Source of the DNA: an uncultured Planctomycetota bacterium
GTDB lineage: Bacteria; Planctomycetota; UBA11346
Length of the DNA: 64,000 bases
Reading direction: 5' to 3'
NCBI GenBank assembly: GCA_903902515.1
Contig: CAIUVD010000069.1
Span: forward strand, 11,475 to 75,474
In this document: piece after piece, positions 1 through 64,000 of the stretch
Layout of the letters: the number at the start of each line of letters is the position of its first letter
Numbering within the stretch: the stretch's first letter is position 1
Program-made: the position numbers and the translations under genes
Notes under the pieces: generated by a model
The model's database searches: none
Told to the model about the DNA's origin: nothing
What the model saw: only the letters and a program-made list of their open reading frames with translations

Positions 1-243
1 CACCCCGGGGGCCATCGCCCGTGCGCGTTGTGGCCAGCGGTATCGGCTGCAGCCCGTGTTACGGCACCGCCCGTCGCGATGCCTGCCGCAATAACCTCTG
101 CATGGGGCAGATTGGCGTCCATCAGGTCATCGCCGCCTGGCAGTCCCTGCACCACGAACCCCGCGCGGTGGCGTGACCGTTTGCGAACCGGAGCCACGTT
201 GGTCATGGGCCATGTGGCTGAGGTGGCAACGGCGTTATCGGGA

Positions 244-1086
244 TCACAACCCGCCGGCCCGCAGCACGTGGCGGTCTATCGGTAAATGATTGTCCGTCAG
301 GCGTAGGACCGCGGTCGTGGGATCCGCCGCCGCCGGGGCCAGGGCCCGACGGATGGCCGTGGCATCGCCGAGGACCTCCGGCCAGACCTCGCCTAGGTCC
401 TCGGGGGCAAAGGTCCCGCAGCGGCCCTGGAGGCTGCGCAGGGGTGCCGCGGGCAGGGCCAGGTCGCCCGCATGGAGGAGCACCACGCGCGCCGCGCAGG
501 GTAGGGATACCGGGTGGGCCAGGTCGCGGGGGGTGACGCCGCAGACCACGCCGTGCAGCACCGTGGGTTCGCGGAAGGCGGACAGGCTGTGGAGCACGAT
601 CTGCAGGTGCTCGGATCCGCCGCGGTCGTCGGTGGCGCGGACGAACAGGGATTCACCAAAGGTTTCGCAGGTCCCGGGGTAGCGCATTTGCAGCACGCCC
701 CGATCGTGGACCTGCACCAGCACGTGGTCGCCGTGGAAGCGAACCAGGAAGCGGGCCACGCCGCCGTCGTCGCGGAAGGTCCGGCAATAGCCGATCCACC
801 ACCCATCGTGGAAACCTTCGCCGCGCACGGCCGGGGCCTGTCGCAGGCGTTCGCGCACCGGGGCCGGGGCGCGATCCACCAGGGCCAGATCGCGCCAGCG
901 GGCGGCCTCGTCCGCTGACAGGCGCAGGGCCTCGGCGAGGGCTGCCAGGTGGGCCTCCGTGGGCAGGCGGCGTCCCGTACGCAGGCGGGAGAGCGTCGAC
1001 GCGGGCAGCCGCGTTTGCGCCGCCAAGTCGATCAGGGACCGGTCGGCAGAGCGTAGGGCGAGATCGAAGGCGACGGCGAAGGACAT
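244..1086 (-). CDS. XRE-family HTH transcriptional regulator with C-terminal cupin-like domain
   Basis: C-terminal ~280 aa of ORF 244..2142(-) begins MSFAVAFDLALRSADRSLIDLAAQTRLPASTLSRLRTGRRLPTEAHLAALAEAL, a classic HTH_XRE helix-turn-helix. Downstream FHDGWWIGYCRTF...FHGDHVLVQVHDRG looks cupin-like. The N-terminal 350 aa of the ORF is Arg/Gly/Pro-rich and antisense to the membrane-protein gene, so was discounted. Start ATG at ~1086. Confidence 0.6.
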   Translation of the reverse strand: MSFAVAFDLALRSADRSLIDLAAQTRLPASTLSRLRTGRRLPTEAHLAALAEALRLSADEAARWRDLALVDRAPAPVRERLRQAPAVRGEGFHDGWWIGYCRTFRDDGGVARFLVRFHGDHVLVQVHDRGVLQMRYPGTCETFGESLFVRATDDRGGSEHLQIVLHSLSAFREPTVLHGVVCGVTPRDLAHPVSLPCAARVVLLHAGDLALPAAPLRSLQGRCGTFAPEDLGEVWPEVLGDATAIRRALAPAAADPTTAVLRLTDNHLPIDRHVLRAGGL

Positions 1087-1102
1087 GGCCTCCAGGATGA
1101 TG

Positions 1103-1200
1103 ATTGCCGATTCCTGGCAATTGCCATGTGGGGATATAGAGAATTTTAGGACCTTTCTCGACATCTTGCCATCCTCGTGCCAAATTTTGGCAATGGTGCC
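1103..1200. promoter_or_regulatory. Divergent promoter/operator region with multiple TGGCAAT half-sites
   Basis: AT-rich 90-bp gap between divergent genes. Perfect palindromes TGGCAATTGCCA (1115-1126) and TGCCAAATTTTGGCA (1178-1192). Further ATTGCC/GGCAAT/GCCAAT copies at 1103-1108 and 1190-1200. Confidence 0.5.
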
Positions 1201-1236
1201 AATTCTCTTCCGGCGACGGCCTACCGCCCGTGGTCC

Positions 1237-2814
1237 ATGCTTCCGGTGTCGGAGCCCACCATGCGCCATGCCTGCCCACCACTCGCCACCCCCTGGTCCG
1301 CCTTCTTCGCCTGGCCTGGCGGGGCCAGTCTTCTCTACCTCGTCAGCGCCGCCTCCCTGTTGGGCGGCGCTGGCCTCGTCCTGGCGCCCGCCGTCGGTCT
1401 GGAGGACAGCGTCCACGAACGTCTGGCCATGGCCGGGACCGTGGCCCTCTACACCGGGGCCCTCCTGGGGGTGGCGACCCTGGTCTGCCACTGGCAGCGC
1501 GACCACGACGATGCTGTGGGGTTGAGCGTGCTGTTGGCCGTCTTCCTGGTGGCCTGCACCGCTCCCCTCAACGTCTTGGCCCTGGGCCGGCCGGTACTGG
1601 TGCCGCTCCTCGCGGGGGCCTGCGTGGTGGGAGCCTTGGGTGTGGCCCGCACCTGGACCCGGCGGGTGGGTGGCCCTCTGCCGTGGCACGTCAACTGTGG
1701 TGCCGGTCTGGTCCTGTTGGGCAGTGCCGCGGCCCCGGCCCTGCTGGCGGTGGCGGCCAGTGTTCATGGCGTGCCGGACCCGGGCCTGCTGCTGCCCTGG
1801 TGGCAGGGTGCCCTGGGGGTCGTGACCCTCGGTATCGTCGTCCTGGCCAGGGGCCTGGGCCGGCCTCTGGCCACCTCCCGGTGGCCGCGCCAGCCCACCA
1901 TCCTCCACGAGGACCTGCGCTGGATCCTGGGCCTGGTAGTCGCCATCGTGGGCACGGCCCAGGTGTGGGTGGCGAGTTACAGTGCCAGCCTGGGCCTGGG
2001 TTTCGTGGACCTGCTCCTGCCCGTGGTGCCCATGTTGGCGGCCCTGGACGGTTTGCTGGCCAACCGCTTCGCCGTCGCTCCCCTTGAGCGGGTCGTGTGT
2101 TGGGCCTGTCTGACGACGTTGCCCATCCTGTGCATCGGCCATGGTGCCCTGCCCTGGAGGGATGCGGGCCTCACCAGCCCGGCCCTGGCCTCAGCCCTGG
2201 GCGCCCTGCGCCTCGTGTGGCTGGCCTGGGAGGCTCGCCACACGGGTCTGGCGGTGATGGGGGTGCTGTGGGCTGCCCTGGCCACCGTGGGCTGGGAGGC
2301 GTCTGAGACTCACCGGGTTTTTCATCCGGTCGCGGCGGGCGGAGTACTGGTGCTGGGCCTGATGGGTGTGGCCTTGGCCCTACGTCAGGTGACCCTGGCC
2401 ATCCTGGCCGCGGCCATCGGCGTAGTGGGCCTCGGGCAGTACCTGGGGTGGTCGGGTGGCGGCGTGTTCATGGCCCTCGGCGGTCTGGTCCTGGCTACCC
2501 ACCTGGCGCTGGGACGGCGTCTTCCCACGCTCCTGTTGGTGGCCGGCAGCGGGGCCCTGGCCCTCGGCCTGCTGGGCTGGGCTAACGCACCGCACCTGAC
2601 GGGTCTGGAGGCCTCCCTGCTGGGGATGGTCGCCGGCGGAGCGGGAATGGTGCGTGATCGCCAGCGCTTGGCATCCTGGGCACCCTTGCTGGCACCGGTC
2701 GTCAAAGCCGGGGCGACCCTTGCCCTCCACCAGCCCGCCTGGGCCGCCGTGGCGGCGGCCTTCGTGCTCCTCGGGGTTGGTGCCCTGCTCAGTCGTCGCA
2801 CGGCTCAGCGGTAA
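1237..2814 (+). CDS. Polytopic integral membrane protein (~12-14 TM helices), function unknown
   Basis: ORF 1177..2814 is highly hydrophobic with regular Ala/Leu/Gly/Val helix-length segments and short charged loops. The tool start at 1177 is a GTG inside the operator palindrome. ATG at 1237 or 1261 is the more likely start. Confidence 0.6.
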   Translation: MLPVSEPTMRHACPPLATPWSAFFAWPGGASLLYLVSAASLLGGAGLVLAPAVGLEDSVHERLAMAGTVALYTGALLGVATLVCHWQRDHDDAVGLSVLLAVFLVACTAPLNVLALGRPVLVPLLAGACVVGALGVARTWTRRVGGPLPWHVNCGAGLVLLGSAAAPALLAVAASVHGVPDPGLLLPWWQGALGVVTLGIVVLARGLGRPLATSRWPRQPTILHEDLRWILGLVVAIVGTAQVWVASYSASLGLGFVDLLLPVVPMLAALDGLLANRFAVAPLERVVCWACLTTLPILCIGHGALPWRDAGLTSPALASALGALRLVWLAWEARHTGLAVMGVLWAALATVGWEASETHRVFHPVAAGGVLVLGLMGVALALRQVTLAILAAAIGVVGLGQYLGWSGGGVFMALGGLVLATHLALGRRLPTLLLVAGSGALALGLLGWANAPHLTGLEASLLGMVAGGAGMVRDRQRLASWAPLLAPVVKAGATLALHQPAWAAVAAAFVLLGVGALLSRRTAQR

Positions 2815-2864
2815 GGCCTTTCTGCTCTCATCTCCCTCTTTCATGCTGTCAGCCGAGTCACCCC

Positions 2865-3341
2865 ATGGATCAGCTTCCCTCCACACCCTGCCCTCTCACC
2901 CCCGTGGAACGCCGCAGTCCATGGTCCACTTGGTGGCAAGCACTCGTTCAAGCCCAGCATCCATCTGTGGGATGGCTCGGTCGACTCGCCCTCTTCGTGT
3001 GGGTCGCGTCCATACCGTCCTTGGCCATCCTCGCGAACCTGGTCGTCAAACAGTTCCATGAGATCGACGGTAACCATGTCGTGGCCCAGGTGCTGCACTA
3101 TGCCTGTTGTTCGGTTTTCTGGCCAACGGTCTTCTTCAGGCCCTACCGCCGTGGTCTGAGCAACGAGGCTTTCGTCGACACGCTCGTGCTTGTCCAAGTG
3201 GTGGTGGTGGTGGTGCTCGCGAGGTCCTACCTCATCAACACCCGCAACGTTCCCATTACCTTTCGGCACCTTTTGCCGACGGCCCTCGTTTTCGCGGCCA
3301 ATTCCGTCATGACCTGGACCCTGGGTATTCGCCACGCTTGA
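2865..3341 (+). CDS. Small hypothetical membrane protein
   Basis: ORF with three hydrophobic segments (LALFVWVASIPSLAILANLVV, VVVVVVLARSYLI, LLPTALVFAANSVMTW). The overlapping antisense ORF 2841..3335 is His/Arg-rich junk. No recognisable family. Confidence 0.35.
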   Translation: MDQLPSTPCPLTPVERRSPWSTWWQALVQAQHPSVGWLGRLALFVWVASIPSLAILANLVVKQFHEIDGNHVVAQVLHYACCSVFWPTVFFRPYRRGLSNEAFVDTLVLVQVVVVVVLARSYLINTRNVPITFRHLLPTALVFAANSVMTWTLGIRHA

Positions 3342-3383
3342 CCACCCGGAGGGGATTCCTGGGTGCTCTCGGGAGCCACGCGG

Positions 3384-4892
3384 TCAGCGAGTGGGCGTTG
3401 TGCGGAACGGTTCCATCAGGTGTCGGGGCGTCAGTCCCTGCCCGAGGATCCACCGGTCCCAGAAGCGATCCGCGACCTCTCCACCCAGGGTGGTCCGCAG
3501 GTGGGTTTGCCAATCTGCGGGGGTGGCCACATGCCAGCGTTGGGCCGTGGCCCAGGAGCGCAGGCAGGCGAGCCAGCGCTCGTCCCCCACCTCGCGCCGC
3601 AGGGCGGCGTAGGCCACCGCGCCACGACCGTACACCTGACCGACGTAGTCCTCCTCCGTGGGCTTCCAGGTGTCTGGGTGGAGGGCCGGGAAGGGACCCT
3701 GGGTGTGGCCATTCACCGCCATCATGACGATCTCCTGCTCCTGCATGCGTCGCAGGGCGTCGCTGCGCTGTTCCAGAAGCCACAGGGTCGTCCAATTGGT
3801 CAGGGATTCATCCAGCCAGGTGGCCCGCAGGGGATCGTTGCCGACGATCTGGTACCACCAGGCGTGGGCCGTCTCGTGGGCGGCGATCATCTCCACATAC
3901 CCCCGTTCGACCTCGGTGGCTACGCTGCAGGCGCCCGCGTCGATGAGGTACAAGCCCGTGGATTCAACACCGCCGGCGCCCTCGCCCAGGGGCGCTACCA
4001 CCACGTCCAATTCCCGGAAGGGGTAGGGGCCGAAGGCGGCGGCGCAGCGGGCCACGGCGGCCGCGGTGGCCTCCCGTAGCAATGAAGTCGCGTCGGCGGT
4101 GGCTGGCGTGGCCCACACCCGGACCTTGATGCCCGCGACCTCCTCCTCGTCGCGAACCCACGGCCCGCCCACCACTACGGTGAGGTTGCGCGTGAAGGGG
4201 CTGACGATGGTCAGGCGGCGGAAGGGCCCCGGTTCGTCCTCCACGGCGGTCACCGTGCCACCGACGGGAAAGGGCCCGCCATCGGGCACCCGCAGGCGGG
4301 CCGTGACGTGGGCCAGGACCGAGCGAGCTGGATCACAGAGGCTCGGGAGCGGATCCACCTGCCAGCGGCCATCGGCCCAGAGGGCCAGGTCCGGGTACCA
4401 GCCATGCAACACCGCGGGGCCATCGGGCTTCTGGCACGCGAGGCCGTGGTAGCCCTCATCCCGGGACAAGGTGTGCCGGAAGGTCGCCGTGCACTGGACG
4501 GAGGCCCCGGGTGCCAGGGGGCGGGCCAGGGACAGGCGCACCCCCAGGCCTTCGGCGATGACCTGGGGCGTGACCTGGCGGCCTTCTACCGAGGCGGCGA
4601 TAACCTCCATCGCCGCTCCATGGTAGGACGACTGATTGGCGTAGGTCGCCAACACCAGGTCCGTGAGGGTCGTGCCGGTGTCGTTGCGCCATACGAGGTC
4701 CATGTGCCCGACGACGGCGGTGCCGTCCCAGGTGGCGTCCACATTGATGCGCGCCGCCGTATTCCACGAATCCCGTTCCGCCGCCCCGGGGGCATGGAGG
4801 GCGGCGGCCCATGGTGGCGGTATCGGTGCGGGGCGCCCGGCGGCCAGGCTTGCTGCCAGCACAAGGACTCCGGTGGCGAGGATGGACTTCAC
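3384..4892 (-). CDS. Secreted M1-family zinc aminopeptidase
   Basis: N-terminal signal peptide MKSILATGVLVLAASLAAG. HExxH zinc motif HETAHAWWYQ followed by WLDESLT (the third zinc-ligand Glu), typical of peptidase M1. ATGA overlap with the upstream SpoU gene. Confidence 0.85.
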   Translation of the reverse strand: MKSILATGVLVLAASLAAGRPAPIPPPWAAALHAPGAAERDSWNTAARINVDATWDGTAVVGHMDLVWRNDTGTTLTDLVLATYANQSSYHGAAMEVIAASVEGRQVTPQVIAEGLGVRLSLARPLAPGASVQCTATFRHTLSRDEGYHGLACQKPDGPAVLHGWYPDLALWADGRWQVDPLPSLCDPARSVLAHVTARLRVPDGGPFPVGGTVTAVEDEPGPFRRLTIVSPFTRNLTVVVGGPWVRDEEEVAGIKVRVWATPATADATSLLREATAAAVARCAAAFGPYPFRELDVVVAPLGEGAGGVESTGLYLIDAGACSVATEVERGYVEMIAAHETAHAWWYQIVGNDPLRATWLDESLTNWTTLWLLEQRSDALRRMQEQEIVMMAVNGHTQGPFPALHPDTWKPTEEDYVGQVYGRGAVAYAALRREVGDERWLACLRSWATAQRWHVATPADWQTHLRTTLGGEVADRFWDRWILGQGLTPRHLMEPFRTTPTR

Positions 4893-5659
4893 CCCCGGTA
4901 TTCCTCGACCACCTCGCCATGGCGATCTTCGCCAAAGGTCTTGGCCACCACGTCCTCGCCCTTGTCGCGGCGGATCCAGCGGTCGTAGGTGGCGATCTGT
5001 TCCTCGGCCGACAGGTCGCCGGGCAGGTTGGCTTCCATCTCGCGCTGGCGCAGGGCATAGACCGAGGTCGCCACCGACACCGACAGATTCAGGCTCTGGG
5101 GGAAGCCGACCATCGGGATCAGGAAGGCGCCATCGGCTCCGGCCACGGCCTCGGGGGAGACGCCGTTGCCTTCGTTGCCGAACACCAGGGCCAGGGGCCG
5201 CTCATCTAGCAGGGGCTTCAACAGGCCTGGCCCGGGAACGGCCCCGGCGGCCAGGTCGCTGACCAGGATGCGGTAGCCGAGGGCCCGCAGTTCGGCATAG
5301 GCGTCGGCGATCGTCGGCTGGATGTGCAAGTCGAGGTACAGGTGGCTGCCCTGGCAGACCTTGGGGTTGAGGCGAAAAGCGTTCTTGGCGGTGGTGACCC
5401 ACACCCGATGGACGCCGAAGGCGTCGCAGGTGCGGACGATGGCGCTGGCGTTGTGGGGATCGAAGCAGTCCTCCACCACCACGGCCAAACGCCCGGTGCG
5501 CCGGGCCAGGACCTGGCGCCAGCGGGCCGCCCGGGCCGGGGTCAGGAGGGTGTCGCCGGGGTGGGGCGGCACGGGGCTTGGAATATCGTTGGGGAGGTCG
5601 GTACTGGCGGAGTGCATGGGAGGACGAAACGTGGTGTCGGATCCACCATGGTCCTCCAT
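4889..5659 (-). CDS. SpoU/TrmH-family RNA 2'-O-methyltransferase
   Basis: Motifs AIVRTCDAFGV and LVFGNEGNGVS with LIPMVGFPQSLNLSVSVA are diagnostic of SPOUT-class SpoU methylases. 4-nt overlap with the downstream M1 peptidase. Confidence 0.85.
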   Translation of the reverse strand: MEDHGGSDTTFRPPMHSASTDLPNDIPSPVPPHPGDTLLTPARAARWRQVLARRTGRLAVVVEDCFDPHNASAIVRTCDAFGVHRVWVTTAKNAFRLNPKVCQGSHLYLDLHIQPTIADAYAELRALGYRILVSDLAAGAVPGPGLLKPLLDERPLALVFGNEGNGVSPEAVAGADGAFLIPMVGFPQSLNLSVSVATSVYALRQREMEANLPGDLSAEEQIATYDRWIRRDKGEDVVAKTFGEDRHGEVVEEYRG

Positions 5660-5699
5660 CCCCCGATGCCAGGAGCAGCGTCTGGTGCGAAGAGCCGCG

Positions 5700-6494
5700 T
5701 CAAAAGGTCACTGCGCACCCCAGGCTGGTCCACACCGCATCTTCCGACGCCACCGACTCCTCCAGCGAACGCTGGCCGTAAACCCCCAGACGGGTCACGG
5801 TGGGCCCCAGGGCCAGGGGCAGGATGAGGCCGGCATCGACGTTGGACCAGCCAGGCTCCACGCCGAAGGCGCCGGTGTGGAAATCAGCCCAGGTCCGCAC
5901 GATCAGCGGTTGCAGGCCCAGGTCGCGCCAGGACTCCGGCAGGGCGATGGCGAGGGTGGCCGAGGGCTCTACCACCGACCCGGCGGCAAATACCCCCGGG
6001 GGATCCGGGGCCCAGTGGAACCAATCCACGGCCACGCCCCCGGTCACCGGACCGGCCGCCAGCAGGGACGGCAGGCCCGCCCCCAGGTTGAACTTCCACT
6101 GGCTGGTGCGGGCGAACGCGAGACCCTCGGCGGCCTGGGCGGGGGTCGCCGACGGGGTCTGGGGCTTCACCACATAGGTGCCATAGCCGTGAAGGTCGAT
6201 GGCCGTGGGGCCGTAGCCGATGATCCGGCCATAGATGGCCCGGAAGGCGATTTCGTCCTTCGACGCCTGATCGCGGTCGGCGGTCACGGACTGCCACACC
6301 AGGAAACGCAGACCGGGGAGGGCCGCATCGACGGTCACCCCGGTTTGCAGGCACGGCCCGTCGGTGACCAGGAACCCGTGGGAGACGAACCGGCTGACGG
6401 CGGTGACCTCGGCCCGGATGCCCAGGGGACGGTCTTCGGCCAGCAGGGCCGCCGCGAGCAGGAGGAGCGGCACGCTCCGGGATGCAGGGCACAT
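5700..6494 (-). CDS. Secreted hypothetical protein, possible beta-barrel (ends in Phe)
   Basis: Signal peptide MCPASRSVPLLLLAAALLA. Alternating hydrophobic/polar strands. C-terminal ...LGCAVTF. Confidence 0.5.
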   Translation of the reverse strand: MCPASRSVPLLLLAAALLAEDRPLGIRAEVTAVSRFVSHGFLVTDGPCLQTGVTVDAALPGLRFLVWQSVTADRDQASKDEIAFRAIYGRIIGYGPTAIDLHGYGTYVVKPQTPSATPAQAAEGLAFARTSQWKFNLGAGLPSLLAAGPVTGGVAVDWFHWAPDPPGVFAAGSVVEPSATLAIALPESWRDLGLQPLIVRTWADFHTGAFGVEPGWSNVDAGLILPLALGPTVTRLGVYGQRSLEESVASEDAVWTSLGCAVTF

Positions 6495-6498
6495 CGGA

Positions 6499-7329
6499 TC
6501 AGTCTTCCACAATCAGGAGATTGGTGACGGTGGCGGCGGCCCGGTGGTCTTCCCAGGACCACACCAGGCGGTTGTCGGCATCGAACTGGACGGCATGGGG
6601 GCCCTGGCCTTCGTGGCCGTGCCCACACCAATTGGCCACCACCACGTCGCCGTTGGCGAGGCGCTGGCAGCCAGAGAACCACAACAGCCGGGCCTGGGGA
6701 TGGGCCTCCTGGCCGCCGAAGCTGCGGACCACGGCCCCCTGGGCGTCCAGTTCGAGGACGCTGACGGCGGCGCCGGTCGAGGCCAGCAGATGGCCATTCG
6801 GCAGGCGCAGGCCGACGTACCCCTTCCCGGGCAGGGGAATGCGGGCCAGCACCTGGCCGTCCTCGCCCACCGACAGCAGCACCTTCGCATCTGACAGGCC
6901 GATGAGGAAACGGCCCGGGCCGTCTTCGCGAACCAGGCGGCCACCTTCCAGGCCCGCCACTGGAATCTCCTGCGGTGCCGTTGCCCCGGGCGCCAGCCGG
7001 AGCAACGCTCCGCTCCGCACGAAGAGGGTGGTGCCGTCGGTCAGGCGACGCGCGCTGCTGATGCCCGTACTGCCGGTCCAGGACCAGACAGGCTTGCCAT
7101 CGGCGAGGGCGTATTCCGTGGCCCCCGTGCCATGACTGACCAGCACCCGGTCGCCGAGGCGCTGGAGGTCGCGGCCTCCGGGGGGAAGGGCGATGCTCCA
7201 GCCCCGGTCGGGGCGGGCCTGGTCCACCAGCACTAGACGGTTGCCGCTGTTATCGAGAACGAGGAAACGGTGCTCAACGGCCAGGAGGGCCAGGGAGGTG
7301 CACCACAGGAGCAGGAGGGAACGGATCAT
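6499..7329 (-). CDS. Secreted beta-propeller repeat protein
   Basis: Signal peptide MIRSLLLLWCTSLALLA. Repeated blade-like segments (LVLVDQ..., LFVRSG..., VLLSVGEDGQVLARI, LLASTGAAVSVLELD, VVVANW, RLVWSWEDHRAAATV). 4-nt gap to the downstream gene, ATGA overlap with the upstream gene. Confidence 0.6.
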   Translation of the reverse strand: MIRSLLLLWCTSLALLAVEHRFLVLDNSGNRLVLVDQARPDRGWSIALPPGGRDLQRLGDRVLVSHGTGATEYALADGKPVWSWTGSTGISSARRLTDGTTLFVRSGALLRLAPGATAPQEIPVAGLEGGRLVREDGPGRFLIGLSDAKVLLSVGEDGQVLARIPLPGKGYVGLRLPNGHLLASTGAAVSVLELDAQGAVVRSFGGQEAHPQARLLWFSGCQRLANGDVVVANWCGHGHEGQGPHAVQFDADNRLVWSWEDHRAAATVTNLLIVED

Positions 7330-9503
7330 CGGGGTGCCTGGGGGACGTGGGGAATGGCGGGTTCGGTGTCATCGATCTGCAGCAGGTAGGCCACCAACTG
7401 GTCCCGTTCATCGGCGGTGAGCGTGCTGGTGACGCCGTGCCGGTCCTCGGGATTGCGGGAGGTCAGAACCTCATGGAGGGTCGCGGCGGACCCGTCGTGG
7501 AGGTACGGGGCGGTGTCCCACAGGCCGCGGAGGGTCGGGGTGTCCAGGCCGTCCAGGGGCTGCCCCCCCAGGCGCGTGCCGGAGGCGGCGGTGATGGTCC
7601 CCACCGCATGACGTTGGCCGAGGGCGCTGTCGGTGAAATCCGGGCCGCCGTGGCACGAGGCGCAGTCGAGGCGCTGGAAGAGGGCTCGGCCGGCCACGGC
7701 CGCCGGGGTCAGGGTTCCCTCGGCCGTGCGGGAGGGGCTGCGGCCCACGCGGTGCAGGCTGGCCAAGTAGGCGCTCAGGGCATCCAGGTCCTGACTGATG
7801 CCGGCCTTGGGTGTGCCCAGCGGCCGGTCATGGCCCTCACGGTGGAAATCGGCATCCGTCATCAGGCCGGTGCCGCCAAACGCCTGGCGGATGTCGTGCT
7901 CGAAGTCCTGGACCTCGTCGAAGTTGGCCGTCCAGTGCAGAGGCCCGTGGCCGGTGCCGCGACGACCCACCAGCGTGATGGTGTTGCGCAGGCCCTCGCC
8001 CCGGTCGCTAAAGTCCCAGGTCAGGCCGTCATGACGTCCGTCCTGATGGCAGGAGGCGCAACTGAGGTAGCCATCGAAACTGAGGGCCGGGTCCTCGGCG
8101 AGGTAGAACAAGCGTTTGCCGCGCAGGACCGCTGGCGGGAGGATTTCCGGCCCGCCGGTGCGGAGCGTGGCCAGGGTCAGGGCCTCGTTGGTGGTGCCCG
8201 CCAAGATGCCCCGCACATCGAGGACCGTCACGGTGCGCGACAGGAAACCTTGGACCCACAACTGCCCACGGTCGTCCAGCACCAGCCCCTGGGGTGCCGC
8301 CCCGACCCCCCGCAGGAGTCCCTGGCGGAGGTTCCCTTCCAGGTCCACCACCTCGACCAGATCATTGCCTTGGCAGGCCACGAAGGCGAGGTCGCCGACC
8401 GGACTGAAGGCCACGGCGCTGGCCATGGCCCGGTTGTCGAGGTCGAGACGGGAGGCGAGGTCCTCCTGAAAGGTGCCCAGGTCGAGCCGGGCCAGGATGG
8501 TGCGGACGGTGTTTTCGGGTGTGAGCGGTTGGCCGTCGCGACGCAGGCCCCGGAGGAGATTCGCCTTGGTGGCAGGGATGAGCGCCAGCCGACCATCAGG
8601 ACTGAGGGCCGGTGCGCCCAGGGCGTTGGGCAGGCCGCGACCGGAGGAGGTGGTGTCCTCCCCCGGATCCGGATCAAGGAGGGCCTCGCCCCGCACCGCC
8701 GCCGTGCGGGGATCCACCTCCACCCCCCGTCCGCCGCCGGCCCCGCTGAAAAAACACGTCACCAGGACGCGACGACCATCGGCGCTCACGGCCACGCCCC
8801 GGGGCTCCCGGCCGACCGCGCCCTCGGCGGCAATGCGGCGGAGCTGGGGATCGACCACCGCCAGCCGCCCGGTGCCCGCCAGGGTCACATACAGCCGCCC
8901 GTCGCCGAAGGCCAGACCGCAGGGCCGCGCCCCGTAGGCGAAAGCCACCGTGCCCAGACGCGCTCCGTCCCGCGCCTGATGCAGGGTCAGGGTGTCATCG
9001 TCCTCGTTGGCGACCCACACTTGGCCGTCCGGGGTCGCCACCACGCTGCGGGGATGGCGGCCCGTGGCGACGACCTGGCGCACCGTGCGGGTGGCTCCAT
9101 CGAGACAGGTCAGGGTATCCTGATCGGGATTCACGACCCACACCGCGTCCTGGGCAGGGTCGAGGGCGATGGGCGAGGACCACGAGGCTCGGCCGGGCAC
9201 GCGGGGATGGTGGATGACCTGCACCACCGTCTTGGACGCGGTCTTGCCACCGTGACGCGCCCGCACGAGCACCCCGTACCGGCCGACGGCGTCAAAGCGA
9301 TGCTCCACGGTGGTGGCCGGGCCGAAGGGCAGGACCGTGCCATCGGCGAAATCCCAAGCGATCTCCATCCCCGGGGGACCCTGGACCGTGAAGCGCGCCA
9401 CCTCCGCTACCGGCACCGGGGCCACGGGGGCCAGGGCGAGGTCGAGGGCCGGAAGGCACGGCGCCAGGACCAGCAACCACCAGCGAACCCGGCGGTGCGT
9501 CAT
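7326..9503 (-). CDS. Secreted multidomain protein: PKD-like domain + YVTN-type beta-propeller + di-heme cytochrome c peroxidase-like domain
   Basis: Signal peptide. N-terminal PKD-like fold (FTVQGPPGMEIAWDFADGTV...). Repeated propeller blades (VWVVNPDQDTLT, VWVANEDDDTLT, RLYVTLAGTGRLAVVD). Two CxxCH haem motifs, CASCHQDG and CASCHGGPDF, in the C-terminal ~300 aa, as in CCP/MauG-family di-haem enzymes. Confidence 0.8.
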   Translation of the reverse strand: MTHRRVRWWLLVLAPCLPALDLALAPVAPVPVAEVARFTVQGPPGMEIAWDFADGTVLPFGPATTVEHRFDAVGRYGVLVRARHGGKTASKTVVQVIHHPRVPGRASWSSPIALDPAQDAVWVVNPDQDTLTCLDGATRTVRQVVATGRHPRSVVATPDGQVWVANEDDDTLTLHQARDGARLGTVAFAYGARPCGLAFGDGRLYVTLAGTGRLAVVDPQLRRIAAEGAVGREPRGVAVSADGRRVLVTCFFSGAGGGRGVEVDPRTAAVRGEALLDPDPGEDTTSSGRGLPNALGAPALSPDGRLALIPATKANLLRGLRRDGQPLTPENTVRTILARLDLGTFQEDLASRLDLDNRAMASAVAFSPVGDLAFVACQGNDLVEVVDLEGNLRQGLLRGVGAAPQGLVLDDRGQLWVQGFLSRTVTVLDVRGILAGTTNEALTLATLRTGGPEILPPAVLRGKRLFYLAEDPALSFDGYLSCASCHQDGRHDGLTWDFSDRGEGLRNTITLVGRRGTGHGPLHWTANFDEVQDFEHDIRQAFGGTGLMTDADFHREGHDRPLGTPKAGISQDLDALSAYLASLHRVGRSPSRTAEGTLTPAAVAGRALFQRLDCASCHGGPDFTDSALGQRHAVGTITAASGTRLGGQPLDGLDTPTLRGLWDTAPYLHDGSAATLHEVLTSRNPEDRHGVTSTLTADERDQLVAYLLQIDDTEPAIPHVPQAPR

Positions 9504-11026
9504 GGGGCGGTCGTAAAACGGCTGGTAAACGTCGTCGCCACGGCGTTGCCGCCGAGGTCGCGCAGACCGCCGGCTGGCACCACCAGTTCATAGGTGGTCC
9601 CCGCAGCCAGGGCTTCGACCGGCGACAGGTTGATGATGCCGGTCTGGTAACTCAGGGCTGCTTCCACCGGAGCACCACCCACGGGACGCAGGAAGACCGT
9701 CGCCGAGGTGAGGCTGCGGTTGTCGAGGGCATCCGTCACCGTCAGGCCGACCCGGCTGGTGCGGGCCTGCTGGGTCGCGCCCGGAGCCGGGATCACTCGG
9801 TTGATGGCCGGGGGCGTGCGGTCCGGATCGGTCCCAGCGGGCAGGAGGTAGCTCCCGTCCCCGTGGTCGCTCGAACTGACGATGAGGTTGGCCAGGGGGG
9901 TACAGAAGTCGTAATCTGCCTTGGGATTCGGCAGCGCAGCCGTCTTCCCGGGCTTCACCTGGGTCAGCACCGGGAAGCCGTCCGGGCGGGTCAGGTCGAC
10001 GAGGGCGAAGTTGGTCGACATGCCGACGTAGGCCCGCCCGTCCTGGATGGCGACATAGCCACCCTGGCCACCGGCGGGACCGCTGTTGCCCAGGTACACA
10101 ATCTGTTCCGGATGGGTCAGATCATAGACGTGCACGGCGTTGTAGGGGGCCAGCACGTCGCGGGTCATCGCGGGCTGGGGCTCCGGGGGCTTCTCGCCTT
10201 TCGCGAGGTTCAGGGGGTTCTTGGAGGCCATGACAAACCGAGTGCCGTTGAACATCCCGGCATAGGCCTTGCCGGTCTGGGGGATCCGGTCCAGGACCAT
10301 GGGCCGCAAGGGATCGGCGATGGAGAGGGTGACCAGGCCGCGATTGCCCTCGACGGCCATCGCCACCAGGAGATTGCCGACGGCAAATAAGGTGGCCGGC
10401 AGGATCCCCCCCAGCTCCGCCGGCGGGATGCGAGCCACCACCACCGGTTTAGCGGGATCCCGCAGATCGACGATGTGCAGGCCCGTATCCAAGCCGCCGA
10501 CGTAGAGGTAGGGGAACTGGAGGGACGTCCACCACGGCGTCTGGCCGTAGTCGCCGCCTTTCATCGGCGGCAGGGGCGTATCCGACAGCAGCGCCGGCGC
10601 CCGGGGATCGCTCCAATCCCACACCTGGATGCCGGCCATGCCCTGGAGGACCGCCAGGCTGCGGCCCTTCCAGGTGGTGAAGCCGATGGTGTGGGCCTCC
10701 CGCAGGTTCCGCGTGGCGGCGTCGTACTGGTGGTGCACCAGTACGGGCTTCCGGGGATCGCTGACATCGAAGAAGCTCAGGTGGCCATCGCCCTTGCCGC
10801 CGTCCTTGGAGCCGATCACCGCCAACCAGCCGTTGTGCATCGCCACCAGACTGTGACCCGAGGGAGCACCGTTGGTCTCGTTAATCTGGCTGATGACCGT
10901 CAGGACCTCGTGGGGCGTGTAGGTTAGGTTGCCGATGCCCGGGCCCTCAGCCGCGACGCCGAGGGTCGCGAGGGCCAGTAGCAGGGTGCCGGAGCGGACG
11001 GGGGTGGGCCGGGAAGGACAGGTCAC
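9500..11026 (-). CDS. Secreted LVIVD-repeat beta-propeller protein with C-terminal Ig-like domain
   Basis: Signal peptide SGTLLLALATLGVAAEG. Repeated segments LHIVDLRDPAKPVV, VHVYDLTHPEQ, ALVDLTRPDGFPV match LVIVD repeats. C-terminal Ig/SbsA-like segment. Start is probably a GTG at ~11026 (13 nt after the upstream stop); the tool start at 11239 is inside the upstream gene. Confidence 0.7.
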   Translation of the reverse strand: MTCPSRPTPVRSGTLLLALATLGVAAEGPGIGNLTYTPHEVLTVISQINETNGAPSGHSLVAMHNGWLAVIGSKDGGKGDGHLSFFDVSDPRKPVLVHHQYDAATRNLREAHTIGFTTWKGRSLAVLQGMAGIQVWDWSDPRAPALLSDTPLPPMKGGDYGQTPWWTSLQFPYLYVGGLDTGLHIVDLRDPAKPVVVARIPPAELGGILPATLFAVGNLLVAMAVEGNRGLVTLSIADPLRPMVLDRIPQTGKAYAGMFNGTRFVMASKNPLNLAKGEKPPEPQPAMTRDVLAPYNAVHVYDLTHPEQIVYLGNSGPAGGQGGYVAIQDGRAYVGMSTNFALVDLTRPDGFPVLTQVKPGKTAALPNPKADYDFCTPLANLIVSSSDHGDGSYLLPAGTDPDRTPPAINRVIPAPGATQQARTSRVGLTVTDALDNRSLTSATVFLRPVGGAPVEAALSYQTGIINLSPVEALAAGTTYELVVPAGGLRDLGGNAVATTFTSRFTTAP

Positions 11027-11039
11027 AGGAAACTCGCGC

Positions 11040-12131
11040 TCACGGGGTTTTGGGGAGTTGGGCGATCCACGCGGCAACGGCATCCACCGCCGGCTGATCG
11101 ACCAGGGCGCGGCCGATTTGGGGCATGCGTTCCTCGGGAACGGTGGAGCGCATGCGGTAATGCACCACGGAGCGAGCGACATCGCCGGGGACGATCGGTG
11201 CGGCACCATCGATCCCCATATCGTTGCGCACCAGGCCACCGATCAGGCCAGTGGCCTCCAGGGGCGTCGTGAAGCGCAGATCCAAGTCGGAGCCGACGCC
11301 CTCCGGGCGATGGCACGACGCGCAGTTGGCATCCAGGTAGGACCGCACCCGACGGGTGAGGTCGGCCTGGGGATCGTCGATGGCGGCCATGGTCGGGGCA
11401 CTCGCCAGGTCGGCGTCCTCCACCTTCCGATTGAAGAGCCCCAGGTGGTTCCAGGTCCGCAGTTGATGGGCGGTGGTGCCATCGGGGTAGGTGAAGGTCC
11501 CGTTGAGCTGAGCCGTCTTAGGTCCCAGGACGTAAGCGGCCGCCGGCGTATGGCAGGTCAGGCAGTTCTCCCGCGAGGGATAGGACCAGGTCTGCGTCCC
11601 GGCGGCGCCACCGGCATCCCGCAGGGCCAGGACCTCTTCAGCGCCATCGGCTGCCACCAAGTCCGCGTCCTGGCCATCGGGACGCCAACGGTAGGTCACG
11701 CCATAGGTGCCGGGCCCGGCGGCATCCAGCACCAAGACTCGGGTCTCTAGCCGCTGCACCCGGTGGCTGGCGGCATCGACCTCGCGCTCGAAGTGCTTGA
11801 TGAAGAGCGTGCCCTGGGGCCACTGGTACTCGCCGGTAGGGCTGAAGCCGATGGTCGTCCCCGTGGGGAGGGCCACCCACCGACGTTTGTTCGCCCCGTC
11901 GGACCACAGGGGCGAAATCATGTCGTAGGGCACCAGGCCCGGGGCCGGGGTTAGGGTCGCCACGTCGGAAAACAGCCCGGTCTGGGAGAGGCGTTCCGGC
12001 AACGGGCCGGTCACGACCGGCGGCATGGCGCAACCGGCGAAGGGCACGCGCCCGGTCATCCCGAACGGTCCCGAGGCCGCCACCAGGGGCACCGTCAGCA
12101 ACAGGACGGGCAGCCATCGGCGCAGGCGCAT
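11040..12131 (-). CDS. PVC-type haem-binding CxxCH domain protein (cytochrome c)
   Basis: Signal peptide MRLRRWLPVLLLTVPLVAASG. CLTCH and CASCH motifs. Resembles the C-terminal haem-binding module normally fused to the GSDH domain in PVC 'haem-binding CxxCH' proteins. Start ATG overlaps the upstream TAA (TAATG). Confidence 0.75.
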   Translation of the reverse strand: MRLRRWLPVLLLTVPLVAASGPFGMTGRVPFAGCAMPPVVTGPLPERLSQTGLFSDVATLTPAPGLVPYDMISPLWSDGANKRRWVALPTGTTIGFSPTGEYQWPQGTLFIKHFEREVDAASHRVQRLETRVLVLDAAGPGTYGVTYRWRPDGQDADLVAADGAEEVLALRDAGGAAGTQTWSYPSRENCLTCHTPAAAYVLGPKTAQLNGTFTYPDGTTAHQLRTWNHLGLFNRKVEDADLASAPTMAAIDDPQADLTRRVRSYLDANCASCHRPEGVGSDLDLRFTTPLEATGLIGGLVRNDMGIDGAAPIVPGDVARSVVHYRMRSTVPEERMPQIGRALVDQPAVDAVAAWIAQLPKTP

Positions 12132-13315
12132 TAGCGCAGCCCTCCCGGGCCGGTGTAGCGGATCCGCCACAACTCGCCGGCGTTCACGGTCATGATTTTC
12201 TCGGCCGGTCCGCCCAGGGGGCCGTTGCGGGCCAGGTACCAGACGGTGCCGTCCGGGGCCACTTCCAGATCCGTGGGGGCGGCGATGCCGGCGGCGAAGG
12301 GGGTCGGCTGCTCGGGCTTGGCCGGGTCGAGGCTCTTGATCCACCCCTTGTAATCGGACCACAGGTAGCGGCCGCGGAAGGACGCCGGGAAGGCCCCCGG
12401 CCCCGGTTTGGCGGGCTCATAGAAATCACCGCCGGTGATGCACACCTTGTCCGTGCGGTAGGCCAGTTCGGCATCCCGGTAGGTTCCCAGGCCGGTCATG
12501 GTCCGGCCCTGGGACGGTCCATCGAAGCCCAGGGTGCCGCCGGGCCAACCGTAGTTGACCACGATGGGTGGAGCGGCGGTGTCGTAGCGGTTGATCTCCT
12601 CGTAGATCTGGCCGGCCTCGATGATGTAGAGCAGACCCGTCGAAGGTTGTACCGCCATGGTCCAGGCGTTGCGGAAGCCCAGACCGACGACTTGGGGCAG
12701 CAGGCTGGGTAGCGTGGGTTGGTCCTTCGGCACCGAGCCGTCGGGTCGAAGCCGCAATAGCTTGCCTTGCAACGTGGTGGGAGCCTGGGCTTGCGGACCG
12801 CGGGTGTTGTCCCCCGTCGAGACATAGAGATTCCCATCCTGTCCGAAGCGAATGCCGCCACCGATGTGGAAGGGCGCCCGCTGGCCTAACTCCGGCAAGG
12901 TGATGATCACCTCCTCTGAAGCCGGATCCGCCACCGAGCCGCGCAGGGTGAAGCGACTGACGCGGTTGTGGGGCTTCGGCTCCTTGGCGGTGTAATAGAG
13001 GTAGAGCCAGCCGTTGCGGGCAAACTGGGGGTCCAGGATCAGGGCCAGTAGCCCCCGTTCGCCCCAAGGATCCACTCGCGCCACGAGGTCCAACACCGGC
13101 GTCGTCTGGAGGGCCCCATCCTTGACCAGGCGCACCAGCCCGGTTTTTTCCAGCACGAACAGCCGCCCATCGGGGGCGAAGGTCATGGTGGTCGGATTGA
13201 GGCCGGTGGCGATGCGCTCCTCCTGGAACCCGTCGGGCAGTTGCGCCGCCGCCAGGGCCACCGGGAGCAGGAGGAGAAGGGAACGGAGACAGGCCGTGAA
13301 GGAGCGGAAAGGCAT
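12131..13315 (-). CDS. Soluble glucose/sorbosone dehydrogenase (GSDH)-family PQQ-type beta-propeller oxidoreductase
   Basis: Signal peptide. Motifs FAPDGRLFVLEKTGLVRLV, GERGLLALILDPQFARNGWLYLYYT, FHIGGGIRFGQDGNLYVSTGD, APDGTVWYL are typical of the GSDH family. Confidence 0.8.
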   Translation of the reverse strand: MPFRSFTACLRSLLLLLPVALAAAQLPDGFQEERIATGLNPTTMTFAPDGRLFVLEKTGLVRLVKDGALQTTPVLDLVARVDPWGERGLLALILDPQFARNGWLYLYYTAKEPKPHNRVSRFTLRGSVADPASEEVIITLPELGQRAPFHIGGGIRFGQDGNLYVSTGDNTRGPQAQAPTTLQGKLLRLRPDGSVPKDQPTLPSLLPQVVGLGFRNAWTMAVQPSTGLLYIIEAGQIYEEINRYDTAAPPIVVNYGWPGGTLGFDGPSQGRTMTGLGTYRDAELAYRTDKVCITGGDFYEPAKPGPGAFPASFRGRYLWSDYKGWIKSLDPAKPEQPTPFAAGIAAPTDLEVAPDGTVWYLARNGPLGGPAEKIMTVNAGELWRIRYTGPGGLR

Positions 13316-13500
13316 GTCATTCCGTCACCGGGGAGCCGGTCATCGTCACGGCGGGCTCTGGGACCGTTCCACGCGCGTGTCACACAAGCGGCCGCCCCGC
13401 GTTTTCGAGGACCGAATTTCCAGGCCGTGGTCAACGGCCTCGACCATGGCCAGTACCAATCCTTCCCTGCCACCGAGAGCAGACGAGGTTCACTGCTCAT

Positions 13501-14026
13501 GCAGGATGACAGGCATCGACCCGAGGAGACCGTCCGCATCACCGCCGTGCTAGCCGAGCAGACGGCGGACTTGCGGCGGTTTCTTGGTTTTCTGCTGCCC
13601 ACCGCCGATGCCGATGATGTCCTCCAGGACCTGACCGTGGCCGTGCTGGAGGATCCTGCCCCGGTGCTGACCGCCCTCCAACCGGGGGCCTACCTGCGGG
13701 GCATGGCCCGCAACCTCGCCCGGCAGCACCGTCGCCGCTTCCGTCGCCACGCCCTTATCGAGGACCTAGCCTGCGCCACCTGGACCCCCCTGGAGACCGA
13801 CGACGACGACCGCGAACGCACGGCCCTGGCCCGCTGCACCAGTACCATGCGTCCGGAAGTCCGGGAGATCATTGCCCTGCGCTATGGCGAAGGGCTCAGC
13901 GCCGAAGCCATCGCACCACGACTGGCCATGAGCAGCAGCGGAGTGCGGATGGCGCTGAAACGCGGCCGAGATGCTCTCCTACGCTGTGTCCAGCAACGAC
14001 TGAAAGACCTGCACCATGGCGAATGA
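13501..14026 (+). CDS. ECF-subfamily RNA polymerase sigma-70 factor
   Basis: Region-2-like LRRFLGFLLPTADADDVLQDLTVAVLE and region-4 HTH REIIALRYGEGLSAEAIAPRLAMSSSGVRMALKRGRDAL. The ATG at 13501 (MQDDRHRPE) is preferred over the tool start at 13241. Stop overlaps the next gene's start (ATGA). Confidence 0.85.
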
Positions 14027-15404
14027 TCCCTGCGCCAATCTGCGTCAACAGGTGTGGTCCGCCCTCGACGGCACCCTCAACGATGAACAGGCGGTGGCCC
14101 TTGCCCGCCATGTGGAGAGCTGCCCGGCCTGCCGGGAGCACTTCGCTGGGGCTGTTCGTCTGGAAGCCCGCCTGCGTCAGGATCCGCCACGGATGGCCAT
14201 CCGTTGGCGATGGTGGGCCTGGGTGGCGGCGGCGGCGAGTCTGCTGCTGGCCCTTGGCACCCTGGCCCTGTGGCCTGCGACCCCCCGGCCGGCCGCCGAC
14301 CAATGGGCGGTCCTAGTGGCTGGGCAGGCCCGGACAGCTGGCGGCGACCTGGGACCCGCCGATGGGCCACGCTTCCACCACAGCCTCCAGACCCTCACGG
14401 AGGTCCGTCTGGCCCTCCCCGATGGCACCCGCTGCATCCTCGCCCCCGGCAGCAGCCTGGCCGTCGATCCGGAACCGCCCCTGGGCCGGGCCCTGCGCCT
14501 GGAAGCCGGCCGCCTGACGGTGCAGGCCACCCGTCAGGATCCCACGGCACCCCGCATCTTCCGGACCCCGGCCGCCACGGTCACCGTGGTCGGGACCCGC
14601 TTCACCCTGGCCCATGCCCCCGCAACGGGCAGTTCCCTGCAGGTCGCAGAAGGCGCGGTCCGTCTGGCCGCCGTCGGTGCGCCGCCGGTCGTGGTCGAAG
14701 ACCGGGAACCGCGCACCATCCCCTGGCCCGCCCCCCAGTCCCTGGCGGCCTTCGCCGCCCCGACTCCGGAGCGCCTGGAGCGGGATACCCAGGGCCGGAT
14801 CACCGCCTGGACCAGTACAGATCCGGTGGTCCACGCCAGGATCAGCCGTGGCCGTGGGTATCCGCGACCGGTCCATGCCCTGGGCCGACCGGCCTTGCAG
14901 TTCTCGGGGCCGGCTGACCACCTCCAGGCCAACCTCCCGAGCCATGACCTTCGTCAGGGCCTGACGCTGCAGGTCGAGGCCTTGCCCGATCTGACCATCA
15001 CCAAGCCCATGACCCTGGTCTCCTACCGCATGCGGGACGGCGCCAGTCTGGACCTCGTGCTTACCCGCCAGCCGGCGGCACATCTGTTGGCTCTGATCCC
15101 GGACCAGGAACCCCTCGTCGTGCCCCTCGGCGAGCAGCCGCCGTCTCCCCTCCGGATCGTCTGCACCTGGGATGCCCATGGGCTGCTGACGCTGCGGACC
15201 CAGGCGGGCTTGGCCCAGGTGCGGACCACCATGGCGCCCACTGGCATGGGTACCGCCCAGATGGTCATCGGCGACCATGGCGGCAAGTCCCTGACCAAAG
15301 GCCAGACCGGATGGACCGGCGCCATTTTCAGCGTGTCGTTGACCGTCGGGACCATCCCCCAGCCCGTGCTGGAAACCTGGTTGGACACCGACACTGCCCC
15401 CTGA
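14016..15404 (+). CDS. Transmembrane anti-sigma factor (zinc-finger ZAS + FecR-like domain + ~250-aa C-terminal sensor domain)
   Basis: HVESCPACREHF zinc-binding anti-sigma motif. One TM helix (WWAWVAAAASLLLALGTLALW). FecR-like segment RLEAGRLTVQA...VVGTRFTL. Long periplasmic C-terminal extension. Co-transcribed with the ECF sigma gene. Confidence 0.8.
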   Translation: MANDPCANLRQQVWSALDGTLNDEQAVALARHVESCPACREHFAGAVRLEARLRQDPPRMAIRWRWWAWVAAAASLLLALGTLALWPATPRPAADQWAVLVAGQARTAGGDLGPADGPRFHHSLQTLTEVRLALPDGTRCILAPGSSLAVDPEPPLGRALRLEAGRLTVQATRQDPTAPRIFRTPAATVTVVGTRFTLAHAPATGSSLQVAEGAVRLAAVGAPPVVVEDREPRTIPWPAPQSLAAFAAPTPERLERDTQGRITAWTSTDPVVHARISRGRGYPRPVHALGRPALQFSGPADHLQANLPSHDLRQGLTLQVEALPDLTITKPMTLVSYRMRDGASLDLVLTRQPAAHLLALIPDQEPLVVPLGEQPPSPLRIVCTWDAHGLLTLRTQAGLAQVRTTMAPTGMGTAQMVIGDHGGKSLTKGQTGWTGAIFSVSLTVGTIPQPVLETWLDTDTAP

Positions 15405-15420
15405 CCCCTCGAAATGTCGC

Positions 15421-16038
15421 CTACGGCAAGACCCGGAACCCCGCCCAGCGGTAGGGGTCCGCCGCCGTGATCACCCCAGCGACCCGTTCGCGGGTGGCGA
15501 CGGTGAATGCCAGACAGGTGGCATGGTCGGCGGTGGCATCGCGCCAGCGGGCTAACCAGTCGAGGGCCGCCTGTTGGTCATCGGCACTCGGGATGACCAC
15601 CGTGAGGTGCTTGGCCAAGGCTAGACGACGGCCCCGTTCGGCGGCAAAGGCTGGATCGGTCCGGCGGGCGAGGTCCGTCAGGGCCGTAGCGACCTCGGTC
15701 GGGGTGGTGATCAGGGCTGGGCGGCGCAGGACCACGGCGGCCCACGCCCGCTGCAGACGGGGATGATCCGGATGCCCACGCCAATGGCGGGCCACCAGGG
15801 CATCGGCGGCCACGAACAGGGTTCCCGACGGCAACGGCGGCGGCTCGGGCACGAGGGTAGCCGGGCCACCATGGATGGCGGTGTCTGCCAGCCAGGGATC
15901 ATCCGTTGGATCTTCGCCCGCCACCACGGCCGCCAACTGGTCGCGGATCAATTCTGCCAGGGATTTTCCCTGGGCCTTGGCATGCCGGGCGGCGCGTTCG
16001 CGGAGGTCCGGAGGCAGGAGGATGGTGGTGCGGTCCAT
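15421..16038 (-). CDS. Single-chain RHH (VapB-like) antitoxin fused to a PIN (VapC-like) nuclease domain
   Basis: N-terminus MDRTTILLPPDLRERAARHAKAQGKSLAELIRDQL is a ribbon-helix-helix CopG/VapB signature. C-terminus ...DATADHATCLAFTVATRERVAGVITAADPYRWAGF resembles the PIN C-terminal conserved block. The ATG shares one base with the upstream Rieske gene's stop (TGATG). Confidence 0.55.
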   Translation of the reverse strand: MDRTTILLPPDLRERAARHAKAQGKSLAELIRDQLAAVVAGEDPTDDPWLADTAIHGGPATLVPEPPPLPSGTLFVAADALVARHWRGHPDHPRLQRAWAAVVLRRPALITTPTEVATALTDLARRTDPAFAAERGRRLALAKHLTVVIPSADDQQAALDWLARWRDATADHATCLAFTVATRERVAGVITAADPYRWAGFRVLP

Positions 16039-16307
16039 CACATGGGGTCCGGGGTCCGGGGTCCGGGGTCCGGGGTCGCGGGAAGTCGGGTCAGCCCTGG
16101 TTGTCCAGGGCCGGCGAGGCACTCGCCGGTGCGCGGGTCGAATACCGCACCGTGCAGGGAGCAGACCAGGTGGCCATCGAACAAACACTGGCCGTCACCG
16201 TAATCCAGGCCGATGCCGACGTGGGGGCAGGAGTTCAGCCAGCGGGCGATCTCGACCCCGTTCTCGCGGATGACGATGGCCTGGCGGCCGTCGGGCAGCG
16301 GGGCCAT
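16038..16307 (-). CDS. Small Rieske [2Fe-2S] ferredoxin-like protein (89 aa)
   Basis: CPHVGIGL...(17 residues)...CSLHGAVFDPRTGEC gives the CxH...CxxH Rieske ligand pattern. The C-terminal 13 residues (ATPDPGPRTPDPM) are encoded by the (GGGGTCC)n repeat. Confidence 0.55.
   Translation of the reverse strand: MAPLPDGRQAIVIRENGVEIARWLNSCPHVGIGLDYGDGQCLFDGHLVCSLHGAVFDPRTGECLAGPGQPGLTRLPATPDPGPRTPDPM
16044..16078. repeat. (GGGGTCC)x5 heptamer minisatellite, G-quadruplex-competent
   Basis: Direct reading GGGGTCCGGGGTCCGGGGTCCGGGGTCCGGGGTCG. Overlaps the 3' end of the Rieske ORF and abuts the PIN gene start. Confidence 0.9.
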
Positions 16308-16323
16308 GTCCTGGACCAACCCT

Positions 16324-16363
16324 TTCGGCTGGTGGACTTCCGGACTTCCGGACTTCCGGACTT
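16324..16363. repeat. (GGACTTCC)x4 octamer tandem repeat ending GGACCCTG
   Basis: GGACTTCCGGACTTCCGGACTTCCGGACTTCCGGACCCTG lies between the nadA stop (16376) and the Rieske start (16307). Its terminal GGACCCTGCCTCA matches the GGACCCTGACTCA terminus of the 28856-28955 array. Confidence 0.85.
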
Positions 16364-16375
16364 CCGGACCCTGCC

Positions 16376-17350
16376 TCATCCGACCGCCAGCATCCGTTCG
16401 ATCGGCAACCGGGCCCGCTCGATGAGGGTGGCGTCGAGGGTAATCTCGGGCCGACCCTCGGCCAGGCAGCGCCACAGCTTTTCGAGGGTGTTGAGGCGCA
16501 TGTGGGGGCAGGTGTTGCAGGACGTGCAGGAGCCGTCCTTGCTGCCCTTCACCGATGCGGGCGCTTCCAGGAACCGGGCCTTGGGCTGGGCCCGGCGCAT
16601 CTGGTGGATGATGCCGGGCTCGGTGACCACCAGATAGGTGCCATCGGCGGCGCCCTTCTTCACGGCTTCCAACAGGGCTTTGGTGCTGCCGACCACGTCC
16701 CCCAGGTCGCGCACGGTGGCGGGGCATTCGGGGTGGACGAGGGTGATGCAGCCGGGGTTGGCCTGCTTGAGGTCGATGATGGCCTGGGCCGAGAACAGCT
16801 CGTGGATTTCGCAGGAGCCTTCCCACAGCACCAGGTCGCGCCCGGTCTTCTGGCGCACGTAGTCGCCCAGGAAGCGGTCCGGGGCGAAAATGATGGGCTG
16901 GTCCTTCGGGATGCTCTCTACCACGGCCACGGCGTTGGAGGAGGTCACGCAGTAATCGGACAGGGCCTTCACCGCCGCCGAGGAATTGACGTAGGTCACG
17001 ACCACGTGCCCCGGGTGGGCGGCGACGAAGGCGGCGAACTCCTTGGCCGGGGCGGAATCCGCCAGGCTGCACCCGGCGGCCAGGTCCGGCAGCAACACCT
17101 GCCGCTGGGGCGAGAGGATCTTCGCGGTCTCTGCCATGAAGTGGACGCCGCAGAAAACGATGATGTCGGCCTTGGAATTGGCCGCCTCGCGGGCCAGTTG
17201 CAGACTATCGCCGATGAAGTCGGCCTGGTCCTGAATCTCGTCGGCCTGGTAGTAGTGGGCCAGGATGACGGCGTTCTTGGCCTTCTTGAGGCGCTGGATC
17301 TCGGCCGCCAGGTCGACGGGCGGGGTCAGGCGGGACAGGGGCAGGATCAT
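16376..17350 (-). CDS. nadA: Quinolinate synthase A
   Basis: Full-length match to the NadA fold: ...VILAHYYQADEIQDQADFIGDSL..., three repeated subdomains, and the CPHM/Cys cluster region (SCTSCNTCPHMR). Confidence 0.95.
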   Translation of the reverse strand: MILPLSRLTPPVDLAAEIQRLKKAKNAVILAHYYQADEIQDQADFIGDSLQLAREAANSKADIIVFCGVHFMAETAKILSPQRQVLLPDLAAGCSLADSAPAKEFAAFVAAHPGHVVVTYVNSSAAVKALSDYCVTSSNAVAVVESIPKDQPIIFAPDRFLGDYVRQKTGRDLVLWEGSCEIHELFSAQAIIDLKQANPGCITLVHPECPATVRDLGDVVGSTKALLEAVKKGAADGTYLVVTEPGIIHQMRRAQPKARFLEAPASVKGSKDGSCTSCNTCPHMRLNTLEKLWRCLAEGRPEITLDATLIERARLPIERMLAVG

Positions 17351-17409
17351 GGGCGGGAACGGTAGGCCCGCCCTTCCGCGCTCAATCGGCGCGCTACGGT
17401 GCCCGCCCC

Positions 17410-18207
17410 GTGGCTACCATCCTCGACCAGATCATCGACCACAAGCGCACCGAGATTGCCCGCCTGCCGGCGGTGGATCGCAAGGCCCTGTCCGAACTGC
17501 CCCCCACCCGGGGCTTCCGCGCGGCTCTTCAGCGGCCCAAGGGCGAACGCATTCGGGTGATTGCCGAGTGCAAGAAGGGCAGTCCCTCCAAGGGGATTTT
17601 CGTCGAGGACTACGACCCGGTCCTGACGGCCTATAAGTACCAGTTGGGCGGCGCGTCCTGCCTGTCGGTGCTGACGGACGAAAAGTTTTTCTTCGGCCAC
17701 GCCGACCACTTGAAGGCCGTCCACGCCCAGGTGTCCCTGCCGGCGATCCGCAAGGACTTCATCATCGACGACCGGCAGATCGCCCAGGCTCGCCAGTGGG
17801 GCGCCGACGCCGTGCTGCTGATTGCTGCCTGTCTGTCGGACGGGCAGATGGAGGACCTCCAGGGCCTGGCCTGGGACCTGGGCCTGGACGTCCTGGTCGA
17901 GGTCCACGACGCCGAGGAGGCGATGCGTGCCCTCAAGATCAAGGCCAACTTGGTGGGCGTGAACAATCGCAATCTCAAGGATTTCAGCATCAGCCTGAAG
18001 ACCACCTACGACCTGCTGCCGGCCCTCCTGGGCGGCGGGCGGGTGGTGGTATCTGAAAGCGGCATCAGCCACCGCGAGCAGTGCCATGAACTGGAGGAGG
18101 CCGGGGTGGACGCCGTGTTGGTCGGTGAGTCGCTTATCACCAGCGACGACCCCTCGGCAGCCCTCGCCAAACTGCGGGGCACCATCGTCCGTGGTACCCT
18201 CGGATAA
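17410..18207 (+). CDS. trpC: Indole-3-glycerol phosphate synthase
   Basis: ILDQIIDHKRTEIA, IAECKKGSPSKG, SVLTDEKFFFG, KDFIIDDRQI, VLLIAACL and ESGISHREQ are canonical TrpC motifs. Confidence 0.95.
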   Translation: MATILDQIIDHKRTEIARLPAVDRKALSELPPTRGFRAALQRPKGERIRVIAECKKGSPSKGIFVEDYDPVLTAYKYQLGGASCLSVLTDEKFFFGHADHLKAVHAQVSLPAIRKDFIIDDRQIAQARQWGADAVLLIAACLSDGQMEDLQGLAWDLGLDVLVEVHDAEEAMRALKIKANLVGVNNRNLKDFSISLKTTYDLLPALLGGGRVVVSESGISHREQCHELEEAGVDAVLVGESLITSDDPSAALAKLRGTIVRGTLG

Positions 18208-18219
18208 GCGGAGGTTCCC

Positions 18220-19092
18220 ATGCGCTTCACCAAGATGCACGGCTGCGGCAACGACTACGTCTACCTCGACGCCTTCGAGGAAACCCTGCCCAAGGACCTG
18301 GCGGGGCTGGCTCGGCGGATCAGCGATCGGCACACCGGCGTCGGCGGCGATGGCATGATCGTCCTCGCCCCACCGACCCCGGCGGCTCGGAAGAAGGGGG
18401 CCCAGGCCCGGATGCGGATGTTCAATGCCGACGGCAGCCAGAGCGAGATGTGCGGCAATGGCATCCGTTGCCTGGCCAAGTTGGCCCATGACCACGGGCG
18501 GATCGAGGGCCGGCAGCAGGTCATCGAAACCGGGGCCGGGTTGTTGACCGTGGATCTGGTCATTAAGCGCGGCTCGGTGGTCGGGGCCAGCGTGCTGATG
18601 GGTCGGCCCCGTCTGGAGCCCGCCGCCGTGCCGGTGAAGCACCCCGGCCCTGGGCCCCGGCTGCCCCTGACCCTGCGGGTCGGTGGCCACACCTGCAAAC
18701 TCCTGGCGGTCGGCATGGGCAATCCCCACGCCGTGTGTTTCGTCGAGGATCCGGACCACTACCCGGTGACGGAAGTGGGGCCCCTGATCGAGCACGACGA
18801 GGCCTTTCCCCGCCGGACCAATGTCGAGTTCGTGTGCCGCTTGGCCGACGAAAAGGGCCTGCCGGTCCTGCGGCAGCGGACCTGGGAACGCGGCAGCGGC
18901 GAAACCCTGGCCTGCGGCACGGGTTCCTGCGCCACCGTCGTGGCCGCGATCCTGACCAAGAAAATCGAGGGCCGCGAAGCCATCGTCCGCCTGTCCGGCG
19001 GCGACCTGCGGATCGCCTGGCCCGCCGATGACCAGTCCGTGCGTATGACCGGCCCGGCGGTCACGGTGTTTACCGGCACCTGGGACGCATGA
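18220..19092 (+). CDS. dapF: Diaminopimelate epimerase
   Basis: MRFTKMHGCGNDYVYLD, MFNADGSQSEMCGNGIRC and the second catalytic Cys region ERGSGETLACGTGSCA. Confidence 0.95.
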   Translation: MRFTKMHGCGNDYVYLDAFEETLPKDLAGLARRISDRHTGVGGDGMIVLAPPTPAARKKGAQARMRMFNADGSQSEMCGNGIRCLAKLAHDHGRIEGRQQVIETGAGLLTVDLVIKRGSVVGASVLMGRPRLEPAAVPVKHPGPGPRLPLTLRVGGHTCKLLAVGMGNPHAVCFVEDPDHYPVTEVGPLIEHDEAFPRRTNVEFVCRLADEKGLPVLRQRTWERGSGETLACGTGSCATVVAAILTKKIEGREAIVRLSGGDLRIAWPADDQSVRMTGPAVTVFTGTWDA

Positions 19093-19727
19093 CCCGGGGT
19101 GACCTGCTCAAGCGCGTGGCCCTCCTGCCCTTGATCATCGGGGCTGGGGTGGCGGGGGCCTATGTTGGTGTCCAGGGCCGCCCGGCCCCCGGGCCCCGGG
19201 TTGCCGATGCCCTGGTGCCCCTGGCCGAAGTGGCCACTGCCCGGGTGGAACTGCGCTCGATTCAGCGGGGAACCAGCGAGGAACATGGTTTGGTGTCCCG
19301 CAATCGGGACGAGGTGCTGATTGCCGTGGTGGTCGGTGGCGACCTCGGCATTCCCCTCGGTGACCTGACGCCGGATCGTTGGGAGGTCCGCGAGGGCGTC
19401 CTGCACATCCGGCTGCCCGCCCCGCGCCTGTTGGCCCCGGGCCTGGCGGTGGATCCGGTCCAGACCCGGGAACTGGAGACCCGCACCACCCGCTGGGAAT
19501 GGACCCGCCGCTTCAGCGATCCCGGCCCCGGCGAGGCGGCGGCCCGCTCCGCCGCCCTGGCCCGGGCGGTGGCCGAGGCCCCGGCGGTGTTCAAACGCTT
19601 GGGCCTGGAGGAGGACCTGCGGGAGACCACCCGCAAGGCCGTGACCAGCCTCCTGCCGCGTCTGCTAGGCCGCCCGGGTCTGCCGGTGGTGGTGGCGTTT
19701 GATGACGATCCCCGGGGGAACGGCTAA
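19089..19727 (+). CDS. DUF4230-like membrane-anchored hypothetical protein
   Basis: N-terminal TM helix. Overall pattern resembles DUF4230. ATGA overlap with dapF. Confidence 0.5.
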   Translation: MTRGDLLKRVALLPLIIGAGVAGAYVGVQGRPAPGPRVADALVPLAEVATARVELRSIQRGTSEEHGLVSRNRDEVLIAVVVGGDLGIPLGDLTPDRWEVREGVLHIRLPAPRLLAPGLAVDPVQTRELETRTTRWEWTRRFSDPGPGEAAARSAALARAVAEAPAVFKRLGLEEDLRETTRKAVTSLLPRLLGRPGLPVVVAFDDDPRGNG

Positions 19728-20278
19728 TGCGCCCCTGGCAATTCCTGGTTGCCCTGGCCCTGGCCTTCGGCGGTGGCTGGTGGCTGGTGCGACCATCGCC
19801 CACCGAGGTCACCGCCACCACCCTGTCCTGGGGCGTGCAGGATCTTCAGGCCATCGGCCACCTTCGCCTGCTGGCGGCCCGCATCAGCGTGTTTGAGAAG
19901 ACCGAGGGTCTTGACCCCCGGCGGCGCTACGCCGGAGTGATCCCCGTGTCCTTGGTCCTGGGCATCGACCTCGCTGGGGCCCGCCTGGTGGAGGAGGCTG
20001 GCCAACGTCGCCTAGTCCTGCCACCCGTGCGGGTGCTGCGGCGGGCCATCGATCCGGATCCCGCGGCCCGCTTCGACTGGGATGCGGCGGGGGACCAGCA
20101 CCTGCCGGGGGACTCCATCAGCCTGCCCCACCTGGCGGAACTTCAGGGCCTGCGGAGTGCCGAGCAGGAGGCCGAGCGCCTGGGCCTGTTCACCAAGTCC
20201 AAGGCCCGGGCCGAGACCCTGGTCAAGGCGTGGCTACGCGCCGGTGGCATGGCCGATGTGGCCGTCGCCTGGCGTTAA
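19727..20278 (+). CDS. Hypothetical membrane-anchored protein (DUF4230-like paralog)
   Basis: N-terminal TM helix MRPWQFLVALALAFGGGWWLV. TAATG overlap with the previous gene. Confidence 0.45.
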   Translation: MRPWQFLVALALAFGGGWWLVRPSPTEVTATTLSWGVQDLQAIGHLRLLAARISVFEKTEGLDPRRRYAGVIPVSLVLGIDLAGARLVEEAGQRRLVLPPVRVLRRAIDPDPAARFDWDAAGDQHLPGDSISLPHLAELQGLRSAEQEAERLGLFTKSKARAETLVKAWLRAGGMADVAVAWR

Positions 20279-20293
20279 GCCGGTGAACCCTCC

Positions 20294-22099
20294 ATGACGG
20301 ATCTTCCGCCCCTTCTGACCCCCATTTCCGACCGCTTGCGAGCCACCAGCCGGGGGGTGGCGCCCCTGCGGCGGCTACTGGCCTTGGTCCGCGTCGAACG
20401 TCGGCGGTTCGCCGTCGCCACGGCGTGGCAGGTTGCCCAATCCCTGGCGGCTCTGCCCTTCGCGGCTTCGGTGCAGTTCCTGTTCGACCACCTGATCCCC
20501 ATGGCCCAGCAGGACCGGGTGTGGTGGCCCCTGGCGGCCTACGCCGTGGCCTTGCTGGTGCTGTGGCCCTGCCAGGGCTGGGTGGCGGTGCGGGCCTATG
20601 CGGCGGCTGGTCTCCTCAACCGCGTCACCGTGGCCCGCCTGCGGCGCATCGTGGTCGATCAGCTGCAGCGGTTGTCGTTGTCCTATTACGCGCGACGCGG
20701 CGCGGGGACGGTGGCCAATCAACTGACCGTCGACATGGGCCGGGTTGAGGGCTTCCTCGGCACGGTTGGCAATGGCTTCGTGCCCAACCTGACCCTCGGC
20801 CTCGGGGCCACGGCGTGGCTGCTGTACACCAACCCGGTGCTGGCGGCGGTGGCCTTCCTCGGGGTGCCAGCCCAGGCGTGGATCCTCCGCCGCATGCAGG
20901 ACCGCCTGGCGGCCCACCAACGCAACGTCCAGCAGGCCGGCGAAGACTTCGCCAGCCGGATCGTCGAGTTCATCAGCGGCATGCGGGTGGCGAAGGGCCT
21001 GGGTACCGAAGACCTGGCGGCCGCTGACCTGGGCCGCTCCATCGAGCGGATCCGCGATGTCGGGATGGAAGCGGCCCTCACTAGCCGCTGGATGAGTCTG
21101 TGGGTCCAGTACGCGTGGTTCGCCAGCAGCACCCTCATCTACACCGTCGGAGCCCTGGGCATCGCCGGGTTCCTCGGGGTCGAGTTTACCGTCGGTCAGG
21201 TGGTGGCCTTCGTCGCCCTGTTCGGCTACGTCCAGGCCGGGGCCGGGGCCGTGACCGGGTTTGTCGATTCCTGGAATGCGGCCCGCCCAGCGATGCTCAA
21301 ATTGGTGGAGGTTCTCGACAGCGACGAGCTGGAGGACTACCTCAGCCCCAAGGCCCCGGTGCGCCTGGAGGGCGGGCTGTCCTTCCGCGCCGTGTCCTTC
21401 CGCTATCCGGGGACCGGCGTCGACGCCCTCACGGACCTGACCCTCGACATTCCCCCGGGCCAGACCATCGGCCTGGTGGGGGAGACCGGGGCCGGCAAAA
21501 GCACCTTCCTCGACCTCGTGCTGGGTTTTCACAAGCCGACCGCCGGGGTCATGACCTATGACGGCAAATCCCTGGCCGACATCGGTCAGCGGCAGTTGCG
21601 CCGCCAATCGGCGGTCATGACGCAGGAGGCCTTCCTGTGGAACACGACCATCAACGAGAACATCCGCCTCGGCCGCCCCGGCGCGAGCGATGCCGAGGTC
21701 ATCGCCGCCGCCGTGAAGGCCCAGGCCCACGACTTCATCAGCCGCTCTGAGCACGGCTACCACACCTCCTGCGGCGAGCGCGGCGGCAAACTCTCGGGCG
21801 GTCAGCGCCAGCGCATCGCCCTGGCTCGGGTCTTCCTGCGCGACCCCCGGCTGGTGGTCCTGGATGAGCCGACCAGCGCCCTGGACCTCGAAACTGAAGC
21901 CAAATTGCAGGAGAAACTCGAAGAACTGTGCGCCGGTCGCACAACCTTCATCGTCGCCCACCGCCTCTCGACCCTCCGCCACGTCGACCGCATCCTGGTC
22001 TTCCGCCAGGGTCGGATCGCCGAGGACGGGGCCCCGGCGGACCTGTTACAACGGGAGGACGGGCTGTTTCGCCGGCTCCACGACCTCCAGGGGTCGTGA
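20294..22099 (+). CDS. ABC exporter, fused permease/ATPase (MsbA-like lipid/multidrug exporter family)
   Basis: Six-TM N-terminal domain. Walker A GETGAGKST, signature LSGGQRQRIALARVF, Walker B LVVLDEPTSALD. Confidence 0.9.
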   Translation: MTDLPPLLTPISDRLRATSRGVAPLRRLLALVRVERRRFAVATAWQVAQSLAALPFAASVQFLFDHLIPMAQQDRVWWPLAAYAVALLVLWPCQGWVAVRAYAAAGLLNRVTVARLRRIVVDQLQRLSLSYYARRGAGTVANQLTVDMGRVEGFLGTVGNGFVPNLTLGLGATAWLLYTNPVLAAVAFLGVPAQAWILRRMQDRLAAHQRNVQQAGEDFASRIVEFISGMRVAKGLGTEDLAAADLGRSIERIRDVGMEAALTSRWMSLWVQYAWFASSTLIYTVGALGIAGFLGVEFTVGQVVAFVALFGYVQAGAGAVTGFVDSWNAARPAMLKLVEVLDSDELEDYLSPKAPVRLEGGLSFRAVSFRYPGTGVDALTDLTLDIPPGQTIGLVGETGAGKSTFLDLVLGFHKPTAGVMTYDGKSLADIGQRQLRRQSAVMTQEAFLWNTTINENIRLGRPGASDAEVIAAAVKAQAHDFISRSEHGYHTSCGERGGKLSGGQRQRIALARVFLRDPRLVVLDEPTSALDLETEAKLQEKLEELCAGRTTFIVAHRLSTLRHVDRILVFRQGRIAEDGAPADLLQREDGLFRRLHDLQGS

Positions 22100-22134
22100 T
22101 GGAGCAACAGGGGTCGCCCGTGCCACGGGGGTCC

Positions 22135-22917
22135 TCAGTCGTAGAACTCCGGATACCGCCGCAGGCGGGCGAAGGCCGTGGGGTCGTGGCCGGTGATGAC
22201 TTTAACGCCCTGATCCCGCAGGTGGCGCATCAGGTTGATGGAGTCGATGGCTTGGGAGGGGTTCTGAACCAGGCCGGGGAGGAGGTCTTCGTCGAGGATT
22301 TCCTCGGTGTAGGCCCCGTCGCCCGTTAGCAGGAAGCGGCCGTGATTCGGCAGGTCCACCAGCAGGGACTGGTGGCCGGGGGTGTGGCCGGGGGTCGGGA
22401 GGATCACCACTCGGCCGTCGCCGAAGAGGTCGCCGCGCGGGTCCTGGGGGCCGTTGAGGAGCACCCAGTCGAGGTCCGGTTTGTCGAAGTCGGCCCGGAT
22501 GTAGGCGCCCTTTTGGAAGAAGTCGGGGACGTAGGCGTAGCGCATCTCCTCCTTCTGGACGATGTAGCGGGCTTTGGGGAAATGGCCGACACCGCCGGCA
22601 TGGTCGAGGTGGAGGTGGGAGAGGATCACATGGGTGATGCGCTCGGCAGCGATCCCCGCCCAGGCCAACTGGCGGACCACGAAATCGTCCTCGGTCATCA
22701 GCGGATCATAGGCCCCGACGACCCCGGCGCCCCAGTGTTTCACCTTGTCCTGGGCGACTTCCAGGGCGTTGCCCGTGTCGTACAGGATCAGGCCCCGGGG
22801 ATGCTCGATGAGGAAGAACGGCACTGGGACCGTGAAATCCACGCCGACGTCCTTGCCCATGGTGAAGAGGTGTTTTTTGCTCTTGAGGGATCCGCATTGG
22901 AAGATCGTCAGTTTCAT
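22135..22917 (-). CDS. Metallo-beta-lactamase-fold lactonase (AHL-lactonase-like)
   Basis: HLHLDHAGG (HxHxDH) motif, GHTPGHQSL and the TGD/H downstream ligands. 260 aa starting MKLTIFQCG. The N-terminal 375 aa of tool ORF 22135..24042 is Arg/Pro-rich junk antisense to the alcohol dehydrogenase gene. Confidence 0.8.
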   Translation of the reverse strand: MKLTIFQCGSLKSKKHLFTMGKDVGVDFTVPVPFFLIEHPRGLILYDTGNALEVAQDKVKHWGAGVVGAYDPLMTEDDFVVRQLAWAGIAAERITHVILSHLHLDHAGGVGHFPKARYIVQKEEMRYAYVPDFFQKGAYIRADFDKPDLDWVLLNGPQDPRGDLFGDGRVVILPTPGHTPGHQSLLVDLPNHGRFLLTGDGAYTEEILDEDLLPGLVQNPSQAIDSINLMRHLRDQGVKVITGHDPTAFARLRRYPEFYD

Positions 22918-22973
22918 GCCGGCTCCGGTCCGGGACGGCGGGGCCGCCCGGTTGAAGTGATGGGTGAGGGGGG

Positions 22974-24095
22974 TCAGAGGATCGCGGCGTAGATGGCGGC
23001 GATCTGGTCGTGGTCGAGGGGCACGTAGTTGTTGCCGAGGAGCCGTTGCTGGGTGTTGATGACGGTTTTGGCGAACTCCGGGATCTGATCGCGGCGCATG
23101 CCGTAGTCGGTCAGGGATTTCTTCGGCAACAGGGCGTCGATCAGGTGTTCGAGGGTCAGCAGGGCGTCGAGGGGTGGGTTCCGGCCCAAGGATTTGGCGA
23201 TCAGTTTTTCGATGTGCCGGATCTTGCCGTCGGGCTTGATGCGTTTGTAGGCCCGCAGGACCGCGCACAGGCAGCGGGAATTGGCCTCGCCGTGGGGGAT
23301 ATGGAAGGTGCCGCTCAAGGGGTAGGAGATGGCGTGGACGGCCCCGACCCCGGTGTTGCCGAAGGCGATGCCGGCGTAATTGCTGCCCAGCAGCATCTCC
23401 CGGGCGATGGTCGGGATGGCGGCGGTCCGGCCGTTGTTGACGAAGTGCAGGAGGTTGTTGAGCAGCAGTTCGATGGCCCGGGTGCTGTACAGTTCTGGGT
23501 ACTCGTGGGAGCGCGGTGCCAGGTAGGATTCGATGGCATGGACGAGGGCGTCGATGCCGCTGGTGACGAAGGCGAACTCGGGCAGGCCGTGGAGGAGTTC
23601 GGGACAGACCACGGCCTCGTTGGCCAGCAGTTCCGGCACCGCGAGACCGATCTTGGTACCGAGGGACGGCACGGCGACGATGGAGATGTTGGTGACCTCG
23701 GAGCCGGTACCGCAGGTGGTGGGGATCAGGACCAGGGATTTCTCGCGGATTGCTGGCGCGGTTTTTTGGAAGATCGCCAGGGTCCGGCCGGATCGCTTGA
23801 GGGTCAGGATTTTGGCGATGTCGAGGACCGAACCGCCGCCAAGGCCGACCACCCGGTCGAAGTCCTGGCGGGCGGCGGCGTCCCACACGGCGTCGATCAT
23901 TTCGTCGGTCGGCTCCCCGGCCCCGAAGTCGTCGATGCAGATGACCCGGGTGGTGTCCGGGATTGCCCCCAGGCGGGCGGCCTGGAGGGCTTTGGCGGTG
24001 AGGATCACGTCCCGTGGTCCCAGGTCGGCCCCGGCCAGCCACTCCTGCCAGCGGTCATAGACGGTGATTTTCGGGGTGAGGGCGAAGGTCTTCAT
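22974..24095 (-). CDS. Iron-containing alcohol dehydrogenase (4-hydroxybutyrate dehydrogenase-like)
   Basis: GGGSVLDIAK glycine-rich NAD motif. Fe-ADH His cluster (AIESY...H, HAISYPLSGTFHIPHGEAN). Start at MKTFALT. Confidence 0.85.
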   Translation of the reverse strand: MKTFALTPKITVYDRWQEWLAGADLGPRDVILTAKALQAARLGAIPDTTRVICIDDFGAGEPTDEMIDAVWDAAARQDFDRVVGLGGGSVLDIAKILTLKRSGRTLAIFQKTAPAIREKSLVLIPTTCGTGSEVTNISIVAVPSLGTKIGLAVPELLANEAVVCPELLHGLPEFAFVTSGIDALVHAIESYLAPRSHEYPELYSTRAIELLLNNLLHFVNNGRTAAIPTIAREMLLGSNYAGIAFGNTGVGAVHAISYPLSGTFHIPHGEANSRCLCAVLRAYKRIKPDGKIRHIEKLIAKSLGRNPPLDALLTLEHLIDALLPKKSLTDYGMRRDQIPEFAKTVINTQQRLLGNNYVPLDHDQIAAIYAAIL

Positions 24096-24099
24096 GGCG

Positions 24100-25485
24100 T
24101 CAGCTCCAGATCTCAAGGTCGGAGGCGGCGGGCTTGTTGATGATGCCCGCGACCCGGGACACATTCATCAGGTGCTTGAAGTCGAGGTTCTCGGAAATCG
24201 AGTTATTGCCCCACGAGCCGCAGCCGAGGGTGGTGGTCGGAGCCAAGCCGTTGGTCAGGGAGCCGCCGGCGGTGGTCGCGCAGGGCTGGTTGACCACCAG
24301 GCGGCTGACCGGCAGTTCGACCCCGGCGTAGGCGATGTGGACTTGGTTCTGGCTGTGGATGCCGGCGGTGTGGCCCGCGCCCTCCATCACCAAGTTTTCC
24401 TTCGCCTTCTCGACGGCGTCCTCGAAGGAGCCGTAGGCCATGATGGCGATCACCGGGCAGAGTTTCTCCTTGGCCAAAACATCCTGGTGGCCGGCACCCC
24501 GGGCCTGGAGGACCACCAGCCGGGTGGTCTCGGGAATGTCGAGCCCGACCAGGGCCCCGATGTGGCGGCACGACTTGCCGACCACGTCCTTGTTGAGGGC
24601 GCCGTTGGGGAACAGCAGGGAACGGAAGACCTCGGTGGTCTCGCCGTCCTCGGTATACCACACCCGGGGCATGGCCTTGAGGATGGCGACGGCCTCGGCC
24701 ATTTTTTCCTCGGGGATGAGGATGAACTGCTCGTGGGAGCAGATGATGCCGTTGTCGAAGGAGGCGCCGATCTCGATTTTGCGCAGGGCATCGGCGAGGT
24801 CCGCGTCGCGGTCGATGATCACCGGCACATTGCCGGCTCCGACTCCGAGGGACGGCCGACCGCTGGAGTAGGCCGACTTGACCATCGCCCCGCCCCCCGT
24901 GGCCACCACCACGTCCACCTGCTTCATCAGGTCCTGGGTGGTGGCGAGGGTGCCGTTGGTCACCACCTGCACGAGGTGTCGGGGCCCGCCATGGCGGACG
25001 ATGATCTCCTGGAAGGCGGCCGTCAGGTGCTCGGCGCACTTCTGGGCCTTGGGGTGGGAGGCGAAAATAATCGCGTTGCCCGCCTTGATGGCGAACATCG
25101 CGTTGCACATCGGGGTGACGATGGGATTCGTGATCGGGGTCACGGCGCCGACCACCCCCATCGGTTTGGCGATGTAGACCAGGGCCTTCTTCGGATCCTC
25201 GTCGATCACCCCCCGGGACTTCTTGCCCTTGAGGCTGTTCCAAATGGCCCGGGACTTACCGATTTTCTTGAGGACCTTGTCCTCGACGTTCCCGAGGCCG
25301 GTTTCCTGGCAGGCCATCTCAGACAGGGGTCGGGCGTGGTCATAGACGTACTTGCCGATGTCGCGGACGATGGCGTCCACCACCTCTTGCGAAGCACTCT
25401 CGAATTCGGCCTGGGCATACCTCGCCTTTGCCACCAGGGAGGAAACGAGGTCGTGGTGATGGGGGGGTGCAGGGGTGTGGGTCAT
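24100..25485 (-). CDS. CoA-acylating aldehyde dehydrogenase (succinate-semialdehyde dehydrogenase SucD / PduP / EutE family)
   Basis: ALDH fold with catalytic Cys region (FDNGIICSHEQ). Lacks the classic ALDH Glu motif, as in CoA-acylating ALDHs. Length ~460 aa. Adjacent to an Fe-ADH, as in sucD-4hbD gene pairs. Confidence 0.8.
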   Translation of the reverse strand: MTHTPAPPHHHDLVSSLVAKARYAQAEFESASQEVVDAIVRDIGKYVYDHARPLSEMACQETGLGNVEDKVLKKIGKSRAIWNSLKGKKSRGVIDEDPKKALVYIAKPMGVVGAVTPITNPIVTPMCNAMFAIKAGNAIIFASHPKAQKCAEHLTAAFQEIIVRHGGPRHLVQVVTNGTLATTQDLMKQVDVVVATGGGAMVKSAYSSGRPSLGVGAGNVPVIIDRDADLADALRKIEIGASFDNGIICSHEQFILIPEEKMAEAVAILKAMPRVWYTEDGETTEVFRSLLFPNGALNKDVVGKSCRHIGALVGLDIPETTRLVVLQARGAGHQDVLAKEKLCPVIAIMAYGSFEDAVEKAKENLVMEGAGHTAGIHSQNQVHIAYAGVELPVSRLVVNQPCATTAGGSLTNGLAPTTTLGCGSWGNNSISENLDFKHLMNVSRVAGIINKPAASDLEIWS

Positions 25486-25789
25486 GATTTTGGGGAGTTT
25501 TGCCACCAACGCCGACTCTCTACAAGATAACAAGATAAGAATGCCCGATTAATGAAAGTGCATGTTCACCATCCCGATTGAACATGGAAAATAGTGCAGA
25601 AACATTCAGGAAACACGCATGAGTGGCCCGTGGCGTGATCGCTTTTGATGGGCGGCGTTGGGCTCCTACCGGCCTGGAATCCATGAAAACCCGGGAGCTA
25701 TACCCGTTGTAATCCCTTGTCTTATCAAGATTATTCTGTAAAAGTATGCTGCGTTGCAGTCCTCGACTTGTCCCCCCAAAGGCGTCCTC
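25486..25789. promoter_or_regulatory. AT-rich divergent control region between the aldehyde dehydrogenase operon and LacI
   Basis: Markedly lower GC than flanks. Inverted repeat CATGTTCA-N10-TGAACATG (~25552-25577). Repeated CAAGATAA / CTTATCAAGATTA elements near both ends. Confidence 0.5.
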
Positions 25790-26842
25790 ATGACCTCGAT
25801 TACTGTGGTTGCCAAGGCGGCTGGCGTGTCCATCGCCACCGTGTCTCGGGTTATCAACCACCTGCCCCAGGTGGCTCCAGATACCGCCGCGGCGGTCCAC
25901 CGGGCCATGGAAGAGGTTGGCTACCGGCCTAATCGGATGTCCCATCGTCGGGCCCGGGATGCGGCGCCCCAGTCTTGGCCAGCGGGGGTGCGTCACGGCA
26001 GCGTCGCCATCCTGTTTCCCGACACCCGGGAGGAGGCCCTGCGGACCGCCCTCAGCGGCCGGTTGGTCCATGGGGTGAATACCGCCCTGTCCCCGGTCGG
26101 CATGACCATCGTCAGCACCCCCCTGACCTATGATGGCGGACTGCCGTCGATGGTCGCCAGCGGGGCGGTGGATGGTCTAATTGTGCGGACGACGGTCCCC
26201 GTGGCCCACTTGGTCGCGGCCATTCCCCCGATGCCCATCGTGTGGCTCCTGGAACTTACCGAATCCTACCTGCCTCGGGGCGATCAGGTGTTAGAGGATA
26301 CCGCCGCCATCGGGCGTCTGGCGGCCCGACAGTTGCTGGCCCGGGGTCACCGCCGCCTGGCGATCCTCAATCACGAGCCCGCCCATCCCAGCTACCAACG
26401 TCGCACGCGGGCGTTCCTTGCCGAGGCCCAGGCCGCCGGAGCCCAGGTCGACGTCCTGGAACCCCCTTCGGCTATCAGCCCCGAGGAGATACCGACCCTG
26501 GTTCAGCGGTTCCGCGATCTGCCGGATCGGCCCACGGGCATGTTGCTGCCGGTCAGTGACGCCGGATTGGTGATCTTCCACCGGGCGCTCATCGACCTTG
26601 GCCTGCGCTCGGGCACGGATCTGGAGATCGTGGCCTGTGCCAATGACCTGTTCTTGCCCGAGGCCCTGGGCCACGGCCTGTTCAACATCAATATCCATCC
26701 CGAAGCCATCGCCCAGGCCGCCGGCGACCTGTTGCTGTGGCGCCTTGCCAACCTCGACGCTCCCCGGCGCCGGGTGCTGATCGAGCCGTCCCTCGACCTG
26801 ACGGCGGCCGGGGACGCCCGCAAGAAGCCCTGGGCGACGTAA
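25790..26842 (+). CDS. LacI-family transcriptional regulator
   Basis: N-terminal HTH MTSITVVAKAAGVSIATVSRVINH. Periplasmic-binding-fold effector domain. Divergent from the catabolic cassette. Confidence 0.9.
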   Translation: MTSITVVAKAAGVSIATVSRVINHLPQVAPDTAAAVHRAMEEVGYRPNRMSHRRARDAAPQSWPAGVRHGSVAILFPDTREEALRTALSGRLVHGVNTALSPVGMTIVSTPLTYDGGLPSMVASGAVDGLIVRTTVPVAHLVAAIPPMPIVWLLELTESYLPRGDQVLEDTAAIGRLAARQLLARGHRRLAILNHEPAHPSYQRRTRAFLAEAQAAGAQVDVLEPPSAISPEEIPTLVQRFRDLPDRPTGMLLPVSDAGLVIFHRALIDLGLRSGTDLEIVACANDLFLPEALGHGLFNINIHPEAIAQAAGDLLLWRLANLDAPRRRVLIEPSLDLTAAGDARKKPWAT

Positions 26843-26893
26843 CCCCGTCGCCCCCCCCTTGCGGCGGCTGGCAGCCGCCATCATCCCCAGCCC

Positions 26894-28756
26894 ATGGCAG
26901 GCTTCCTCGGCGATGATCAGGTGCGGCGCGTCAAGGACGCCATCGACATCGTGCAGTTGATGGGCGAGTACGCGGCCCTGCGCAAATCCGGCAAAACCTT
27001 CGCCTGCTGCTGCCCGTTCCATCAGGAGCGGTCCCCCAGTTGCTACGTCTACCCGGATACCCAGTCCTACTACTGCTTCGGCTGCCAGGCCCACGGTGAC
27101 GCCATCAGCCTGATCCGGGCCAAGGAGAACGTCAGTTTTACGGACGCCCTGGAGTTGCTGGCCCGCCGGGCCGGCATCACCCTGGTCTACGAGAACAGCC
27201 GGGGCAACGACCGGGGCGAGCGCGATACGTTGATCGCCGCCTGCAACTTCGCGACCCAGTTCTACGAGAAATGCCTGTGGGAGGACGACGGTGCCGCTGC
27301 CGCCCGGGCCTACCTGCTGGAACGCCGCCAACTGGCCAAAACCACCTGTGAACGGTTCCGCCTCGGCTGGTCCCCGGGCCGAGGGGCCCTGGTGGATGCG
27401 GCCAAGCGCAAGGGCCTCGACCCCCAGATTCTGGCTCGCCTGGATCTCGCGGTCGAGCGGGATGGCCGCCTGGTGGACCGCTTCTATGAACGGGTGATGT
27501 TCCCGATTTGCGACCGTTTTGGGAATCCCCTGGCCTTCAGTGCGCGCCTGCTGCCGGAGGCGGAAAAAGCCGCCAAGGAAGCCGGTCGTGGCGTCGGCAA
27601 ATACGTCAACAACACCGACACGCCGCTTTACCACAAGGGCAGCACGGTGTTCAACCTCCACCGTGCCCGGACCGTCGCCCGGGATGCCGGTCGATTAATC
27701 GTCATGGAGGGCCCGACGGATGTCATGGCCGCCGACCAGGCGGGCATCGGCGAATGCGTGGCCGTCCTTGGCACCGCCCTGACCCCCGAGCATGCCAAGC
27801 AGCTCGGTGCCCTGGTCGGCGACAAGGGGCGCCTGTTGCTGCTCCTCGACGGCGACCGGGCTGGTCAGACCAATGCCCTCAAAGGCATCCGCACCTGCCT
27901 CGCGGTGGGCGTCCCCGTGCGGGTGGCGATCCTGCCGGATGAGCTCGATCCGTCGGAACTCCTGGCCGAGGGCCCCGGCGGCGTCGCCTCGCCTGAGGCC
28001 AAGGCGACCTTTGAAAAAGTCCTGGCCAGCGCCCGGGCCGACCTCGACCACCTCCTGCGGGCCACGGCCCCCCGGCCCTACGATCTGGCCCGGGACGATC
28101 TGGTGCGGGCGGTGGACGAAATCCTGGCGGTGGTTCGGCCCATGCCCGACGCCGAACAGCGGACCCTGGCCCTGGGCGAGGTCGCCGAGTGGTTCAACCT
28201 CCCCAAGGACCGCCTGGCCAAACGCTTGGCGGAGGGGGCCCCAACGGCCACCGCCGCCGCCTCGCCCGAAGCCGCCGCCCCGCCCATCGAACCTCCGACC
28301 ACCGCCGGCGAAGTGGTCCTCCATCTGCTCGTTGCCCACCCGTCCCTGCGGGCCGTAGCCGCCGACGACCTGGGCCTAGAGCCCAGCCATCTGCCGACTC
28401 CGTGGTCCGACCTCCTCGGTGCCCTCCTGACCCTGCCGGACGCCGACCCCGACGCCCTGTGCGCTGCGGAGGGCGTCGCCACCCACGAGGGCCTCCAGGC
28501 CGCCGTCCGCCGCTGGGCCGCGACGCCCATCGACGCCCGCCTACGGGGCAACACCGCCCCCCGGCCCGAAGGCGACGACCTCCGCCCGGAACTGGAAAGC
28601 CGCATCCGCCAACTGCGCCGGGCGGCCATCGAGCACGACATCCACCGCCTGGGTGCCGAGATCAAGGACGCCGAACGGGCTCGGGATTTTGCGCGCATCA
28701 AGGCGCTGATGGTCGAACGTTCAGAGTACCAGCGGCAGGCGCGGGATTTGGCGTGA
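26894..28756 (+). CDS. dnaG: DNA primase
   Basis: CHC2 zinc finger (CCCPFHQERSPSCYV...CFGCQAHGD). TOPRIM domain (VMEGPTDVMA...LLLDGDRAGQ). Confidence 0.95.
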   Translation: MAGFLGDDQVRRVKDAIDIVQLMGEYAALRKSGKTFACCCPFHQERSPSCYVYPDTQSYYCFGCQAHGDAISLIRAKENVSFTDALELLARRAGITLVYENSRGNDRGERDTLIAACNFATQFYEKCLWEDDGAAAARAYLLERRQLAKTTCERFRLGWSPGRGALVDAAKRKGLDPQILARLDLAVERDGRLVDRFYERVMFPICDRFGNPLAFSARLLPEAEKAAKEAGRGVGKYVNNTDTPLYHKGSTVFNLHRARTVARDAGRLIVMEGPTDVMAADQAGIGECVAVLGTALTPEHAKQLGALVGDKGRLLLLLDGDRAGQTNALKGIRTCLAVGVPVRVAILPDELDPSELLAEGPGGVASPEAKATFEKVLASARADLDHLLRATAPRPYDLARDDLVRAVDEILAVVRPMPDAEQRTLALGEVAEWFNLPKDRLAKRLAEGAPTATAAASPEAAAPPIEPPTTAGEVVLHLLVAHPSLRAVAADDLGLEPSHLPTPWSDLLGALLTLPDADPDALCAAEGVATHEGLQAAVRRWAATPIDARLRGNTAPRPEGDDLRPELESRIRQLRRAAIEHDIHRLGAEIKDAERARDFARIKALMVERSEYQRQARDLA

Positions 28757-28855
28757 GGGGCTTTCGACCTTATTGAAGTCCGGGGTCCGTGGTCAAAGAC
28801 AGGATCACTGCGGTGTTTCCAACGCCGGGGCTATTCCCACGCCGGGGGCCTCGCG

Positions 28856-28955
28856 GGACCCCGGACCCCGGACCCCGGACCCCGGACCTGAAGTGACCCC
28901 GGACCCCGGACCCCGGACCCCGGACCTGAAGTGACCCCGGACCCCGGACCCTGAC
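28856..28955. repeat. Higher-order minisatellite: [(CCCCGGA)x4-CC-TGAAGTGA]x2 + truncated third copy; G-rich (G4-competent) on the minus strand
   Basis: Two identical 38-bp super-units plus CCCCGGACCCCGGACCCTGAC. Ends 1 nt before the ATPase stop codon at 28956-28958. Confidence 0.9.
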
Positions 28956-30140
28956 TCACCGATCCGAACTCGGCATCACCCGCCGCATGAACTGATCGAA
29001 CAACGGCACGGTGAACGCCAGGTCGCCGTGGGCCGGGCTGTAAATCATGCCCTTGGCGATCAGCTTGGCCCGCACGGGACCGACGCTGTTGACCTTCACC
29101 CCCATACGATCGGCGATGACCCCCACCCGCTGAGGTTCCGGCCCCAAGTCAGCCATGGCCCGCAGGAATCGTTTTTCGCTGGGGGTCAGGCGATCAAAGC
29201 GGACGCGGAAGAAGTTCTGGTCGAGGCGCTGTACGGCCACCGGAGTGGCCGCACGGACGACCTCGACCGTGATGTTCGGGGTCGGCGCACTGTTCCAGGC
29301 CTGGTACCCCCATTCCTGGACAAAATAGGGGTAGCCGGTGGTGAAGCGGAAGATCTCCGCCAGGGCTTCGGTGGTGAACGCGGCGTTGGCCGCCCGGGCG
29401 GGATCCTGAAGGGCCCGGGCGGAGTCGGACTGGGACAGGGCCCCGATGTCCGGGAAGGCGAACAGCCGTTCGGCGTAGGATTTCGATTCGCCGGCCAGGC
29501 CCGGCAGGATCGGCAAACCGGCCCCGATCAGCACCAGCGGAAGTTGCCGCTGCTGCATCTTGTGCATGGCCATGATGAGGGCGCCGAGCTCCTTGGCGGT
29601 GAAATACTGGACCTCGTCGATCAGCAGGGCGACGGCGACGCCCCGATCCTGGGCGGCCTCGGCCACCGCCACGAACAGGTGGGGGAGGTCGATTTCGATG
29701 TCGCCACTGTCGGCGGACCCGGTTTCAGGATCCACGTCAAGGGACAGGGACAGGTCCTGGAATTCGACCTTGATGGTGCCAATGAAACTCCGCAGGACCG
29801 ACAGGGCCCGGCGGACCCGATGCCCGGTCCCCGCGAGGCGACTGAGGTCGTAGAGCAGGGACCGGAGGTGGGGGGCCAGGAACGGTCCCAGGGGTTTGCC
29901 TTCGTGGGCTTCAATCAGGATGGCGCGGTAGTCAGCGGACTCTGCCAGACGATGGATCTCATTGAGCAGCACCGTCTTGCCGGTTCCCCGCAGGCCGGTC
30001 AGCAAGAGGCTTTTCTCGGCCTTTCCGGCCTTGATGCGGTGCAGCAGCACATGGGCCTGTTCCAGCACCGGCTGGCGACCGACGAGTTCGGGTGGCGGGG
30101 CGCCGGCACCGGGGGAAAACGGGTTAGCGATGGCATCCAT
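28956..30140 (-). CDS. Orphan AAA+ ATPase (Arch_ATPase/DUF234-like) with C-terminal winged-helix-like region
   Basis: Walker A LLTGLRGTGKTVLL. Walker B ALLIDEVQ. ~150-aa C-terminal domain with helix-rich DNA-binding character. Confidence 0.75.
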   Translation of the reverse strand: MDAIANPFSPGAGAPPPELVGRQPVLEQAHVLLHRIKAGKAEKSLLLTGLRGTGKTVLLNEIHRLAESADYRAILIEAHEGKPLGPFLAPHLRSLLYDLSRLAGTGHRVRRALSVLRSFIGTIKVEFQDLSLSLDVDPETGSADSGDIEIDLPHLFVAVAEAAQDRGVAVALLIDEVQYFTAKELGALIMAMHKMQQRQLPLVLIGAGLPILPGLAGESKSYAERLFAFPDIGALSQSDSARALQDPARAANAAFTTEALAEIFRFTTGYPYFVQEWGYQAWNSAPTPNITVEVVRAATPVAVQRLDQNFFRVRFDRLTPSEKRFLRAMADLGPEPQRVGVIADRMGVKVNSVGPVRAKLIAKGMIYSPAHGDLAFTVPLFDQFMRRVMPSSDR

Positions 30141-30145
30141 AGGGA

Positions 30146-30179
30146 TTGCTACCTGATACTACCTCATTTCAGGTAGCAA
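30146..30179. promoter_or_regulatory. Perfect 11-bp inverted repeat TTGCTACCTGA-N12-TCAGGTAGCAA
   Basis: Seen directly. Lies 6 nt upstream of the ATPase ATG (30140, minus) and ~70 nt upstream of the DUF309 gene (plus). Confidence 0.7.
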
Positions 30180-30247
30180 CGTGTAGCATTGGTTAGGAGT
30201 CCATCGGGCGGAGGGGGTCCGTGGCCTCTCCATCCCCATTCCTGAGC

Positions 30248-30661
30248 ATGCCCAGGGCGATGTCAGTACTCCCTCCCGAGGATCCCTTCCGCCCCGCCCG
30301 CGTCCTCCCGCGCGATGCCGGGTACCCGTCGTCAGACCTCCCACGCCTCCACCACGGGGCCCAATTGTTTGACGCCGGTCAGCCCTGGCATGCCCATGAG
30401 GTCTGGGAGGAGGCGTGGAAGGAGGACCGCAGCGCCCAGCGGGACGCCTGGAAGGGTCTGATCCAGGTGGCGGCGGCTGTCTATCACCTCCAACGGGGGA
30501 ATCCGGGGCCGGTTCCGGCCCTGCTGGTCCGGGCGAGGATCCACCTGGAGGGTCATGGCCACCACCTCAGCCCTGACCCCCAGGCGCTGATTCAGGCCTG
30601 TCGGCGGCTGGAAGCGACCGGCGAGGTTCCGGTCCTGGGGCCCCTGGTGCACCGGGTCTGA
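30248..30661 (+). CDS. DUF309 domain protein
   Basis: HEVWEEAWKE...GLIQVAAAVYHLQRGN matches the DUF309 core. Confidence 0.6.
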   Translation: MPRAMSVLPPEDPFRPARVLPRDAGYPSSDLPRLHHGAQLFDAGQPWHAHEVWEEAWKEDRSAQRDAWKGLIQVAAAVYHLQRGNPGPVPALLVRARIHLEGHGHHLSPDPQALIQACRRLEATGEVPVLGPLVHRV

Positions 30662-30695
30662 CGGGGAAGCCCATTGTCCGCCGCCCCAGCGGCCG

Positions 30696-31055
30696 ATGGT
30701 CGCGGATGTGATCAACAACATCATTTGCCAGGAAGTCTCCGAAAAGCCCCTCGACGGCCTCTTCGAGATGAACATCTACAACGATGACGGCTTCCACGAC
30801 CACCCGCCCTACCGGGCGATCCTGACCTGGCTGGCGGACCACCTCAACGCCATCGGCCATCCCACCGTCCTGACGTTGCCCAAGGTCAAAGAGGACGAGG
30901 ACGAGGTCGATGCTTCCATCACCGTCGATAAAATGACCTTCCCGGTCTATTTCGAAAATTCCCTGGGCTACATCGCCTGGTACTCGTCCCAGCGTGGCAA
31001 CCTGTTGAAAATCGCCCGGCTGATCCACAACGTTCGGCCGCAGATTCCGACCTAG
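30696..31055 (+). CDS. Hypothetical protein
   Basis: 119-aa ORF with good GC3 codon bias. No recognisable motif. Confidence 0.45.
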   Translation: MVADVINNIICQEVSEKPLDGLFEMNIYNDDGFHDHPPYRAILTWLADHLNAIGHPTVLTLPKVKEDEDEVDASITVDKMTFPVYFENSLGYIAWYSSQRGNLLKIARLIHNVRPQIPT

Positions 31056-31186
31056 GGACCCGGCGGGATGCGCGCCCTACGGCAGGATGGTGGGGCATCG
31101 CCGGGGTCGCCTCACGGAACCAGAGGGGGTCGTGCTTGCGGAATTGTGACCTCGTGATCCCGATGTCCTGCGCTCCAATCGCCGGC

Positions 31187-32713
31187 ATGGATACTTTACC
31201 GAGCATGACCGTCCCGTTACTCCCCGGCGAGCGTTGGTGGGGAGGGTGCGTCGACGATGGGTACCAGATGCCATTTGCCTCGGGGTTCCAGCGGGATTTG
31301 CGTTCCCAACAGAATAACCAGGTGATGCCCCTGCTGGTGTCGAGCCATGGCCGTCACCTCTGGAGCGAGACCATCTTCGCGGTCGCCGTCGATGACCAGG
31401 CCCTGACCATCACCGGCGGCGCCCCCGTGCTGGCGGAGCCGGGGGGTGGTCTGCGGGGCGCCGTCCTCGGGGCCGCCCAGGCCTATTTCCCGCCGTCGGG
31501 CATGGTGCCCCATCCCCTGCTGTTCACCCATCCCCAGTACAACACCTGGATTGAGCTGCAGTACGAACAGTCCCAGGAGGGTGTTCTGGCCTATGCCGAA
31601 CGGATCATCGCGGAGGGCTATCCCCCCGGTGTTTTGATGATCGACGACACCTGGCAGCGGGACTACGGCGATTGGCGCTTCGACCACGCGCGCTTCCCGG
31701 ATCCCAAGGCCATGGTGGATCGCCTCCATGCCCTCGGCTTCCTGGTCATGCTGTGGGTCAGCCCCCAGATTTCCCCGAATGGCCGCCTGTACCTTGACCT
31801 GCGGGACCAGGGATTGTTGGTTCGTGACGCGACCGGCGAGCCGGCCATCCGTGCCTGGTGGAACGGCCACAGCGCGATCCTCGACATGACCAATCCGGCC
31901 GCCATCGCCTGGCTGGAGGGGCGTCTGCGGGCCCTGGAAACCGCCACGGGCGTGGAGGGCTGGAAGTTCGATGCCGGGGATTTCAGCCATTACCGTGACG
32001 ATGATCGCATCCATGTGCCGGGACCGGCCGCCAGCCAGACCCAGGCCTGGGCTGCCTTCGCGGAACGCTGGCCCCTCAATGAATTGCGGGCCTGCTGGAA
32101 GATGGGCAACCGTCCCCTGGTCCAGCGTCTGTGCGACAAGTTGCATGTGTGGGAGCCCCTGGGCGGGATCGCCGGATGCGTCCCCAACGTCCTCGCCCTT
32201 GGCCTGCTGGGTCACCCGTTCTCGTGCCCGGATCTCATTGGCGGTGGTGAATACCGCAGTTTCAACGAGCACCGCGATCAATTGGACCAGGAGCTGTTCG
32301 TCCGTCATGCCCAGTTGAGCGCCTTGTTGCCGATGCAGCAATTCAGCGCCGCGCCGTGGCGCTTCCTCGATGCGGCCCACGCCGACCTCTGCCGTCAGGC
32401 GGCCGTGCTGCACACCGCCTTCGGTGAACGGATCGCGGCCCTGGCCAAGGACGCGGCCCGGACGGGCATCCCCATCGTCCGTCCCCTAGCCTGGGTCTGG
32501 GCAGACCCCCGCGCCCTGGCCGTGAACGATCAGTTCCTCCTGGGGGATGACGTGCTGGTGGCGCCGGTGGTGACCAAGGGCGCACGCGCCCGCAAGGTCC
32601 TGGTGCCACCGGGCCGGTGGCGGGAAGCCCGGGGCCAGGAGGTGGACGGACCTGTCGAGGTGGTGGTGGACGCTCCCCTGGACCACCTGCCCCGCTTCAC
32701 CCGGGTCGGGTGA
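31187..32713 (+). CDS. Glycoside hydrolase family 31 (YicI-like alpha-xylosidase/alpha-glucosidase)
   Basis: GVLMIDDTWQ (substrate-binding hIDD.W block) and GWKFDAGD (VKTDFGE-like acid/base block), with the GH31 size and layout. Start is uncertain (MDTLPSM at ~31187 or MTVPLL). Confidence 0.7.
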   Translation: MDTLPSMTVPLLPGERWWGGCVDDGYQMPFASGFQRDLRSQQNNQVMPLLVSSHGRHLWSETIFAVAVDDQALTITGGAPVLAEPGGGLRGAVLGAAQAYFPPSGMVPHPLLFTHPQYNTWIELQYEQSQEGVLAYAERIIAEGYPPGVLMIDDTWQRDYGDWRFDHARFPDPKAMVDRLHALGFLVMLWVSPQISPNGRLYLDLRDQGLLVRDATGEPAIRAWWNGHSAILDMTNPAAIAWLEGRLRALETATGVEGWKFDAGDFSHYRDDDRIHVPGPAASQTQAWAAFAERWPLNELRACWKMGNRPLVQRLCDKLHVWEPLGGIAGCVPNVLALGLLGHPFSCPDLIGGGEYRSFNEHRDQLDQELFVRHAQLSALLPMQQFSAAPWRFLDAAHADLCRQAAVLHTAFGERIAALAKDAARTGIPIVRPLAWVWADPRALAVNDQFLLGDDVLVAPVVTKGARARKVLVPPGRWREARGQEVDGPVEVVVDAPLDHLPRFTRVG

Positions 32714-33544
32714 TCAGGCCCGACGGACGGTGCCCGGGGTATGGCCATACCGCGCGGTGAACGCGCGCAGGAACTGGGAGACCGAACGGTAGCCGACATG
32801 GGTCGCCACCTCCTGAACCAGGGCATTGGGGGCCATCAGCAGCTGCCGGGCTAACTCCAGGCGCCGTTGCCGCAGCCAGGTCGCCGGTGGGATTCCGAGG
32901 GCCTCGCGGAAGGACCGGCTGAGCTGCTCGCGGCTGACGCCCAGATCGCCGGCCACCTCTTCCAGGGTGCTGCTGGTGGTTAGCCGTTTCTCGAAGAGGG
33001 CAATTGCCCGGCGGGCCAAACGGTCCTCCTTGGCGGTGCGGGCGTGGGCGACCGAGGCCAGGATGGTGCTGGCCGCCCGGGCCGAGGCACTGACGTCCCA
33101 CACCACATGGTGATCCCCCGGCCGGTCGGCCAGGTTGGTCAGGATTTCCTCCAAGTCGGTCCCGGCGGGTTCATAGACATGACCGTGACGCTGGATCAGG
33201 TGACCGAGGGCATCCAAGGCCAGATCCCCGGCGATTTCCGCGTAGGCGCAGTGCCACGGAGGGTCGCCCTCCTGGAGGCCATACTCCAGGGAATCCAGCC
33301 CGGTGCGCATGATCATCACCTTGCCCGGCGTGACGAGGTGCTCGGTACCATCGACCATCACCCGGCCCGTCCCCCGCAGGCCGATCTTCACGACCGCCAG
33401 CCGTTCGGTCCGCAGGCGGGGCACGCACCAGTAGGCCCCGGTACGCCCAACCCCGACCGAAGCCTGGCACAGCCGAGGCCAGCCCGGCAGGGGATCCAGG
33501 GTGTCTATCATGAGACTATTGATCTCGTTATGATCGGTGACCAT
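32714..33544 (-). CDS. AraC-family transcriptional regulator (cupin sensor + HTH_AraC)
   Basis: C-terminal AraC HTH (LEEVAGDLGVSREQLSRSFREALGIPPATWLRQRRLELARQLL...VGYRSVSQFLRAFTARYGHTPG). Confidence 0.85.
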   Translation of the reverse strand: MVTDHNEINSLMIDTLDPLPGWPRLCQASVGVGRTGAYWCVPRLRTERLAVVKIGLRGTGRVMVDGTEHLVTPGKVMIMRTGLDSLEYGLQEGDPPWHCAYAEIAGDLALDALGHLIQRHGHVYEPAGTDLEEILTNLADRPGDHHVVWDVSASARAASTILASVAHARTAKEDRLARRAIALFEKRLTTSSTLEEVAGDLGVSREQLSRSFREALGIPPATWLRQRRLELARQLLMAPNALVQEVATHVGYRSVSQFLRAFTARYGHTPGTVRRA

Positions 33545-33630
33545 AACGGGCGATACTTGCGATGGGGGCGAGCGGAGAACAGGCTCCCGAGCTCTTTTGG
33601 CGGCGGTGCATCATCCATGCGCGCGGGCAC

Positions 33631-33646
33631 TTGCGGATCTGCGACC
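33631..33646 (+). promoter_or_regulatory. Conserved motif TTGCGGATCTGCGACC (instance 1 of 7)
   Basis: One of seven copies of consensus TTGCGGATCTGTGAYC. Lies between the AraC gene and the CBM-like gene. Confidence 0.6.
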
Positions 33647-33959
33647 TGACCGGTGTGGGTGGACGCGTGACCTGGATCGAAAACTTCCTCCGGGCGCACC
33701 AACGCCGGGGCGCATGCATCGGGTCACCTTGCCCATGGCGGTGGACGCCGACGGGAAGCCGGAGGACACCGTGGAACTGACCGCAGCCGATCGCTTCAAC
33801 GGCAAGGGTGGTCCGATCCGCAGAAGCGAGGCGGGATCCGCGGGAGGCAGCACCGTTCTTCGCGTGGGTGATGTGGCCAAGCCCTGGCAGGGATTTTGAG
33901 GTGCCCCGTTGCTGAAATGTGATGTGCCCAGGGCGGTAGAGTGGTGTCATCATGATGGT

Positions 33960-34466
33960 ATGCGCACTCTCCTCGCCTCGATCGCTTCCCTCACCCTGAT
34001 CGCTGCCCTGCCGGCCGCCGATGGTCTCCTACCGGACGCCACCACGGTGTTGGCCACGGGTACCGTCGCGAACTGCCAGGTCAGCCTGGTGGATGTCGAA
34101 GGGCGCCAGGGCAAAGTCCTCCGATTCCAGGTCGCGGAGGTGCCGAAGGAAGGCTGGATGTCCCATGCCTACGCCTATGGCATCGAGATCCCGGTAAAGA
34201 CCGGTGAAACCGTGGAGATCACCGGTTGGTCACGCCTGGTCGATGGCCCCGAGGGCGCGATCAAGGTGGATTTGAGCGGGTCTGAACGGCCCTATGACGT
34301 GGCGGTGACGGGGTGGATCACCCCGGTGGCGGAATGGCGCCGGTTCACCATCAAGGGCGTGGCCAGCAAGGACCTGTCTCAAGTTCGCTTCGGTCTCTGC
34401 GTAGGATATCGGAAGCAGACGGTGGAGGTCGCCGAGATCGCCATTCGCAAGGTGGGATCGCCTTGA
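33960..34466 (+). CDS. Secreted carbohydrate-binding-module-like protein (CBM4/9/22-like beta-sandwich)
   Basis: Signal peptide MRTLLASIASLTLIAALPAADG. ~150-aa beta-rich domain with the ...EGWMSHAYAYGIEIPVKTGETVEITGW... pattern typical of CBM_4_9. Confidence 0.5.
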   Translation: MRTLLASIASLTLIAALPAADGLLPDATTVLATGTVANCQVSLVDVEGRQGKVLRFQVAEVPKEGWMSHAYAYGIEIPVKTGETVEITGWSRLVDGPEGAIKVDLSGSERPYDVAVTGWITPVAEWRRFTIKGVASKDLSQVRFGLCVGYRKQTVEVAEIAIRKVGSP

Positions 34467-34523
34467 TCCCCTTGCGCGAGTCACGCTTGATGAGGTAGAC
34501 TCGAACTCTGGTGGGGAGGCGCC

Positions 34524-35261
34524 ATGGACCGCTATGAAAACCCTAAGATCCGCGGGTTCACCCTGATCGAGCTGCTGGTGGTCATCTCGATCATCGCGGT
34601 CCTGGCGGGCATGCTGCTTCCCGCAGTGGGCATGGTCAGGAATTCGGCCAATGCCTCCCGCTGCCTCAACAGTCAGAAGCAGGTGGCCTTGGGTTGCCTG
34701 GGCTATGCCAATGACCAGGAGGGAGTGCTTCCAGCCCTGCGGATGCCCACCACACCGATCGTGACCTTCTGGACCCAGTTGGTGCTTCGGGACTACCTGG
34801 ATGCCGGGATGATCGATGCCAACCGGACCAACTTCGACCGTACCAGCCTCCAGGGCTGTTCCGAATGGAATCGTGCCACGTCTTCCTCCGCGAACCGGGC
34901 CTGGCAGGGTGCCTACGGCTTCAACTCTTCGCCCCTGAGTGAAAACGGGGTCATCAACCTGGCCAACAACGACTACGGACGCAGTGATTTGGCCAATGCC
35001 AAAGCCATCGCCCTGAGCCAAATCACCAAGCAGTCTTCCCGAGTGATGCTGGGCGATGTGCTCAACACCGATGGCACCTCAACCTACCGGATCAATGCCG
35101 TCATCGGTACGGTGACCGAGGCCAGCAACGCGGTGAACGCCACCAGCACCCTGCTCAAGAGTTGGCACACGGAGGGGCGCCAGGTCACCATCACCATGTT
35201 CGATGGTCATGGCGAGAAACGGTCGATCACCCTCGCCGCCGCCGCCATCGTCAATCCCTAG
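34524..35261 (+). CDS. Prepilin-type N-terminal cleavage/methylation domain protein (DUF1559 family)
   Basis: GFTLIELLVVISIIAVLAGMLLPAV class-III signal. C-terminal WHTEGRQVTITMFDGHGEKRS (H-X9-DG-like) typical of DUF1559. Confidence 0.85.
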   Translation: MDRYENPKIRGFTLIELLVVISIIAVLAGMLLPAVGMVRNSANASRCLNSQKQVALGCLGYANDQEGVLPALRMPTTPIVTFWTQLVLRDYLDAGMIDANRTNFDRTSLQGCSEWNRATSSSANRAWQGAYGFNSSPLSENGVINLANNDYGRSDLANAKAIALSQITKQSSRVMLGDVLNTDGTSTYRINAVIGTVTEASNAVNATSTLLKSWHTEGRQVTITMFDGHGEKRSITLAAAAIVNP

Positions 35262-35362
35262 CGCAGGTCCCATGGGTGCCGCGTTCCGGCAGGGTTTGGT
35301 TCCCCACCGGATCGGTTCCTGCACGTAGCGGCAGTTGCCGACATGTCCGCCGGGGCGGGGAC

Positions 35363-35378
35363 TTGCGGATCTGTGATC
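35363..35378 (+). promoter_or_regulatory. Conserved motif TTGCGGATCTGTGATC (instance 2)
   Basis: 92 nt upstream of the second DUF1559 gene. Confidence 0.6.
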
Positions 35379-35469
35379 TGCTGGGGGAACGGGCCAGGTC
35401 CTAGGGTTACCGGTAGCGCCCTCCAGAGGGGCCACGGTTCTCCCATCCCTGTCCTGGAATTGTTCCGCC

Positions 35470-36204
35470 ATGTACTCCGTCAATCCGTCCAAGGGTTTCA
35501 CCCTCATCGAACTGCTGGTGGTCATCTCAATCATCGCCGTGCTGGCGGGATTGCTGATCCCAGCGGTGAATCTGGTGCGGGAGAGCGCCAACGGCATCCG
35601 GTGCATGAGCAGTCAACGCCAGGTGGCGATGGCGATTGTTGGGTATGCCAATGACCAGGACGGGGAACTGCCCGCCTTGTACCTGACCGATACGCCCATC
35701 GCGACCTTTTGGTCCCATCTGATCCTGCAGGATTACCTGGAAGCCGGAAAATCGAATGCCGTGCACACCAATTTTGCCCGCACGCCCATGCAGGGCTGTC
35801 CATCGTGGATGCGGGCGACCCGTCAGGTCCCGTTTCAGGAACGGGCGGGGGCCTATGGCATGAATTCCAACCCCATGTCAGACAACGGTGTCATCAATCC
35901 GATCCACAGCGATTACAAGGTGGGCGGACCCAATGCCCGTCGGATCACCCTCAGTCAGATCACGAAAGCCTCTTCCCGCCTGCTCATCGCCGATGCGATC
36001 AATGCGGATAATACCCCGACCCATCGGCTGAATCCGGTCACGGGGACGGTCACGGAGGCCAGCAATGCGGCCTTGGGGCAGAACTTCGAAACCAAACTCA
36101 GGAGCTGGCATGCGACGGGGCGTCTCATCGCCGTGACCATGTTTGACGGTCACAGCGAGAAACGGAGCATGACGGCGGCTGCGGCCGCCATGACCAACCC
36201 CTGA
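35470..36204 (+). CDS. Prepilin-type N-terminal cleavage/methylation domain protein (DUF1559 family), paralog
   Basis: KGFTLIELLVVISIIAVLAGLLIPAV. C-terminal SWHATGRLIAVTMFDGHSEKRS. Confidence 0.85.
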   Translation: MYSVNPSKGFTLIELLVVISIIAVLAGLLIPAVNLVRESANGIRCMSSQRQVAMAIVGYANDQDGELPALYLTDTPIATFWSHLILQDYLEAGKSNAVHTNFARTPMQGCPSWMRATRQVPFQERAGAYGMNSNPMSDNGVINPIHSDYKVGGPNARRITLSQITKASSRLLIADAINADNTPTHRLNPVTGTVTEASNAALGQNFETKLRSWHATGRLIAVTMFDGHSEKRSMTAAAAAMTNP

Positions 36205-36210
36205 GCGAGG

Positions 36211-37140
36211 ATGTCGATGATCCATACCGGCCAACTTGAGGGCTTCCCCGCCGTGACCCTCAGCAACGGCGAGGTGGAGGCGGTGTTTGTGCCGATGCTC
36301 GGTGGGCGCCTCGCGTCCTTGAAGGCGGTGGGGGGGCGCTCCTGGTGCTTTTCCCCCGGTGACCGGCTCCAGCTTTGGGCCAACCGACCGGGGGATCCAT
36401 TCACCACCGGGACCTTCGTCGGCTTGGATGAATGCCTGCCCACCATCACCGCCTGTCGGGTGGATGGACGTGACCTCCCGGACCATGGTAGTTGCTGGAA
36501 CCATCCCTGGGAGCTTCTGCCGGGCGATGGGGTCGGTCTCGGCCTGGACCTGCCCGATTTGCCCCTGCGCCTGGAGCGCCGGGCGACCCTCCGCGGGACC
36601 ACCCTTCGTCTGGACTATGCGCTGACGAACCGCGGTGATCGGCCCGAGCGCTGGGGCTGGGCCTTCCATGGTCTTTTGGCTTTGGCCCCCGGGGATCGTA
36701 TCGAACTGCCCGGGGTGGAGAGCGTCCGGGTGGCGGCCCAGCGCCTGGCCGAACCCCTGTCCCTCCCGACCTGGGCCTGGCCCTCCCCCCGGCCCGACCT
36801 GCACCTGGATACCCTGGACCTGGGCCCCGGCCCGACCTTCCTCAAGGCCTTCGCCGGCCCCCTGGACGATGGCCATGCCGCCGTGTGGGCCCGGGATGGC
36901 CAGGGACTCGCATTGCGGTGGCCCGCCCAGACCAACCCCTGGTGTGGGCTGTGGCTGTCCCGGGGCGGCTACCTGAATCAGCACACCCTCGCCCTGGAAC
37001 CGACCAACCTGCCCTGCGATAGCCTTGAGATGGCCGGTGACCGGGCGGCGGTGCTGGACCCGGGCGCCACGGCCACCTGGTGGGTGGAGATGTGCCTTAC
37101 CCCTCCACGGAACGACCGCCACCGGTCAGTCGGCGGATGA
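36211..37140 (+). CDS. Aldose-1-epimerase (galactose mutarotase)-like / DUF4432-like protein
   Basis: Beta-sandwich-type sequence with conserved His/Asp/Glu positions. Weak family call. Confidence 0.4.
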   Translation: MSMIHTGQLEGFPAVTLSNGEVEAVFVPMLGGRLASLKAVGGRSWCFSPGDRLQLWANRPGDPFTTGTFVGLDECLPTITACRVDGRDLPDHGSCWNHPWELLPGDGVGLGLDLPDLPLRLERRATLRGTTLRLDYALTNRGDRPERWGWAFHGLLALAPGDRIELPGVESVRVAAQRLAEPLSLPTWAWPSPRPDLHLDTLDLGPGPTFLKAFAGPLDDGHAAVWARDGQGLALRWPAQTNPWCGLWLSRGGYLNQHTLALEPTNLPCDSLEMAGDRAAVLDPGATATWWVEMCLTPPRNDRHRSVGG

Positions 37141-38185
37141 GGGCGGTCTCCTGCGCATCGTAGGGCTGGCCATCCGGATGGAGGATCTCGTGGAACCACG
37201 GCGAGGGAGGGGTGGTCATGGGCGTGATCCAGGTCGTCCATGGATACTCGGTTTGGCAGCGGCCGGCCACCAAACCCCAGTTCCAGGCCGCCACCCGATG
37301 GCGGTGCAGCACCGGTAGGCTGCTGGCAAAGGTCGAACCGGCCCCCCGGGCCATGTACTCGCTGCACCACACGGGACGGCCATGAACCGCCAGGTTGGCG
37401 ATGCAGGCCTCCAGCACCTCGGGGGCCCCGTAGTTATGGAAGCTGAGCACATCACTGGCCTCCACCTGGAGGCGCTGGAGGGGGGACAGGTGGTCGGCGG
37501 CGAAGTCCCCCTGCCAAATGCCAGAGGTCAGGGGTTGGCTGGGGGCGACCTCGCGGGCCCAGGCGAAGACCTGCGCCAGCCGCTCCGTCACCAGGTCGGT
37601 CTTCTCGGCGACGGGGAGGTCGAGGTGCTCGTAGGGTTTGCCGGTGCTGTGGTTTTCCGGCTCGTTCCACAGGTCCCAACCGTGGATGCGGCGGTCCTGG
37701 GCAAAACGGGTCAGAACGCCTTGCACATAGGGCTGCAGGCGGGCGAAGCGCGCCGCGTTCCTTACCACTGCGGCGCCGGGGCTCTGCACCCAGCGGGAAT
37801 TGTGCACCCGGGGGATGGGTTCGGGTTGCGGGCCCGGTTGGGGATCCGGATACCAGCAGGAATCGAAGAAGACGAGGAGGGCACCAATGCCGAGCTCCTC
37901 AGCGATGGTCAGGACCCGGTCGATGCGCTCCAGGAATCCGGCGGGGTCTTGCTCCCAGCACAGGTCGTGGAGGAAGATGCGCATGCTGGTCATGCCCAGG
38001 TCGGCGGCCCAGCCCAGCTCGCGGGCGATGGTGGCCGGATCGAAGGTGGCAGCCTGCCAGAATTCCAGCTGGTTGCTGGCGGTGGAGGGCGTGAAGTTGG
38101 CGCCCACCAGCCAAGGCAGGGACGAGCACCAGGCCTGGGCGCGTTCCGGGGACCAGCGGGTGGCGGAGAGGTGGGGGTGGTTCAT
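37097..38185 (-). CDS. Glycoside hydrolase family 5-like (beta-mannanase/cellulase superfamily)
   Basis: (beta/alpha)8 pattern. WDLWNEPEN (catalytic acid/base NEP). VWCSEYM region as candidate nucleophile Glu. Confidence 0.65.
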   Translation of the reverse strand: MNHPHLSATRWSPERAQAWCSSLPWLVGANFTPSTASNQLEFWQAATFDPATIARELGWAADLGMTSMRIFLHDLCWEQDPAGFLERIDRVLTIAEELGIGALLVFFDSCWYPDPQPGPQPEPIPRVHNSRWVQSPGAAVVRNAARFARLQPYVQGVLTRFAQDRRIHGWDLWNEPENHSTGKPYEHLDLPVAEKTDLVTERLAQVFAWAREVAPSQPLTSGIWQGDFAADHLSPLQRLQVEASDVLSFHNYGAPEVLEACIANLAVHGRPVWCSEYMARGAGSTFASSLPVLHRHRVAAWNWGLVAGRCQTEYPWTTWITPMTTPPSPWFHEILHPDGQPYDAQETALIRRLTGGGRSVEG

Positions 38186-38376
38186 GGCCGTGAACGTGCC
38201 TACCGGGGGGCTGGAATGCCATCGGCACGATCCACCGTTTCCTTCGCCAAATCCACCGCCAAATCCACTCAGAGGTAGGAGAGGACGGTTGTGCTTCCTT
38301 TATCGCAGGCCCTCAGGGCGCAGCATGACTGAGGCTCGCAGTCCATTACGAAGCATCCATCGGGATCCTCCATGCC

Positions 38377-39210
38377 ATGCCTGTCACCGCTGCTGACCTT
38401 CGCGAAATCCATGACATCGGGAGCAAGACCCGGGAATGGCTGGTGGCCGGGGAGTCCATCCCCGCCCTGGCCCGGGCACGGATCGTCATGTGTGGAGTGT
38501 CCCGCTGCCGGTCTGGGTTTCATTTCGTGCGTCATGCCTGGGAGCACAGCCAGTTGCTGCTGGCGCTGGGGCCCGGCGGCGCCTGCCTGATCGACGATGA
38601 TTGGCGAGCCCTGGCCCCGGGAGAGGGCTACCTGACTCCCGCTGGGGTCACCCACGCCTATCGCTGCCTGCCGGATCGGACCTGGTGGCACGTCTGGGCC
38701 ATCCTCCAGGAGCCGGAGGACTGTGATCGTCGGATCACCGCCGAGCGCCCCGTCATCATTCCAGGGGATGGGCGGCCCTTGCACGATGCCGTCCTCAACC
38801 TCCACCGGGAGACCATGGGTGCGGGGGATCCCACCCTGGTGCGGCAGTGGTCGGATCTCGTGGTGGCCTTGCTAAGCCGGCACCTGGCCCCGGTTCAGAC
38901 CGACCAGCGCCTGTGGCGCCTGTGGGAGGAGATCGATGCCGATCTGAGCCAACCCTGGACTCTCGGTGACTTGGCGAGACGGGCAGATCTTGGCCAGGAG
39001 CAGTTGCGTCGGCTGTGCCGGCGTCAACTCGATGCCAGCCCGATGCAGCACCTGACGCGTCTACGAATGCGTCGGGCCGCCGCCCTCCTCGCCAGCGGCG
39101 ACCGCTCGATTGGACAGGTGGCGGAGGCCGTCGGCTATGCCAATGCCTTCGCCTTCTCCACCGCCTTCCGGCGGCACCACGGCGTACCGCCATCCTACCG
39201 GCGAACCTGA
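38377..39210 (+). CDS. AraC-family transcriptional regulator
   Basis: Cupin-like N-terminal domain. C-terminal HTH_AraC (WTLGDLARRADLGQEQLRRLCRRQL...VGYANAFAFSTAFRRHHGVPPS). Confidence 0.85.
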   Translation: MPVTAADLREIHDIGSKTREWLVAGESIPALARARIVMCGVSRCRSGFHFVRHAWEHSQLLLALGPGGACLIDDDWRALAPGEGYLTPAGVTHAYRCLPDRTWWHVWAILQEPEDCDRRITAERPVIIPGDGRPLHDAVLNLHRETMGAGDPTLVRQWSDLVVALLSRHLAPVQTDQRLWRLWEEIDADLSQPWTLGDLARRADLGQEQLRRLCRRQLDASPMQHLTRLRMRRAAALLASGDRSIGQVAEAVGYANAFAFSTAFRRHHGVPPSYRRT

Positions 39211-39231
39211 GTCAGGGACGGGATCCGAGGA

Positions 39232-39247
39232 TTGCGGATCTGTGATC
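39232..39247 (+). promoter_or_regulatory. Conserved motif TTGCGGATCTGTGATC (instance 3)
   Basis: 129 nt upstream of heparinase paralog 1. Confidence 0.6.
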
Positions 39248-39375
39248 CTGCCCTCACCTTGGAGTTGGTGACCCTGGGAGATGTTCCCATTCCGTGTTCT
39301 CCCGGCCTGGTCCTGTCCCCCGGCCGCCATGCCAGCCCCATACCCTTCCCGCGTCATCCCCGACGGAGGCATCCC

Positions 39376-41352
39376 ATGGCCCTGAATTCCCTACGGTCCC
39401 CCCACTTTGCGACGGGGTTCCTCGGTCTCGCCGTGCTCAGCATCGTGGGCTGCGGGACCTCGGGCCCATCGAACACGCGCCCCGCCGCTACGCCACCGTC
39501 GTCCTCGACCGCCGCCGCCCCGGCCACAGCCCCGGTCACCACGGCCGTCGGTAAGGTCGACCCGGCTCAAGCTGCCGACCCCTTGGCCAGTGCCGTGCGG
39601 GGCCACCCCCGCCTGTTCGCGGATCGCCCCACCTTCGAACGCATCGCCCGGAGCACCACGCCCGTGGTCCAGGAATCCCTCCGCATCCTGGCGGCCGAAG
39701 CGGCGTTCCACCGCGACCGGCCCCTGCTTGAGCACCGGGTCGACGGCTTCCGCCTGCTGGCGGTCAGCCGCACCGCCGTGCAGCGCATCGGCAGCCTAGC
39801 GGGTGCCTACCGGCTGTTGGGGGATCAGGCCGCTGGTGAAGCCGCCCGTCGCAACCTGATGGCGATTGTCCGTTTCCAGGACTGGAACCCCCGTCACTAC
39901 CTGGATGTCGGGGAAATGACCCTGGCCGCCGCCCTGGGCTACGACTGGTGCCACGACCTGCTGACGCCCGAGGAACGGCAAGAGGTCCGTGCAGCCATCG
40001 CCACCAAGGGCATTCAACCGTCCTTTGTCGAGCCCCGTCCGGGGAATCTCCATTGGGTCGAGGGACACACCAATTGGACCCAGGTGTGCCATGCCGGTCT
40101 GGTGGCGGGGGCCCTGGTGATCCACGAAGAGGAACCGGACCTGGCCCGGCGGACCATCCAGCGAGCCCTCACGTACCTCCCGAAGGCAGCCGATGGCATC
40201 TATGACCCCACGGGGAACTACCCGGAAGGGACCATGTACTGGGGGTACGGAACCATGTACCACCTCATCGCCGTCGAGGCCCTCCGTTCGGTCCTGGGTG
40301 CGGACGGTGGGCTGGGGCGTCATCCCGGCCTTCTGGCCAGTGGCGAGTTTTTTGCCCATGGTCATGGCCCCACGGGCCAGCCGTTTTGTTACGGCGACAG
40401 TTCCGCCGCCACACCGGGATGGCTCGTCAATGCCGCCTCTCTGGCCTGGTTTGCGCGCGAGAACAGCCGCGCGGCCTTGCTGCCACCGCCGCCCAAGACC
40501 CCCCACAAACCCTCGGACAATGCCGCCCATCGCTTCGCGGCCTTCCTGCCGCTGTGGCTCCAGGACCCGCCCTCTCAGGGTGAGGCCCTGCCCCTGGAGT
40601 GGGTCGGCGGCGGTATTCGCCGGGTGTGGTTCTGTCGGAATGCCTGGAACGATCCCAAGGCCTCCTTTGTTGGGGTCACGGCGGGTTCGCCCGGCGATCA
40701 CCATGGGCACATGGACACGGGCAGCTTCATCTTCGAACAGGGTGGCGTGCGCTGGGCCCACGACCTGGGCATGCATCCCTACGAACCGCTCGAGAAAGCT
40801 GGCCTGAAACTGTGGAGCCTGTCTCAGGACAGCCAACGTTGGACGGTTTTCCGGCTGGGTGCCGAAGCCCACAACATCCTCCGTCTGCCGGGCATCACCC
40901 AAAACGTCACCGGTCGCGCGACCCTGGTCCACCGTTCGGAGGATCCCGCCAATCCCGGGTGTGATCTGGACCTGACCTCGCTCTACACCCCCCAGGCTAC
41001 CCGCGTGTTCCGTCAGGTCCGGTTCCCGGGACGCACCGCCCTGGAGGTGACCGACGAGATCGAGGGGCTGGCCATCACCGGCACCCTGCGCTGGCAGATG
41101 ATGACCCGAGCCAAGGTGGACGTGGCGGCGGACGGCCGGGGGGCGATCCTGACCCAGGACGGTCGGTCCCTGCCCTTGTCGGTCACCGAGCCCGCCCAGG
41201 CCCGGGTGACCATCACCCCGGCCGGTCCCACCCTGCCGTTCGAACGCCAGAACCCGGAGTTCACCCGGGTGGTGGTCGAGGTACCCGCTGAACAGGGCTC
41301 CTCGACGCGGATTCGGGTCCACCTGGGTTCCCTCACCACCGCCAAGGAGTGA
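39376..41352 (+). CDS. Heparinase II/III-family polysaccharide lyase (lipoprotein), paralog 1
   Basis: Lipoprotein signal (LAVLSIVGCGTSG). Hepar_II_III_N pattern DWNPRHYLDVGEMTLAAALGYDWCHDLLTPEE. Alpha/alpha toroid followed by a beta-sandwich C-terminus. Confidence 0.85.
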   Translation: MALNSLRSPHFATGFLGLAVLSIVGCGTSGPSNTRPAATPPSSSTAAAPATAPVTTAVGKVDPAQAADPLASAVRGHPRLFADRPTFERIARSTTPVVQESLRILAAEAAFHRDRPLLEHRVDGFRLLAVSRTAVQRIGSLAGAYRLLGDQAAGEAARRNLMAIVRFQDWNPRHYLDVGEMTLAAALGYDWCHDLLTPEERQEVRAAIATKGIQPSFVEPRPGNLHWVEGHTNWTQVCHAGLVAGALVIHEEEPDLARRTIQRALTYLPKAADGIYDPTGNYPEGTMYWGYGTMYHLIAVEALRSVLGADGGLGRHPGLLASGEFFAHGHGPTGQPFCYGDSSAATPGWLVNAASLAWFARENSRAALLPPPPKTPHKPSDNAAHRFAAFLPLWLQDPPSQGEALPLEWVGGGIRRVWFCRNAWNDPKASFVGVTAGSPGDHHGHMDTGSFIFEQGGVRWAHDLGMHPYEPLEKAGLKLWSLSQDSQRWTVFRLGAEAHNILRLPGITQNVTGRATLVHRSEDPANPGCDLDLTSLYTPQATRVFRQVRFPGRTALEVTDEIEGLAITGTLRWQMMTRAKVDVAADGRGAILTQDGRSLPLSVTEPAQARVTITPAGPTLPFERQNPEFTRVVVEVPAEQGSSTRIRVHLGSLTTAKE

Positions 41353-41371
41353 CGAGGCCGGAGGAGGCTGG

Positions 41372-41387
41372 TTGCGTTTTTGTGACG
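41372..41387 (+). promoter_or_regulatory. Degenerate motif copy TTGCGTTTTTGTGACG (instance 4)
   Basis: 35 nt upstream of paralog 2. Matches the consensus at 11/16 positions. Confidence 0.4.
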
Positions 41388-41421
41388 CTGATCCCTTCGC
41401 GCTTCCTGCAGGCTTGGTGCT

Positions 41422-43866
41422 ATGCCCCACTCCCTGCCGCCCCGTCGTCCCCACCGCGATGACCGCCATCCCGGGGGACGGGGAACCCGTACCGGACTCC
41501 GACGGAGGGCGCCTGCACGGTCCTCCGCCGGAGTCCTGGTCCTGGTCGTCCTGGGGTTGGTGGCCGCCGGGGGCTTGGCCTGGTACCACGCCGGGATGCC
41601 GACCACGATTCCCGAGACCGTGGCCAGGGGGCCCACCGCTCCTGCCGTTCCATCGCCCCCAACTCCGGCTCCAGCCCCACCCTCCGCACCCCGGGCTCCG
41701 GAGCACTCCTCACGTAACGAGCCATCCCTCACCGGGGATGTCGTGGCGCGTCAGGGCGCGGCCCCGGCCAAACCACCGCACGACCCGGAACCACCGTTTC
41801 CGACGCCCGCCTTCGCTCGGGGTCTTCCGCCTCCGGGCACGGTGATGCTCGCGGTCTCGCCGCCTCCCGAATCGCCGGAGGTGCCCATGCCCCCCAGTGA
41901 CGCGACGTCATCGACACCGGCTCCGCCAGCGAGCGAGCGCGCGGAACCGGCAGCATCGGAATCGGGCCCGGTTGCCGCTTCGCCACCGTCGTCCAAGACC
42001 CCGGCAAGCCGGTCGAAAACCCCGGCCTCGGGTGCCGCGTCCGCCGCCAAAGGCCGACGTCTTCAACCGGCCACGCTCTTAGCTAGTGCCGTGCGTGGCC
42101 ACCCCCGCCTTTTCGCGGATCGCGCCACTTTTGACCGCATCGCCCGCAGCACCACGCCCATGGTCCAGGAATCCCTCCGCATCCTGGCGGCCGAGGCGGC
42201 GTATCACCGTGCCCGGCCCCTGCTTGAGTATCGGGTTGATGGCTTCCGCCTCCTGGCGGTCAGCCGCTCCGCCGTGCAACGCATCAGCGGCCTGGCAGGC
42301 GCCTACCGGATGCTGGGGGATCGGGACGCCGGTGATGCCGCCTGTCGCAACCTGATGGCGATCGTTCGCTTCCAGGACTGGAACCCCCGTCACTACCTGG
42401 ATGTCGGGGAAATGACCCTGGCCGCCGCCCTGGGCTATGACTGGTGCTACGACTTACTGACGCCCGAGGAACGGCAGGAGGTTCGCGCGGCCATCGCCAC
42501 CAAGGGCATCGAGCCATCCTTCGTCGAACCGCAACTCTTCTGGGTGGCTGGACACACCAACTGGACCCAGGTGTGCCATGCCGGTCTGGTGGCGGGGGCC
42601 CTGGCGATCTACGAAGAGGAACCGGATCTGGCGCGGCGGACCATCCTGCGGGCGCTCACGTATTTGCCGAAGGCTGCCGATACCATCTATGATCCGTCCG
42701 GAAATTATCCGGAAGGGACCATGTACTGGGGCTACGGGACCATGTACCACCTCATCGCCATCGAGGCCCTCCGTTCGGTCCTGGGGTCGGATGGTGGGCT
42801 CGGGAGTCATCCCGGCCTCCTGGCCAGTGGCGAGTTCTTTTCCCATGGTCATGGACCCACGGGCCAGCCGTTCTGTTATGGCGACAGTTCCCCTGCTACG
42901 CCGGGATGGTTGGTCAATGCCGCCTCGCTGGCCTGGTTTGCACGAGAGAACGGCCGCGCGGCCTTGCTGCCGCCGTCCCCCATGACGCCCCATCGATCTT
43001 CGGAGAATGCCGCCCATCGCTTCGCGGCCTTCCTGCCGCTGTGGCTCCAGGATTCGCCTTCCCAGGGTGCGCCTTTGCCCCTGGAGTGGGTCGGCGGCGG
43101 TATTCGCCGCGTGTGGATGGCCCGCAGCGCCTGGAATGATCCCGAGGCCTCCTTCGTCGGGGTCACGGCGGGTTCCCCCGGCGATCACCATGGCCACATG
43201 GACACGGGCAGTTTCATTTTCGAACAGGGTGGCGTGCGCTGGGCCCACGACCTGGGGATGCATCCCTACGAGCCGTTGGAGAAAGCCGGCCTGAAATTGT
43301 GGGACTTGTCCCAGGACAGCCAACGGTGGACGGTCTTCCGTCTGGGTGCTGAGGCCCACAACATCCTTCGTCTTCCGGGCATCACCCAAAATGTCACCGG
43401 CCGCGCGACCCTGGTCCAACGCTCCGAGCATCCTGCCAGACCCGGATGCGATCTGGACCTGACCTCGCTCTACGCCCCCCAGGCTACGCGCGTGGTCCGC
43501 CAGGTCCGGTTCCCGGGGCGCAGCGCCCTGGAGGTGACGGACGAAATCGAAGGCCTGGCCATCACCGGCACCCTGCGCTGGCAGATGATGACCCAGGCCC
43601 AGGTGGAGGTCGCGCCCGACGGTCGGGGGGCGATCCTGACCCAGGACGGCCGGTCTTTGCCCTTGTCGGTTACGGAGCCCGCCCGGGCCCGGGTCACCGT
43701 CACCCCCGCCGGTCCCACCCTGCCGTTCGAACGGGAGAACCCGGAGTTCACGCGGGTGGTGATCGAGGTTCCCGCCGACCAGGGGTCCTCAACCCGGATC
43801 CGGGTCCTCCTGGGTTCCTCCCCGGCCCCTGGCAGACCAGGGAATAGCGAGCGACGCCCACGCTGA
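41422..43866 (+). CDS. Heparinase II/III-family lyase, paralog 2, with N-terminal TM anchor and ~200-aa Pro/Ala/Ser-rich linker
   Basis: TM segment AGVLVLVVLGLVAAGGLAWY, then a low-complexity PTPAPAPPSAP...linker, then a heparinase core ~80% identical to paralog 1. Confidence 0.8.
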   Translation: MPHSLPPRRPHRDDRHPGGRGTRTGLRRRAPARSSAGVLVLVVLGLVAAGGLAWYHAGMPTTIPETVARGPTAPAVPSPPTPAPAPPSAPRAPEHSSRNEPSLTGDVVARQGAAPAKPPHDPEPPFPTPAFARGLPPPGTVMLAVSPPPESPEVPMPPSDATSSTPAPPASERAEPAASESGPVAASPPSSKTPASRSKTPASGAASAAKGRRLQPATLLASAVRGHPRLFADRATFDRIARSTTPMVQESLRILAAEAAYHRARPLLEYRVDGFRLLAVSRSAVQRISGLAGAYRMLGDRDAGDAACRNLMAIVRFQDWNPRHYLDVGEMTLAAALGYDWCYDLLTPEERQEVRAAIATKGIEPSFVEPQLFWVAGHTNWTQVCHAGLVAGALAIYEEEPDLARRTILRALTYLPKAADTIYDPSGNYPEGTMYWGYGTMYHLIAIEALRSVLGSDGGLGSHPGLLASGEFFSHGHGPTGQPFCYGDSSPATPGWLVNAASLAWFARENGRAALLPPSPMTPHRSSENAAHRFAAFLPLWLQDSPSQGAPLPLEWVGGGIRRVWMARSAWNDPEASFVGVTAGSPGDHHGHMDTGSFIFEQGGVRWAHDLGMHPYEPLEKAGLKLWDLSQDSQRWTVFRLGAEAHNILRLPGITQNVTGRATLVQRSEHPARPGCDLDLTSLYAPQATRVVRQVRFPGRSALEVTDEIEGLAITGTLRWQMMTQAQVEVAPDGRGAILTQDGRSLPLSVTEPARARVTVTPAGPTLPFERENPEFTRVVIEVPADQGSSTRIRVLLGSSPAPGRPGNSERRPR

Positions 43867-43998
43867 GACGCCGCTTGATGAGGACGGTGATGGTGCGCCT
43901 GGGTCGGCCCTTCTCAGGCTTCAGGAAGGGTCAGCTGGGGATGGCATCTCGGCGCATCGGCAGCCTGGCCCCGAGCAAATGCGGAGGAGCCTCGAACC

Positions 43999-44014
43999 TT
44001 GCGGATATGTGACG
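43999..44014 (+). promoter_or_regulatory. Conserved motif TTGCGGATATGTGACG (instance 5)
   Basis: 78 nt upstream of the outer-membrane beta-barrel gene. Confidence 0.55.
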
Positions 44015-44091
44015 CTGCGACGGTGACGTCCCCGGTCACGATGGCGATATCAGCCGCCTCATCCCGAGGTGGCCTCTGCTAGGAAACTTCC

Positions 44092-44802
44092 ATGGGTCGT
44101 ATCTTCACCGTCCTTTGCTCCTCCTGCCTTGCCACTCTCGCCATCGGCGCTGAGGGCATGGCCGCGAACAACCTGCGCCTCAGCGTGGGCGTCGCTCGGG
44201 GCTTCGACATCCCGCAGGAAGAGTTGGACAAGACCACCAACAGTTTAATGGAGGAGTTCGATATCGCGGTCGGGGCCTATGAAACCAACGCCGCCACGAC
44301 GCTGGAGGTCCCGATGCTGTTCGAGCTTCCAGCCCAGGGCCGTTTCCGATTCCTGGCTGGACCGGCGGCATTTTACTCGCGCAATACCAACGACATTCAT
44401 CTGTTCGCCACGGACCTCCTGGGTCCCGATTCCCTCACCGCCAACGGCAGCGATACGATTACCGTCGTGGGTCTCAAGCTGTATGGCGGCGGCCGCTACA
44501 TGGTGCAGGACCAGTTCGCCCTCGAGTTCCTCCCCTACCTGGGGTATGGTCGTACGCGGGTCCAGTCGGAGGGGTCTATTCGCGGCGAGCTGGGTGGGAT
44601 CTCCATCGATGAAAACATGCGGGAGACTTACTCCGGGAATGCCCTCCTGTACGGGGCCACCATGGGCGCGTACTACCTGTCGCCTTCGGGATTCCAGATT
44701 GGCTCACGTCTTGGCTATGCGGGCGGAACGTCCACCGTTGATGACGTCAAATACACGCAAAATGGCGCCTCCCTGTCCCTCGATGTCGGCTGGGGCTGGT
44801 AA
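44092..44802 (+). CDS. Outer-membrane beta-barrel protein (porin-like), C-terminal ...GWGW
   Basis: Signal peptide. Alternating amphipathic strands. Aromatic C-terminal residue typical of an OMP beta-signal. Confidence 0.6.
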   Translation: MGRIFTVLCSSCLATLAIGAEGMAANNLRLSVGVARGFDIPQEELDKTTNSLMEEFDIAVGAYETNAATTLEVPMLFELPAQGRFRFLAGPAAFYSRNTNDIHLFATDLLGPDSLTANGSDTITVVGLKLYGGGRYMVQDQFALEFLPYLGYGRTRVQSEGSIRGELGGISIDENMRETYSGNALLYGATMGAYYLSPSGFQIGSRLGYAGGTSTVDDVKYTQNGASLSLDVGWGW

Positions 44803-44860
44803 GATCAGGACCCTCCTGTACGGGGCGGGCCTCTGATCCGCGCCCGATGAAGACCATCTC

Positions 44861-44901
44861 CTGCCCCAACCATCCGCTCTCGTGGCGGATGGTTGGGGCA
44901 G
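44861..44901 (+). terminator. 17-bp perfect stem-loop CTGCCCCAACCATCCGC-tctcgtg-GCGGATGGTTGGGGCAG
   Basis: Seen directly, ~60 nt after the OMP stop codon. No U-tract, as is common in high-GC genomes. Confidence 0.5.
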
Positions 44902-44976
44902 CAGGGGTCCGCGACCACGTGGCTCAACGGCGGGTCCGGTGCATGGCGCTTGCGTCCGATTTGGCGCGTTCTCCGA

Positions 44977-44992
44977 TTGCGGATCTGTGATC
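44977..44992 (+). promoter_or_regulatory. Conserved motif TTGCGGATCTGTGATC (instance 6)
   Basis: 34 nt upstream of ATG 45026 and 127 nt upstream of ATG 45119 of heparinase paralog 3. Confidence 0.6.
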
Positions 44993-45118
44993 TTGGGCCA
45001 GATCTCCCCGAGCGAAAAGGACACGATGTTACGCCCTCCTGCCCCTGTCCGTAGTTCGTCACCGGGACGTCGCCGTGGTCCCGGATCGCCATCACGCCGA
45101 CGTATTCAGAGGCCCACC

Positions 45119-47077
45119 ATGACCGAGCGATTCCTCCGAGCCTGGCCCTTGGCGTTGGTGGCCGTTGGCCTTGGCACCGTCGGGCTTGTGATCTGGCGCT
45201 CACCGGAAGCGTCGTCCCCGGGCGCGTCTTCGGCTCCGGCCGTCGTCTCGGCTCCGGCCGCAGTTTCAGCCCCAGAGCCCACGTCCCGCGCCGTGGCCAC
45301 CTCCCAGGTGCCCCTCGACACCAACGATCCCCTCGCTCGCGCCGTCCGTGGTCATCCACGGCTCTTTGCGGGGGCCGGGGAGTTTACCCGCCTGGCGGCC
45401 AGCACCGATCCGGCGGTGCAAGAATCCCTGCGGGCTATCGCCGCCGAGGCAGCCTTTCTGCGTCAGCGTCCCCTGCTGGAGCGCAAGGTGGATGGCTTCC
45501 GCCTGCTGGCCGTCAGCCGTGCGGCGGTCCTGCGCGTTGGCACCCTGGCAGCGGCCTACCGCATGCTGGGTGACGGGGCCGCGGGCCAGGCGGCGCGGGA
45601 GAACCTTTTAGCCATCGCCCGTTTCAGCGATTGGAATCCGCAGCATTACTTGGACGTCGGCGAGATGACCCTTGCCGCCGCCCTGGGTTATGACTGGTGT
45701 CATGACCTGCTGACGGCGGAGGAGCGGGCCGAGGTTCGTGCCGCCATTGCCACCAAGGGCATCATGCCCTCGTTCGTGGAACCGGCCCCGTTCTGGGTTG
45801 CCGGTGTGACGAACTGGACCCAGGTGTGCCACGCCGGCCTGGTGGCCGGCGCCTTGGCCATCCACGAGGACGAGCCGGAGCTGGCCCGCCGTACGGTTTT
45901 GCGGGCCCTCCAGTACTTGCCGAAGGCCCAAGACGCCATCTATGACCCCACGGGGAATTATCCCGAGGGCCCCATGTACTGGGGATATGGCACCATCTAC
46001 AGCATCATCGCCAACGAGGCCCTGCGCTCCGTGGTGGGGGATGATGGCGGCCTAGGGCGGCATGCCGGCCTGTTGGCCAGCGGTCAATTCTTCGCCCACG
46101 GCCACGGCGTCACCGGACAGCCCTTCTGCTACGGGGACTGCTCCGCCTCGGCGCCAGCCTGGATGTACAATGCCGCGGGCCTGTCGTGGTTGGCCCGGGA
46201 GAATCGACAGGCGGCCCTCCTGCCGACCCCGCCCCGGCCGATGCTCAAGCCATCGGATGATGTCAATTTGCGCTTCCTGCCCTTCCTGCCCCTGTGGCTT
46301 TTGGATGGACCAGCGCCCGGGGAACCTCTCCCGCTCACCTATGTCGGTGGCGGGCTGCGCCAGGTGTGGATCAGTCGTCAGGCGTGGGGGAATCCTCACG
46401 CCGCCTACGTGGGGGTCACGGCGGGTTCTCCGGGGGATCACCATGGCCACATGGACACGGGCAGTTTCGTTTTCGAGCGGGACGGCGTCCGCTGGGCCCA
46501 TGACCTGGGCATGCACCCCTACGAGCCCCTCGAGAAAGGCGGGGTGAAGTTGTGGGACCTGTCCCAGGACAGCCCGCGGTGGACGGTCTTCCGCCTGGGA
46601 GCCGATGCCCACAACATCCTCCGCCTGCCCGGCGTCACCCAGCGGGTTCAGGGCCGTGCCACGTTGGTCCCGCGCCTGGAAGACCCCGCCTCCCCCGGCT
46701 GCGACCTCGATCTCACCTCCATCTATGCCCCCCAGGCGACCCGCGTACAGCGTCAGGTGCGCTTCCCCGAGCGCACCGCCCTGGAGGTCACGGACCGCGT
46801 TGAGGGCCTAGCGGTGACCGGCACCCTCCGCTGGCAGTTGCTGACCCGTGCTACGGTAACCGTGGATCCCGGTGGTCGGGTGGTGCATCTGCAGGAAGCC
46901 GGCAAGTCCCTCGACCTGACGGTGCTGGAACCGGCGACCGTGCGCCTGACCACGGCCCCGGCGGATCCCTACCTGCCCAGCGAACGCCCCAACCCCGGGT
47001 TCACCCGGGTCGCGGTGGAGGTGGATGGGGTCCAGGGAACGTCGGTGCAGGTGCGAGTCCGCCTCGCCCGGCCGTAA
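45119..47077 (+). CDS. Heparinase II/III-family lyase, paralog 3
   Basis: TM/signal anchor MTERFLRAWPLALVAVGLGTVGLVIW. Same domain order as paralogs 1 and 2. An alternative start at 45026 would add a basic N-terminal tail. Confidence 0.8.
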   Translation: MTERFLRAWPLALVAVGLGTVGLVIWRSPEASSPGASSAPAVVSAPAAVSAPEPTSRAVATSQVPLDTNDPLARAVRGHPRLFAGAGEFTRLAASTDPAVQESLRAIAAEAAFLRQRPLLERKVDGFRLLAVSRAAVLRVGTLAAAYRMLGDGAAGQAARENLLAIARFSDWNPQHYLDVGEMTLAAALGYDWCHDLLTAEERAEVRAAIATKGIMPSFVEPAPFWVAGVTNWTQVCHAGLVAGALAIHEDEPELARRTVLRALQYLPKAQDAIYDPTGNYPEGPMYWGYGTIYSIIANEALRSVVGDDGGLGRHAGLLASGQFFAHGHGVTGQPFCYGDCSASAPAWMYNAAGLSWLARENRQAALLPTPPRPMLKPSDDVNLRFLPFLPLWLLDGPAPGEPLPLTYVGGGLRQVWISRQAWGNPHAAYVGVTAGSPGDHHGHMDTGSFVFERDGVRWAHDLGMHPYEPLEKGGVKLWDLSQDSPRWTVFRLGADAHNILRLPGVTQRVQGRATLVPRLEDPASPGCDLDLTSIYAPQATRVQRQVRFPERTALEVTDRVEGLAVTGTLRWQLLTRATVTVDPGGRVVHLQEAGKSLDLTVLEPATVRLTTAPADPYLPSERPNPGFTRVAVEVDGVQGTSVQVRVRLARP

Positions 47078-47099
47078 GCTCACCAAGCGTGGGGAATCG

Positions 47100-47657
47100 A
47101 TGATACGTCAGATGGCCCACCTGCAGTTGATCACGGACCAGCCCGCAGCGCTGGTGGCGTTCTACACCGGGATCCTGGGTCTTTCCTTGGCCTTTACCGT
47201 GGATGATGACGCTATGCGGTCCTGCACGATGCCTTCAGCCCCACGGGTGGTCGGGAATTGACGGGTCTCCAGGTCGTGACGGGCTCGGATGAGCCTGGGG
47301 TCCATGGGGAGGCTCCCCCATTTCGGGAGGGATGGGATCCTGTGGCAGAGCCGCAGGCATGGCGCCTATCCCACGGTGCGTTTCCACCCCGTTACCACGG
47401 ATGGTATGAGCGGTGTTCAACGTGCGCCCGCCGGCCCTGGGTTCGCCGCCGCCATCGAAGCTCCGGAGAACCTCGAGTACCGGTGCGAGTATCTGCGACT
47501 TGTCGAGGGGCAGGTGCTCTTCTTTCCTATCGCAGGCAACATGCCCTACGGCCAATCCCTCGGCTACGGCAAGAGCTTGATGGACGACATCACGATGGAC
47601 CCGCCTCCGGGCATTCCGATTGACGGCCCAACGCCGTTCCCACGCGCCACCAATTAG
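47100..47657 (+). pseudogene. Frameshifted VOC (glyoxalase/bleomycin-resistance/dioxygenase) family gene remnant
   Basis: MIRQMAHLQLITDQPAALVAFYTGILGLSLAFTVDDDA is a good VOC N-terminus (ORF 47025..47261). The reading frame then breaks. Plausible continuations (GGRELTGLQVV..., ...EAPENLEYRCEYLRLVEGQVLFF...) lie in the other two frames (47258..47623, 47289..47657). Confidence 0.4.
47536..47657 (+). repeat. ~90-120-bp direct repeat, copy A (3' end of the VOC remnant)
   Basis: GGCAACATGCCCTACGGCCAATCCCTCGGCTACGGCAAGAGCTTGATGGACGACATCACGATGGACCCGCCTCCGGGCATTCCGATTGACGG... is ~85% identical to 49466-49585. Both copies are followed by TAGGACACG. Confidence 0.8.
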
Positions 47658-47941
47658 GACACGGCGTCATGCACGCCCGGGAGGCTTGCTAAGGCAGTCG
47701 GGCCACTCCAGGCTTGGTGCCAGAGGGGTCCTGGGGGAACGCCTCGGTGGGCATTGGCGCCCGCAACGGGCGCAGCGACGAACCCCATGCAAGGCCGGTG
47801 TGGTCCTGTTCCTCGGTGATGGGCGGCCGTGATCACGTCGGGTGGATCGTGTCCCTGTGCTGGGATCCTTCGGAAGAGGATTCCATGAACCATGGCGGGA
47901 TCTTCGCGTTTATCTGGAAGTCGACTTTCAGAGGACCGCAC

Positions 47942-48586
47942 ATGATCCGTACCATCGCCATCGCCATCGCCATGCTCCTCCTCCCCGTGCTGGAAGCTGT
48001 CGAGGAATCTGCCCCAAAGATATTCACGATTCACGATGGCCTGGAGAAAGCTTCGCAGCCTCTGCCCACCGTCCCGGCGGAAACCATCCTCCGTGATGTG
48101 GGGGGTGATCGCTTCGAATCCGCCTCTGATGGGACGGGACAGGCCTGGCTCCGGATGCCGCGCGATATCCACCCCGTGGTTCGGGCGGCTCATCTCGCCT
48201 TCGCCGACCATCGACCCCTGGCCCTCAGCCCCGATATCGTGTGGTTGCTAATGACCCAGATGGTGGCGCGCGAGGTCGTGGCCGATCCCGAACGGTTTCG
48301 GGGTATCCTTGTCTCCCATCAGGCAGGCCAGGAGGTGTTGGAAGTCAGGCGCGATGAATTTGTCCTGGGTGCTGCCACCAATGATTGGCCTGGGGTTTTC
48401 GCCGAATTCGAGGAACAGATCGTGGCCCGGGCGCATGATGGCGTGGCGTCCATTTTTTCTCACGCCTTCGCTTCAAGCCAGGCGACCGAGGTGGCGACGC
48501 GTCGGGTAACCCTCATGAAGACGGTCTCGCCCTTCTATCGCTATGAGGTGTACACCGAGTGTGGAATTCCTGAAATTCACCTCTAG
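47942..48586 (+). CDS. Secreted hypothetical protein, probable N-terminal half of a DUF4419-like gene
   Basis: Signal peptide MIRTIAIAIAMLLLPVLEA. Ends ...YTECGIPEIHL then TAG. GC ~55-58%, well below the window average. Confidence 0.5.
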   Translation: MIRTIAIAIAMLLLPVLEAVEESAPKIFTIHDGLEKASQPLPTVPAETILRDVGGDRFESASDGTGQAWLRMPRDIHPVVRAAHLAFADHRPLALSPDIVWLLMTQMVAREVVADPERFRGILVSHQAGQEVLEVRRDEFVLGAATNDWPGVFAEFEEQIVARAHDGVASIFSHAFASSQATEVATRRVTLMKTVSPFYRYEVYTECGIPEIHL

Positions 48587-48622
48587 GAAAGCCCACAGGA
48601 CTGGACCTGGATTCGGACGCAC

Positions 48623-49447
48623 ATGGGTCAGTTCGGAAAGCTTGGATTGGCAAAACGCATGCAGGCTCTCGAACCCGTGATCGACCAATGCGTGCTGGCG
48701 GCCGAAGGTGAGGGAAACCCATATTTTTGGCGGAATTTTTATAAGTATGAGTCCATGTCCGGGCATGACACCACTTCCGGCTGGATCAATCTCTTCTTCC
48801 TCAAGCACGAGGGCGACGTGGTGCCCTTCGACTGGGGGCAGAAACGCAATGAGGCTCCCCAAGAACTTGGCTTCCCGACGCAGGATGGCTTGCCCTACGA
48901 TTTGAACGAGGTGCCCCCGGCGTCGGTGGCGCAGGATTTCCTGTGGTTCTACCTGGGTCAGCGCTTGCCCATGATGTTGCGGGCGGGTTTTCTGGGCATT
49001 GAGCAGGATCCCCAGACGCTGGCCCTGCGCCCCCGTCTGGGATGGCAGGTGTTTGGTGTCCAGGACACGCCAGACCAACGATCCCTCCGGTCGTTTCTTG
49101 GGGATATACGGAGTCTGTGGGAGGTACTCCAGGGCCTCACCTACGACGCGGGCTCGAAATCCTTGCGGCGCGTTGCTCCGGGAGAGGCCTCGTATCTACC
49201 CCGGGAAGCTTGGCTGCTGATGCTGCCCATGATGACGGGTTTGGAGATCGCCGATTTGCCATTTCTCCATGATCATTACGCGGGTAAGAATTTTGATCCG
49301 TTGTCCGACCAGGCATTTTGTCGTGCCCTGGTGGCACTGCCCTCGGTCCGGCGGGTGGTGGCCACCCCGAACCTCTGCACCCCGGAATGTTGGGCCATTC
49401 TGCGCCAGCGTCAGGACTGGAAGCTGGCAGCCCCCGGGGAACCATGA
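48623..49447 (+). CDS. Hypothetical protein, probable C-terminal half of the same DUF4419-like gene (same frame, separated by a single TAG)
   Basis: Both tool ORFs are in the same reading frame (offset 1 mod 3). The 36-nt gap reads ESPQDWTWIRTH in that frame. GC ~52%. Confidence 0.5.
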   Translation: MGQFGKLGLAKRMQALEPVIDQCVLAAEGEGNPYFWRNFYKYESMSGHDTTSGWINLFFLKHEGDVVPFDWGQKRNEAPQELGFPTQDGLPYDLNEVPPASVAQDFLWFYLGQRLPMMLRAGFLGIEQDPQTLALRPRLGWQVFGVQDTPDQRSLRSFLGDIRSLWEVLQGLTYDAGSKSLRRVAPGEASYLPREAWLLMLPMMTGLEIADLPFLHDHYAGKNFDPLSDQAFCRALVALPSVRRVVATPNLCTPECWAILRQRQDWKLAAPGEP

Positions 49448-49465
49448 CCCTTGAGGGACCGTATC

Positions 49466-49585
49466 CCCGGGCAACGGGCCCTACAGCCAATCCCTGGGCT
49501 ACGGCAAGATACTCATGGAGGACATCACGATGGACCCGCCTCCGGGCATTCCGGTCGATGGGCCCCAATTCCTGCCACGGAGTAT
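49466..49585 (+). repeat. Direct repeat copy B
   Basis: GGCAACGGGCCCTACAGCCAATCCCTGGGCTACGGCAAGATACTCATGGAGGACATCACGATGGACCCGCCTCCGGGCATTCCGGTCGATGGG... Translates in-frame to ...GYGKILMEDITMDPPPGIPVDGPQF, versus ...GYGKSLMDDITMDPPPGIPIDGPTPF in copy A. Confidence 0.8.
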
Positions 49586-49805
49586 CAAGCTGGAACACGC
49601 AATTAGCCGATAGAGACCCATAGGACACGTCGGCTTTTGTCGTCCTGGCACCATCTTTCCCAGGGCACCCATCTGATGATGCAAAAACCGCAGGTGTGGT
49701 CCAGCTCCAAGGCGCGTGATGTGACGGCATGGCAGCGCCATGTCGAGTGTCGCGCAACGATGGAGATGGGCCGCAACAGCGGTTTTGGGGATCAACTGAA
49801 GTTGA

Positions 49806-50390
49806 TCAGACGGTAATCCCGGACCCCTTTCGCCGTGCCAGCAGCGCCTGACGCTGGCGGGCCACCGCACCATCTAGGTGGGCCGCCAGATCGTGCAGAC
49901 CCCGGCATACGGGGGGATCCGGTTCGACCCGCTGTCCGTGATGGTGCGGCTCGTCGCCAGCCAGCAGCAGGGATGACACTTGATGGAGGATGGGGAGGGC
50001 CTCACGGCAGCGGTCCCACAGGAGTTTCTGGGCCAGGGCATCCCGCAGGGTAGCCACCAAGTCCGTATCTGAGCACGGCTTCAGCAACAGACGAAACACG
50101 CGCCCTTGATTGATGGCCTTGCTCAGGTTGTGGATGGTGGTGCCACCCGTCAGCATGACGATGACGACTTCGGGATACATGGTATGCAGAATGCCGACCA
50201 AGTCGCTGCCCATCATCTCCGGCATCTGGTCATCCGTTAGTACGACATCGACAGGTTCGACCGCCAGTAACTCCAGGGCCGCCGCCGGAGATTCGGCGAC
50301 CAGGAGGCGAAAATCTGCCTGATCCAGCACGTGGGCCAGCCAGGCACGCACAGCGGCATCATCATCAACGATCAAGACGGTCTGGTACAT
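49806..50390 (-). CDS. Response regulator with CheY-like receiver domain and uncharacterised C-terminal domain
   Basis: MYQTVLIVDDDAAVRAWL...DVVLTDDQMPEMMGSDL...LKPC gives the receiver Asp pocket (DDD...D...K). No DNA-binding domain recognised. Confidence 0.75.
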   Translation of the reverse strand: MYQTVLIVDDDAAVRAWLAHVLDQADFRLLVAESPAAALELLAVEPVDVVLTDDQMPEMMGSDLVGILHTMYPEVVIVMLTGGTTIHNLSKAINQGRVFRLLLKPCSDTDLVATLRDALAQKLLWDRCREALPILHQVSSLLLAGDEPHHHGQRVEPDPPVCRGLHDLAAHLDGAVARQRQALLARRKGSGITV

Positions 50391-50530
50391 AGCATCCTGA
50401 GAGGAGATGGGCGTGTGCGGTGCATGCCCACGCGGTGGGCGGCATGGTGGAGGGAGCATACCTCAGGAAGCCGCCGTGCGGAAGACCACCTCCCTGGGCA
50501 GTGCGCCCACCCCATCTACCATGGCCCGTC

Positions 50531-51394
50531 ATGGTGAACGCCCTCCCCGTGCAGCCTCTCGGCGGACATTGGCGGCCCCAGCGGGCCCGGCGTGAGCTGA
50601 CGCCCCATTGGAACCACGGTCTTGAGGTTGTCGTCATCCGCGCCGGCCGTTTGTGTTGGATGGTGGACGGCGTGCCCGAGGACGTCGCCCCCGGGGATGC
50701 CTTCTTCACGTTGCCGTGGCAACGGCACGGCGGGGTCCAGCCCCTGCAGCCCAACAACGACCTGAGCTTCATCATCCTGCCCCTGGCCGCCGGGCACGGC
50801 CGACAGACGCCGCCGACCGATCTGCGCCTGCACCCGACCCTGGCGGGCGGACTGGCCCCCGCGGCTCAGGGCGAGGCCCTGGCCGTCCTCGCCGGCGCCA
50901 CGCGTCACGCCCTGCCGGCCCCGGCCCTGTTGACGCCCCTCGTGGAGCGTCTGGTGGACGCCGTGGCGGCAGGAACGTCGGCCGTGGTTCCCTCCCTGGC
51001 GGCCTTGGTCCTGTTGGAGATCGCCGCCGCCGTCCGTATCTCCGCCCAGGAACCGGGGCAGGACAGCACCCGGCGTCGGGTGCGGAGCTTCCTGATGACC
51101 TTGCCGGACCGTTGCCACGAACCCTGGACCCTGGCCACCATGGCAGGCCACTGCGGCCTGGCCCGTACGCGCTTTGCGGAATTGGTGGAGGAGGAGACCG
51201 GCGATCCGCCCCGTCGTCTGCTGCTACGCCTGCGGGCGGCACGCTTGGCGGACTTGCTGTCGACCTCCACGCGCTCGGTGTTGGAGCTGTCCCTGGACTG
51301 CGGCTTCAGTTCCGGTGCCCACGCCGCCCGTGTACTACGTCAGTTCCACGGTTGCCCACCGGCGACGTGGCGTCGTCGCGCCACGGGCGGATAG
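50531..51394 (+). CDS. AraC-family transcriptional regulator (cupin + HTH_AraC)
   Basis: Cupin-like N-terminus (GDAFFTLPWQRHGG). C-terminal AraC HTH (WTLATMAGHCGLARTRFAELVEEETGDPPRRLLLRLRAARLADLL...CGFSSGAHAARVLRQFHGCPPATW). Confidence 0.8.
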   Translation: MVNALPVQPLGGHWRPQRARRELTPHWNHGLEVVVIRAGRLCWMVDGVPEDVAPGDAFFTLPWQRHGGVQPLQPNNDLSFIILPLAAGHGRQTPPTDLRLHPTLAGGLAPAAQGEALAVLAGATRHALPAPALLTPLVERLVDAVAAGTSAVVPSLAALVLLEIAAAVRISAQEPGQDSTRRRVRSFLMTLPDRCHEPWTLATMAGHCGLARTRFAELVEEETGDPPRRLLLRLRAARLADLLSTSTRSVLELSLDCGFSSGAHAARVLRQFHGCPPATWRRRATGG

Positions 51395-51443
51395 CATTTA
51401 CCGCCGGCACCCCGGCGGCGACGGTCGTCCGTGACCTGGCATC

Positions 51444-53093
51444 GTGGGGGCCATGACCACCTCCCCCGCACCTGCTCCCCTCACCATCGCCATTCTGGGC
51501 TGCGGCCGACGTACGGGCGCCAAGGAAGGCTGGGCCATTGGCTACGCCCACGCCGATGGCTGGCGCGCCTGCGGCCGCCCGGTCCGGCTGTTGGCGGTCG
51601 ATCCCGATGCCGTGAATCGTGCGGCCTTCGCCCAGCATTTTGCGATTCCGGATGAGGATACCTATACCGATCTCGCCGCCGTGCTGGCGGCGGGGGTGCC
51701 TGATGGCGTCAGCGTGTGTACGTGGCCGGGCCTGCATGTGCCCCTGGCCCTCCAGGCCCTGGAGGCCGGGGTCCGTCGGGTGGTGATCGAAAAACCCGTG
51801 GCCCTCGATCTGGGCCAGGTGCGGCGGCTGACCGAGGTGGCCGATGCCGCCGGGGCCATCGTGGCGGTGGCCCATCAGCGGCGATACGAGGGGAATGTCG
51901 CCGTCCTGCGGGAATTGCTGGGGACCGGGGCCCTCGGGAAGGACCTGCGCCTGACGGCCCGGGTCGGCGATGGGTGGGATATCCTCTCCTGGACCAGTCA
52001 CTGGTTTGATCTTGCGGCGGACCTTTTGGGCGGAGCCCCGGAACGGGTCCTGGCGGGCCTGGCATGGTCCGGCCAACGCCGGTACGGCCATGCGGTCGAA
52101 GACGCCTCGGTGGTGCTGGCCACCTGGAAGGACGGCGCGACGGCGACCTTCCTCACCGGCCCCGGGATGCAGTTCGACGTGGAAGTCGCCGGCACCGAGG
52201 GAATCGCGCGCCTCGTCGGGGGCCACCTGGAACTTTGGGGTCGCCAGGGTAGCCGGGTCCTGCCCACCCCCGCAACCAAGCCCTTCGATCTTCTGATGAG
52301 TGAAGTCGTGGCCGCCGCCGAAGGTGGTCCCGAGCCCCGCTGCAGTTTGCGCCGCAGCGGTATCGGCACCGAACTGTGCTTCGCCGCCCAGGAATCCGCC
52401 CGGCGGCGGGCTTGGGTGGAGTTGCCCCTGCAGGTCCAATTCGCGCCGTTGGAAATCCTGGCTCATCCCACCGTCGGACCCGCCCAGGGGCGGCGAGTCC
52501 TGCTGCTGGCCGATGAGCACTTCGGCAGTGGCGGACGTGCGGGTTTGGCGGCGGCCCTCCAGCGGGTTACGGGACTGGTTCCGCAAGTCATCCACGCCGA
52601 GGAGCGCGGCCTGACCGCCGCCGACCTCGACCACGTCGACGCCGTGGTGATCTACCATACCCAGGAGCATGCCGATGCCGCCACTCAGGCGGCCCTGACG
52701 ACGTGGGTCGAGGGCGGTGGCCGCTTGGCCATCGTGCATGCCGGCCTGGGGGCCTGGCGTCACTGGGACACCTACCGGCAGTGGTGCGGCTGGGTCTGGG
52801 CCTGGGGTCGCTCGACCCATCCCATCGACGCCATGGTCCTCACCACGACCGCAACGGATCCCTTGTCCCTCGGCTTTCGCGAAGCCTGGCTACCTGCGGA
52901 TGAAGCCTTCATCCACCTGGAAGCGACGGCCCCGGTCGAGGTGGGCCTCACCGTCACCATTCCTGCGGGCACCTTCCCGGCAGCCTGGCGCTCCCAGGCC
53001 TGGCCCCAGGTGCGGGCCTGGATGCCGGGTCACCGGGGCGACCTGTGGTCCCTGCCCGTCCAGGAGGCGGGGTTGGCAGCCTTGGTGGGATGA
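51444..53093 (+). CDS. Fusion protein: Gfo/Idh/MocA-family NAD(P) oxidoreductase + ThuA-like (class-I glutamine-amidotransferase-like) domain
   Basis: N-terminal Rossmann fold LTIAILGCGRRTG...EKPVAL. C-terminal LLLADEHFGSGG...VVIYHTQE...GGGRLAIVHAG resembles ThuA/trehalose-utilisation proteins. Confidence 0.65.
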   Translation: MGAMTTSPAPAPLTIAILGCGRRTGAKEGWAIGYAHADGWRACGRPVRLLAVDPDAVNRAAFAQHFAIPDEDTYTDLAAVLAAGVPDGVSVCTWPGLHVPLALQALEAGVRRVVIEKPVALDLGQVRRLTEVADAAGAIVAVAHQRRYEGNVAVLRELLGTGALGKDLRLTARVGDGWDILSWTSHWFDLAADLLGGAPERVLAGLAWSGQRRYGHAVEDASVVLATWKDGATATFLTGPGMQFDVEVAGTEGIARLVGGHLELWGRQGSRVLPTPATKPFDLLMSEVVAAAEGGPEPRCSLRRSGIGTELCFAAQESARRRAWVELPLQVQFAPLEILAHPTVGPAQGRRVLLLADEHFGSGGRAGLAAALQRVTGLVPQVIHAEERGLTAADLDHVDAVVIYHTQEHADAATQAALTTWVEGGGRLAIVHAGLGAWRHWDTYRQWCGWVWAWGRSTHPIDAMVLTTTATDPLSLGFREAWLPADEAFIHLEATAPVEVGLTVTIPAGTFPAAWRSQAWPQVRAWMPGHRGDLWSLPVQEAGLAALVG

Positions 53094-53113
53094 CACCGTG
53101 CGGGTGGTGCTGC

Positions 53114-55105
53114 TCAGGGGCGCAGCACCACCCGCTGGGGTCCTGTCCCCGGCACGGACAGCAGGAACCGGCCACCGTCCGGCGACCAGTGCAGGTCTTC
53201 GGCGCGGGCACCGCCCACTATCGTCGGCGCCCTGGCCGCCCACCCCACGAGCTGGCCGCCATCGGCGAGGTCGATGGCGCAGAGCCCGTCGTGGTGGGTT
53301 ACGGCCTCGATGGCGCCGCCGGAATTCAGCAGGTTCGCCAGCCCGAAAATCGCCAGGCCGTTCTGCACGGGACTGAGGGTCACCACCTCCCATTCCTGGG
53401 GCGCGAGGGTCACGACGAGGCCGCCCAGGGCCACGGTTTTGGTCCGATGGGCGTAGGCCGCCATCGTTCCCTCCCGGGGGGTGGGCAGTTCCGTGGGGCC
53501 CACCGTCAGGGCGGCGGTGGCGCCATCCTGCTGGCGATGGAACACCCCCACCACGGCCCCGTGGCGGTTGCGGTTGACGACCGTCAGCAGGGGGGTGTCG
53601 CCGTACAGGGTGCTGCGCCCCGGGCGACCCGGATCCAGGGCCCGGGGGATGCGCCCGTTCGACATGGCCACGGCCCGCAGGACTGCGGGGTCATGGGCCC
53701 CGGGCTTGTCGGACACGTACACCGGCCCGCCGGACACGGCGCGGGCGGCGGCGTGGTACCACCCCTGGGGATGGCGGGAGTGGAACATGTCCCAGTCGAT
53801 CTGCTGGAAGTGGCCGAACCACAGACCCACGGCGGCATTGGTCCACAGGTGCTGCCCGTGGGAGGCGGGATCGTTGGGCCAGAAATCGTTGGAGCCCCGA
53901 TTGAGATTGGAGTCGCCGGGCAGGTACCAGGTCTCGGTGCCGTGGGACATGCAATTGATGAGGCGGCCCTGGAAGTGCCGGTGGACCGAGTCCTCCAGCG
54001 CGCCGCGGTAGGCGGCGGTGAGCACGACTCGGCCGCCGGTGCCATTGGCGAGGCCCTCGAGCACGGCCTGGGAATCCACCTTCACCCCGTCGACGCCCTC
54101 GTCGGCGAGATGGCGGTGGTAGTCGTCGTAGAAGCGGCGGATCCCGCCCGCATCGGGGCGGGTCACCGCCTGTCCCCACCACTGGTGGTTGGCCAAGGGC
54201 TGGACCTGCAACAAGCCTTGACCGAAACTCCGCGCCACGGCCTGGGCCCCGTAGCCCGGCAGATCGCCGGGATCGATGCCGCCCCAATAGCCCGTGATGT
54301 TGTGCCACACCAGCACGCGATCGACCCCGAACTCGTGCTTGGCCATGCCCACGGTCGGCGTCAGGGAATGGCCGAACTTGGCGTTGGCGCGAAAGGAGGT
54401 CAGACGTTCTTCGCCGCTGGACTGCACTGCCGTGGACTGCCAGCCGTCATCAATGATGAGGAACCGTACGCTCGCGCCGGCCTCCCGCAGGCTGGTAAGA
54501 CCCGCGCGGATCCCCGCCGGGTCTACGGCGTGGTAAAAGGCGTCCCACGTGCACCACCCGAAGCCGTCGATCAGATCCGGAAGGGTCTTGTCGAGGCGCA
54601 GGCGGCACCCTGGCAGCCGTGCGGCCACGGCCTTGGCGCCGTGTTCCAGCAGGTCGTAGGGATCCGTGCCTCGCCCCACGTAGGCCGCCAGGCCACCCTG
54701 GGCACCCTGGAAGGCGTCGCCGGTTTCACCGACCAGCACCAGACCGTTGGCCGAACCCTCCAGCGTGAAGCGCATGCCCCTCTCCAGCAGGGGGACGATC
54801 AGCACCTGCTCACCGTCCTCCAGGTCGAGGAGCAGGAACTGGGTCTCGACGGGCACCTGGGACACGGCGGTGCCCGTGCGCGGGACCATCCACCAAGCGC
54901 CGTCCCGAGCACAGGCCAGGAAGCGCCGTACACCCGGGATGGTGCCGAGACGCCACGTCAGGCGGGTGCCCGGACGAGGGGCCTGGGCCACCAGGAAGGC
55001 GCCGGCACCCGTGGCATCCGTGATGACGGCCAAGCCGGGATCGGGGTTCTCCAGCAAGGGACGACCATCAAGGGACAGGGAAACCGGGGGGCGTTGGATG
55101 GGCAT
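53114..55105 (-). CDS. Glycoside hydrolase family 36-like (raffinose synthase / Sip1 alpha-galactosidase family)
   Basis: GFGWCTWDAFY, FLIIDDGWQ, GVKVDSQ and the overall ~660 aa size match the Raffinose_syn/GH36 signature. Confidence 0.75.
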   Translation of the reverse strand: MPIQRPPVSLSLDGRPLLENPDPGLAVITDATGAGAFLVAQAPRPGTRLTWRLGTIPGVRRFLACARDGAWWMVPRTGTAVSQVPVETQFLLLDLEDGEQVLIVPLLERGMRFTLEGSANGLVLVGETGDAFQGAQGGLAAYVGRGTDPYDLLEHGAKAVAARLPGCRLRLDKTLPDLIDGFGWCTWDAFYHAVDPAGIRAGLTSLREAGASVRFLIIDDGWQSTAVQSSGEERLTSFRANAKFGHSLTPTVGMAKHEFGVDRVLVWHNITGYWGGIDPGDLPGYGAQAVARSFGQGLLQVQPLANHQWWGQAVTRPDAGGIRRFYDDYHRHLADEGVDGVKVDSQAVLEGLANGTGGRVVLTAAYRGALEDSVHRHFQGRLINCMSHGTETWYLPGDSNLNRGSNDFWPNDPASHGQHLWTNAAVGLWFGHFQQIDWDMFHSRHPQGWYHAAARAVSGGPVYVSDKPGAHDPAVLRAVAMSNGRIPRALDPGRPGRSTLYGDTPLLTVVNRNRHGAVVGVFHRQQDGATAALTVGPTELPTPREGTMAAYAHRTKTVALGGLVVTLAPQEWEVVTLSPVQNGLAIFGLANLLNSGGAIEAVTHHDGLCAIDLADGGQLVGWAARAPTIVGGARAEDLHWSPDGGRFLLSVPGTGPQRVVLRP

Positions 55106-55161
55106 GGCGTAGGGGCGGGAGGCGGTGGTGGAGGGGCAGAAGCGGAACCACGAGCGAGGAC

Positions 55162-56427
55162 TCACTCCATGGGCAGGGGCTTCCCATCCCGGGCGGCCAG
55201 GAACCAGGCGTTCCGCACGGGCTGGAAGGGTTCGCGGCCCTTCACGTGTTCTGCCGTGGGCATGATCACCAGGCGTTTCGGTCCGCCCAACTGGTTGAAC
55301 ATGGCGATAACCCCTGCCGGGGGACAGGTGGTATCGATCAGCCCCACCCCCACCAGGACCGGCACCTTCACCCGGGGAGCGAAGTTGACCACATCGTAGT
55401 AGGCGGCGGCCTTCAGGCGGGCCTCCGCCTCAGCCCCAGTCGCTCCGGCGACCCAGTTGGGCCACCCGGGTGCGCGTCCCACGGATGCCCCCGCGTGATC
55501 GCAGCCCGCGGGCACGTCCCCCGTGGCGACGGTGACCGCCGGGTGCAGGGCGGCGGTGACGATGGCCTGCAGGGCGCCCTGACTCCCCCCCGACACCAGG
55601 AAGGTCGCCCGATTCCAATCGGCCCGCGTCGTCAGGTAGTCGGCGGCCCGGTAGCAGGACAGGTACATGCGCAGGAAGTAGCTGGCGTTTCGATCGTTGG
55701 CTCCGATGTGGGAGTAATCTTTCAGGGCGCCCGCCTTCAGGCTGTCATAGAAGGCCTTCTCGCGATCGACCGGCAGGTCGTGGGCCAGGATGTTGAGGGT
55801 CAGCCAGCCGTTCCGTGCTTGGCTCACGGACCAGGCCTTGTCGAGGGGGTACACCCCGGCCCATTGGACCACGAGCTGGGCCGGGCAGGACGCCTCACCT
55901 TTGGGCCGGGCCAGGTAGCCGTTGATGCGGCTGCCGTTGATATTGGCCATGGAGATCTTCCACAAGTCGACCCGGGGGTCATCGCTCGGAACCGACTCCA
56001 GAACCGGATCTGCGGGGATGGTCTGCAGGGTCGCGATCTTGGCCTTCCAGAAGGCATCAAAGTCGGCGGGGGCTGGCGCCGCCGGGGCGATGCGGGGCCA
56101 GTCGACCACCGCTCCTCCCCAGGCGTTGGTCTTTTCGCCCGTGGGAATGGTCAGCAGCAAGGTGCCTGGGCCGGGAAGGCTGGTCTGCACCGTGGCCGTG
56201 CCCTCGACGGGTTGGAGGGTCCCCTGGGCGGCCACCGTGCGGCCGCCGATTTTCACGGTGTAGGTGGGCGCGGCATCAGCCGGGAGACCGGTGATGGTCC
56301 ACGTGACGGTCTCGCCGGCAGCGTAGATGCCGTCGCGGTGATCGGCGGTGATGGTGAGGTCGGCGGCCGCGATGGCGGCGACGAGACTGAGGAGGAAGAA
56401 GGGGCGCATGGTGGTCCTGGGGATCAT
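55162..56427 (-). CDS. Carbohydrate esterase family 7 (acetyl xylan esterase / cephalosporin-C deacetylase-like)
   Basis: Signal peptide MRPFFLLSLVAAIAAA. GGSQGA nucleophile motif, plus Asp/His downstream. N-terminal Ig-like domain. ATGA overlap with the upstream GH27 gene. Confidence 0.75.
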   Translation of the reverse strand: MIPRTTMRPFFLLSLVAAIAAADLTITADHRDGIYAAGETVTWTITGLPADAAPTYTVKIGGRTVAAQGTLQPVEGTATVQTSLPGPGTLLLTIPTGEKTNAWGGAVVDWPRIAPAAPAPADFDAFWKAKIATLQTIPADPVLESVPSDDPRVDLWKISMANINGSRINGYLARPKGEASCPAQLVVQWAGVYPLDKAWSVSQARNGWLTLNILAHDLPVDREKAFYDSLKAGALKDYSHIGANDRNASYFLRMYLSCYRAADYLTTRADWNRATFLVSGGSQGALQAIVTAALHPAVTVATGDVPAGCDHAGASVGRAPGWPNWVAGATGAEAEARLKAAAYYDVVNFAPRVKVPVLVGVGLIDTTCPPAGVIAMFNQLGGPKRLVIMPTAEHVKGREPFQPVRNAWFLAARDGKPLPME

Positions 56428-58079
56428 GGGCGGGGAAGGGCGATGAGGGCGGCCCCGTGGGCCTCGACGGACACGGCGAGGGTCTCGGCGATGGGGCCGA
56501 GATCCCGCTGCCGCCACAGGTCCCGGGCGTGGGATGCCCCACCCGTGGCCAGGGGCAGGGCCTGGCGATGGTCCGCCAGGTTGAACAGACCGAAGACGAG
56601 ACTGCCGTCCGCCAGTTCCTTGCGCCAGATTTCGTACGACCCCGGGGAGGAGGCCACCCGACGGGCGGGTTTCACCGCGGCATCCTGGTTGATGGCCAGG
56701 ACGTCGTCGTTGGTAATGAGGCCCCGGGTGAAGTCGTCCAGTTGGCCCAGATCGCAGGACAGCAGCAGGGGCTGCTGCAGCAGGCACCACAGGCTGACCT
56801 GGAAGTACTGCTCAGCCGGAGTCAGGGGGCTGGGTTTGAAAATGGTGTTGGTGCTATTGGGCACCCCGATGCTGCCGATCTGCAGCATGTCCAGGTCGCC
56901 AAAATGGCCGGGTCCGCTTAACGCATGGCGGCTGACCATGTCCTCGCCAAAGGGCGCCGTGAGGCAGGCCCAGGTCGGTTGAATGTCCTCCGTCAGGCGC
57001 CACAGGTTGGCGTAGCGGACGGCGATGGGATCCTCCGCCGTGGAGTGGCGGGGGGAGAGGCTGAGGACGATGTCCCGGTCCACGGCGCGGAAATCGTCGT
57101 GGAACCGGCGGGTGATGGCCTCGGTCTTGTCGTGGTTGGCCTTCTCGTCCGGGGCGAAGGTGCCATCCGCCCCGCGTACCAGGGGCCATTCCTTCCAGTC
57201 GTACTTCACGAAATCCACGCCCCAGGCGGCGAATTGGCGGGCGTCCCGGTCGATCAGCCACACCGGGCCGATGGCGCACAGGCCCTGGCGGATTCCGCCC
57301 GGATAGCGGCCGAAGTACTGGCCTGGACCTTCACGCTGGTCCACGGGACGGTAATGGGCCGAATAGTCGGCCGCTGCGTTCGGGGCCGAGCCACCGATGT
57401 AACCGGCGTAGGTGCTCATCCAGGGGGTGCTGTACAGGCCCAGCTTCATGCCCTGTCCATGGACGTAGGCCGACAGGGCCGGCATGTCTGGGAACTTCCG
57501 ATTGCCACGGATGGCCAAGGACACGGGGTCACGCTCCCCGGTCCAGCAGTCGTCGATGTTGATGTAGGACCAGCCGTGGGCCACCAGGCCCGCGTCGCGC
57601 ATGGCATCGGCCATCCGGCGGATGCCCGTGTCGCTCACGGACTCGCTGTACACGTACCAGCTGTTCCACCCCATGGGAGGCGTCAGGCAGATGGTGTCGC
57701 CGACGACCATCGCCAGGTCGGCTTCCGCCGTGCCCAGGTGATTGGTGACCTGGAGACGCACGGGCCAGGTTCCGGCTTGGGCTGGGGCCATCCCGGTGAT
57801 GAGGCCCGTGTTTCCGTCGATGGCCATGCCGGCTGGCAAGCCCTGGGCGGCGTAGGTCAGGGCTCCACGGCCCGTGGCCGGGACGGCATAGAGCATCGGT
57901 TTCCCTGGCCGTACGCCGAAGGTCCGTGGGCCGTTGATCCGGGGCTGGGGGCCGGGGACGGGGGTCAGCACGGGCCGGGGATCCCCGGCCGGGAAGGCGG
58001 CGTCATAGGCCGTGAGGATCTCAGCGGCGGGGGCGGCGGTCCAGGCCGCCAAGGTCATGAGCAGGAGGGAACGGATCAT
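56424..58079 (-). CDS. Glycoside hydrolase family 27 alpha-galactosidase
   Basis: Signal peptide MIRSLLLMTLAAWTAAPAA. PPMGWNSWYVY, YINIDDCW and GVDFVKYD are GH27 hallmarks. ATGA overlaps at both ends. Confidence 0.85.
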   Translation of the reverse strand: MIRSLLLMTLAAWTAAPAAEILTAYDAAFPAGDPRPVLTPVPGPQPRINGPRTFGVRPGKPMLYAVPATGRGALTYAAQGLPAGMAIDGNTGLITGMAPAQAGTWPVRLQVTNHLGTAEADLAMVVGDTICLTPPMGWNSWYVYSESVSDTGIRRMADAMRDAGLVAHGWSYINIDDCWTGERDPVSLAIRGNRKFPDMPALSAYVHGQGMKLGLYSTPWMSTYAGYIGGSAPNAAADYSAHYRPVDQREGPGQYFGRYPGGIRQGLCAIGPVWLIDRDARQFAAWGVDFVKYDWKEWPLVRGADGTFAPDEKANHDKTEAITRRFHDDFRAVDRDIVLSLSPRHSTAEDPIAVRYANLWRLTEDIQPTWACLTAPFGEDMVSRHALSGPGHFGDLDMLQIGSIGVPNSTNTIFKPSPLTPAEQYFQVSLWCLLQQPLLLSCDLGQLDDFTRGLITNDDVLAINQDAAVKPARRVASSPGSYEIWRKELADGSLVFGLFNLADHRQALPLATGGASHARDLWRQRDLGPIAETLAVSVEAHGAALIALPRP

Positions 58080-60211
58080 GGGGTGTTTCCAGGGGAGGCG
58101 GAGGGTGCGGGGTGGATCCACAGGCCGAAGCAGCCCCCCGCGACCCACAGGTCGCGGGTCTGCGGATGGACCCGTAGGCAGAAGGCTTCGCGCCCGCCAT
58201 CGCGTTGGCCGTCCGTCAGCGGCTTGGTCACCGACAAGGAGGCCCAGGTATCCCCGCCATCGGTGGAACGCTGCACCGAGACACTGCTGGTGTACCGGTT
58301 GCGGCAGCGTCCGACGTAGACCACCTGCGGATCCAAGGGGTCGATGGCGACGGAGTTGACCCGGGGCACCGTGGGCTCCTGATCTGGAACGAGGTTGGTG
58401 ACCCGTGTCCAGCCGCCCGCGGACCAGCGCCGGAGTTCGCGCTGATCGACCACCACCCACACCTGATCGCCCGCCGGGGTCACCGCCAGATCCTCGATGG
58501 TGCCGGTGATCGGTGCCACCAGACGCCACGAGGCCCCGTGATCCCCGCTCATCACGACGCCCTCGGGGCCGCGACCGTAGAGGTTGCCGACAGCGTCATG
58601 GGCGAAGACCCCGGAACATCCGGCCATCCGTTGCCAGGTCATGCCGCGATCGGTGGTGCGCAGGCTTCCAGCGAAGGCGACCGAGGGCTCCCGGGGGTCG
58701 CCGGTTGCTACTTTGACGCCGTCGTAGGCCTGCCCCGTGCTTGACCAGGTGACCCCGCCGTCGCGGCTGACGCTCAAGATGGGGGAGGAACCCCAGGATT
58801 CCTGTACACCGACGACCATCACCTGGGCATCGATGGCATATCCGCCATAGGTAAAGCCGCCCCAACGGTGGCCCGAAACCGGGGCATAGGTCCAGGTGCG
58901 GCCCCCGTCCCGGGTGACGGCACCGTTGTAATCCTGGCTGCCGATCATCAGCAGATGGGGATCGCGCACGTTGAAGGCCAGTTTTCCGCCAACCAGGAGA
59001 CAGTTGAAGCCGCCGCTGCTGGGGACGAAGGTCCGGCCCCCATCCCGGCTGATGGTCGGGAAATCCCCGCCGCTGGACCAGCACACCTGGGCATCGATGG
59101 GGCTCCAGGTGGGGACGTGCTGTCGCGCATTGGTGGGCAGGAAACTGCTGCGCCCGTCCACGGATGCCGGAAGGACGTTCCGACCTCCGTCATGGCTGAC
59201 GAAGCGGGGCCACTCGTAGTCGTCCGCTTGGTAGTCCCCCTGACGCCAGAAGGCCAGGCGACGGTCATCGACCGGACTCACCCGCACATCCCGCAAGGAG
59301 CCTTTCCCGGGCAGGGAGGACGCCGTGAACAGCATGGTCCACGTGGCTCCGGCATCGTCACTGCGCAGGGCCGCTTCGGGCGTGGTGGCCCAGACCGAGG
59401 TCGGTAGGCGGGGATGCACATCCACCGCCGTGCAGGGGCCGGCGAGGATCCGGGTGAAGGTGGTGCCACCATCCCGGCTCAGCCACAGTCCGGTCGGATG
59501 GGTGGCATAGAGGAGTCCGCCGGCCGGGGCGACGGCGATTTCGCCGCCGGCGAGGTGGGCGGTCCCCGGTAGCACCTGCCAAGTCCGACCACCGTCGTCG
59601 GAACGCCACAGAGCCGGATCCGCCGGAATGGCCTCGGTCCGCCCGGGCCCCGGGGCATCGGTGGCGATGCGGGACCAATAGACCCGTCCGGTCCGGGCCT
59701 GGGCCGCATCCCACGTGGTCGGATCGAACGCCAGTTGGCGACGGAAATCCATGGCTCCGCAGATAGTGGCTGACAGCACCTGACGCCAGGACGCAGCCCC
59801 ATCTTCGCTGAGCCACAGGCCATGCCGGGGCGAGGCCATGGAATTGGCGCCCACCGCCAAGCACCGCTGCGGGTTTCCGGGATCGATGGCCAGGCCCGAG
59901 GTTCCGCGCGGATCGAAACCGACATTGCAGGGTTCCCAGGTCGACCCAGCATCCCGCGACCGCCATAGTCCTCCCACATCGGTGCCATAGAGCAGGAACC
60001 GACCGTTCGTGCTCACGGCGATGGCCCGGTGCCATTGGCCGCCTTCGCCCCCCGGGATCCCGGCCGCCCGCTGCTCGGCGCTCTGCAAAGGTACGGCTCG
60101 CCAGCCCGGTTCGGCGGCGGCGACGTGGACGGTCAGTCCCGTCAGCAGGACCAGGAGCACACCGTGGTGGAGGAGGGACAAGACCCGGGGAAGGTGGCGC
60201 ATGGTCGCCAT
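58076..60211 (-). CDS. BNR/Asp-box repeat glycoside hydrolase (GH74 xyloglucanase-like double beta-propeller)
   Basis: At least 12 Asp-box repeats (SRDAGSTW, SDDGGRTW, SRDGGTTF, SDDAGATW, TRDGGRTW, SRDGGVTW, STDGGDTW...) spread over ~700 aa. Signal peptide. Confidence 0.75.
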   Translation of the reverse strand: MATMRHLPRVLSLLHHGVLLVLLTGLTVHVAAAEPGWRAVPLQSAEQRAAGIPGGEGGQWHRAIAVSTNGRFLLYGTDVGGLWRSRDAGSTWEPCNVGFDPRGTSGLAIDPGNPQRCLAVGANSMASPRHGLWLSEDGAASWRQVLSATICGAMDFRRQLAFDPTTWDAAQARTGRVYWSRIATDAPGPGRTEAIPADPALWRSDDGGRTWQVLPGTAHLAGGEIAVAPAGGLLYATHPTGLWLSRDGGTTFTRILAGPCTAVDVHPRLPTSVWATTPEAALRSDDAGATWTMLFTASSLPGKGSLRDVRVSPVDDRRLAFWRQGDYQADDYEWPRFVSHDGGRNVLPASVDGRSSFLPTNARQHVPTWSPIDAQVCWSSGGDFPTISRDGGRTFVPSSGGFNCLLVGGKLAFNVRDPHLLMIGSQDYNGAVTRDGGRTWTYAPVSGHRWGGFTYGGYAIDAQVMVVGVQESWGSSPILSVSRDGGVTWSSTGQAYDGVKVATGDPREPSVAFAGSLRTTDRGMTWQRMAGCSGVFAHDAVGNLYGRGPEGVVMSGDHGASWRLVAPITGTIEDLAVTPAGDQVWVVVDQRELRRWSAGGWTRVTNLVPDQEPTVPRVNSVAIDPLDPQVVYVGRCRNRYTSSVSVQRSTDGGDTWASLSVTKPLTDGQRDGGREAFCLRVHPQTRDLWVAGGCFGLWIHPAPSASPGNTP

Positions 60212-60248
60212 CTTGGGGCACCACCATCAGCAAAATCCAGGGGCCTGA

Positions 60249-60264
60249 TTGCGGATCTGTGACA
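60249..60264 (+). promoter_or_regulatory. Conserved motif TTGCGGATCTGTGACA (instance 7)
   Basis: In the 87-nt gap between the divergent GH operon (minus) and the beta-helix gene (plus). 35 nt upstream of ATG 60299. Confidence 0.6.
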
Positions 60265-60298
60265 TTACCGATGAGGACCCCGGCCGCAGCATATCGGT

Positions 60299-61945
60299 AT
60301 GCGCCAGCCTCTCCTGCCGAGTGTGGTGATCCTCCTCCTCCTGGTCCTGGGAAGCGGCCTGCTGACAGCCCAGGAATGGTTTGTGGATCCTGGGGGGCGA
60401 GCTCCGGGCAAAGGTTCCTCCCAGGAGCCGTGGGTTTCCTTGGCCGCCGCCGTCGGGCATAAGAACGTTAGCGCAGGAGACACCATCAACCTGCGACCGG
60501 GGATCTACCAGAGCCAGGCCAGGGACGAAATTTACCTCACGAAAGCGCGCCTGACCCTGCGTCCGGATCCATCTCGGTCTGGTCGGGTCATCATTGATGG
60601 GGGGGTACTGTCCCAAGACCTGAGGAACCGTGATGCCGAAGGCAAGCAGAAGCGCATAGCCAACTACGGCCAAACCAAAAGGGTGCTACAAATCACTGCC
60701 AATGACGTGACCATCATGGGTTTGGAGGTCCGAAATGGCTATGTGGGCATTTACAGCAATGCCGCCAACACGCGGATTCTGAAATGTCATGTGCACAATA
60801 TGGCCCAGTCCGCCATCTCCTTGAGCGGAGAAGGGGCGGAGATTGCCTCCTGCATCGTTCACGATGTCGCTTTGTACAACATCGACGGGCAATGCCTGGC
60901 CAAGGACGACCCCACGGACCGAGATAAACGGAAAAAGGTCTATCGCGACGATGGAAGTATGATGACGAATTCGGATGGATCGCCGAAAAACATGGACTGG
61001 CCGGTCGCCATCCGTGTGAACGGTACGTATCCCCAAGATACCAGTAAGCCTCTCGCCCAACTCAACATCAGTAGGAAAGCCCGGGTCCACGACAACCTGC
61101 TATGGAACGCCTGGTGTGAGGGCTTTGGCTCTTATTTCTCAGAAGATGCTCTCTTCGTCAACAACACCGCCTTCAATATTTGGCGGATCGGCTACTACCC
61201 GCAGAACGCCGATCGGGCGGTGCTGGACGGCAATCTTATTTTCTATCGCAATCATGGATTCGATGAGTGGGCGAACCGGGACGGCATCATCTTTAACAAC
61301 GAGCGTCCTCGAGACTACCTCGTTAGCCGACATGGAGCAAAAAATGAGCTTCCAGACACGTCGGGTCTCGTTCTTCGCGGTAACATGGTCCTTGGGGCGA
61401 AATCGGGTCTCAGTTCCCCGACGTGGAAGGATCCGAAGCAACTCAATACCCAGTCCAACACCACCGTCACCATCCGGGGCAACCTGATCGGATTCATTGA
61501 GGACTCAGCCTCGGGTGCCCCTACCTCGGGTATCCATATCGGTACCCATGTTCGTGGAATCACCCGCGTGGAGTGGAACCTGCTGGTGAGTAGTCGAACT
61601 ATGGTCTCGGACTGGAGGTCGATCTTCGCCGCTGCCGATACGACCCGTACGGTGAGGGTCGAGGACAACAATCGGACCGTCTCCCATACGACGGAACCCG
61701 CGTTGGCCGATCTCGCCTCGTTGCAGGACGCCGTGCTGACGAAGGCCACGGCGGTGGCAAACCTTGCTCGAGATGGTTCGGGGCCACGGGATACCGGAAG
61801 TGCCCTGCGCGAGCTCCAAGACGCCGTTGGCAATCTTCGTGCCCCCCTGGTCGGCCTCCTCCGGGATCGGCAGACAACACCTCCCAATTCGGCACCGAGC
61901 ATCCAGTCGACCGCCGCCAATCCACCCGTTGTCACCCTGCCCTGA
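60299..61945 (+). CDS. Secreted right-handed parallel beta-helix repeat protein (pectate-lyase-like polysaccharide lyase/hydrolase fold)
   Basis: Signal peptide. Repeated beta-helix rungs (ITANDVTIMGLEVRNG, NTRILKCHVHNM, EIASCIVHDV, AVLDGNLIF, VLRGNMVLG, TIRGNLIGF). GC ~52-55%, versus ~68% in the flanks. Confidence 0.7.
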   Translation: MRQPLLPSVVILLLLVLGSGLLTAQEWFVDPGGRAPGKGSSQEPWVSLAAAVGHKNVSAGDTINLRPGIYQSQARDEIYLTKARLTLRPDPSRSGRVIIDGGVLSQDLRNRDAEGKQKRIANYGQTKRVLQITANDVTIMGLEVRNGYVGIYSNAANTRILKCHVHNMAQSAISLSGEGAEIASCIVHDVALYNIDGQCLAKDDPTDRDKRKKVYRDDGSMMTNSDGSPKNMDWPVAIRVNGTYPQDTSKPLAQLNISRKARVHDNLLWNAWCEGFGSYFSEDALFVNNTAFNIWRIGYYPQNADRAVLDGNLIFYRNHGFDEWANRDGIIFNNERPRDYLVSRHGAKNELPDTSGLVLRGNMVLGAKSGLSSPTWKDPKQLNTQSNTTVTIRGNLIGFIEDSASGAPTSGIHIGTHVRGITRVEWNLLVSSRTMVSDWRSIFAAADTTRTVRVEDNNRTVSHTTEPALADLASLQDAVLTKATAVANLARDGSGPRDTGSALRELQDAVGNLRAPLVGLLRDRQTTPPNSAPSIQSTAANPPVVTLP

Positions 61946-61955
61946 GGATCCACCC

Positions 61956-62648
61956 ATGCCATGCTTCCTGCGCCTGCTCGCCCTGACCTGCGCCCTGATC
62001 GGCTCTGCTGCCGCTGTCGAAACCCAGCTGCAGGTCACCGCCACGGACGATAATCTTCCACGGGGAAACTTGACCTATACGTGGTCGGTGAGCGCCTTTC
62101 CGGCGGATGCCACCGGTTCGAATCAGGCCCAGATCAGCTCGGCACCCAATGCCGCCTTTCCGACCGCCAATCAGCAGAATCCTCGAGTCGTGCTCCGGGT
62201 CGCGGGAACCTATAAGTTTCGGGTGGAGGTGTACGACGGACACCTGACCACATCGAGTTCTGCGGCCCAAGAAGTCACGGTGGTCGTGAATCCTCCGCCC
62301 AACACGGCGCCCACCCTCACCGCGATCCAAGACCAGTTGATCGCCCGGAATGGCGCCACGGGCGCGCTCCAATTCACGGTCACTGACAACGCCGCCAATC
62401 TCAAGGTGGAATGGGAAACCACCAATGCGACCCTGGTGCCGACATCGGCGGTCGAACTGGCAGGGACTGGCGCCAGCCGGACGATCAAGGTCACTCCCGC
62501 CCGCGACCAAAGCGGTACGGCCACGATCACGGTGAAAGTTACGGATGCGGGAGGACTGACGTCCTCCATCCGGTTCACCTTGACGGTGAATGCTCCGCCG
62601 ACCATCACCCGGACCAGTGCCGCTCAAACCACCCTGACGTTGCCGTGA
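61956..62648 (+). CDS. Secreted tandem Ig-like/PKD-like domain protein
   Basis: Signal peptide MPCFLRLLALTCALIGSAAA. Two ~95-aa beta-sandwich repeats (..TYTWSV..., ..LQFTVTD...). Confidence 0.6.
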   Translation: MPCFLRLLALTCALIGSAAAVETQLQVTATDDNLPRGNLTYTWSVSAFPADATGSNQAQISSAPNAAFPTANQQNPRVVLRVAGTYKFRVEVYDGHLTTSSSAAQEVTVVVNPPPNTAPTLTAIQDQLIARNGATGALQFTVTDNAANLKVEWETTNATLVPTSAVELAGTGASRTIKVTPARDQSGTATITVKVTDAGGLTSSIRFTLTVNAPPTITRTSAAQTTLTLP

Positions 62649-62672
62649 TCACCACTCCCCTGGAGGGTTCCC

Positions 62673-63146
62673 ATGCGTGTGACCCTGTTCTTGATCGGGA
62701 TGGCCCTGCTGGCTCCGATGCCGGTGTCGGCCGAGGTCACCACCACCCTCCAACTTGAGGCTCACGACGACGGTCTTCCGTCGGCTGGGCTCCAGTACCG
62801 CTGGTCGGTACTGGCGGCCCCGTCGGGTGGCCAGGTTCGCTTTACCCCCTCGGCCGAGGACCCGCAGCCCCAGGTGGCTTTCGACCTACCCGGGACCTAT
62901 CGCCTGGGGGTCGACGTCGGTGACGGTCATCTGACCACCCGCGCGTCGATGGAGATCGTGGTGCAGGCTTCATCGACGGTCACGACGCCGGAGGCCACCC
63001 AGGACACCTCCACCACGACGGATGCCGGTGGCGGATGTGGTGGCGGAAGTTCTCTGGCCATTCTGCTCGGGGCCTTGGGTCTGATCGGTTGCCTTAGCCG
63101 CCGCGCTTCGGCAGTTCCCTACCGAGGAACTTCACCACGGCCTTGA
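62673..63146 (+). CDS. Ig-like domain protein with Gly-rich linker and C-terminal TM anchor (PEP-CTERM-like but lacking PEP)
   Basis: Domain paralogous to the N-terminus of the previous gene (DDGLPSAGLQYRWSV...GTYRLGVDVGDGHLTT versus DDNLPRGNLTYTWSV...GTYKFRVEVYDGHLTT). C-terminus GGGCGGGSSLAILLGALGLIGCLSRRAS. Confidence 0.55.
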   Translation: MRVTLFLIGMALLAPMPVSAEVTTTLQLEAHDDGLPSAGLQYRWSVLAAPSGGQVRFTPSAEDPQPQVAFDLPGTYRLGVDVGDGHLTTRASMEIVVQASSTVTTPEATQDTSTTTDAGGGCGGGSSLAILLGALGLIGCLSRRASAVPYRGTSPRP

Positions 63147-63981
63147 GGTCTTCCCAGCAGGGCTTCTTGGCCGGGGGGTTTCGCAGCAAATAGGCGGGAT
63201 GGAAGGTCGGTAGCAGGGGGATGCCCCGCCAGTCCAGCATCTTGCCCCGCTGGGCGGTGATGCCGAGTTTGTCGTCGCCGGTCAGGGCCCGCAGGGGCGT
63301 GTTGCCGAGGGCCACGATGATCTTCGGTCGGATGGCCAGCAACTGCCGGTTCAGGTAGGGCAGGCAGGCGGCGACCTCGCCGGATTCCGGGGTGCGGTTG
63401 CCGGGCGGTCGGCATTTGACGACATTGGCGATGTACACGTCCTCGCGCCGGAACCCCATGGCCTGGATCATGGCCGTCAGCAGTTCCCCTGCCGCTCCAA
63501 CAAACGGCCGACCCTGGACGTCTTCATCGGCCCCCGGACCTTCGCCCACGAACACCAGTTCAGCGGCGGGATTGCCCTCGCCGGGCACGGTGTTGGTGCG
63601 GGTTTGGCACAGCCCGCAGGCCCGGCAGGCGGCGACCTGGGCGGCGATGGAGGTTAGTTCGGAGGCGGGTAATGGGGAGGGGGGAGGGTCGCCCCCGGTC
63701 CGGGGTCCGGGGTCCGGGGTCCGGGGTCTGGCGGGAACGATGATCGGTGGTGGTTCCGGCGTCGGTTCTGGGCTGTGGCTTCGCCCACGAGAGGTCGGGA
63801 GCACCGCTTGAGGATCCAGGAACTCCAGGCCAAAATCCTGGTCCAGGAGCAACTGTTCCCGCAAATCGGCCAACACCGATTCCCGATTATCGGGACCCCG
63901 GACCCCGGACCCCGGACCCCGGACATCATTACCCACCCTGCACCTCCATCCGCCCGCGAGCCGCCCGCCACAGCAGCACAT
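63094..63981 (-). CDS. Family-4 uracil-DNA glycosylase with N-terminal extension containing two (GGGGTCC)n-encoded tracts
   Basis: GEGPGADEDVQGRPFVGAAG and HPAYLLRNP motifs, plus the Cys cluster (CRACGLC...C), are UDG family 4. The N-terminal ~110 aa include VRGPGSGVRGPD and PRTPDPGPRTGG, which are encoded by the repeats. The true start is at or beyond 63981. Confidence 0.75.
   Translation of the reverse strand: MCCCGGRLAGGWRCRVGNDVRGPGSGVRGPDNRESVLADLREQLLLDQDFGLEFLDPQAVLPTSRGRSHSPEPTPEPPPIIVPARPRTPDPGPRTGGDPPPSPLPASELTSIAAQVAACRACGLCQTRTNTVPGEGNPAAELVFVGEGPGADEDVQGRPFVGAAGELLTAMIQAMGFRREDVYIANVVKCRPPGNRTPESGEVAACLPYLNRQLLAIRPKIIVALGNTPLRALTGDDKLGITAQRGKMLDWRGIPLLPTFHPAYLLRNPPAKKPCWEDLKAVVKFLGRELPKRGG
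63691..63722. repeat. (GGGGTCC)x4 heptamer repeat
   Basis: CCGGTCCGGGGTCCGGGGTCCGGGGTCCGGGGTCTGG. Lies inside the UDG N-terminal extension. Confidence 0.9.
63895..63925. repeat. (CCCCGGA)x4 heptamer repeat (opposite orientation)
   Basis: GGGACCCCGGACCCCGGACCCCGGACCCCGGACATC. Inverted relative to the 63691 copy 170 nt away. Confidence 0.9.
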
Positions 63982-64000
63982 TCGCCCCGCGCAGGGCGGC

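Follow-up and report, generated by a model that had tools for sequence, protein, structure and literature searches.

Organization of the locus

The analysed window, i.e. the whole 64-kb stretch of DNA, carries on its minus strand a chain of eight co-directional genes that runs from 13315 down to 3384. A regulator pair lies divergently on the plus strand. All listed open reading frames were present at the following coordinates:

14016–15404, plus strand: anti-sigma factor with N-terminal zf-HC2 (PF13490, E = 3e-7), one transmembrane segment (residues ~62-86), periplasmic FecR (PF04773, E = 9e-10) and a C-terminal region of ~240 aa
13499–14026, plus strand: ECF-type sigma-70 factor, 175 aa (199 aa from an alternative upstream start), with Sigma70_r4_2 and r2
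13316–13498, no strand: divergent intergenic region of 183 nt with presumed promoters, 85% identical in the sister species
12131–13315, minus strand: PQQ-type soluble glucose/sorbosone (aldose sugar) dehydrogenase (GSDH), 394 aa, signal peptide; PF07995, 150.8 bits; first gene of module A
11040–12131, minus strand: di-haem c-type cytochrome of the SO2930/TIGR03806 family, 363 aa, signal peptide, CxxCH at 190 and 270; second gene of module A
9500–11026, minus strand: LVIVD-repeat beta-propeller with Big_5 Ig-like domain, 508 aa, GTG start, signal peptide; head of module B
7326–9503, minus strand: PKD domain, 7-bladed YVTN propeller and C-terminal di-haem CCP/HZS-gamma-like domain, 725 aa, signal peptide, CxxCH at C482 and C614; body of module B
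6499–7329, minus strand: small secreted beta-propeller, 276 aa; occasional accessory of module B
5700–6494, minus strand: secreted 264-aa protein with C-terminal Phe, from a rare orphan family
4889–5659, minus strand: cytoplasmic SpoU/TrmH-type RNA 2'-O-methyltransferase without signal peptide; PF00588, 93.8 bits; NF008295, E = 3.9e-34
3384–4892, minus strand: secreted M1-family zinc aminopeptidase, 502 aa, GTG start; PF01433, E = 3.3e-12; HETAH-X18-E seen

The ORF coordinates and the junctions read directly from the sequence bear out the tight minus-strand chain that an earlier sequence-only reading had described: every junction is an overlap or a gap of at most 40 nt. The GSDH and cytochrome genes overlap by TAATG, and 13 nt separate the cytochrome stop from the GTG start (11026) of the LVIVD gene. 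ATGA overlaps join the LVIVD gene to the di-haem gene and the latter to the 276-aa gene. A 4-nt gap precedes the 264-aa gene (ATG at 6494), which is 40 nt apart from the TrmH gene. The final overlap, with the M1 peptidase gene, had been given as ATGA but reads GTGA because this gene starts with GTG. Likewise, the proposed ten-gene operon reduces to eight genes, ten being reached only when both regulators are included, and the distance to the sigma gene measures 183 nt rather than 185 nt. No terminator-like site was found in the window sequence within any intergenic gap of the chain. The genes beyond the M1 peptidase are convergent. Pfam and NCBIfam profile searches showed the earlier domain calls to be essentially right, except for the cytochrome family. 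The signal peptides assigned to all proteins but SpoU agree with our inspection, in which every protein except TrmH had a hydrophobic, signal-peptide-type N-terminus.

In a sister species (L173), whose proteins are 85–90% identical to those of the window, the order from sigma to TrmH is the same. The M1 peptidase, however, lies ~4.9 kb from TrmH with four opposite-strand genes in between. TrmH was never found beside module A or B elsewhere, neither in 80 loci anchored on the di-haem protein nor in those anchored on the cytochrome. TrmH is a housekeeping passenger, and the M1 peptidase is a passenger as well.

The GSDH–cytochrome pair

The GSDH has relatives in the PDB (2ISM, E = 5e-27; 3A9G; 2G8S; 1C9U), with which the His of its 'HxGG' motif aligns. 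The cytochrome matches TIGR03806 over profile positions 2-314 of 314 with E = 1.3e-76, although its 257.8 bits do not reach the cut-off of 313.3. It has at least 1312 homologues, most of them with an extra CHB_HEX_C domain that is missing from the window cytochrome; no relative was found in the PDB. Its previous assignment to a split haem-binding protein of PVC type was rejected in view of this family match, and the GSDH scores just 26.8 bits against TIGR02604, for which the cut-off is 122.

In 20 of 65 other loci a GSDH gene immediately precedes that of an SO2930-type cytochrome without any module B gene, as in L085 (52% identity). Among 85 loci anchored on the cytochrome there was no LVIVD gene and no di-haem domain; the 725-aa protein was matched there weakly, in the YVTN propeller only. 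The GSDH and the SO2930-family di-haem cytochrome are an independent recurrent pair, in which the cytochrome is presumed to accept the electrons of the GSDH.

The LVIVD protein and the propeller/di-haem protein

The 508-aa protein of module B has no haem motif. Its Big_5 domain is clear in Pfam (63 bits, E = 4e-17) and its LVIVD match is marginal (20.6 bits, cut-off 20.2). Six 'φxφφDxxDP' LVIVD-type repeats with a spacing of ~50 aa, together with an AlphaFold2 model (pLDDT 87.7), support a predicted propeller plus Ig-like domain. Foldseek returned only generic propellers for this model (top match Sb-PTE 5HRM, TM 0.51; galactose oxidase ranked 26th). It shows no recognisable cofactor site, and no solved structure is close to it. 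The LVIVD head may serve binding only, without catalysis.

For the 725-aa protein the AlphaFold2 model reached a pLDDT of 94.9 and a pTM of 0.93. Both CxxCH motifs, W524 and a PYLHDG motif are invariant across 20 homologues. Its di-haem domain is nearest to hydrazine synthase γ (5C2V_C, 5e-19), followed by CcpA (3O5C, 1.4e-11), 1IQC, 6E1C and MauG (~4e-3), and the His of its 'DRHG' aligns with 'DMHG' of hydrazine synthase γ. The propeller matches the archaeal S-layer protein 1L0Q (9e-24) and resembles hydrazine synthase β (8.5e-6; Foldseek TMt 0.79), and the domain order is that of a β-γ fusion. Unlike peroxidases, the protein has no Met ligand at +14 and its haem I has no conserved distal His. 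Fused β-γ homologues of hydrazine synthase with Trp at the γHis144 position have been described as widespread and uncharacterised (PMC12758564, 2025). In module B, the 725-aa protein would be the body responsible for catalysis or electron transfer.

These top PDB matches and the β-γ order could point to N-oxide chemistry as in hydrazine synthase γ, where the di-haem domain would convert periplasmic NO to hydroxylamine, or handle a related N-oxide. We consider this most improbable. The scores of 71.5 and 61.1 are far under the family cut-offs of 625 and 1250, the γCys165 position is occupied by Phe542, an invariant Trp is found near the γHis144 position, and an α-like subunit is absent. Moreover, the family occurs in many genera of aerobic heterotrophs, among them Polaromonas, Variovorax and Aquimarina. 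For such homologues the same negative conclusion was reached in PMC12758564.

Two mutually exclusive heads

Gene content, fusions and head exchange were followed directly in the 80 genomes with a di-haem protein. An LVIVD/Big_5 head accompanies this protein in 31 of the 80 loci (fused in one ORF in 20, in a neighbouring ORF in 9) and is its only regular partner among the window genes. Many homologues of the 725-aa protein measure ~1200 aa and combine Big_5 and LVIVD with PKD and CCP_MauG. In 36 loci the di-haem ORF has a galactose-oxidase-like head instead. Both heads together were seen in none of the 80 loci, and 13 loci, several of them on short contigs, had no head of either type. The oxidase-type head matches galactose oxidase with E = 1.4e-39, including the 'FC', 'YHS' and 'VTH' stretches, which we take to be the positions of Cys228, Tyr495/His496 and His581. 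Nine oxidase-type loci have an adjoining gene of ~200–250 aa with a 'TGCSTVCP' motif, from which we read it as a putative Sco1/SenC-like copper chaperone. Carbohydrate-binding modules (RicinB, AbfB, F5/8-C, BACON, PA14, NPCBM) occur mostly in oxidase-type relatives and in none of the window proteins, and some homologues of the 725-aa protein bear MYXO-CTERM surface-sorting tags.

Module B represents, in split form, a family of large secreted proteins that is widespread and uncharacterised. Its members combine a β-γ-like body (PKD, YVTN propeller, di-haem) with one of two mutually exclusive heads, either of which is a propeller plus Ig-like domain: LVIVD/Big_5 or a galactose-oxidase-like copper radical oxidase.

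The obligate association, by pairing or fusion, with one particular protein would also suit a MauG/MbnH-like maturase, in which the di-haem domain uses peroxide to form a protein-derived cofactor or cross-link in the head (here the LVIVD propeller, in relatives also the oxidase-like one), the head being the real enzyme. The MauG-like reading had been proposed before and is weaker than its alternatives, given E ≈ 4e-3 for MauG in the PDB versus 5e-19 for hydrazine synthase γ. Matches to the models of MauG (TIGR03791, E = 3.9e-11), MbnH (TIGR04039, E = 5.7e-14) and a His-Xaa-Ser-system MauG-like protein are weak, with scores far under the cut-offs (42.7 vs 443.9 and 51.9 vs 362.9). The invariant Trp524 lies between the haem motifs, and MauG employs an inter-haem Trp (PMC12758564). 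However, His is predicted to ligate haem II, a role taken by Tyr in MauG. A permanent 1:1 fusion would be unusual for a maturase, the LVIVD head holds only two Cys, one of them inside the signal peptide, and galactose-oxidase-type cofactors form autocatalytically. Altogether a maturase appears quite unlikely.

Mainly structural or adhesive cell-surface proteins, whose haems would serve extracellular electron transfer only, are very unlikely in our view. S-layer and surface proteins typically contain PKD, YVTN, LVIVD and Ig-like domains; the top propeller match is the YVTN+PKD protein 1L0Q, the first-ranked Foldseek match of the 725-aa model is the leptospiral surface antigen Lp49, and the MYXO-CTERM tags fit as well. 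Yet conservation is strict in the di-haem module, which has a CCP fold of catalytic type and invariant motifs around haem I, and the alternative fusion to an oxidase head with its presumed catalytic stretches argues for enzymology.

Conservation of the gene string

The 276-aa propeller belongs to a family without a Pfam model and has no Pfam match itself; its relatives match PQQ_2 or arylsulfotransferase-like models. In one locus (L170) the LVIVD, di-haem and 276-aa genes (the latter with 56% identity) stand alone as a three-gene unit, and 276-aa relatives adjoin LVIVD/di-haem genes also in L018, L051 and L012. They stand alone among polysaccharide-degradation genes in L171 and L172, and one sits beside a GSDH–cytochrome pair (L147). 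The 264-aa protein, possibly an outer-membrane barrel, has no Pfam or NCBIfam match. Its family comprises just 39 representative clusters in 1.84 billion proteins searched, and among all fetched loci it was found in the sister species only.

The GSDH adjoins the di-haem protein in two of the 80 loci, where it follows a fused LVIVD–di-haem protein (Polaromonas and Rhizobacter; L005, L006). In L006 both proteins have a common C-terminal domain of 145 aa (49% identity). This recurrence in Burkholderiales speaks against a full independence of modules A and B. Beside di-haem homologues, tblastn/blastp at 1e-3 to 1e-5, which may overlook ECF sigmas and other strongly diverged neighbours, found each of six window genes (SO2930 cytochrome, 264-aa protein, TrmH, M1 peptidase, sigma and anti-sigma) in 0 of 80 loci.

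These synteny statistics bear on the proposal that all eight genes are one ECF-switched operon, encoding one oxidative pathway in the periplasm that would act on a sugar or an aromatic compound, or else modify a protein. The close junctions without terminator-like sites, the sigma-to-TrmH gene order shared with the sister species, the signal peptides on 7 of 8 proteins, the GSDH next to the fused protein with the common domain, and the GSDH–cytochrome–276-aa-like string of L147 would agree with it. The string as a whole is not co-conserved, though: six genes are lacking around all 80 di-haem homologues and module B around all 85 cytochromes, L170 has the three-gene core only, and the M1 gene is displaced in the sister species. 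In addition, TrmH is a cytoplasmic RNA methylase and the ECF promoter signal is not above chance (see below). We therefore regard a single pathway as unlikely. Of the one oxidative system proposed earlier, the secretion signals, the redox and propeller nature and some cross-links stand, while co-conservation as a unit does not. A lineage-specific co-directional string of separate modules, rather than one dedicated pathway, is the explanation that we favour with moderate confidence.

Possible regulation by the ECF sigma/anti-sigma pair

The profile matches agree with the divergent ECF sigma and membrane-spanning FecR-type anti-sigma described before. The sigma factor scores 47.3 bits against TIGR02937 (cut-off 42.9) and 89.6 bits against TIGR02989; its gene overlaps that of the anti-sigma by 11 nt. 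The C-terminal 242 aa of the anti-sigma have no Pfam match. A control resembling cell-surface signalling is not supported: there is no TonB-dependent transducer near the pair in the window, and its adjacency to the GSDH gene is conserved in the sister species only. A GGAAC-N15-CGT motif at 13348-13370 on the minus strand is at chance level (10 matches in the window, 7.0 expected), and no sigma-70-like promoter was found in the 183-nt divergent region. The pair may regulate the string in this genus.

Proposed functions

Gene content, fusions, head exchange, synteny statistics and fold are established by the results above; for the chemistry, electron flow and regulation of the whole region we infer the following picture. 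In module A, electrons taken by the GSDH from an aldose or other sugar would pass to the SO2930 cytochrome and onward, either into the respiratory chain or to some other acceptor in the periplasm. In module B, the head would bind (LVIVD type) or oxidise (oxidase type) an extracytoplasmic substrate, possibly a glycan in view of the carbohydrate-binding modules, listed above, of relatives. Haem I would be where the reaction takes place, with peroxide or some other small oxidant. Haem II, probably bis-His via the conserved His689, would relay electrons from periplasmic cytochromes, and in this organism the SO2930 cytochrome next door could be the donor. The 264-aa protein would be a lineage-specific add-on.

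Co-transcription of all eight genes would agree with the tight junctions and with their retention in the sister species, so that a physiological link between them may exist in this organism. The conserved uncharacterised core is the secreted LVIVD-propeller protein together with the hydrazine-synthase-like propeller/di-haem protein. A literature search found no characterisation of this core, for which the earlier view that no described pathway matches thus holds. This core would likely act outside the cytoplasm as a haem enzyme of redox or peroxide chemistry, with a head that binds or oxidises its substrate, possibly a glycan.

Gene organization

In the window, which has a G+C content of approximately 70%, the following genes were assigned:

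14016-15404, plus strand: anti-sigma factor (zf-HC2, TM, FecR)
13499-14026, plus strand: ECF sigma factor
12131-13315, minus strand: GSDH
11040-12131, minus strand: di-haem cytochrome of the SO2930/TIGR03806 type
9500-11026, minus strand: LVIVD/Big_5 protein, GTG start
7326-9503, minus strand: PKD/YVTN/di-haem protein, 725 aa
6499-7329, minus strand: 276-aa propeller protein
5700-6494, minus strand: 264-aa protein
4889-5659, minus strand: SpoU/TrmH methylase
3384-4892, minus strand: M1 peptidase

The eight ORFs on the minus strand are co-directional from 13315 down to 3384. Direct reading of their junctions gave, in order, TAATG; TGA, 13 nt and GTG; ATGA; ATGA; TGA, 4 nt and ATG; a 40-nt gap; and, at the last junction, GTGA, which the sequence-only reading had given as ATGA. 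The distance from the sigma gene to the GSDH start is 183 nt. The flanking genes at both ends are convergent and thereby delimit the string. The coordinates found in the window match those of public gene calls for identical metagenome contigs. Its nearest homologues and the subfamily of the sigma factor suggest a PVC or Verrucomicrobiota-like MAG of freshwater metagenome origin. The gene string as originally described is present in the sequence, with the correction that the chain, counted before as ten genes, comprises eight. That genes are tightly packed in a genome that is compact and rich in G+C is no evidence of a common pathway; here the redox genes share their string with the genes of a tRNA methylase and a peptidase.

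Neither Rfam nor tRNA scans of the entire window found anything, and a scan of positions 2500-16500 yielded no sigma-70-like promoter. Three terminator-like matches in the same range overlap at a single position within the di-haem gene, which is fewer than in shuffled sequences. Opposite the 725-aa gene, the plus strand carries a 748-aa antisense ORF (7347-9593) that is longer than the real gene. It is a high-GC artefact that misled a longest-ORF gene picker; the final neighbour counts were made with stop-to-stop ORFs and profile HMMs. Just past the anti-sigma gene, the product of an ORF on the minus strand (15421-16188) may be an antitoxin-like regulator: residues 51-81 give a weak ribbon-helix-helix (CopG-like) match that lies below the cut-off (E = 5.8e-5), and approximately 170 aa without assignment follow. 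In the public gene calls this ORF has 205 aa and no Pfam match.

Conservation of the gene neighbourhood

The string had been proposed as a single operon for a candidate periplasmic oxidative system. Using the 725-aa protein as query, 306 homologues were returned. Many of them are about 1200 aa long and unite Big_5 and LVIVD with PKD, CCP_MauG and RoxA-like domains, which shows that the LVIVD and di-haem genes are fused in other organisms. We sampled 80 di-haem-anchored loci from species-representative genomes, out of more than 545 existing, covering Verrucomicrobiota, Burkholderiales, Myxococcota, Bacteroidota, Gammaproteobacteria and Acidobacteriota, and queried them with each of the ten proteins of the window. 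The LVIVD/Big_5 module was the sole regular partner, being adjacent to the di-haem gene at 31 loci (20 in the same ORF, 9 as a separate adjacent ORF). Rare neighbours were the 276-aa family (comparison loci L018, L051 and L012) and GSDH (L005 and L006), while the SO2930 cytochrome, the 264-aa protein, TrmH, the M1 peptidase, the sigma factor and the anti-sigma factor were adjacent at none of the 80 loci. Clustering of all neighbouring ORFs at these loci revealed no other widely common neighbour. These counts speak against a single co-conserved operon. On the metagenome contig L170 an LVIVD/Big_5 gene (544 aa), a di-haem gene (729 aa) and a 276-aa homologue (56% identity) follow one another in this order, with unrelated genes on either side.

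The cytochrome has at least 1312 homologues, for which we sampled 85 anchored loci, 65 of them with enough upstream DNA. GSDH was located directly upstream of the cytochrome on the same strand at 20 of these 65 loci, the closest being L085 (52% identity) and L090 (48%). No LVIVD or di-haem gene was found at any of the 85 loci. The GSDH-cytochrome pair (in the following module A) thus recurs without the LVIVD/Big_5 and 725-aa proteins (module B), such that it represents an independent, recurrent two-gene module.

Some loose cross-links between the modules were found. In Polaromonas sp. YR568 (L006) and in a Rhizobacter MAG (L005) a GSDH gene follows a fused LVIVD-di-haem protein. The GSDH of Polaromonas bears an NPCBM glycan-binding domain, and a 145-aa C-terminal domain is common to the fusion protein (L006, 8549-12529) and the GSDH-NPCBM protein (12817-15441), with 49% identity and E = 6e-38. 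This domain, which has no family assignment and ends both proteins, is probably a common binding or anchoring module, and its presence in both suggests joint targeting. Given a chance adjacency of GSDH to a given gene of roughly 0.1% per locus, itself a rough estimate, its occurrence in 2 of the 31 LVIVD loci and in the window is above chance, although the Burkholderiales cases may reflect a single event. At a further locus, L147, the gene after the GSDH-cytochrome pair is related to that of the 276-aa propeller. A loose functional association among the secreted redox and propeller proteins is therefore plausible, whereas a fixed pathway uniting them is not. Of the proposed single oxidative system the loose cross-links are retained and the fixed ten-gene unit is not: the string consists of module A and module B, the latter with an accessory protein, and of passengers.

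The accessory protein is the 276-aa propeller, which accompanies module B occasionally. Lone relatives of it were seen among polysaccharide-degradation genes on two further loci (L171, 10001-10867; L172, 10001-10936), next to pectate lyase, GH43, 3-keto-disaccharide hydrolase and GFO/IDH/MocA oxidoreductase genes. These neighbours hint at a carbohydrate-related role of the family. The 264-aa family has 39 representative clusters among 1.84 billion proteins and occurred within the fetched loci solely in this genus. Its reading as an outer-membrane barrel was set aside, the sole support being a C-terminal Phe and a signal peptide. For TrmH and the M1 peptidase, passenger status is the best reading. 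In a sister species (contigs L173 and L174, 85-90% amino acid identity) the order from the sigma gene to TrmH is kept, and the M1 peptidase is found some 4.9 kb beyond it, with four opposite-strand genes in between.

The adjacency of the sigma/anti-sigma pair to the string is confined to the genus. As in FecI/FecR signalling, an ECF sigma factor is combined with a membrane anti-sigma factor that has a periplasmic FecR domain. The window protein differs in carrying zf-HC2 at its N-terminus and an extra C-terminal domain of about 240 aa without assignment. The FecIR-type cell-surface signalling suggested before also lacks its TonB-dependent transducer, since no Plug/TonB_dep_Rec gene was present within 10 kb on either side at locus L001. 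A candidate ECF promoter (GGAAC-N15-CGT, 13348-13370, minus strand, 35 nt upstream of the GSDH start) was rejected: the window contains 10 copies of the pattern, with 7.0 expected, and the -35 element is altered in the sister species. The string may be controlled by the sigma factor.

Module A: a PQQ-type dehydrogenase with a di-haem cytochrome

Judged by its sequence, the GSDH is a normal relative of the PQQ aldose-sugar dehydrogenases. It matches PF07995 with 150.8 bits, its C-terminal third diverging from the Pfam model, and the Thermus enzyme 2ISM with E = 5e-27. The stretch PFHIGGGIRFG aligns with LHSGGRIAFG of 2ISM, such that the His of the HxGG motif is matched. Family membership, secretion and the aligned HxGG His are shared with the soluble enzymes of this kind (E. 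coli Asd/YliI, 2G8S; Thermus, 2ISM; Acinetobacter sGDH, 1C9U). The difference lies in the pairing with an SO2930/TIGR03806-family cytochrome, seen for the window GSDH and at approximately 30% of the sampled loci.

The cytochrome contains two CxxCH motifs and matches TIGR03806 over positions 2-314 of the 314 profile positions (E = 1.3e-76), with 257.8 bits below the cut-off of 313.3. Among the matches listed, homologues at 46-54% identity are labelled TIGR03806 by JGI. The protein had been interpreted as one half of a split PVC-type haem-binding protein; its match is to TIGR03806 instead. A PVC-type CxxCH protein (TIGR02603/TIGR02604) was rejected as well for the GSDH, which reached 26.8 bits (TIGR02604 cut-off 122.2), and so was a PVC haem domain in the cytochrome (PSCyt1, 22.9 bits, no significant stretch). 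Most homologues of the SO2930 type are about 445 aa long and have an additional domain of the chitobiase-C type, which is absent from the window protein. We found no solved structural relative of the cytochrome and no characterisation of SO2930/TIGR03806 cytochromes in the literature.

In about 30 loci within L087-L169 a convergent gene for a YVTN/choice-of-anchor-I propeller of about 365 aa lies downstream of the cytochrome. The family is thus seen with two alternative propeller partners, GSDH upstream or this propeller downstream. The gene neighbourhoods suggest that the cytochrome may be a redox partner for secreted propeller enzymes in general. On one contig of the sister species (L173) the cytochrome gene (2230-3292) is broken, with residues 140-179 missing and the frame changed; this reflects an error of assembly or else a pseudogene at the strain level, the copy in L174 being intact.

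Module B: a di-haem domain on a propeller

The AlphaFold2 model of the 725-aa protein (pLDDT 94.9, pTM 0.93) consists of a PKD domain, a seven-bladed propeller and a helical di-haem domain. The propeller matched the archaeal YVTN+PKD S-layer protein 1L0Q (E = 9e-24) and the β subunit of hydrazine synthase, HZS (E = 8.5e-6; Foldseek TMt 0.79). For the di-haem domain the best PDB sequence match was HZS γ (5C2V_C, E = 5e-19), followed by the bacterial di-haem cytochrome c peroxidases (bCCPs) 3O5C and 1IQC (E ~1e-11), MbnH-like 6E1C (E = 2.7e-8), MauG (E ≈ 4e-3) and RoxA (E = 0.14). Taken together, the propeller and haem-domain matches give the architecture of an HZS β-γ fusion. All of 20 homologues retain both CxxCH motifs (residues 482 and 614), and the second was present in 105 of 105.

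With the bCCPs (Shewanella CcpA, 3O5C; Nitrosomonas europaea CCP, 1IQC) the domain has in common two CxxCH in matching order, a PY[FL]HDG motif, a Trp located between the haems, a periplasmic peroxide-type fold and a match to CCP_MauG (PF03150, 30.8 bits at a gathering score of 25.6). It differs from them in sitting within a 725-aa propeller protein and in missing the Met ligand. At the position facing the bCCP Met ('NTM' or 'ETM', 14 residues past the PYFHDG His) the query reads 'TSRN', and a conserved 'DRHG' His (His689) follows in its place. This residue aligns with the 'DMHG' His of HZS γ, from which we infer that haem II is probably bis-His coordinated. In the homologue alignment the first CxxCH is not followed by a conserved distal His. 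The bCCP profile NF040606 gave 31.2 bits at a cut-off of 150.

An identity as HZS itself was also considered. Like HZS β/γ of Kuenenia stuttgartiensis (5C2V) and the fused β-γ protein of Scalindua, the 725-aa protein has a seven-bladed propeller followed by a CCP-fold di-haem domain, and it shares with γ the 'D-x-H-G-x-T-S' His after PY[FL]HDG. In contrast to HZS, it has an added N-terminal PKD domain and an LVIVD/Ig protein as partner, and the string does not encode an α subunit (propeller plus haem αI/αII): besides the SO2930 cytochrome, no further CxxCH protein was found in 3384-15404. Its scores amount to approximately 5-10% of the NCBIfam cut-offs (71.5 vs 625 bits for NF052341, HZS gamma; 61.1 vs 1250 bits for NF052342, HZS beta-gamma fusion). 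An index count on the phmmer alignment to 5C2V_C placed γCys165 opposite Phe542 and the γHis144 region opposite an invariant 'HW' (Trp524). Based on the scores, the two replaced positions and the missing α subunit, HZS identity was rejected. The 725-aa-protein family occurs in genera that we take to be aerobic.

For MauG and MbnH the likeness consists of the common superfamily, a Trp between the haems and a dedicated partner that is encoded adjacently. The similarity is very weak (42.7 vs 443.85 bits for TIGR03791, MauG; 51.9 vs 362.85 bits for TIGR04039, MbnH). Among the neighbours there are no mau or mbn genes, the adjacent genes being unrelated to methylamine dehydrogenase, and Pfam and NCBIfam searches gave no MbnP-like gene. 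The partner within module B is unrelated to MADH or MbnP and, unlike theirs, is often covalently fused. Module B is a new and widespread architectural variant within the CCP/MauG/HZS-γ superfamily. Fused β-γ HZS homologues without key HZS residues were described as widespread and uncharacterised in a 2025 study (PMC12758564).

Exchange of the head domain

The window LVIVD protein matches PF08309 marginally (20.6 vs 20.2 bits) and contains six 'φxφφDxxDP' repeats at residues 83, 133, 183, ~231, 298 and 340. Its AlphaFold2 model is an all-beta propeller plus an Ig domain (pTM 0.88). The protein has no haem motif, and sequence searches of the PDB gave no relative. Structural matches of the model were generic, with Sb-PTE at a TM of 0.51 and galactose oxidase in 26th place.

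Most of the 80 di-haem host ORFs encode 1300-3300 aa. According to Pfam scans and a blastp census, the PKD-YVTN-di-haem body is preceded at 36 of the 80 loci by a head resembling galactose oxidase (Glyoxal_oxid_N/Kelch plus GO-like E-set). The LVIVD/Big_5 head was present at 31 loci, and no locus had both; the remaining 13, several of them on short contigs, had neither. In Paracidovorax wautersii the oxidase-type head matched galactose oxidase with E = 1.4e-39, including the stretches 'FC', 'YHS' and 'VTH', which we take to hold the copper-radical residues Cys, Tyr-His and His. The body is a CCP-superfamily di-haem module on a propeller. Its LVIVD/Big_5 head, which together with the 725-aa protein corresponds to the two halves of a single polypeptide elsewhere, is exchangeable with a copper radical oxidase.

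The giant secreted oxidase-head fusions include L062, 7754-12928 (Paracidovorax wautersii DSM 27981), L046, 8255-13426, L033, 7361-13735, and 33 others. They often carry AbfB, Ricin-B, F5/8-C, BACON, PA14 or Big_7 modules, and some homologues of the 725-aa protein have MYXO-CTERM tags. We found no description of the fusion architecture in the searchable literature, and no characterisation there of bacterial copper radical oxidase-cytochrome fusions or of LVIVD with cytochrome c peroxidase. Nine oxidase-type fusions are adjoined by a gene whose product, roughly 200-250 aa long, bears the motif 'FVFTGCSTVCP'; such a gene was never seen beside the LVIVD type. From its motif the product is read as a putative Sco1/SenC-like copper chaperone. 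The nine genes are:

L054, 3489-4220
L062, 7104-7757
L067, 4627-5385
L072, 7534-8178
L075, 7339-8004
L076, 13352-13972
L079, 13012-13623
L080, 7146-7772
L082, 6555-7298

Possible function and implications

Partnerships between peroxidases and copper radical oxidases are known: galactose oxidase is activated by peroxidase, and Streptomyces GlxA acts with the DyP peroxidase DtpA. By analogy, this partnering would provide a rationale for the oxidase-type relatives, whose fusions suggest an oxidase-peroxidase pairing. The window protein differs from such couples, as its LVIVD head has no Cu-radical residues and a c-type di-haem protein takes the place of the DyP or plant-type peroxidase.

In the mechanism that we propose, the LVIVD and 725-aa proteins would form an extracytoplasmic complex. 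The head would bind the substrate, perhaps a glycan, which in the oxidase-type relatives it would oxidise. Haem I would react with peroxide or another small oxidant, and haem II would relay electrons from periplasmic cytochromes. In the window organism the neighbouring PQQ dehydrogenase/cytochrome pair could feed this relay. A wider reading, to which we give little credence, is that LVIVD propellers are extracytoplasmic catalytic heads interchangeable with copper radical oxidases. Together with the HZS-β-γ-like body they would make up a new two-part oxidase-peroxidase/peroxygenase-like class acting on cell-surface or environmental glycans, which here would receive electrons from the PQQ dehydrogenase via the SO2930-type cytochrome.

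The conserved core of the string is module B, which is widespread and unexplained. If this core works as proposed, it would provide the first functional handle on LVIVD-repeat proteins, on SO2930/TIGR03806 cytochromes and on the non-anammox relatives of HZS β-γ. The either/or occurrence of an LVIVD or a galactose-oxidase-like head on one body would then be a strong comparative clue, and the system would bear on how HZS evolved from ordinary periplasmic haem proteins.

Follow-up and report, generated by a model that had tools for sequence, protein, structure and literature searches.

A Single-Chain VapB-VapC Fusion Lacking the Canonical PIN Acids Is the Last Cistron of a nadA-Rieske-vapBC Unit in an Uncultured Planctomycetota Bacterium

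The DNA analyzed here (the window) is a stretch of 64,000 nucleotides from an uncultured Planctomycetota bacterium. Three consecutive genes were located on the minus strand in the order nadA, an ORF for a Rieske [2Fe-2S] protein, and an ORF in which a ribbon-helix-helix (RHH) domain is joined through a linker to a PIN fold. The coordinates of these genes and of the features within them are presented in Table 1. The genes are connected by overlapping stop and start codons. The TGA of nadA overlaps the ATG of the Rieske ORF in an ATGA at 16376-16379, and the TGATG that the initial annotation had described between the Rieske ORF and the fusion was found as claimed, with its A common to both codons. 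The same gene order is seen in contigs L001-L006. The TGATG overlap is also present in L005 and L089, L092 and L093 have TAGGATG instead, and the stop and start stay closely apposed in every lineage that carries the Rieske gene.

The locus is a stable syntenic site of the core genome with no sign of mobility. The NadA protein of the window shares 81% identity with its counterpart in a Planctomycetales MAG, and the identity of NadA between the lineages with fused and unfused vapBC genes is 78-81%. In a scan of 15200-17600, neither a promoter-like nor a terminator-like site was detected inside the unit, although planctomycete promoters may differ, and a Shine-Dalgarno-like motif is absent. A search of 15000-17700 against Rfam gave no match at E ≤ 1, and hence no NAD+ riboswitch or other known RNA.

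Table 1. Genes, domains, overlaps, and repeat arrays of the nadA-Rieske-vapBC unit
Feature	Position	Strand	Remarks
nadA (quinolinate synthase)	16376-17350	-	Pfam NadA, E = 8e-116; first gene of the unit
Rieske [2Fe-2S] protein, 113 aa	16038-16379	-	PF00355, 33.8 bits (gathering score 20.3); CPH...CSLH ligands
5' array, (GGAAGTCC)4.5 on the coding strand	16334-16369	-	TRF score 72; encodes the Rieske N-terminal tail (predicted disordered)
3' array, (GGACCCC)5 on the coding strand	16044-16082	-	TRF score 69; encodes the Rieske C-terminal tail TPDPGPRTPDP
TGATG	16036-16040	-	Rieske stop and fusion start with one base (A) in common; from the sequence and ORF coordinates
RHH-linker-PIN fusion ORF, 205 aa	15421-16038	-	Last cistron of the nadA-Rieske-vapBC unit
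Fusion residues 1-40, ribbon-helix-helix DNA-binding domain, VapB type	15919-16038	-	RHH_5 match; homology to separate VapB genes
Fusion residues 41-73, former VapB C-terminal toxin-binding segment and Pro-rich connector	15820-15918	-	Alignments; comparison with VapB ends
Fusion residues 74-205 and stop codon, VapC20-type PIN fold	15421-15819	-	PDB profile match; Foldseek; hmmalign/hhalign register

The fusion ORF begins with MDRTTILLPPDLRERAARHAKAQGKSLAELIRDQL, and the encoded protein has a Pro-rich segment at residues 59-72 that is followed by the C-terminal domain. A longer ORF of 255 aa with a GTG start (15421-16188) was rejected, since it extends into the Rieske gene in a different frame and every homologue begins with M(D/E)RTT. 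The N-terminus matches the Pfam families RHH_5 (E = 3.5e-5; 23.9 bits, gathering score 26) and RHH_1 (E = 0.0076), neither of which reaches its gathering score, and the NCBIfam search returned RHH-type matches only, all of them sub-threshold. This region is plainly homologous to stand-alone VapB genes of 59-65 aa, and residues 1-60 have numerous matches among stand-alone RHH antitoxins of ~80 aa (best E-value 2e-14). Together with the conserved DPWLxD motif, these matches identify an N-terminus of the RHH antitoxin type that is found in VapBC systems. Within the segment that follows, D47-P-W-L-x-D52 and G57-G58 are invariant, and residues 51-70 have pLDDT values of 84-87 in the AlphaFold model. 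When compared with the ends of the separate VapB proteins (...IDPLYGDDAIWPAP*), the connector sits in place of the vapB stop and the vapC start.

The Pfam PIN family (PF01850) did not match the window protein at E ≤ 1. The family profile (hmmsearch against the PDB) matched VapC20 of Mycobacterium tuberculosis with an E-value of 5e-13, and the hhalign probability for the PIN part was 99.9%. The AlphaFold model of the fusion has a pLDDT of 84 and was superposed by Foldseek on VapC20 with a target TM-score of 0.89-0.90 and an rmsd of 1.8 Å. The matches that followed were VapC26, VapC15, and other VapC toxins and PIN-domain proteins. A PIN fold of the VapC20 type is recognized by hmmsearch, Foldseek, and hhalign alike, and the model has the Rossmann-like alpha/beta/alpha architecture of the PIN family.

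The single-chain VapB-VapC fusion with a Pro-rich linker that had been proposed is genuine. Six diverged lineages retain an ORF of 205-206 aa, and the seven fusion sequences, each with both domains in one conserved polypeptide, have mutual identities of 64-96%. An assembly artefact or a recent frameshift was rejected in view of these six lineages and of the identical protein encoded on 16 contigs. The dN/dS ratio is 0.11-0.43 overall at dS values of 0.65-0.94. For the separate parts, the ratio is 0.03-0.12 for the RHH domain in the closer lineages (up to 0.57 against L089, the most divergent lineage), 0.10-0.63 for segment 41-73, and 0.12-0.43 for the PIN domain. A decaying pseudogene was rejected on the strength of these values, which are well below 1.

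At the same locus, the nearest relatives of the fusion have vapB and vapC as an ordinary pair of genes that overlap in an ATGA, and they are about 50% identical to it. The two genes are separate in the sister clade (L087, L088, L094, and L096), unlike in the window and its six homologues. The operon of L087, L094/L095, and L096 consists of nadA, a MarR/IclR gene, the Rieske gene, vapB, and vapC, and that of L088 is the same but for the missing Rieske gene. The ancestral pair encoded a VapB of 59-65 aa (RHH antitoxin) and a VapC of 140-145 aa (VapC20-type PIN). The fusion descends from such a pair, inherited vertically at the same site, in which the overlap of the vapB stop with the vapC start gave way to a Pro-rich connector in frame. 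It is thus a genuine fusion of some age, and it is rare within its family. The full-length form makes up 1 of the 274 matching clusters at 50% identity among the 1.84 billion representatives searched. When the fusion-family alignment was compared with species-representative genomes, none of the 205 pattern matches was confirmed by tblastn, and the clade is absent from that set. No description of RHH-PIN single-chain fusions was found in the available portions of the PIN classification and of the Makarova 2009 survey.

The initial annotation had correctly assigned a Rieske domain to the ORF upstream of the fusion and had given it 89 aa with a start at 16307. The start is most likely at 16379, within the ATGA shared with the nadA stop, for a protein of 113 aa. 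The ORFs predicted by gene callers in several contigs are 113-115 aa long, and the frame from the ATGA is open in three lineages. A predicted β-strand at residues 21-27, with a pLDDT of ~95, lies before Met25 and speaks for the longer ORF. The folded core spans residues 21-100 (16080-16319) and contains the invariant cluster ligands C51, H53, C73, and H76. The AlphaFold pLDDT is 89-95 for the core and 52-64 for the tails (~52 for the N-terminal tail), and the Foldseek probability for a resemblance to Rieske ferredoxins is 1.0. The CxH...CxxH ligands and the fold place the protein among the Rieske [2Fe-2S] proteins, and the terminal strands of its relatives are missing here. The Rieske orthologues of the sister clade are 102-118 aa in length, and the window copy is truncated at both ends by comparison.

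The Rieske and vapBC genes lie side by side in seven lineages, and they co-occur in most of the related lineages. There are exceptions: L090 has the fusion without the Rieske gene, L088 has vapBC without it, and L007 has the Rieske gene without vapBC. The gene content of these lineages indicates that the link is facultative, an ancestral synteny from which either partner may be missing. The Rieske gene is an old neighbor of nadA and no dedicated partner of the fusion.

The Rieske C-terminal tail is encoded by a heptamer repeat, as had been proposed, and the ORF reads through the repeat in all of the lineages that bear it. The G-rich strand is the template, and the mRNA carries (GGACCCC)5, which corrects the initial annotation. 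This 3' array ends 5 nt short of the ATG of the fusion. A second array, overlooked previously, lies in the N-terminal tail of the same protein. Its unit in the window is an octamer, and L005 and L092 have (GGGGTCC)n and (GAGGTCC)n at this position. In those two lineages the units of the two arrays are exact reverse complements (GGGGTCC/GGACCCC in L005 and GAGGTCC/GGACCTC in L092). The octamers of the window pair with the 3' heptamers in blocks of 6 bp only, and the complementarity is not strictly maintained. A long-range RNA stem between the arrays is predicted in three lineages, with z-scores of -3.8 for the window, -7.2 for L005, and -5.5 for L092. A predicted outer stem, in which the 3' end of nadA pairs with codons 2-7 of the fusion, is lost in L092.

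The heptamer is not confined to this junction. There are 18 matches in the window against 0.54 expected, and the same arrays recur at 28856-28951 and at 63697-63728/63893-63924. At least 120 metagenome contigs contain (GGACCCC)≥4. The arrays frequently come in inverted pairs, between which lie unrelated small genes or short spacers. From this distribution the heptamer appears as a dispersed element, and we reject the view of the array as specific to the junction. No literature was found on the array sequence as a bacterial element or on heptanucleotide repeats in Planctomycetes.

We give slightly less than even odds to the view that the arrays have no function that is specific to this locus. 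They would belong to a dispersed family of heptamer arrays that propagates itself and lodges at gene boundaries, here at the expense of both ends of the Rieske gene. That the two arms are complementary would simply mirror the family sequence of the genome. The dispersal of the arrays and the unrelated genes that they bracket agree with this explanation, as do the predicted disorder of the encoded tails and the drift of the 5' array to an octamer next to an unchanged 3' arm. The frame, however, is kept through both arrays in all of the lineages, the stop stays beside the start, and the predicted stems are very stable. In addition, 10 of 11 inverted pairs have one orientation, a 10:1 bias across metagenomes that suggests some constraint.

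PIN nucleases bind Mg2+ or Mn2+ with four acidic residues (D, E, D, and D/E). The corresponding columns of the fusion are occupied by A77, T118, T174, and A193, and the register of these columns is identical by hmmsearch, hmmalign, and hhalign. In 66 members of the wider family the same columns hold D (91%), E (95%), D (97%), and D (92%), and across the fused clade they hold A, T, T/A/R, and A. The unfused relatives retain the third Asp only. The closest of these pass PF01850 marginally (26.9-27.3 bits against a gathering score of 23.6), and the match skips the first 9-13 and the last 10-11 positions of the profile, which correspond to motifs I and IV. On the evidence of the alignments, three of the four metal-binding acids were lost before the fused and unfused clades split, and the fourth was lost in the fused clade. 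The initial annotation had named the failure to align an acidic quartet as a refutation of its proposal, and no such quartet can be aligned here. The proposed RNase module is therefore doubtful.

Each of the lost acids has a substitute within 1-3 residues, namely D79, E115, D171, and D194. The first three are invariant in the fused clade, and position 194 is D, A, or E. The PIN domain might still cleave RNA with these shifted acids (D79, E115, and D171, with or without D194), so that the protein would be an active single-chain toxin-antitoxin in which the VapB segment inhibits in cis until the RHH domain or the linker is proteolyzed or a trigger displaces the segment. The invariance of the three acids, the purifying selection on the PIN part, and a VapB toxin-binding motif that is conserved and predicted to be ordered are consistent with this possibility, and VapC20, the nearest relative with a solved structure, is a genuine RNase toxin. 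Such a protein would work along the lines of EzeT and CapRel, and single-chain toxin-antitoxins are known from other families (PMC4963859, PMC9712102). We nevertheless regard an active toxin as unlikely, with four canonical columns that are non-acidic by all three methods. The nearby acids also differ between the clades, E115 and D171 in the fused proteins against an Asp at position -1 and the canonical third Asp in the unfused ones, and this difference and the variability of position 194 argue against a fixed catalytic geometry. The PADLOC defence models gave no match for the fusion, the Rieske protein, or one unfused VapC, and the locus, a stable syntenic site of the core genome, shows no sign of mobility.

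We favor, at a probability of roughly 0.55, the interpretation that the fusion is the last cistron of a nadA-Rieske-vapBC unit, a retired VapBC that acts as a domesticated RHH DNA-binding regulator and whose translation is coupled to that of the upstream genes by a relay. The protein would no longer be a releasable RNase toxin. Dimerization of the RHH domain would provide the contact with DNA, and the PIN domain with the docked former antitoxin segment could serve as an oligomerization or ligand module, as in the VapBC repressor complexes, by analogy with which we infer the regulatory role. The invariant DPWLxD motif and the pLDDT of residues 51-70 are in line with such a docked segment. Translation may be relayed from nadA to the Rieske ORF and on to the fusion, as suggested by the ATGA and TGATG overlaps, by the long stem that is predicted, and by the lack of a Shine-Dalgarno-like motif. 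The arrays that flank the Rieske core would pair with one another, and the stem would be opened only by ribosomes that translate the Rieske ORF. The negative scan for internal promoter-like and terminator-like sites, the prediction of the stem in three lineages, and the exact reverse complementarity of the array units in L005 and L092 are consistent with such coupling. Complementary arrays could also be produced by concerted evolution within a repeat family that is spread over the genome, with no part played by local selection.

The arrays may have a more general role. The inverted (GGGGUCC)n...(GGACCCC)n arrays could form a hitherto undescribed class of dispersed RNA clamps placed around a cistron or a start region, and the pair over the Rieske ORF would then hide the start of the fusion until it is opened by ribosomes arriving from nadA. 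The arms of different lineages show compensatory change, with GGGGUCC/GGACCCC in one lineage as against GAGGUCC/GGACCUC in another. We consider a general clamp to be quite unlikely.

The initial annotation had suggested that the repeat controls the junction and might make the module phase-regulated. The repeat units of 7 and 8 nt are not multiples of 3, and in simulations a change by one unit gives a different product; the gain of one unit or the loss of two joins the Rieske protein in frame to the RHH-PIN protein, for products of 321 or 314 aa. A phase-variable locus is recognized by copy-number polymorphism among close relatives or within populations, but in the consensus assemblies of five near-identical contigs from different samples (the window and L001-L004) the copy number is equal. 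The diverged lineages differ by exactly three units, such that the Rieske frame continues through both arrays and the stop remains next to the start, and L089 retains the TGATG without any repeat. No triple-fusion or run-on Rieske-fusion product was found in the databases searched. The combined proposal, an RNase module in which the Rieske cluster senses the redox state and slippage of the array switches the coupling, is highly improbable: the adjacency of the genes in seven lineages and the frame-shifting units are in its favor, but the copy numbers do not vary as a switch demands, each partner occurs without the other, the arrays are dispersed throughout the genome, and the catalytic quartet is missing.

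With the fusion read as a retired VapBC, the same locus displays three stages of its history. The wider family has the canonical acids, the two-gene sister clade has one of the four, and the fused clade has none and yet is under purifying selection. This is a datable example of the domestication of a toxin-antitoxin system, and it makes it possible to test whether a loss of toxicity opens the way to fusion and what role is left to a retired VapBC. One candidate is transcriptional control of a nadA operon. The heptamer arrays at the two ends of the Rieske cistron, inverted with respect to each other, belong to a widespread element for which no description was found, and they may affect mRNA structure and translational coupling.

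VapC20 of M. tuberculosis cleaves the sarcin-ricin loop of 23S rRNA (PDB 5wz4/5wzf). The fusion resembles the VapBC20 subfamily in having a VapC20-type PIN fold and an RHH antitoxin with a C-terminal toxin-binding segment. It differs in being a single chain with all four acids substituted, and in occupying a stable syntenic site behind nadA and the Rieske gene rather than a mobile or variable island. Toxin- and antitoxin-type domains are also united in one polypeptide in EzeT (a zeta toxin), in Slr1999 (a HicA-HicB fusion from Synechocystis), and in CapRel-SJ46. Slr1999 has been interpreted as the fusion of a bicistronic operon (PMC4963859). In contrast to these proteins, the toxin family here is PIN, the fusion is conserved over six lineages, the catalytic residues are gone, and neither an activation mechanism nor a defence context (no PADLOC hit) is evident. 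Degenerate PIN domains include Utp23, SMG5, and the clusters marked "-" or "+/-" by Matelska et al. 2017 (PMC5499597). The fold in these proteins is likewise kept under selection after the acids were lost. The known examples, however, are eukaryotic RNA-binding or scaffold proteins or belong to uncharacterized clusters, whereas the fusion is bacterial, of the VapC20 type, and joined to its own antitoxin.

The Rieske protein shares the CxH...CxxH ligands and the fold with the Rieske ferredoxins of oxygenases (BphF, T4moC, and the NdoA ferredoxin). It is shorter than these, and the terminal strands are replaced by repeat-encoded tails for which disorder is predicted. In the GGPC motif, the Cys that the relatives conserve is a Gly in the window protein, and the gene is linked to nadA with no oxygenase partner nearby. 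Short tandem-repeat and hairpin elements are known in bacteria, among them the dispersed heptameric STRR sequences of cyanobacteria and the REP/BIME elements. The arrays resemble these in that heptamer units form short arrays at gene boundaries, with inverted copies that can form long hairpins. They differ in the sequence of the unit and in the host, and their pairs are strongly biased in orientation, can bracket a whole cistron, and can lie within coding sequence.

Six homologues (205−206 aa, 64−96% identity) of the 205-residue RHH-PIN protein were found, and the identical protein occurs in 16 metagenome contigs. Nine PIN-only relatives (136−145 aa) align solely to residues 70−205 (45−52% identity). 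The contigs of these relatives preserve at the same site the ancestral gene order nadA, a MarR/IclR-type regulator, Rieske (102−103 aa), vapB and vapC, where vapB encodes an RHH protein of 59−61 aa, vapC encodes 140−145 aa, and the two genes overlap by 4 nt. In this unfused sister clade the order is complete in lineages L087 and L094, lacks the Rieske gene in L088, and is represented by its downstream portion only on the shorter contigs L095 and L096. The stand-alone VapB (MERTTILLPPALRERAGLLARERGMSLAELIRALLQEAIAREPEGPGIDPLYGDDAIWPAP*) aligns to fusion residues 1−58, and the start of the stand-alone VapC (MSAPVFIVADVLVARH) corresponds to TLFVAADALVARH at residue 73; the stop/start junction was thus replaced by an in-frame Pro-rich connector of about 15 residues. 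Judged from these alignments, the fusion gene is derived from a two-gene vapBC, and the single-chain VapB-VapC protein proposed in the initial annotation is real, as is the TGATG overlap with the Rieske gene. The coordinates of the window features are collected in the table.

Features of the fusion locus and of the further heptamer arrays in the window
Feature	Position	Strand	Remarks
ECF sigma factor	13241-14026	plus	
FecR/zf-HC2 anti-sigma protein	14016-15404	plus	
RHH-PIN fusion ORF, 205 aa	15421-16038	minus	ATG shares its A with the Rieske TGA (TGATG)
Rieske ORF, 113 aa	16038-16379	minus	opens at ATG overlapping the nadA stop
3' array, (GGACCCC)5	16044-16082	coding strand	inside the Rieske ORF
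5' array, (GGAAGTCC)4.5	16334-16369	coding strand	inside the Rieske ORF
nadA	16376-17350	minus	Pfam NadA E=8e-116; TGA stop overlaps ATG of next ORF (ATGA)
dnaG	26894-28756	plus	
Compound direct array	28856-28951		four GGACCCC units + CTGAAGT; period 38 nt, 2.5 copies
AAA-ATPase gene	28956-30140	minus	convergent with dnaG
Family-4 uracil-DNA glycosylase ORF	63094-63981	minus	
Inverted array pair, (GGGGTCC)4.6 + (GGACCCC)4.6	63697-63728 / 63893-63924	coding (minus)	flanks ~165 nt at the 5' end of the glycosylase ORF

For NadA, the fused and unfused clades share 78−81% identity; the window and lineage L005 share 98%, although the fusion proteins of these two are only 81% identical. Pairwise dN/dS for the fused gene was determined to be 0.11−0.43 (dS 0.65−0.94), as expected of a maintained gene and against a fresh pseudogene; an assembly artefact was rejected because 16 contigs carry the identical protein and six diverged lineages keep the fusion. 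A profile of the seven fusions was run on 1.84 billion representatives at 50% identity. Of the 274 clusters matched, exactly one was full length, and this was the fused clade itself; the others were PIN-only or RHH-only. Within the VapBC family searched, the RHH-PIN single chain is confined to one small clade. Two sporadic oddities from the wider VapBC20-like family were noted among the matches. In P0020 (134 aa) an RHH antitoxin is fused to half a PIN domain, the C-terminal one; in P0047, a 150-aa fragment, a VapB tail continues, apparently owing to a frameshift, into a PIN domain whose D and E are canonical.

The neighbors of the fusion locus are core genes (trpC, dapF and the ECF sigma/anti-sigma pair). 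In the window this pair is convergent with the fusion gene and ends 16 nt from its 3' terminus; in lineages L005 and L006 the downstream gene is a different one, on the same strand as the fusion. The MarR/IclR-type regulator (~200 aa; L087:1900-2490, L088:2196-2792, L094:2881-3498) was lost from the fused clade, where nadA overlaps the Rieske start directly (window 16370-16380).

At E<=1, Pfam assigns no PIN domain to the window protein. A family profile matched Mycobacterium tuberculosis VapC20 with E=5e-13, hhalign against 66 sequences of the wider family gave a probability of 99.9%, and the AlphaFold model (pLDDT 84) superimposes on VapC20 with a target TM-score of 0.89−0.90 and an rmsd of 1.8 Å, followed by VapC26, VapC15, other VapC toxins and PIN-domain proteins. 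Three alignment methods gave the same register (wider family/window: IFVDT/LFVAA, VLDET/EVATA, SFTDC/HATC, FTFDxHF/TAADPY). The four catalytic columns are occupied in the wider family by D (91%), E (95%), D (97%), and D (92%), and in the window protein by A77, T118, T174, and A193, respectively. The C-terminal domain thus has a VapC20-type PIN fold but lacks the catalytic quartet. The initial annotation had itself named failure to align an acidic quartet as grounds against its model, and its reading of the protein as an RNase is correspondingly undermined. In the sister clade the third Asp is the sole catalytic acid kept; its Pfam PIN matches begin at profile position 10−14 and end at 109−110 of 120, thus skipping the motifs with the first and last acids.

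The fusion protein is most likely a VapBC that has been domesticated. Ordinary VapBC complexes contact the operator through the RHH dimer, with VapC serving as co-repressor and oligomerization unit. The RHH part is the most constrained (dN/dS 0.03−0.12 in the closer lineages; connector, 0.10−0.63; PIN, 0.12−0.43), and the former toxin-binding motif, D47-P-W-L-x-D52 with G57-G58, shows no variation and has a predicted ordered structure (pLDDT 84−87). The PIN domain appears to be constrained yet disarmed. Covalent joining of a labile antitoxin to its toxin would be most easily tolerated once the toxin was harmless; a takeover of regulation by the fusion from the lost MarR/IclR gene is speculative. 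The leading alternative, an EzeT- or CapRel-like RNase that is active but inhibited in cis, is considered unlikely. Acids lie 1−3 residues from the lost positions (D79, E115, D171, and D194), the first three are invariant across the fused clade, and a metal site may have been re-registered from them. However, residue 194 varies among fused-clade members (D, A, or E) and the substitute positions are not the same in the sister clade; by sequence comparison, this is not the pattern of a fixed metal site. Defence-system models gave zero matches for the fusion.

The Rieske ORF scores 33.8 bits against PF00355 (gathering score 20.3), with cluster ligands C51-P-H53 and C73-S-L-H76, and Foldseek matched its model to Rieske ferredoxins and oxygenase Rieske domains. 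The 89-residue ORF annotated initially starts at the internal Met25. Gene callers report 113−115 aa on several contigs, three lineages whose arrays differ considerably all keep an open frame from ATGA, and AlphaFold confidently models a strand at residues 21−27, ahead of Met25, so the 113-residue ORF is the likelier gene. The pLDDT is 89−95 at residues 21−100 and 52−64 in the array-encoded tails. The Rieske gene is an old neighbor of nadA: most lineages with vapBC carry it, and so does L007, a vapBC-free Planctomycetales MAG (NadA 81% identical). Neither the unfused L088 nor the fused L090, in which a 58-nt spacer follows nadA, has the gene; its association with vapBC is therefore conserved synteny rather than obligate pairing.

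In the fused clade the Rieske core (residues ~26−100) is nearly invariant, and the protein is shortened at both ends relative to its sister-clade counterpart: ...LHPNLDFSQITV... is missing from the N-terminus and the C-terminal ...AVRVEAGAVVCD is replaced. In lineage L089 the C-terminal hairpin is already gone and the array is absent, so truncation preceded array expansion. The first and last strands of the sister-clade protein are absent from the fused clade; at residues 87−92, the Cys of the GGPC motif, kept in the sister clade and more distant homologues, is Gly (GPG) throughout.

At the 3' array the template is the G-rich strand, and the mRNA there is C-rich. RNA folding in three lineages predicted that the 5' arm pairs with the 3' arm across the entire Rieske core (z = −3.8, −7.2, and −5.5 for the window, L005, and L092, respectively). 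The arms of L005 (GGGGTCC/GGACCCC) and L092 (GAGGTCC/GGACCTC) are exact reverse complements; the window 5' arm has turned into an octamer and retains pairing in 6-bp blocks. The 5' units changed in concert (the octamer in the window, GGGGTCC at L005:1393-1430, GAGGTCC at L092:694-730), which between such close lineages indicates rapid unit turnover. No Shine-Dalgarno-like motif was found at the Rieske or fusion start codons, which sit at the feet of the predicted stem; from this model, coupled translation from nadA through Rieske to the fusion can reasonably be inferred. Complementary arms would also be produced by concerted evolution of a genome-wide repeat family.

The slippage-controlled junction suggested initially fared less well. 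A single-unit change would alter the product, and in simulation the gain of one unit or the loss of two joins Rieske in frame to RHH-PIN (321 or 314 aa). However, copy number is identical in five near-identical contigs, L005 differs from the window by exactly three units (21 nt), stop adjoins start in all lineages (TGATG or TAG-G-ATG), and the databases searched hold no Rieske-RHH-PIN or other longer product. In the assembled contigs compared, selection thus appears to preserve the frame rather than to exploit slippage.

The heptamer array is not special to the Rieske/fusion junction. The window contains 18 (GGACCCC)n matches (0.54 expected), and four or more perfect units occur in at least 120 metagenome contigs. 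The compound array lies in the 200-nt gap between dnaG and the AAA-ATPase gene, and for the glycosylase pair RNA folding predicts a stem of 31 bp (z = −6.7). Among 80 loci examined (L098-L177), the order GGGGTCC...GGACCCC holds in 10 of 11 inverted pairs, which enclose 32−115 nt or one entire small gene, such as that for a four-helix-bundle (23S-IVS-type) protein or a small membrane protein (examples at L103:1562-2039, L156:268-745, L098:540-988, and L177:4721-5923); hairpin elements flank a dusB-like gene on both sides. A published description of GGACCCC arrays was not found in the literature searched, and the array pairs are the least explained element and potentially the most novel.

In the literature retrieved, no description of an RHH-PIN single chain was found. 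Fused toxin-antitoxins are known in other families, including EzeT, the HicA-HicB fusion Slr1999, and CapRel (PMC4963859, PMC9712102), and non-catalytic PIN domains are known as well (PMC5499597). Compared with the VapBC family, the fusion protein lacks two defining features, separate genes and the acidic quartet. It descends from a VapBC20-type module and probably works like one.

Follow-up and report, generated by a model that had tools for sequence, protein, structure and literature searches.

Inverted pairs of G-rich heptamer arrays around gene junctions of an uncultured Planctomycetota bacterium: candidate arms of long mRNA hairpins

In the window, i.e., the whole 64,000-nucleotide stretch of an uncultured freshwater (lake) Planctomycetota contig that was analysed, arrays of the heptamer GGGGTCC are located at three gene junctions. 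Locus 1 comprises nadA, a Rieske gene and the gene of a 205-aa protein; locus 2, dnaG and an ATPase gene; locus 3, an ABC2_membrane_6 gene and a uracil-DNA glycosylase (UDG) gene. Their features are the following.

15421..16038, minus strand: 205-aa protein, N-terminus RHH-like; start ATG overlapping the stop of the Rieske ORF
16038..16379, minus strand: Rieske [2Fe-2S] ORF, 113 aa (Pfam PF00355, E 3e-8), between the locus 1 arms
16044..16082, G-rich strand plus: (GGGGTCC)5.4 array, the C-rich 3' arm in the minus-strand mRNA
16334..16369, plus strand: (GGACTTCC)4.5 8-mer array, the 5' arm in mRNA, where it reads (GGAAGUCC)n
16376..17350, minus strand: NadA (quinolinate synthase, PF02445), the cistron upstream of locus 1
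26894..28756, plus strand: dnaG primase, convergent with the ATPase gene
28773..28795, plus strand: short G-type arm TTGAAGTCCGGGGTCCGTGGTCA, 17 nt past the dnaG stop
28856..28951, G-rich strand minus: three (GGGGTCC) blocks, 2.5 copies of a 38-nt higher-order unit
28956..30140, minus strand: AAA_16/AAA_22 ATPase, its stop 4 nt from the array
63094..63936, minus strand: family-4 UDG, 280 aa from a GTG start (PF03167, E 4e-41)
63674..63690, plus strand: GGGGAGGGGGGAGGG tract adjoining the 3' arm, a remnant of a GGGGAGG-type stem
63697..63728, plus strand: (GGACCCC)4.6, the 3' arm in mRNA, translated as RPRTPDPGPRT in a Pro-rich UDG linker
63893..63924, minus strand: (GGGGTCC)4.6, the 5' arm in mRNA, at or just within the UDG gene start
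63929..64000, minus strand: 3' end of the ABC2_membrane_6 gene (stop TAA 63929-63931), which extends beyond the window

The three-unit (GGGGTCC) pattern with at most one mismatch gave 11 matches in the window versus 0.00 expected from 100 dinucleotide shuffles. Period-7 repeats were detected by TRF at 16044-16082 (5.4 copies), 28856-28951, 63697-63728 (4.6) and 63893-63924 (4.6). Arrays of 4–5 units are confirmed as real, and chance matches are ruled out. The five arrays described in the earlier note stand, yet they occupy only three genomic sites rather than five loci. The last two had been misplaced at 63691-63722 and 63895-63925, and the three blocks of the middle site are real but end at 28951 instead of 28955.

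Each array has an inverted partner 60–290 nt away, which had been missed. The array at 16044-16082 pairs with the 8-mer array at 16334-16369, the blocks at 28856-28951 pair with the short arm at 28773-28795, and the two UDG arrays are partners of each other. With the extra arms found at the first two loci, all window arrays are therefore inverted pairs. Every pair encloses a gene junction, five of the seven arms have a stop codon no more than 17 nt away, and no unit contains a stop codon in any of six frames. Arm order is constant (G-rich arm 5', C-rich arm 3', each of 4–5 units or ~30 nt).

At locus 1, the 16044 array codes for TPDPGPRTPDP, the tail of the Rieske protein, and its end falls 3 nt short of the overlapping stop and start codons. 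The array had been expected to span the Rieske stop and the next start; it merely abuts them (ATGTGATGG at 16035-16043). Its role as the Rieske C-terminus is borne out, the ORF reading through it to the tail ATPDPGPRTPDPM, and reading of the heptamer in several frames within ORFs was likewise observed. The array is identical across 7 assemblies, and the ORF has 113 aa in all assemblies. Codons of the terminal beta-strand occupy its place in repeat-free homologues. The following gene could not be confirmed as 'PIN', since Pfam gave only a sub-threshold RHH_5 N-terminus (23.9 bits, below cutoff). The 8-mer array begins a few nt past the NadA stop and Rieske ATG, and in the MFE structure its pairing to the 16044 array takes the form of periodic 6-bp helices (z -3.47). 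In orthologue L137 the same place is taken by (GGGGTCC)~5, and a perfect pair flanks the entire Rieske ORF (z -7.66). Lineage L134 carries a GGACCTC array at this locus without any 5' array. Pairing at the Rieske locus is not strictly kept, given the mismatched loops of the window 8-mer arm and the single array of L134, which counts against the hairpin reading.

At locus 2, the 38-nt higher-order unit consists of 4 heptamers plus TGAAGT. The array lies 4 nt from the ATPase stop (28956-28958), not 1 nt as thought before. The arm at 28773-28795 is an inverted repeat, 86–94% complementary to each block, and is paired in the MFE structure. This fold does not stand out from those of shuffled sequences (z -1.70), which also counts against a hairpin. 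Five short-read contigs end within or just beyond the blocks, and a sibling lineage has no ATPase gene between dnaG and DUF309.

At locus 3, the arm at 63893-63924 begins 1–4 nt past the TAATGA stop of the ABC2_membrane_6 gene, and the hairpin loop contains the conserved N-terminal helix of UDG, as indicated by an alignment. Two translated UDG linker tracts had been proposed. The 63697 array has to be part of the protein, as no in-frame start codon separates it from the CRACGLC motif; translation of the 63893 array depends on the start codon used.

Unit number is polymorphic. In L002, locus 2 has one 38-nt unit fewer. Over 10.9 kb, assembly L222 shows 99.92% identity, and its sole indel is one heptamer unit missing from the UDG in-ORF array; the product is truncated to 91 aa with the UDG core out of frame, a natural instance of the predicted frameshift. 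The UDG array could on this evidence be a contingency locus, where slippage of one or two units of a heptamer (not a multiple of 3) within the ORF toggles the glycosylase and yields transient mutator subpopulations. Phase variation as the function is very improbable. The variant is one allele in a single short-read assembly against the intact allele in five others, and all six lineages examined keep the UDG ORF open. Just 4–5 units imply a low switching rate, a switch is implausible at the housekeeping junctions that carry the same arrays, and phase variation was argued against for the heptamer class (Rehm 2015, PMC4692102).

Four related lineages carry two arrays at unchanged positions of the UDG junction, at 72–84% nucleotide identity, with units of the GGGGTCC, GGGGAGA, GGCGTCT and GGGGAGG type; the latter forms the entire helix in orthologue L129. 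Within each lineage the arms are reverse-complementary, and the arrays are paired in the folds of the 5' region of all four orthologue types (z -7.45, -8.19, -9.47 and -3.46). Own-arm duplexes reach -75 to -86 kcal/mol versus -13 to -51 between unit classes, except that the purine-rich GGGGAGA and GGGGAGG types cross-pair at -56 to -70 kcal/mol. Contig L124, from a relative, combines a GGGGTCC/GGACCCC pair at one junction with a GGGGAGA/TCTCCCC pair at the following one; units are therefore fixed for each locus and not for the genome as a whole, and the covariation is local. Hairpin pairing, the last idea listed in the earlier note, thus becomes the best-supported reading, since orthologues fold the arrays together and their arms covary between lineages. 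Covariation could also arise without selection, by strand-switch copying from arm to arm, and to that extent it counts against a hairpin function.

A G-quadruplex (or a C-strand i-motif), formed in DNA or RNA and affecting transcription, replication or translation, could be the selected feature instead. Each GGGGTCC array supplies 4–5 G-tracts with 3-nt loops, the minimal intramolecular motif, and most variant units are competent too (G4Hunter 1.1–2.25). The related arrays of Xanthomonas and Nostoc have a mode of four units and formed quadruplexes in CD experiments (PMC4692102). Folding during transcription, ahead of the C-rich arm, could account for the G-arm-first polarity. Nevertheless, the orthologous GGCGTCT arrays (x4.6; G4Hunter 0.30, no G3+ motif) and GGACCTC arrays (x4.4) hold position and length, and pairing where a partner exists, so the quadruplex is not supported as the defining property it had been taken for. 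Moreover, at locus 1 and in the UDG in-ORF array it is the C-rich strand that is present in mRNA, and a perfect ~30-nt partner arm (duplex about -80 kcal/mol) would out-compete a quadruplex. This explanation is rather improbable; among the relatives, the conserved property is complementarity of the arms, not the quadruplex motif.

Tandem binding sites for a sequence-specific protein (of a restriction-modification system, a nucleoid protein or an RNA-binding regulator) are hardly probable at all. Each GGGGTCC unit includes GGWCC, an AvaII-type site, and the unit is common to several loci of the clade and to distant phyla. The TAACTGA heptamers of Beggiatoaceae were proposed as regulator binding sites (PMC4679880). 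However, GGWCC is lost in the wholesale swap to GGGGAGA, GGCGTCT or GGGGAGG while position, length and pairing stay, and no candidate protein was found.

Arrays of at least 4 (GGGGTCC) units occur in more than 109 stretches from Acidobacteriota, Planctomycetota, Actinomycetota and other genomes, and a genome-specific element is not supported. The proposed dispersed family at gene boundaries is borne out. Only 6 of 110 arrays are in gene interiors, versus 57% of random positions. The paired, G-arm-first architecture recurs between convergent stops in Planctomycetota UWPOB_PLANC5 and in an intercistronic spacer of a Thermoanaerobaculaceae MAG. An exact partner within 500 nt is absent for most (GGGGTCC)n arrays of other genomes, which counts against the hairpin reading.

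The depletion in gene interiors would also fit tolerated junk, i.e., slippage-prone selfish or neutral repeats surviving where they are least harmful (intergenic regions, ORF ends, disordered linkers). Complementarity would then come from intramolecular template switching ('quasipalindrome correction') or ectopic conversion from other arrays. Perfect arrays imply recent turnover, and an entire array can swap its unit without a partner (GGACCTC in L134). The window UDG pair, which has the clade's dominant unit amid older GGGGAGG stem remnants, resembles invasion or conversion. Arrays overwrite the last Rieske beta-strand and can knock out UDG, and in Xanthomonas and Nostoc no function of the repeats was identified (PMC4692102). 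Absence of function is possible, though unlikely: the UDG pairs persist at two fixed positions despite the sequence divergence, length is held tightly to 4–5 units whatever the unit, the arms sit exactly against stop and start codons, polarity is constant and the design recurs in distant phyla.

The arrays would thus most likely serve as arms of long mRNA hairpins around cistron junctions, a reading in which moderate confidence is placed. At the RNA level, the arms could form a ~30-bp helix in the polycistronic mRNA around the start region of the downstream cistron. It would enclose the entire Rieske ORF and the next gene's start at locus 1, the shared 3' end of the convergent dnaG and ATPase genes at locus 2, and the UDG start with the N-terminal helix at locus 3. 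Such a helix, if formed in vivo, may make downstream translation dependent on ribosomes coming from the upstream cistron; alternatively, it could be a double-stranded target for RNase III or an exonuclease block. Arrays probably arise and turn over via replication slippage, new units sweeping through the array, and the partner arm could follow through selection for pairing or hairpin-templated copying. Because no frame of any unit holds a stop codon, arrays can extend across ORF ends and linkers and become part of the protein; slippage may now and then inactivate a gene. The invariable G-arm-first polarity is left unexplained by a simple hairpin function and counts against it.

Among known systems, the REP/BIME/REPIN elements of Enterobacteria and Pseudomonas are likewise short, dispersed and extragenic, lie at gene 3' ends or between cistrons and often form inverted doublets capable of hairpins (Bertels and Rainey 2011, PMC3116915). 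They are fixed-sequence imperfect palindromes spread by RAYT transposases, whereas the window arms consist of heptamers in tandem, renewed by slippage; their loops are unrelated from locus to locus, and no RAYT was seen. REPs have roles in mRNA stabilisation and termination.

The intergenic TAACTGA direct repeats of Beggiatoaceae, Cyanobacteria and Bacteroidetes (MacGregor 2015, PMC4679880) are also heptamer tandems, which occur in unrelated phyla as hundreds of sets of 2–6 copies, a few nt ahead of start codons. They are AT-rich and contain stop codons, unlike the stop-free window units, and these proposed protein-binding sites are almost never inverted (one indirect repeat), in contrast to the window pairs.

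In Haemophilus influenzae, the (ATCTTTC)n of the hmw1A 5'-UTR is an arm of an mRNA hairpin cleaved by RNase III (Rapun-Araiz et al. 2025, PMC12721329). As proposed for the window arrays, a transcribed heptamer repeat of polymorphic number forms one arm of a long hairpin beside a start codon. However, hmw1A is a single virulence locus with at least 10 units and a G-rich non-repeat right arm, whereas the window arrays are a dispersed family with repeats of 4–5 units in both arms. Cleavage and phase variation were experimentally shown for hmw1A, in contrast to the window arrays.

The window arrays add a further example to the class of heptamer repeats known from Xanthomonas and cyanobacteria. The cyanobacterial STRR (short tandemly repeated repetitive) heptamers of Calothrix and Anabaena were reportedly described by Mazel et al. 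in 1990 (ref. 39 of PMC4692102) and are tandem heptamers such as CCCCAGT, with many copies per genome and mostly intergenic, like the window arrays. They differ in taxon and units, and inverted pairs are reported to be rare in Nostoc (PMC4692102). Rehm 2015 (PMC4692102) described dispersed G-rich heptamer SSRs, GGGAATC in Xanthomonas and GGGGA(C/T)T in Nostoc, with 70–75 convergent pairs per Xanthomonas genome. Shared properties are a G-run-led heptamer, chromosome-wide dispersal (with a modal length of four units there), a strong non-coding bias with positions no more than tens of nt from ORF ends, many 'convergent' plus/minus pairs capable of stem-loops, transcription of both strands, and length and sequence variation among close relatives at conserved positions. 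Here the unit is GGGGTCC instead of GGGNATC, the host belongs to Planctomycetota (the unit being found also in Acidobacteriota and others), every site seen in the window lineage is paired, and several arrays contribute protein sequence at ORF ends or in linkers. Arm-to-arm covariation and G4-incompetent variants, revealed by orthologue comparison, lay outside the scope of the 2015 study.

Shuffled sequence predicts 0.00 matches to a (GGGGTCC)3 probe with at most one mismatch, and the window has 11. Five GGGGTCC arrays occupy three sites in the 64 kb, and a fourth site lies just past the window end; the analysis covered about 76 kb of this genome. TRF detects the following period-7 arrays (96–100% matches to the unit GGGGTCC), and the array coordinates of the earlier note prove correct to within a few bases.

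Period-7 arrays in the window (TRF)
16044-16082: locus 1, Rieske site, 5.4 copies
28856-28951: locus 2, dnaG/ATPase spacer, three blocks; the stretch can equally be read as 2.5 copies of a perfect higher-order unit of 38 nt
63697-63728: locus 3, UDG junction, 4.6 copies
63893-63924: locus 3, UDG junction, 4.6 copies

No 7-mer other than GGGGTCC reaches three tandem copies in the 64 kb, and the sole further array of a similar kind is the 8-mer (GGACTTCC)4.5 at 16334-16369. G+C content across the window is 60–71%. Array length is mostly 4.1–4.9 units in the window and its orthologues, and no unit gives a stop codon in any of the six frames. A stop codon is situated within 17 nt of 5 of the 7 arms (arms being the two inverted arrays of a pair).

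Locus 1 belongs to an operon on the minus strand whose genes encode, in order, NadA, the Rieske protein and a 205-aa RHH-like protein. The Rieske ORF (16038..16379, minus strand, 113 aa) is translated through the array, which yields the tail ATPDPGPRTPDPM, and its TGA overlaps the ATG of the next gene. Repeat-free Rieske homologues use the same dozen codons for the terminal beta-strand (LxRLPxxVxDGxIxV); the array has therefore replaced Rieske coding sequence. The next gene (15421-16038) had been called a PIN protein; Pfam reveals just a sub-threshold RHH N-terminus and matches no family to residues 40-205, and does not confirm that name. In the related contig L137, genes matching window 5578-2755 (SpoU methylase, peptidase M1) come immediately after the RHH-protein gene; therefore about 10 kb of the window (5578-15435) represents a lineage-specific insertion or deletion. 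The genes of this stretch include FecR/sigma factor, GSDH, cytochrome c, Big_5 and RoxA-like genes. The NadA–Rieske spacer of another relative, L134, carries an element of about 110 nt (463-573) bounded by the terminal inverted repeats CCAAAGCCTCACCTG / CAGGTGAGGCTTTGG. Window 49684-49794 matches this element at 80% identity in reverse orientation. The element is probably a small dispersed one (MITE-like) in its own right.

Locus 2 is the spacer of the convergent dnaG (stop 28756) and AAA_16 ATPase (stop 28956-28958) genes. In a sibling lineage, whose DnaG (P0148) is 89% identical, a DUF309 gene directly follows dnaG and the AAA_16 gene is absent by gene order; the AAA_16 gene (within window 28757-30200) is thus confined to the window lineage. 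As judged from gene order alone, the locus 2 arrays may be limited to the window lineage along with it.

Locus 3 is the junction of the ABC2_membrane_6 gene (stop TAA 63929-63931) with the gene of a family-4 uracil-DNA glycosylase (UDG; 63094..63936, minus strand). The first array begins 1–4 nt past the ABC2_membrane_6 stop and is translated solely if the annotated GTG start is used. The second, 165 nt downstream, falls in a Pro-rich linker between a conserved N-terminal helix, present in many repeat-free Planctomycete-type UDGs as well, and the catalytic core, and is necessarily translated.

At locus 4, the His_biosynth|ABC2 junction, about 135 nt (two arrays and a loop) separates the two genes in lineages other than L127, and both ORFs reach into the arms; the ABC2 protein at such a junction gains a new N-terminal extension, MSDAPRGPNAPPTDTPPGPRTPDPGPRTKAGGLA. 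In L127 the site is cleanly missing; with no repeats between them, His_biosynth and ABC2 share an ATGA overlap (L127 4960-5010 versus L124 360-500). Locus 4 may have originated by insertion or by expansion.

Every array of the window has an inverted partner. Between the two UDG arrays, complementarity is 100% over 31 nt. At locus 2, a short G-type arm (28773-28795) is 86–94% complementary to each block. At locus 1, periodic 6-bp helices (GUCCGG/CCGGAC, z −3.47) join the 8-mer array to the 7-mer array, and the predicted helix encloses the whole Rieske ORF. The site just past the window end contributes a fourth pair. A non-heptamer inverted repeat (30 nt, 90% complementary) is also present at 43848-43877 / 44169-44198. 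Its first arm overlaps the stop codon of the 41422-43866 gene and its second lies about 26 codons inside the 44092-44802 gene, a junction-spanning layout as at the UDG locus. Such a layout hints that junction-spanning helices may be a wider habit of this genome.

Proteins identical to those of the window are encoded on freshwater-lake metagenome contigs, including MAG GCA_903882295.1 and contigs of 75–76 kb; for the DnaG and UDG of the window, all named relatives are Planctomycetota MAGs, at no more than 57% identity. A close UDG clade (72–84% nucleotide identity to the window) has arrays at the same two UDG positions, and the units differ among lineages.

Units of the UDG arms (5' arm / 3' arm)
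Window: GGGGTCC / GGACCCC
L124, L126, L128: GGGGAGA / TCTCCCC
L127: GGCGTCT / AGACGCC
L129: GGGGAGG-type / CCTCCCC-type

The two arrays are paired in the minimum-free-energy fold of each orthologue (z −7.45, −8.19, −9.47 and −3.46). Together with the complementarity of the window arms, these predicted folds support the proposal of the earlier note that the two UDG copies pair as a hairpin. Duplex energies are −75 to −86 kcal/mol for arms of one lineage and −13 to −51 kcal/mol across unit classes; the exception is cross-pairing between the two purine-rich classes, of GGGGAGA and GGGGAGG type, at −56 to −70 kcal/mol. A genome-wide preference for one unit could produce such covariation of the arms; this is ruled out by L124, whose arms are GGGGTCC/GGACCCC at one junction but GGGGAGA/TCTCCCC in the pair 830 nt away, and by the similar L129. 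At the Rieske locus, L137 possesses a perfect GGGGTCC/GGACCCC pair (z −7.66), the 5' arm of the window is now an 8-mer, and L134 has a (GGACCTC)4.4 array without a 5' arm; pairing is therefore usual, not absolute. Beyond the close clade, a metagenome scan lists UDG relatives at 45–66% identity among its matches; the long-range duplex test, which is uninformative for low-complexity arms, found no UDG pairing in the few usable ones.

These comparative data favour a long-range helix as the maintained property of the arrays. A serious rival is that the complementarity of the arms is of purely mutational origin and serves no function.

The earlier note emphasized G-quadruplex (G4) formation. The GGGGTCC arrays do constitute the canonical (G4N3)4 motif, G4Hunter gives 1.08 for a GGGGTCC arm with flanks, and most variant units are predicted to be G4-competent. 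As a conserved property, G4 potential is not supported: GGCGTCT (G4Hunter 0.30, no G3+ motif) and likewise GGACCTC are not G4-competent, and arrays of both keep their position and a length of 4–5 units. The four-unit mode, tied to G4 by Rehm et al., is thus independent of G4 potential in this clade. A G4 function is the less likely explanation compared with a maintained helix.

The family had been suggested to be genome-specific, a view contradicted by more than 109 stretches with (GGGGTCC) arrays of at least 4 units among species-representative genomes. Among the matches listed, many loci come from few MAGs (Thermoanaerobaculaceae Prado014, Planctomycetota UWPOB_PLANC5 and others), and Actinomycetes give single matches each. 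Gene interiors hold 6 of 110 arrays among the matches listed versus 1227 of 2140 random positions (57%), by a crude classifier based on open frame and codon-position GC. Of two pairs inspected in other genomes, one is located between convergent stop codons and the other in an intercistronic spacer. At least 8 close inverted pairs occur in other genomes, all with the G-arm first. The G-rich arm is 5' and the C-rich arm 3' in 12/12 pairs (window, L018, L019, L050, L060, L062, L067, L079, L088, L124, L129); no C-first pair was seen among the 8 listed from other genomes and the 4 sites of the window lineage. This polarity is unpredicted by plain hairpin function.

Comparison among assemblies, as the earlier note had proposed, reveals length differences at locus 2 and in the UDG array. 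Locus 1 is identical across 7 assemblies. At locus 2 one assembly is shorter by exactly one 38-nt unit, others have point variants, and at locus 3 the window allele is common to five assemblies. L222, a 76,225-nt contig, is 99.92% identical over 10.9 kb, and its sole indel there is the loss of one heptamer from the ORF-internal UDG array (63697-63728), whose unit length is not divisible by 3; both this and the 38-nt difference come from short-read assemblies and are provisional. The L222 allele exemplifies the expected frameshift: UDG is truncated after 91 residues with the catalytic core out of frame, and the gene caller reports a 164-aa fragment. A phase switch of UDG is less likely than a maintained helix.

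Many contigs end in or beside arrays, which is consistent with a multi-copy family. Just past window 64000, L222 (1-65) and L132 (1-70), of the same species, have different loops between the His_biosynth|ABC2 arms. The L222 loop sits at the extreme contig end; the difference is a real variant or else stems from an assembly join across the repeat. Three independent assemblies (L011, L013, L014) start at window 17883, inside an imperfect GGGCCT hexamer run (17862-17887) in the IGPS gene. In practice, the arrays break short-read assemblies, inflate ORF calls with low-complexity tails and, in natural populations, can leave housekeeping genes with frameshift alleles.

The sequence of the unit may vary freely between orthologous junctions, G4-incompetent forms included, and what is kept is arm pairing, length and position relative to stop and start. 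The question thereby shifts from G4 to the role of a 30-bp mRNA helix around a cistron start, which is a testable lead. The most plausible site of action of the helix would be mRNA at cistron junctions, where it could couple or occlude translation, serve RNase III processing or protect 3' ends. A bolder reading, which we consider improbable, is that inverted heptamer-array pairs are evolvable dsRNA switches at cistron junctions in several phyla, a UDG mutator switch included. The G-rich 5' arm would fold alone during transcription and then be captured by the C-rich 3' arm; arm length, tuned by slippage, would set ribosome or RNase III access to the junction; and slippage in UDG would reversibly turn off a DNA-repair enzyme. 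If so, such switches would have their signatures in the unvarying G-arm-first polarity and in the replacement of both arms together and as a whole.

Several known classes do not accommodate the arrays. REP/REPIN elements, a possible parallel named in the earlier note, are excluded, as there is no fixed palindrome: the arms are tandem heptamers, the unit varies on one contig and the loops are unrelated. Against a MITE or mobile hairpin, the loops of loci 2, 3 and 4 lack homology, and that of locus 3 is conserved UDG coding sequence. A CRISPR, in which 23–50-nt repeats alternate with unique spacers of about their own length, is rejected because every link between the locus 2 blocks is the same 7-nt TGAAGT-type sequence, which makes a 38-nt tandem repeat with identical spacers. 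The anatomy (identical spacers, perfect arms without extrahelical bases) also argues against type III toxI-like repeats and integron attC sites, and arrays occur inside operons without a cassette. No intrinsic terminator (GC-rich hairpin with U-tract) was found in 28600-29100 at locus 2, Rfam 15 gave no match at gathering score anywhere in the window, and a literature search for the literal GGGGTCC unit returned no relevant match.

In many bacteria, heptamers are the over-represented class among long simple-sequence repeats, and cyanobacterial STRR heptamers were reportedly studied in 1990. TAACTGA repeats lie upstream of start codons (MacGregor 2015, PMC4679880). In the RNase III-cleaved hairpin that controls hmw1A, one arm is made by a heptamer repeat (Rapun-Araiz et al. 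2025, PMC12721329). The closest system is that of Rehm et al. 2015 (PMC4692102), GGGAATC repeats in Xanthomonas and GGGGA(C/T)T in Nostoc. These are dispersed, about 90% intergenic and within tens of nt of ORF ends, with a mode of four units and 70–75 convergent inverted pairs per Xanthomonas genome. Both strands are transcribed and G4 form in vitro; no function was found, and G-quadruplexes were favoured. The Xanthomonas 'convergent' pairs have the same G-arm-first polarity as the window pairs. The window arrays match this class in the tandem heptamer unit that starts with a G-run, the position near ORF ends, the modal length and the convergent pairs, and probably in dispersal over the genome; they differ in the unit consensus (GGGNATC versus GGGGTCC, with only the G-run and length in common), and they are a new member of this known class of dispersed G-rich heptamers.
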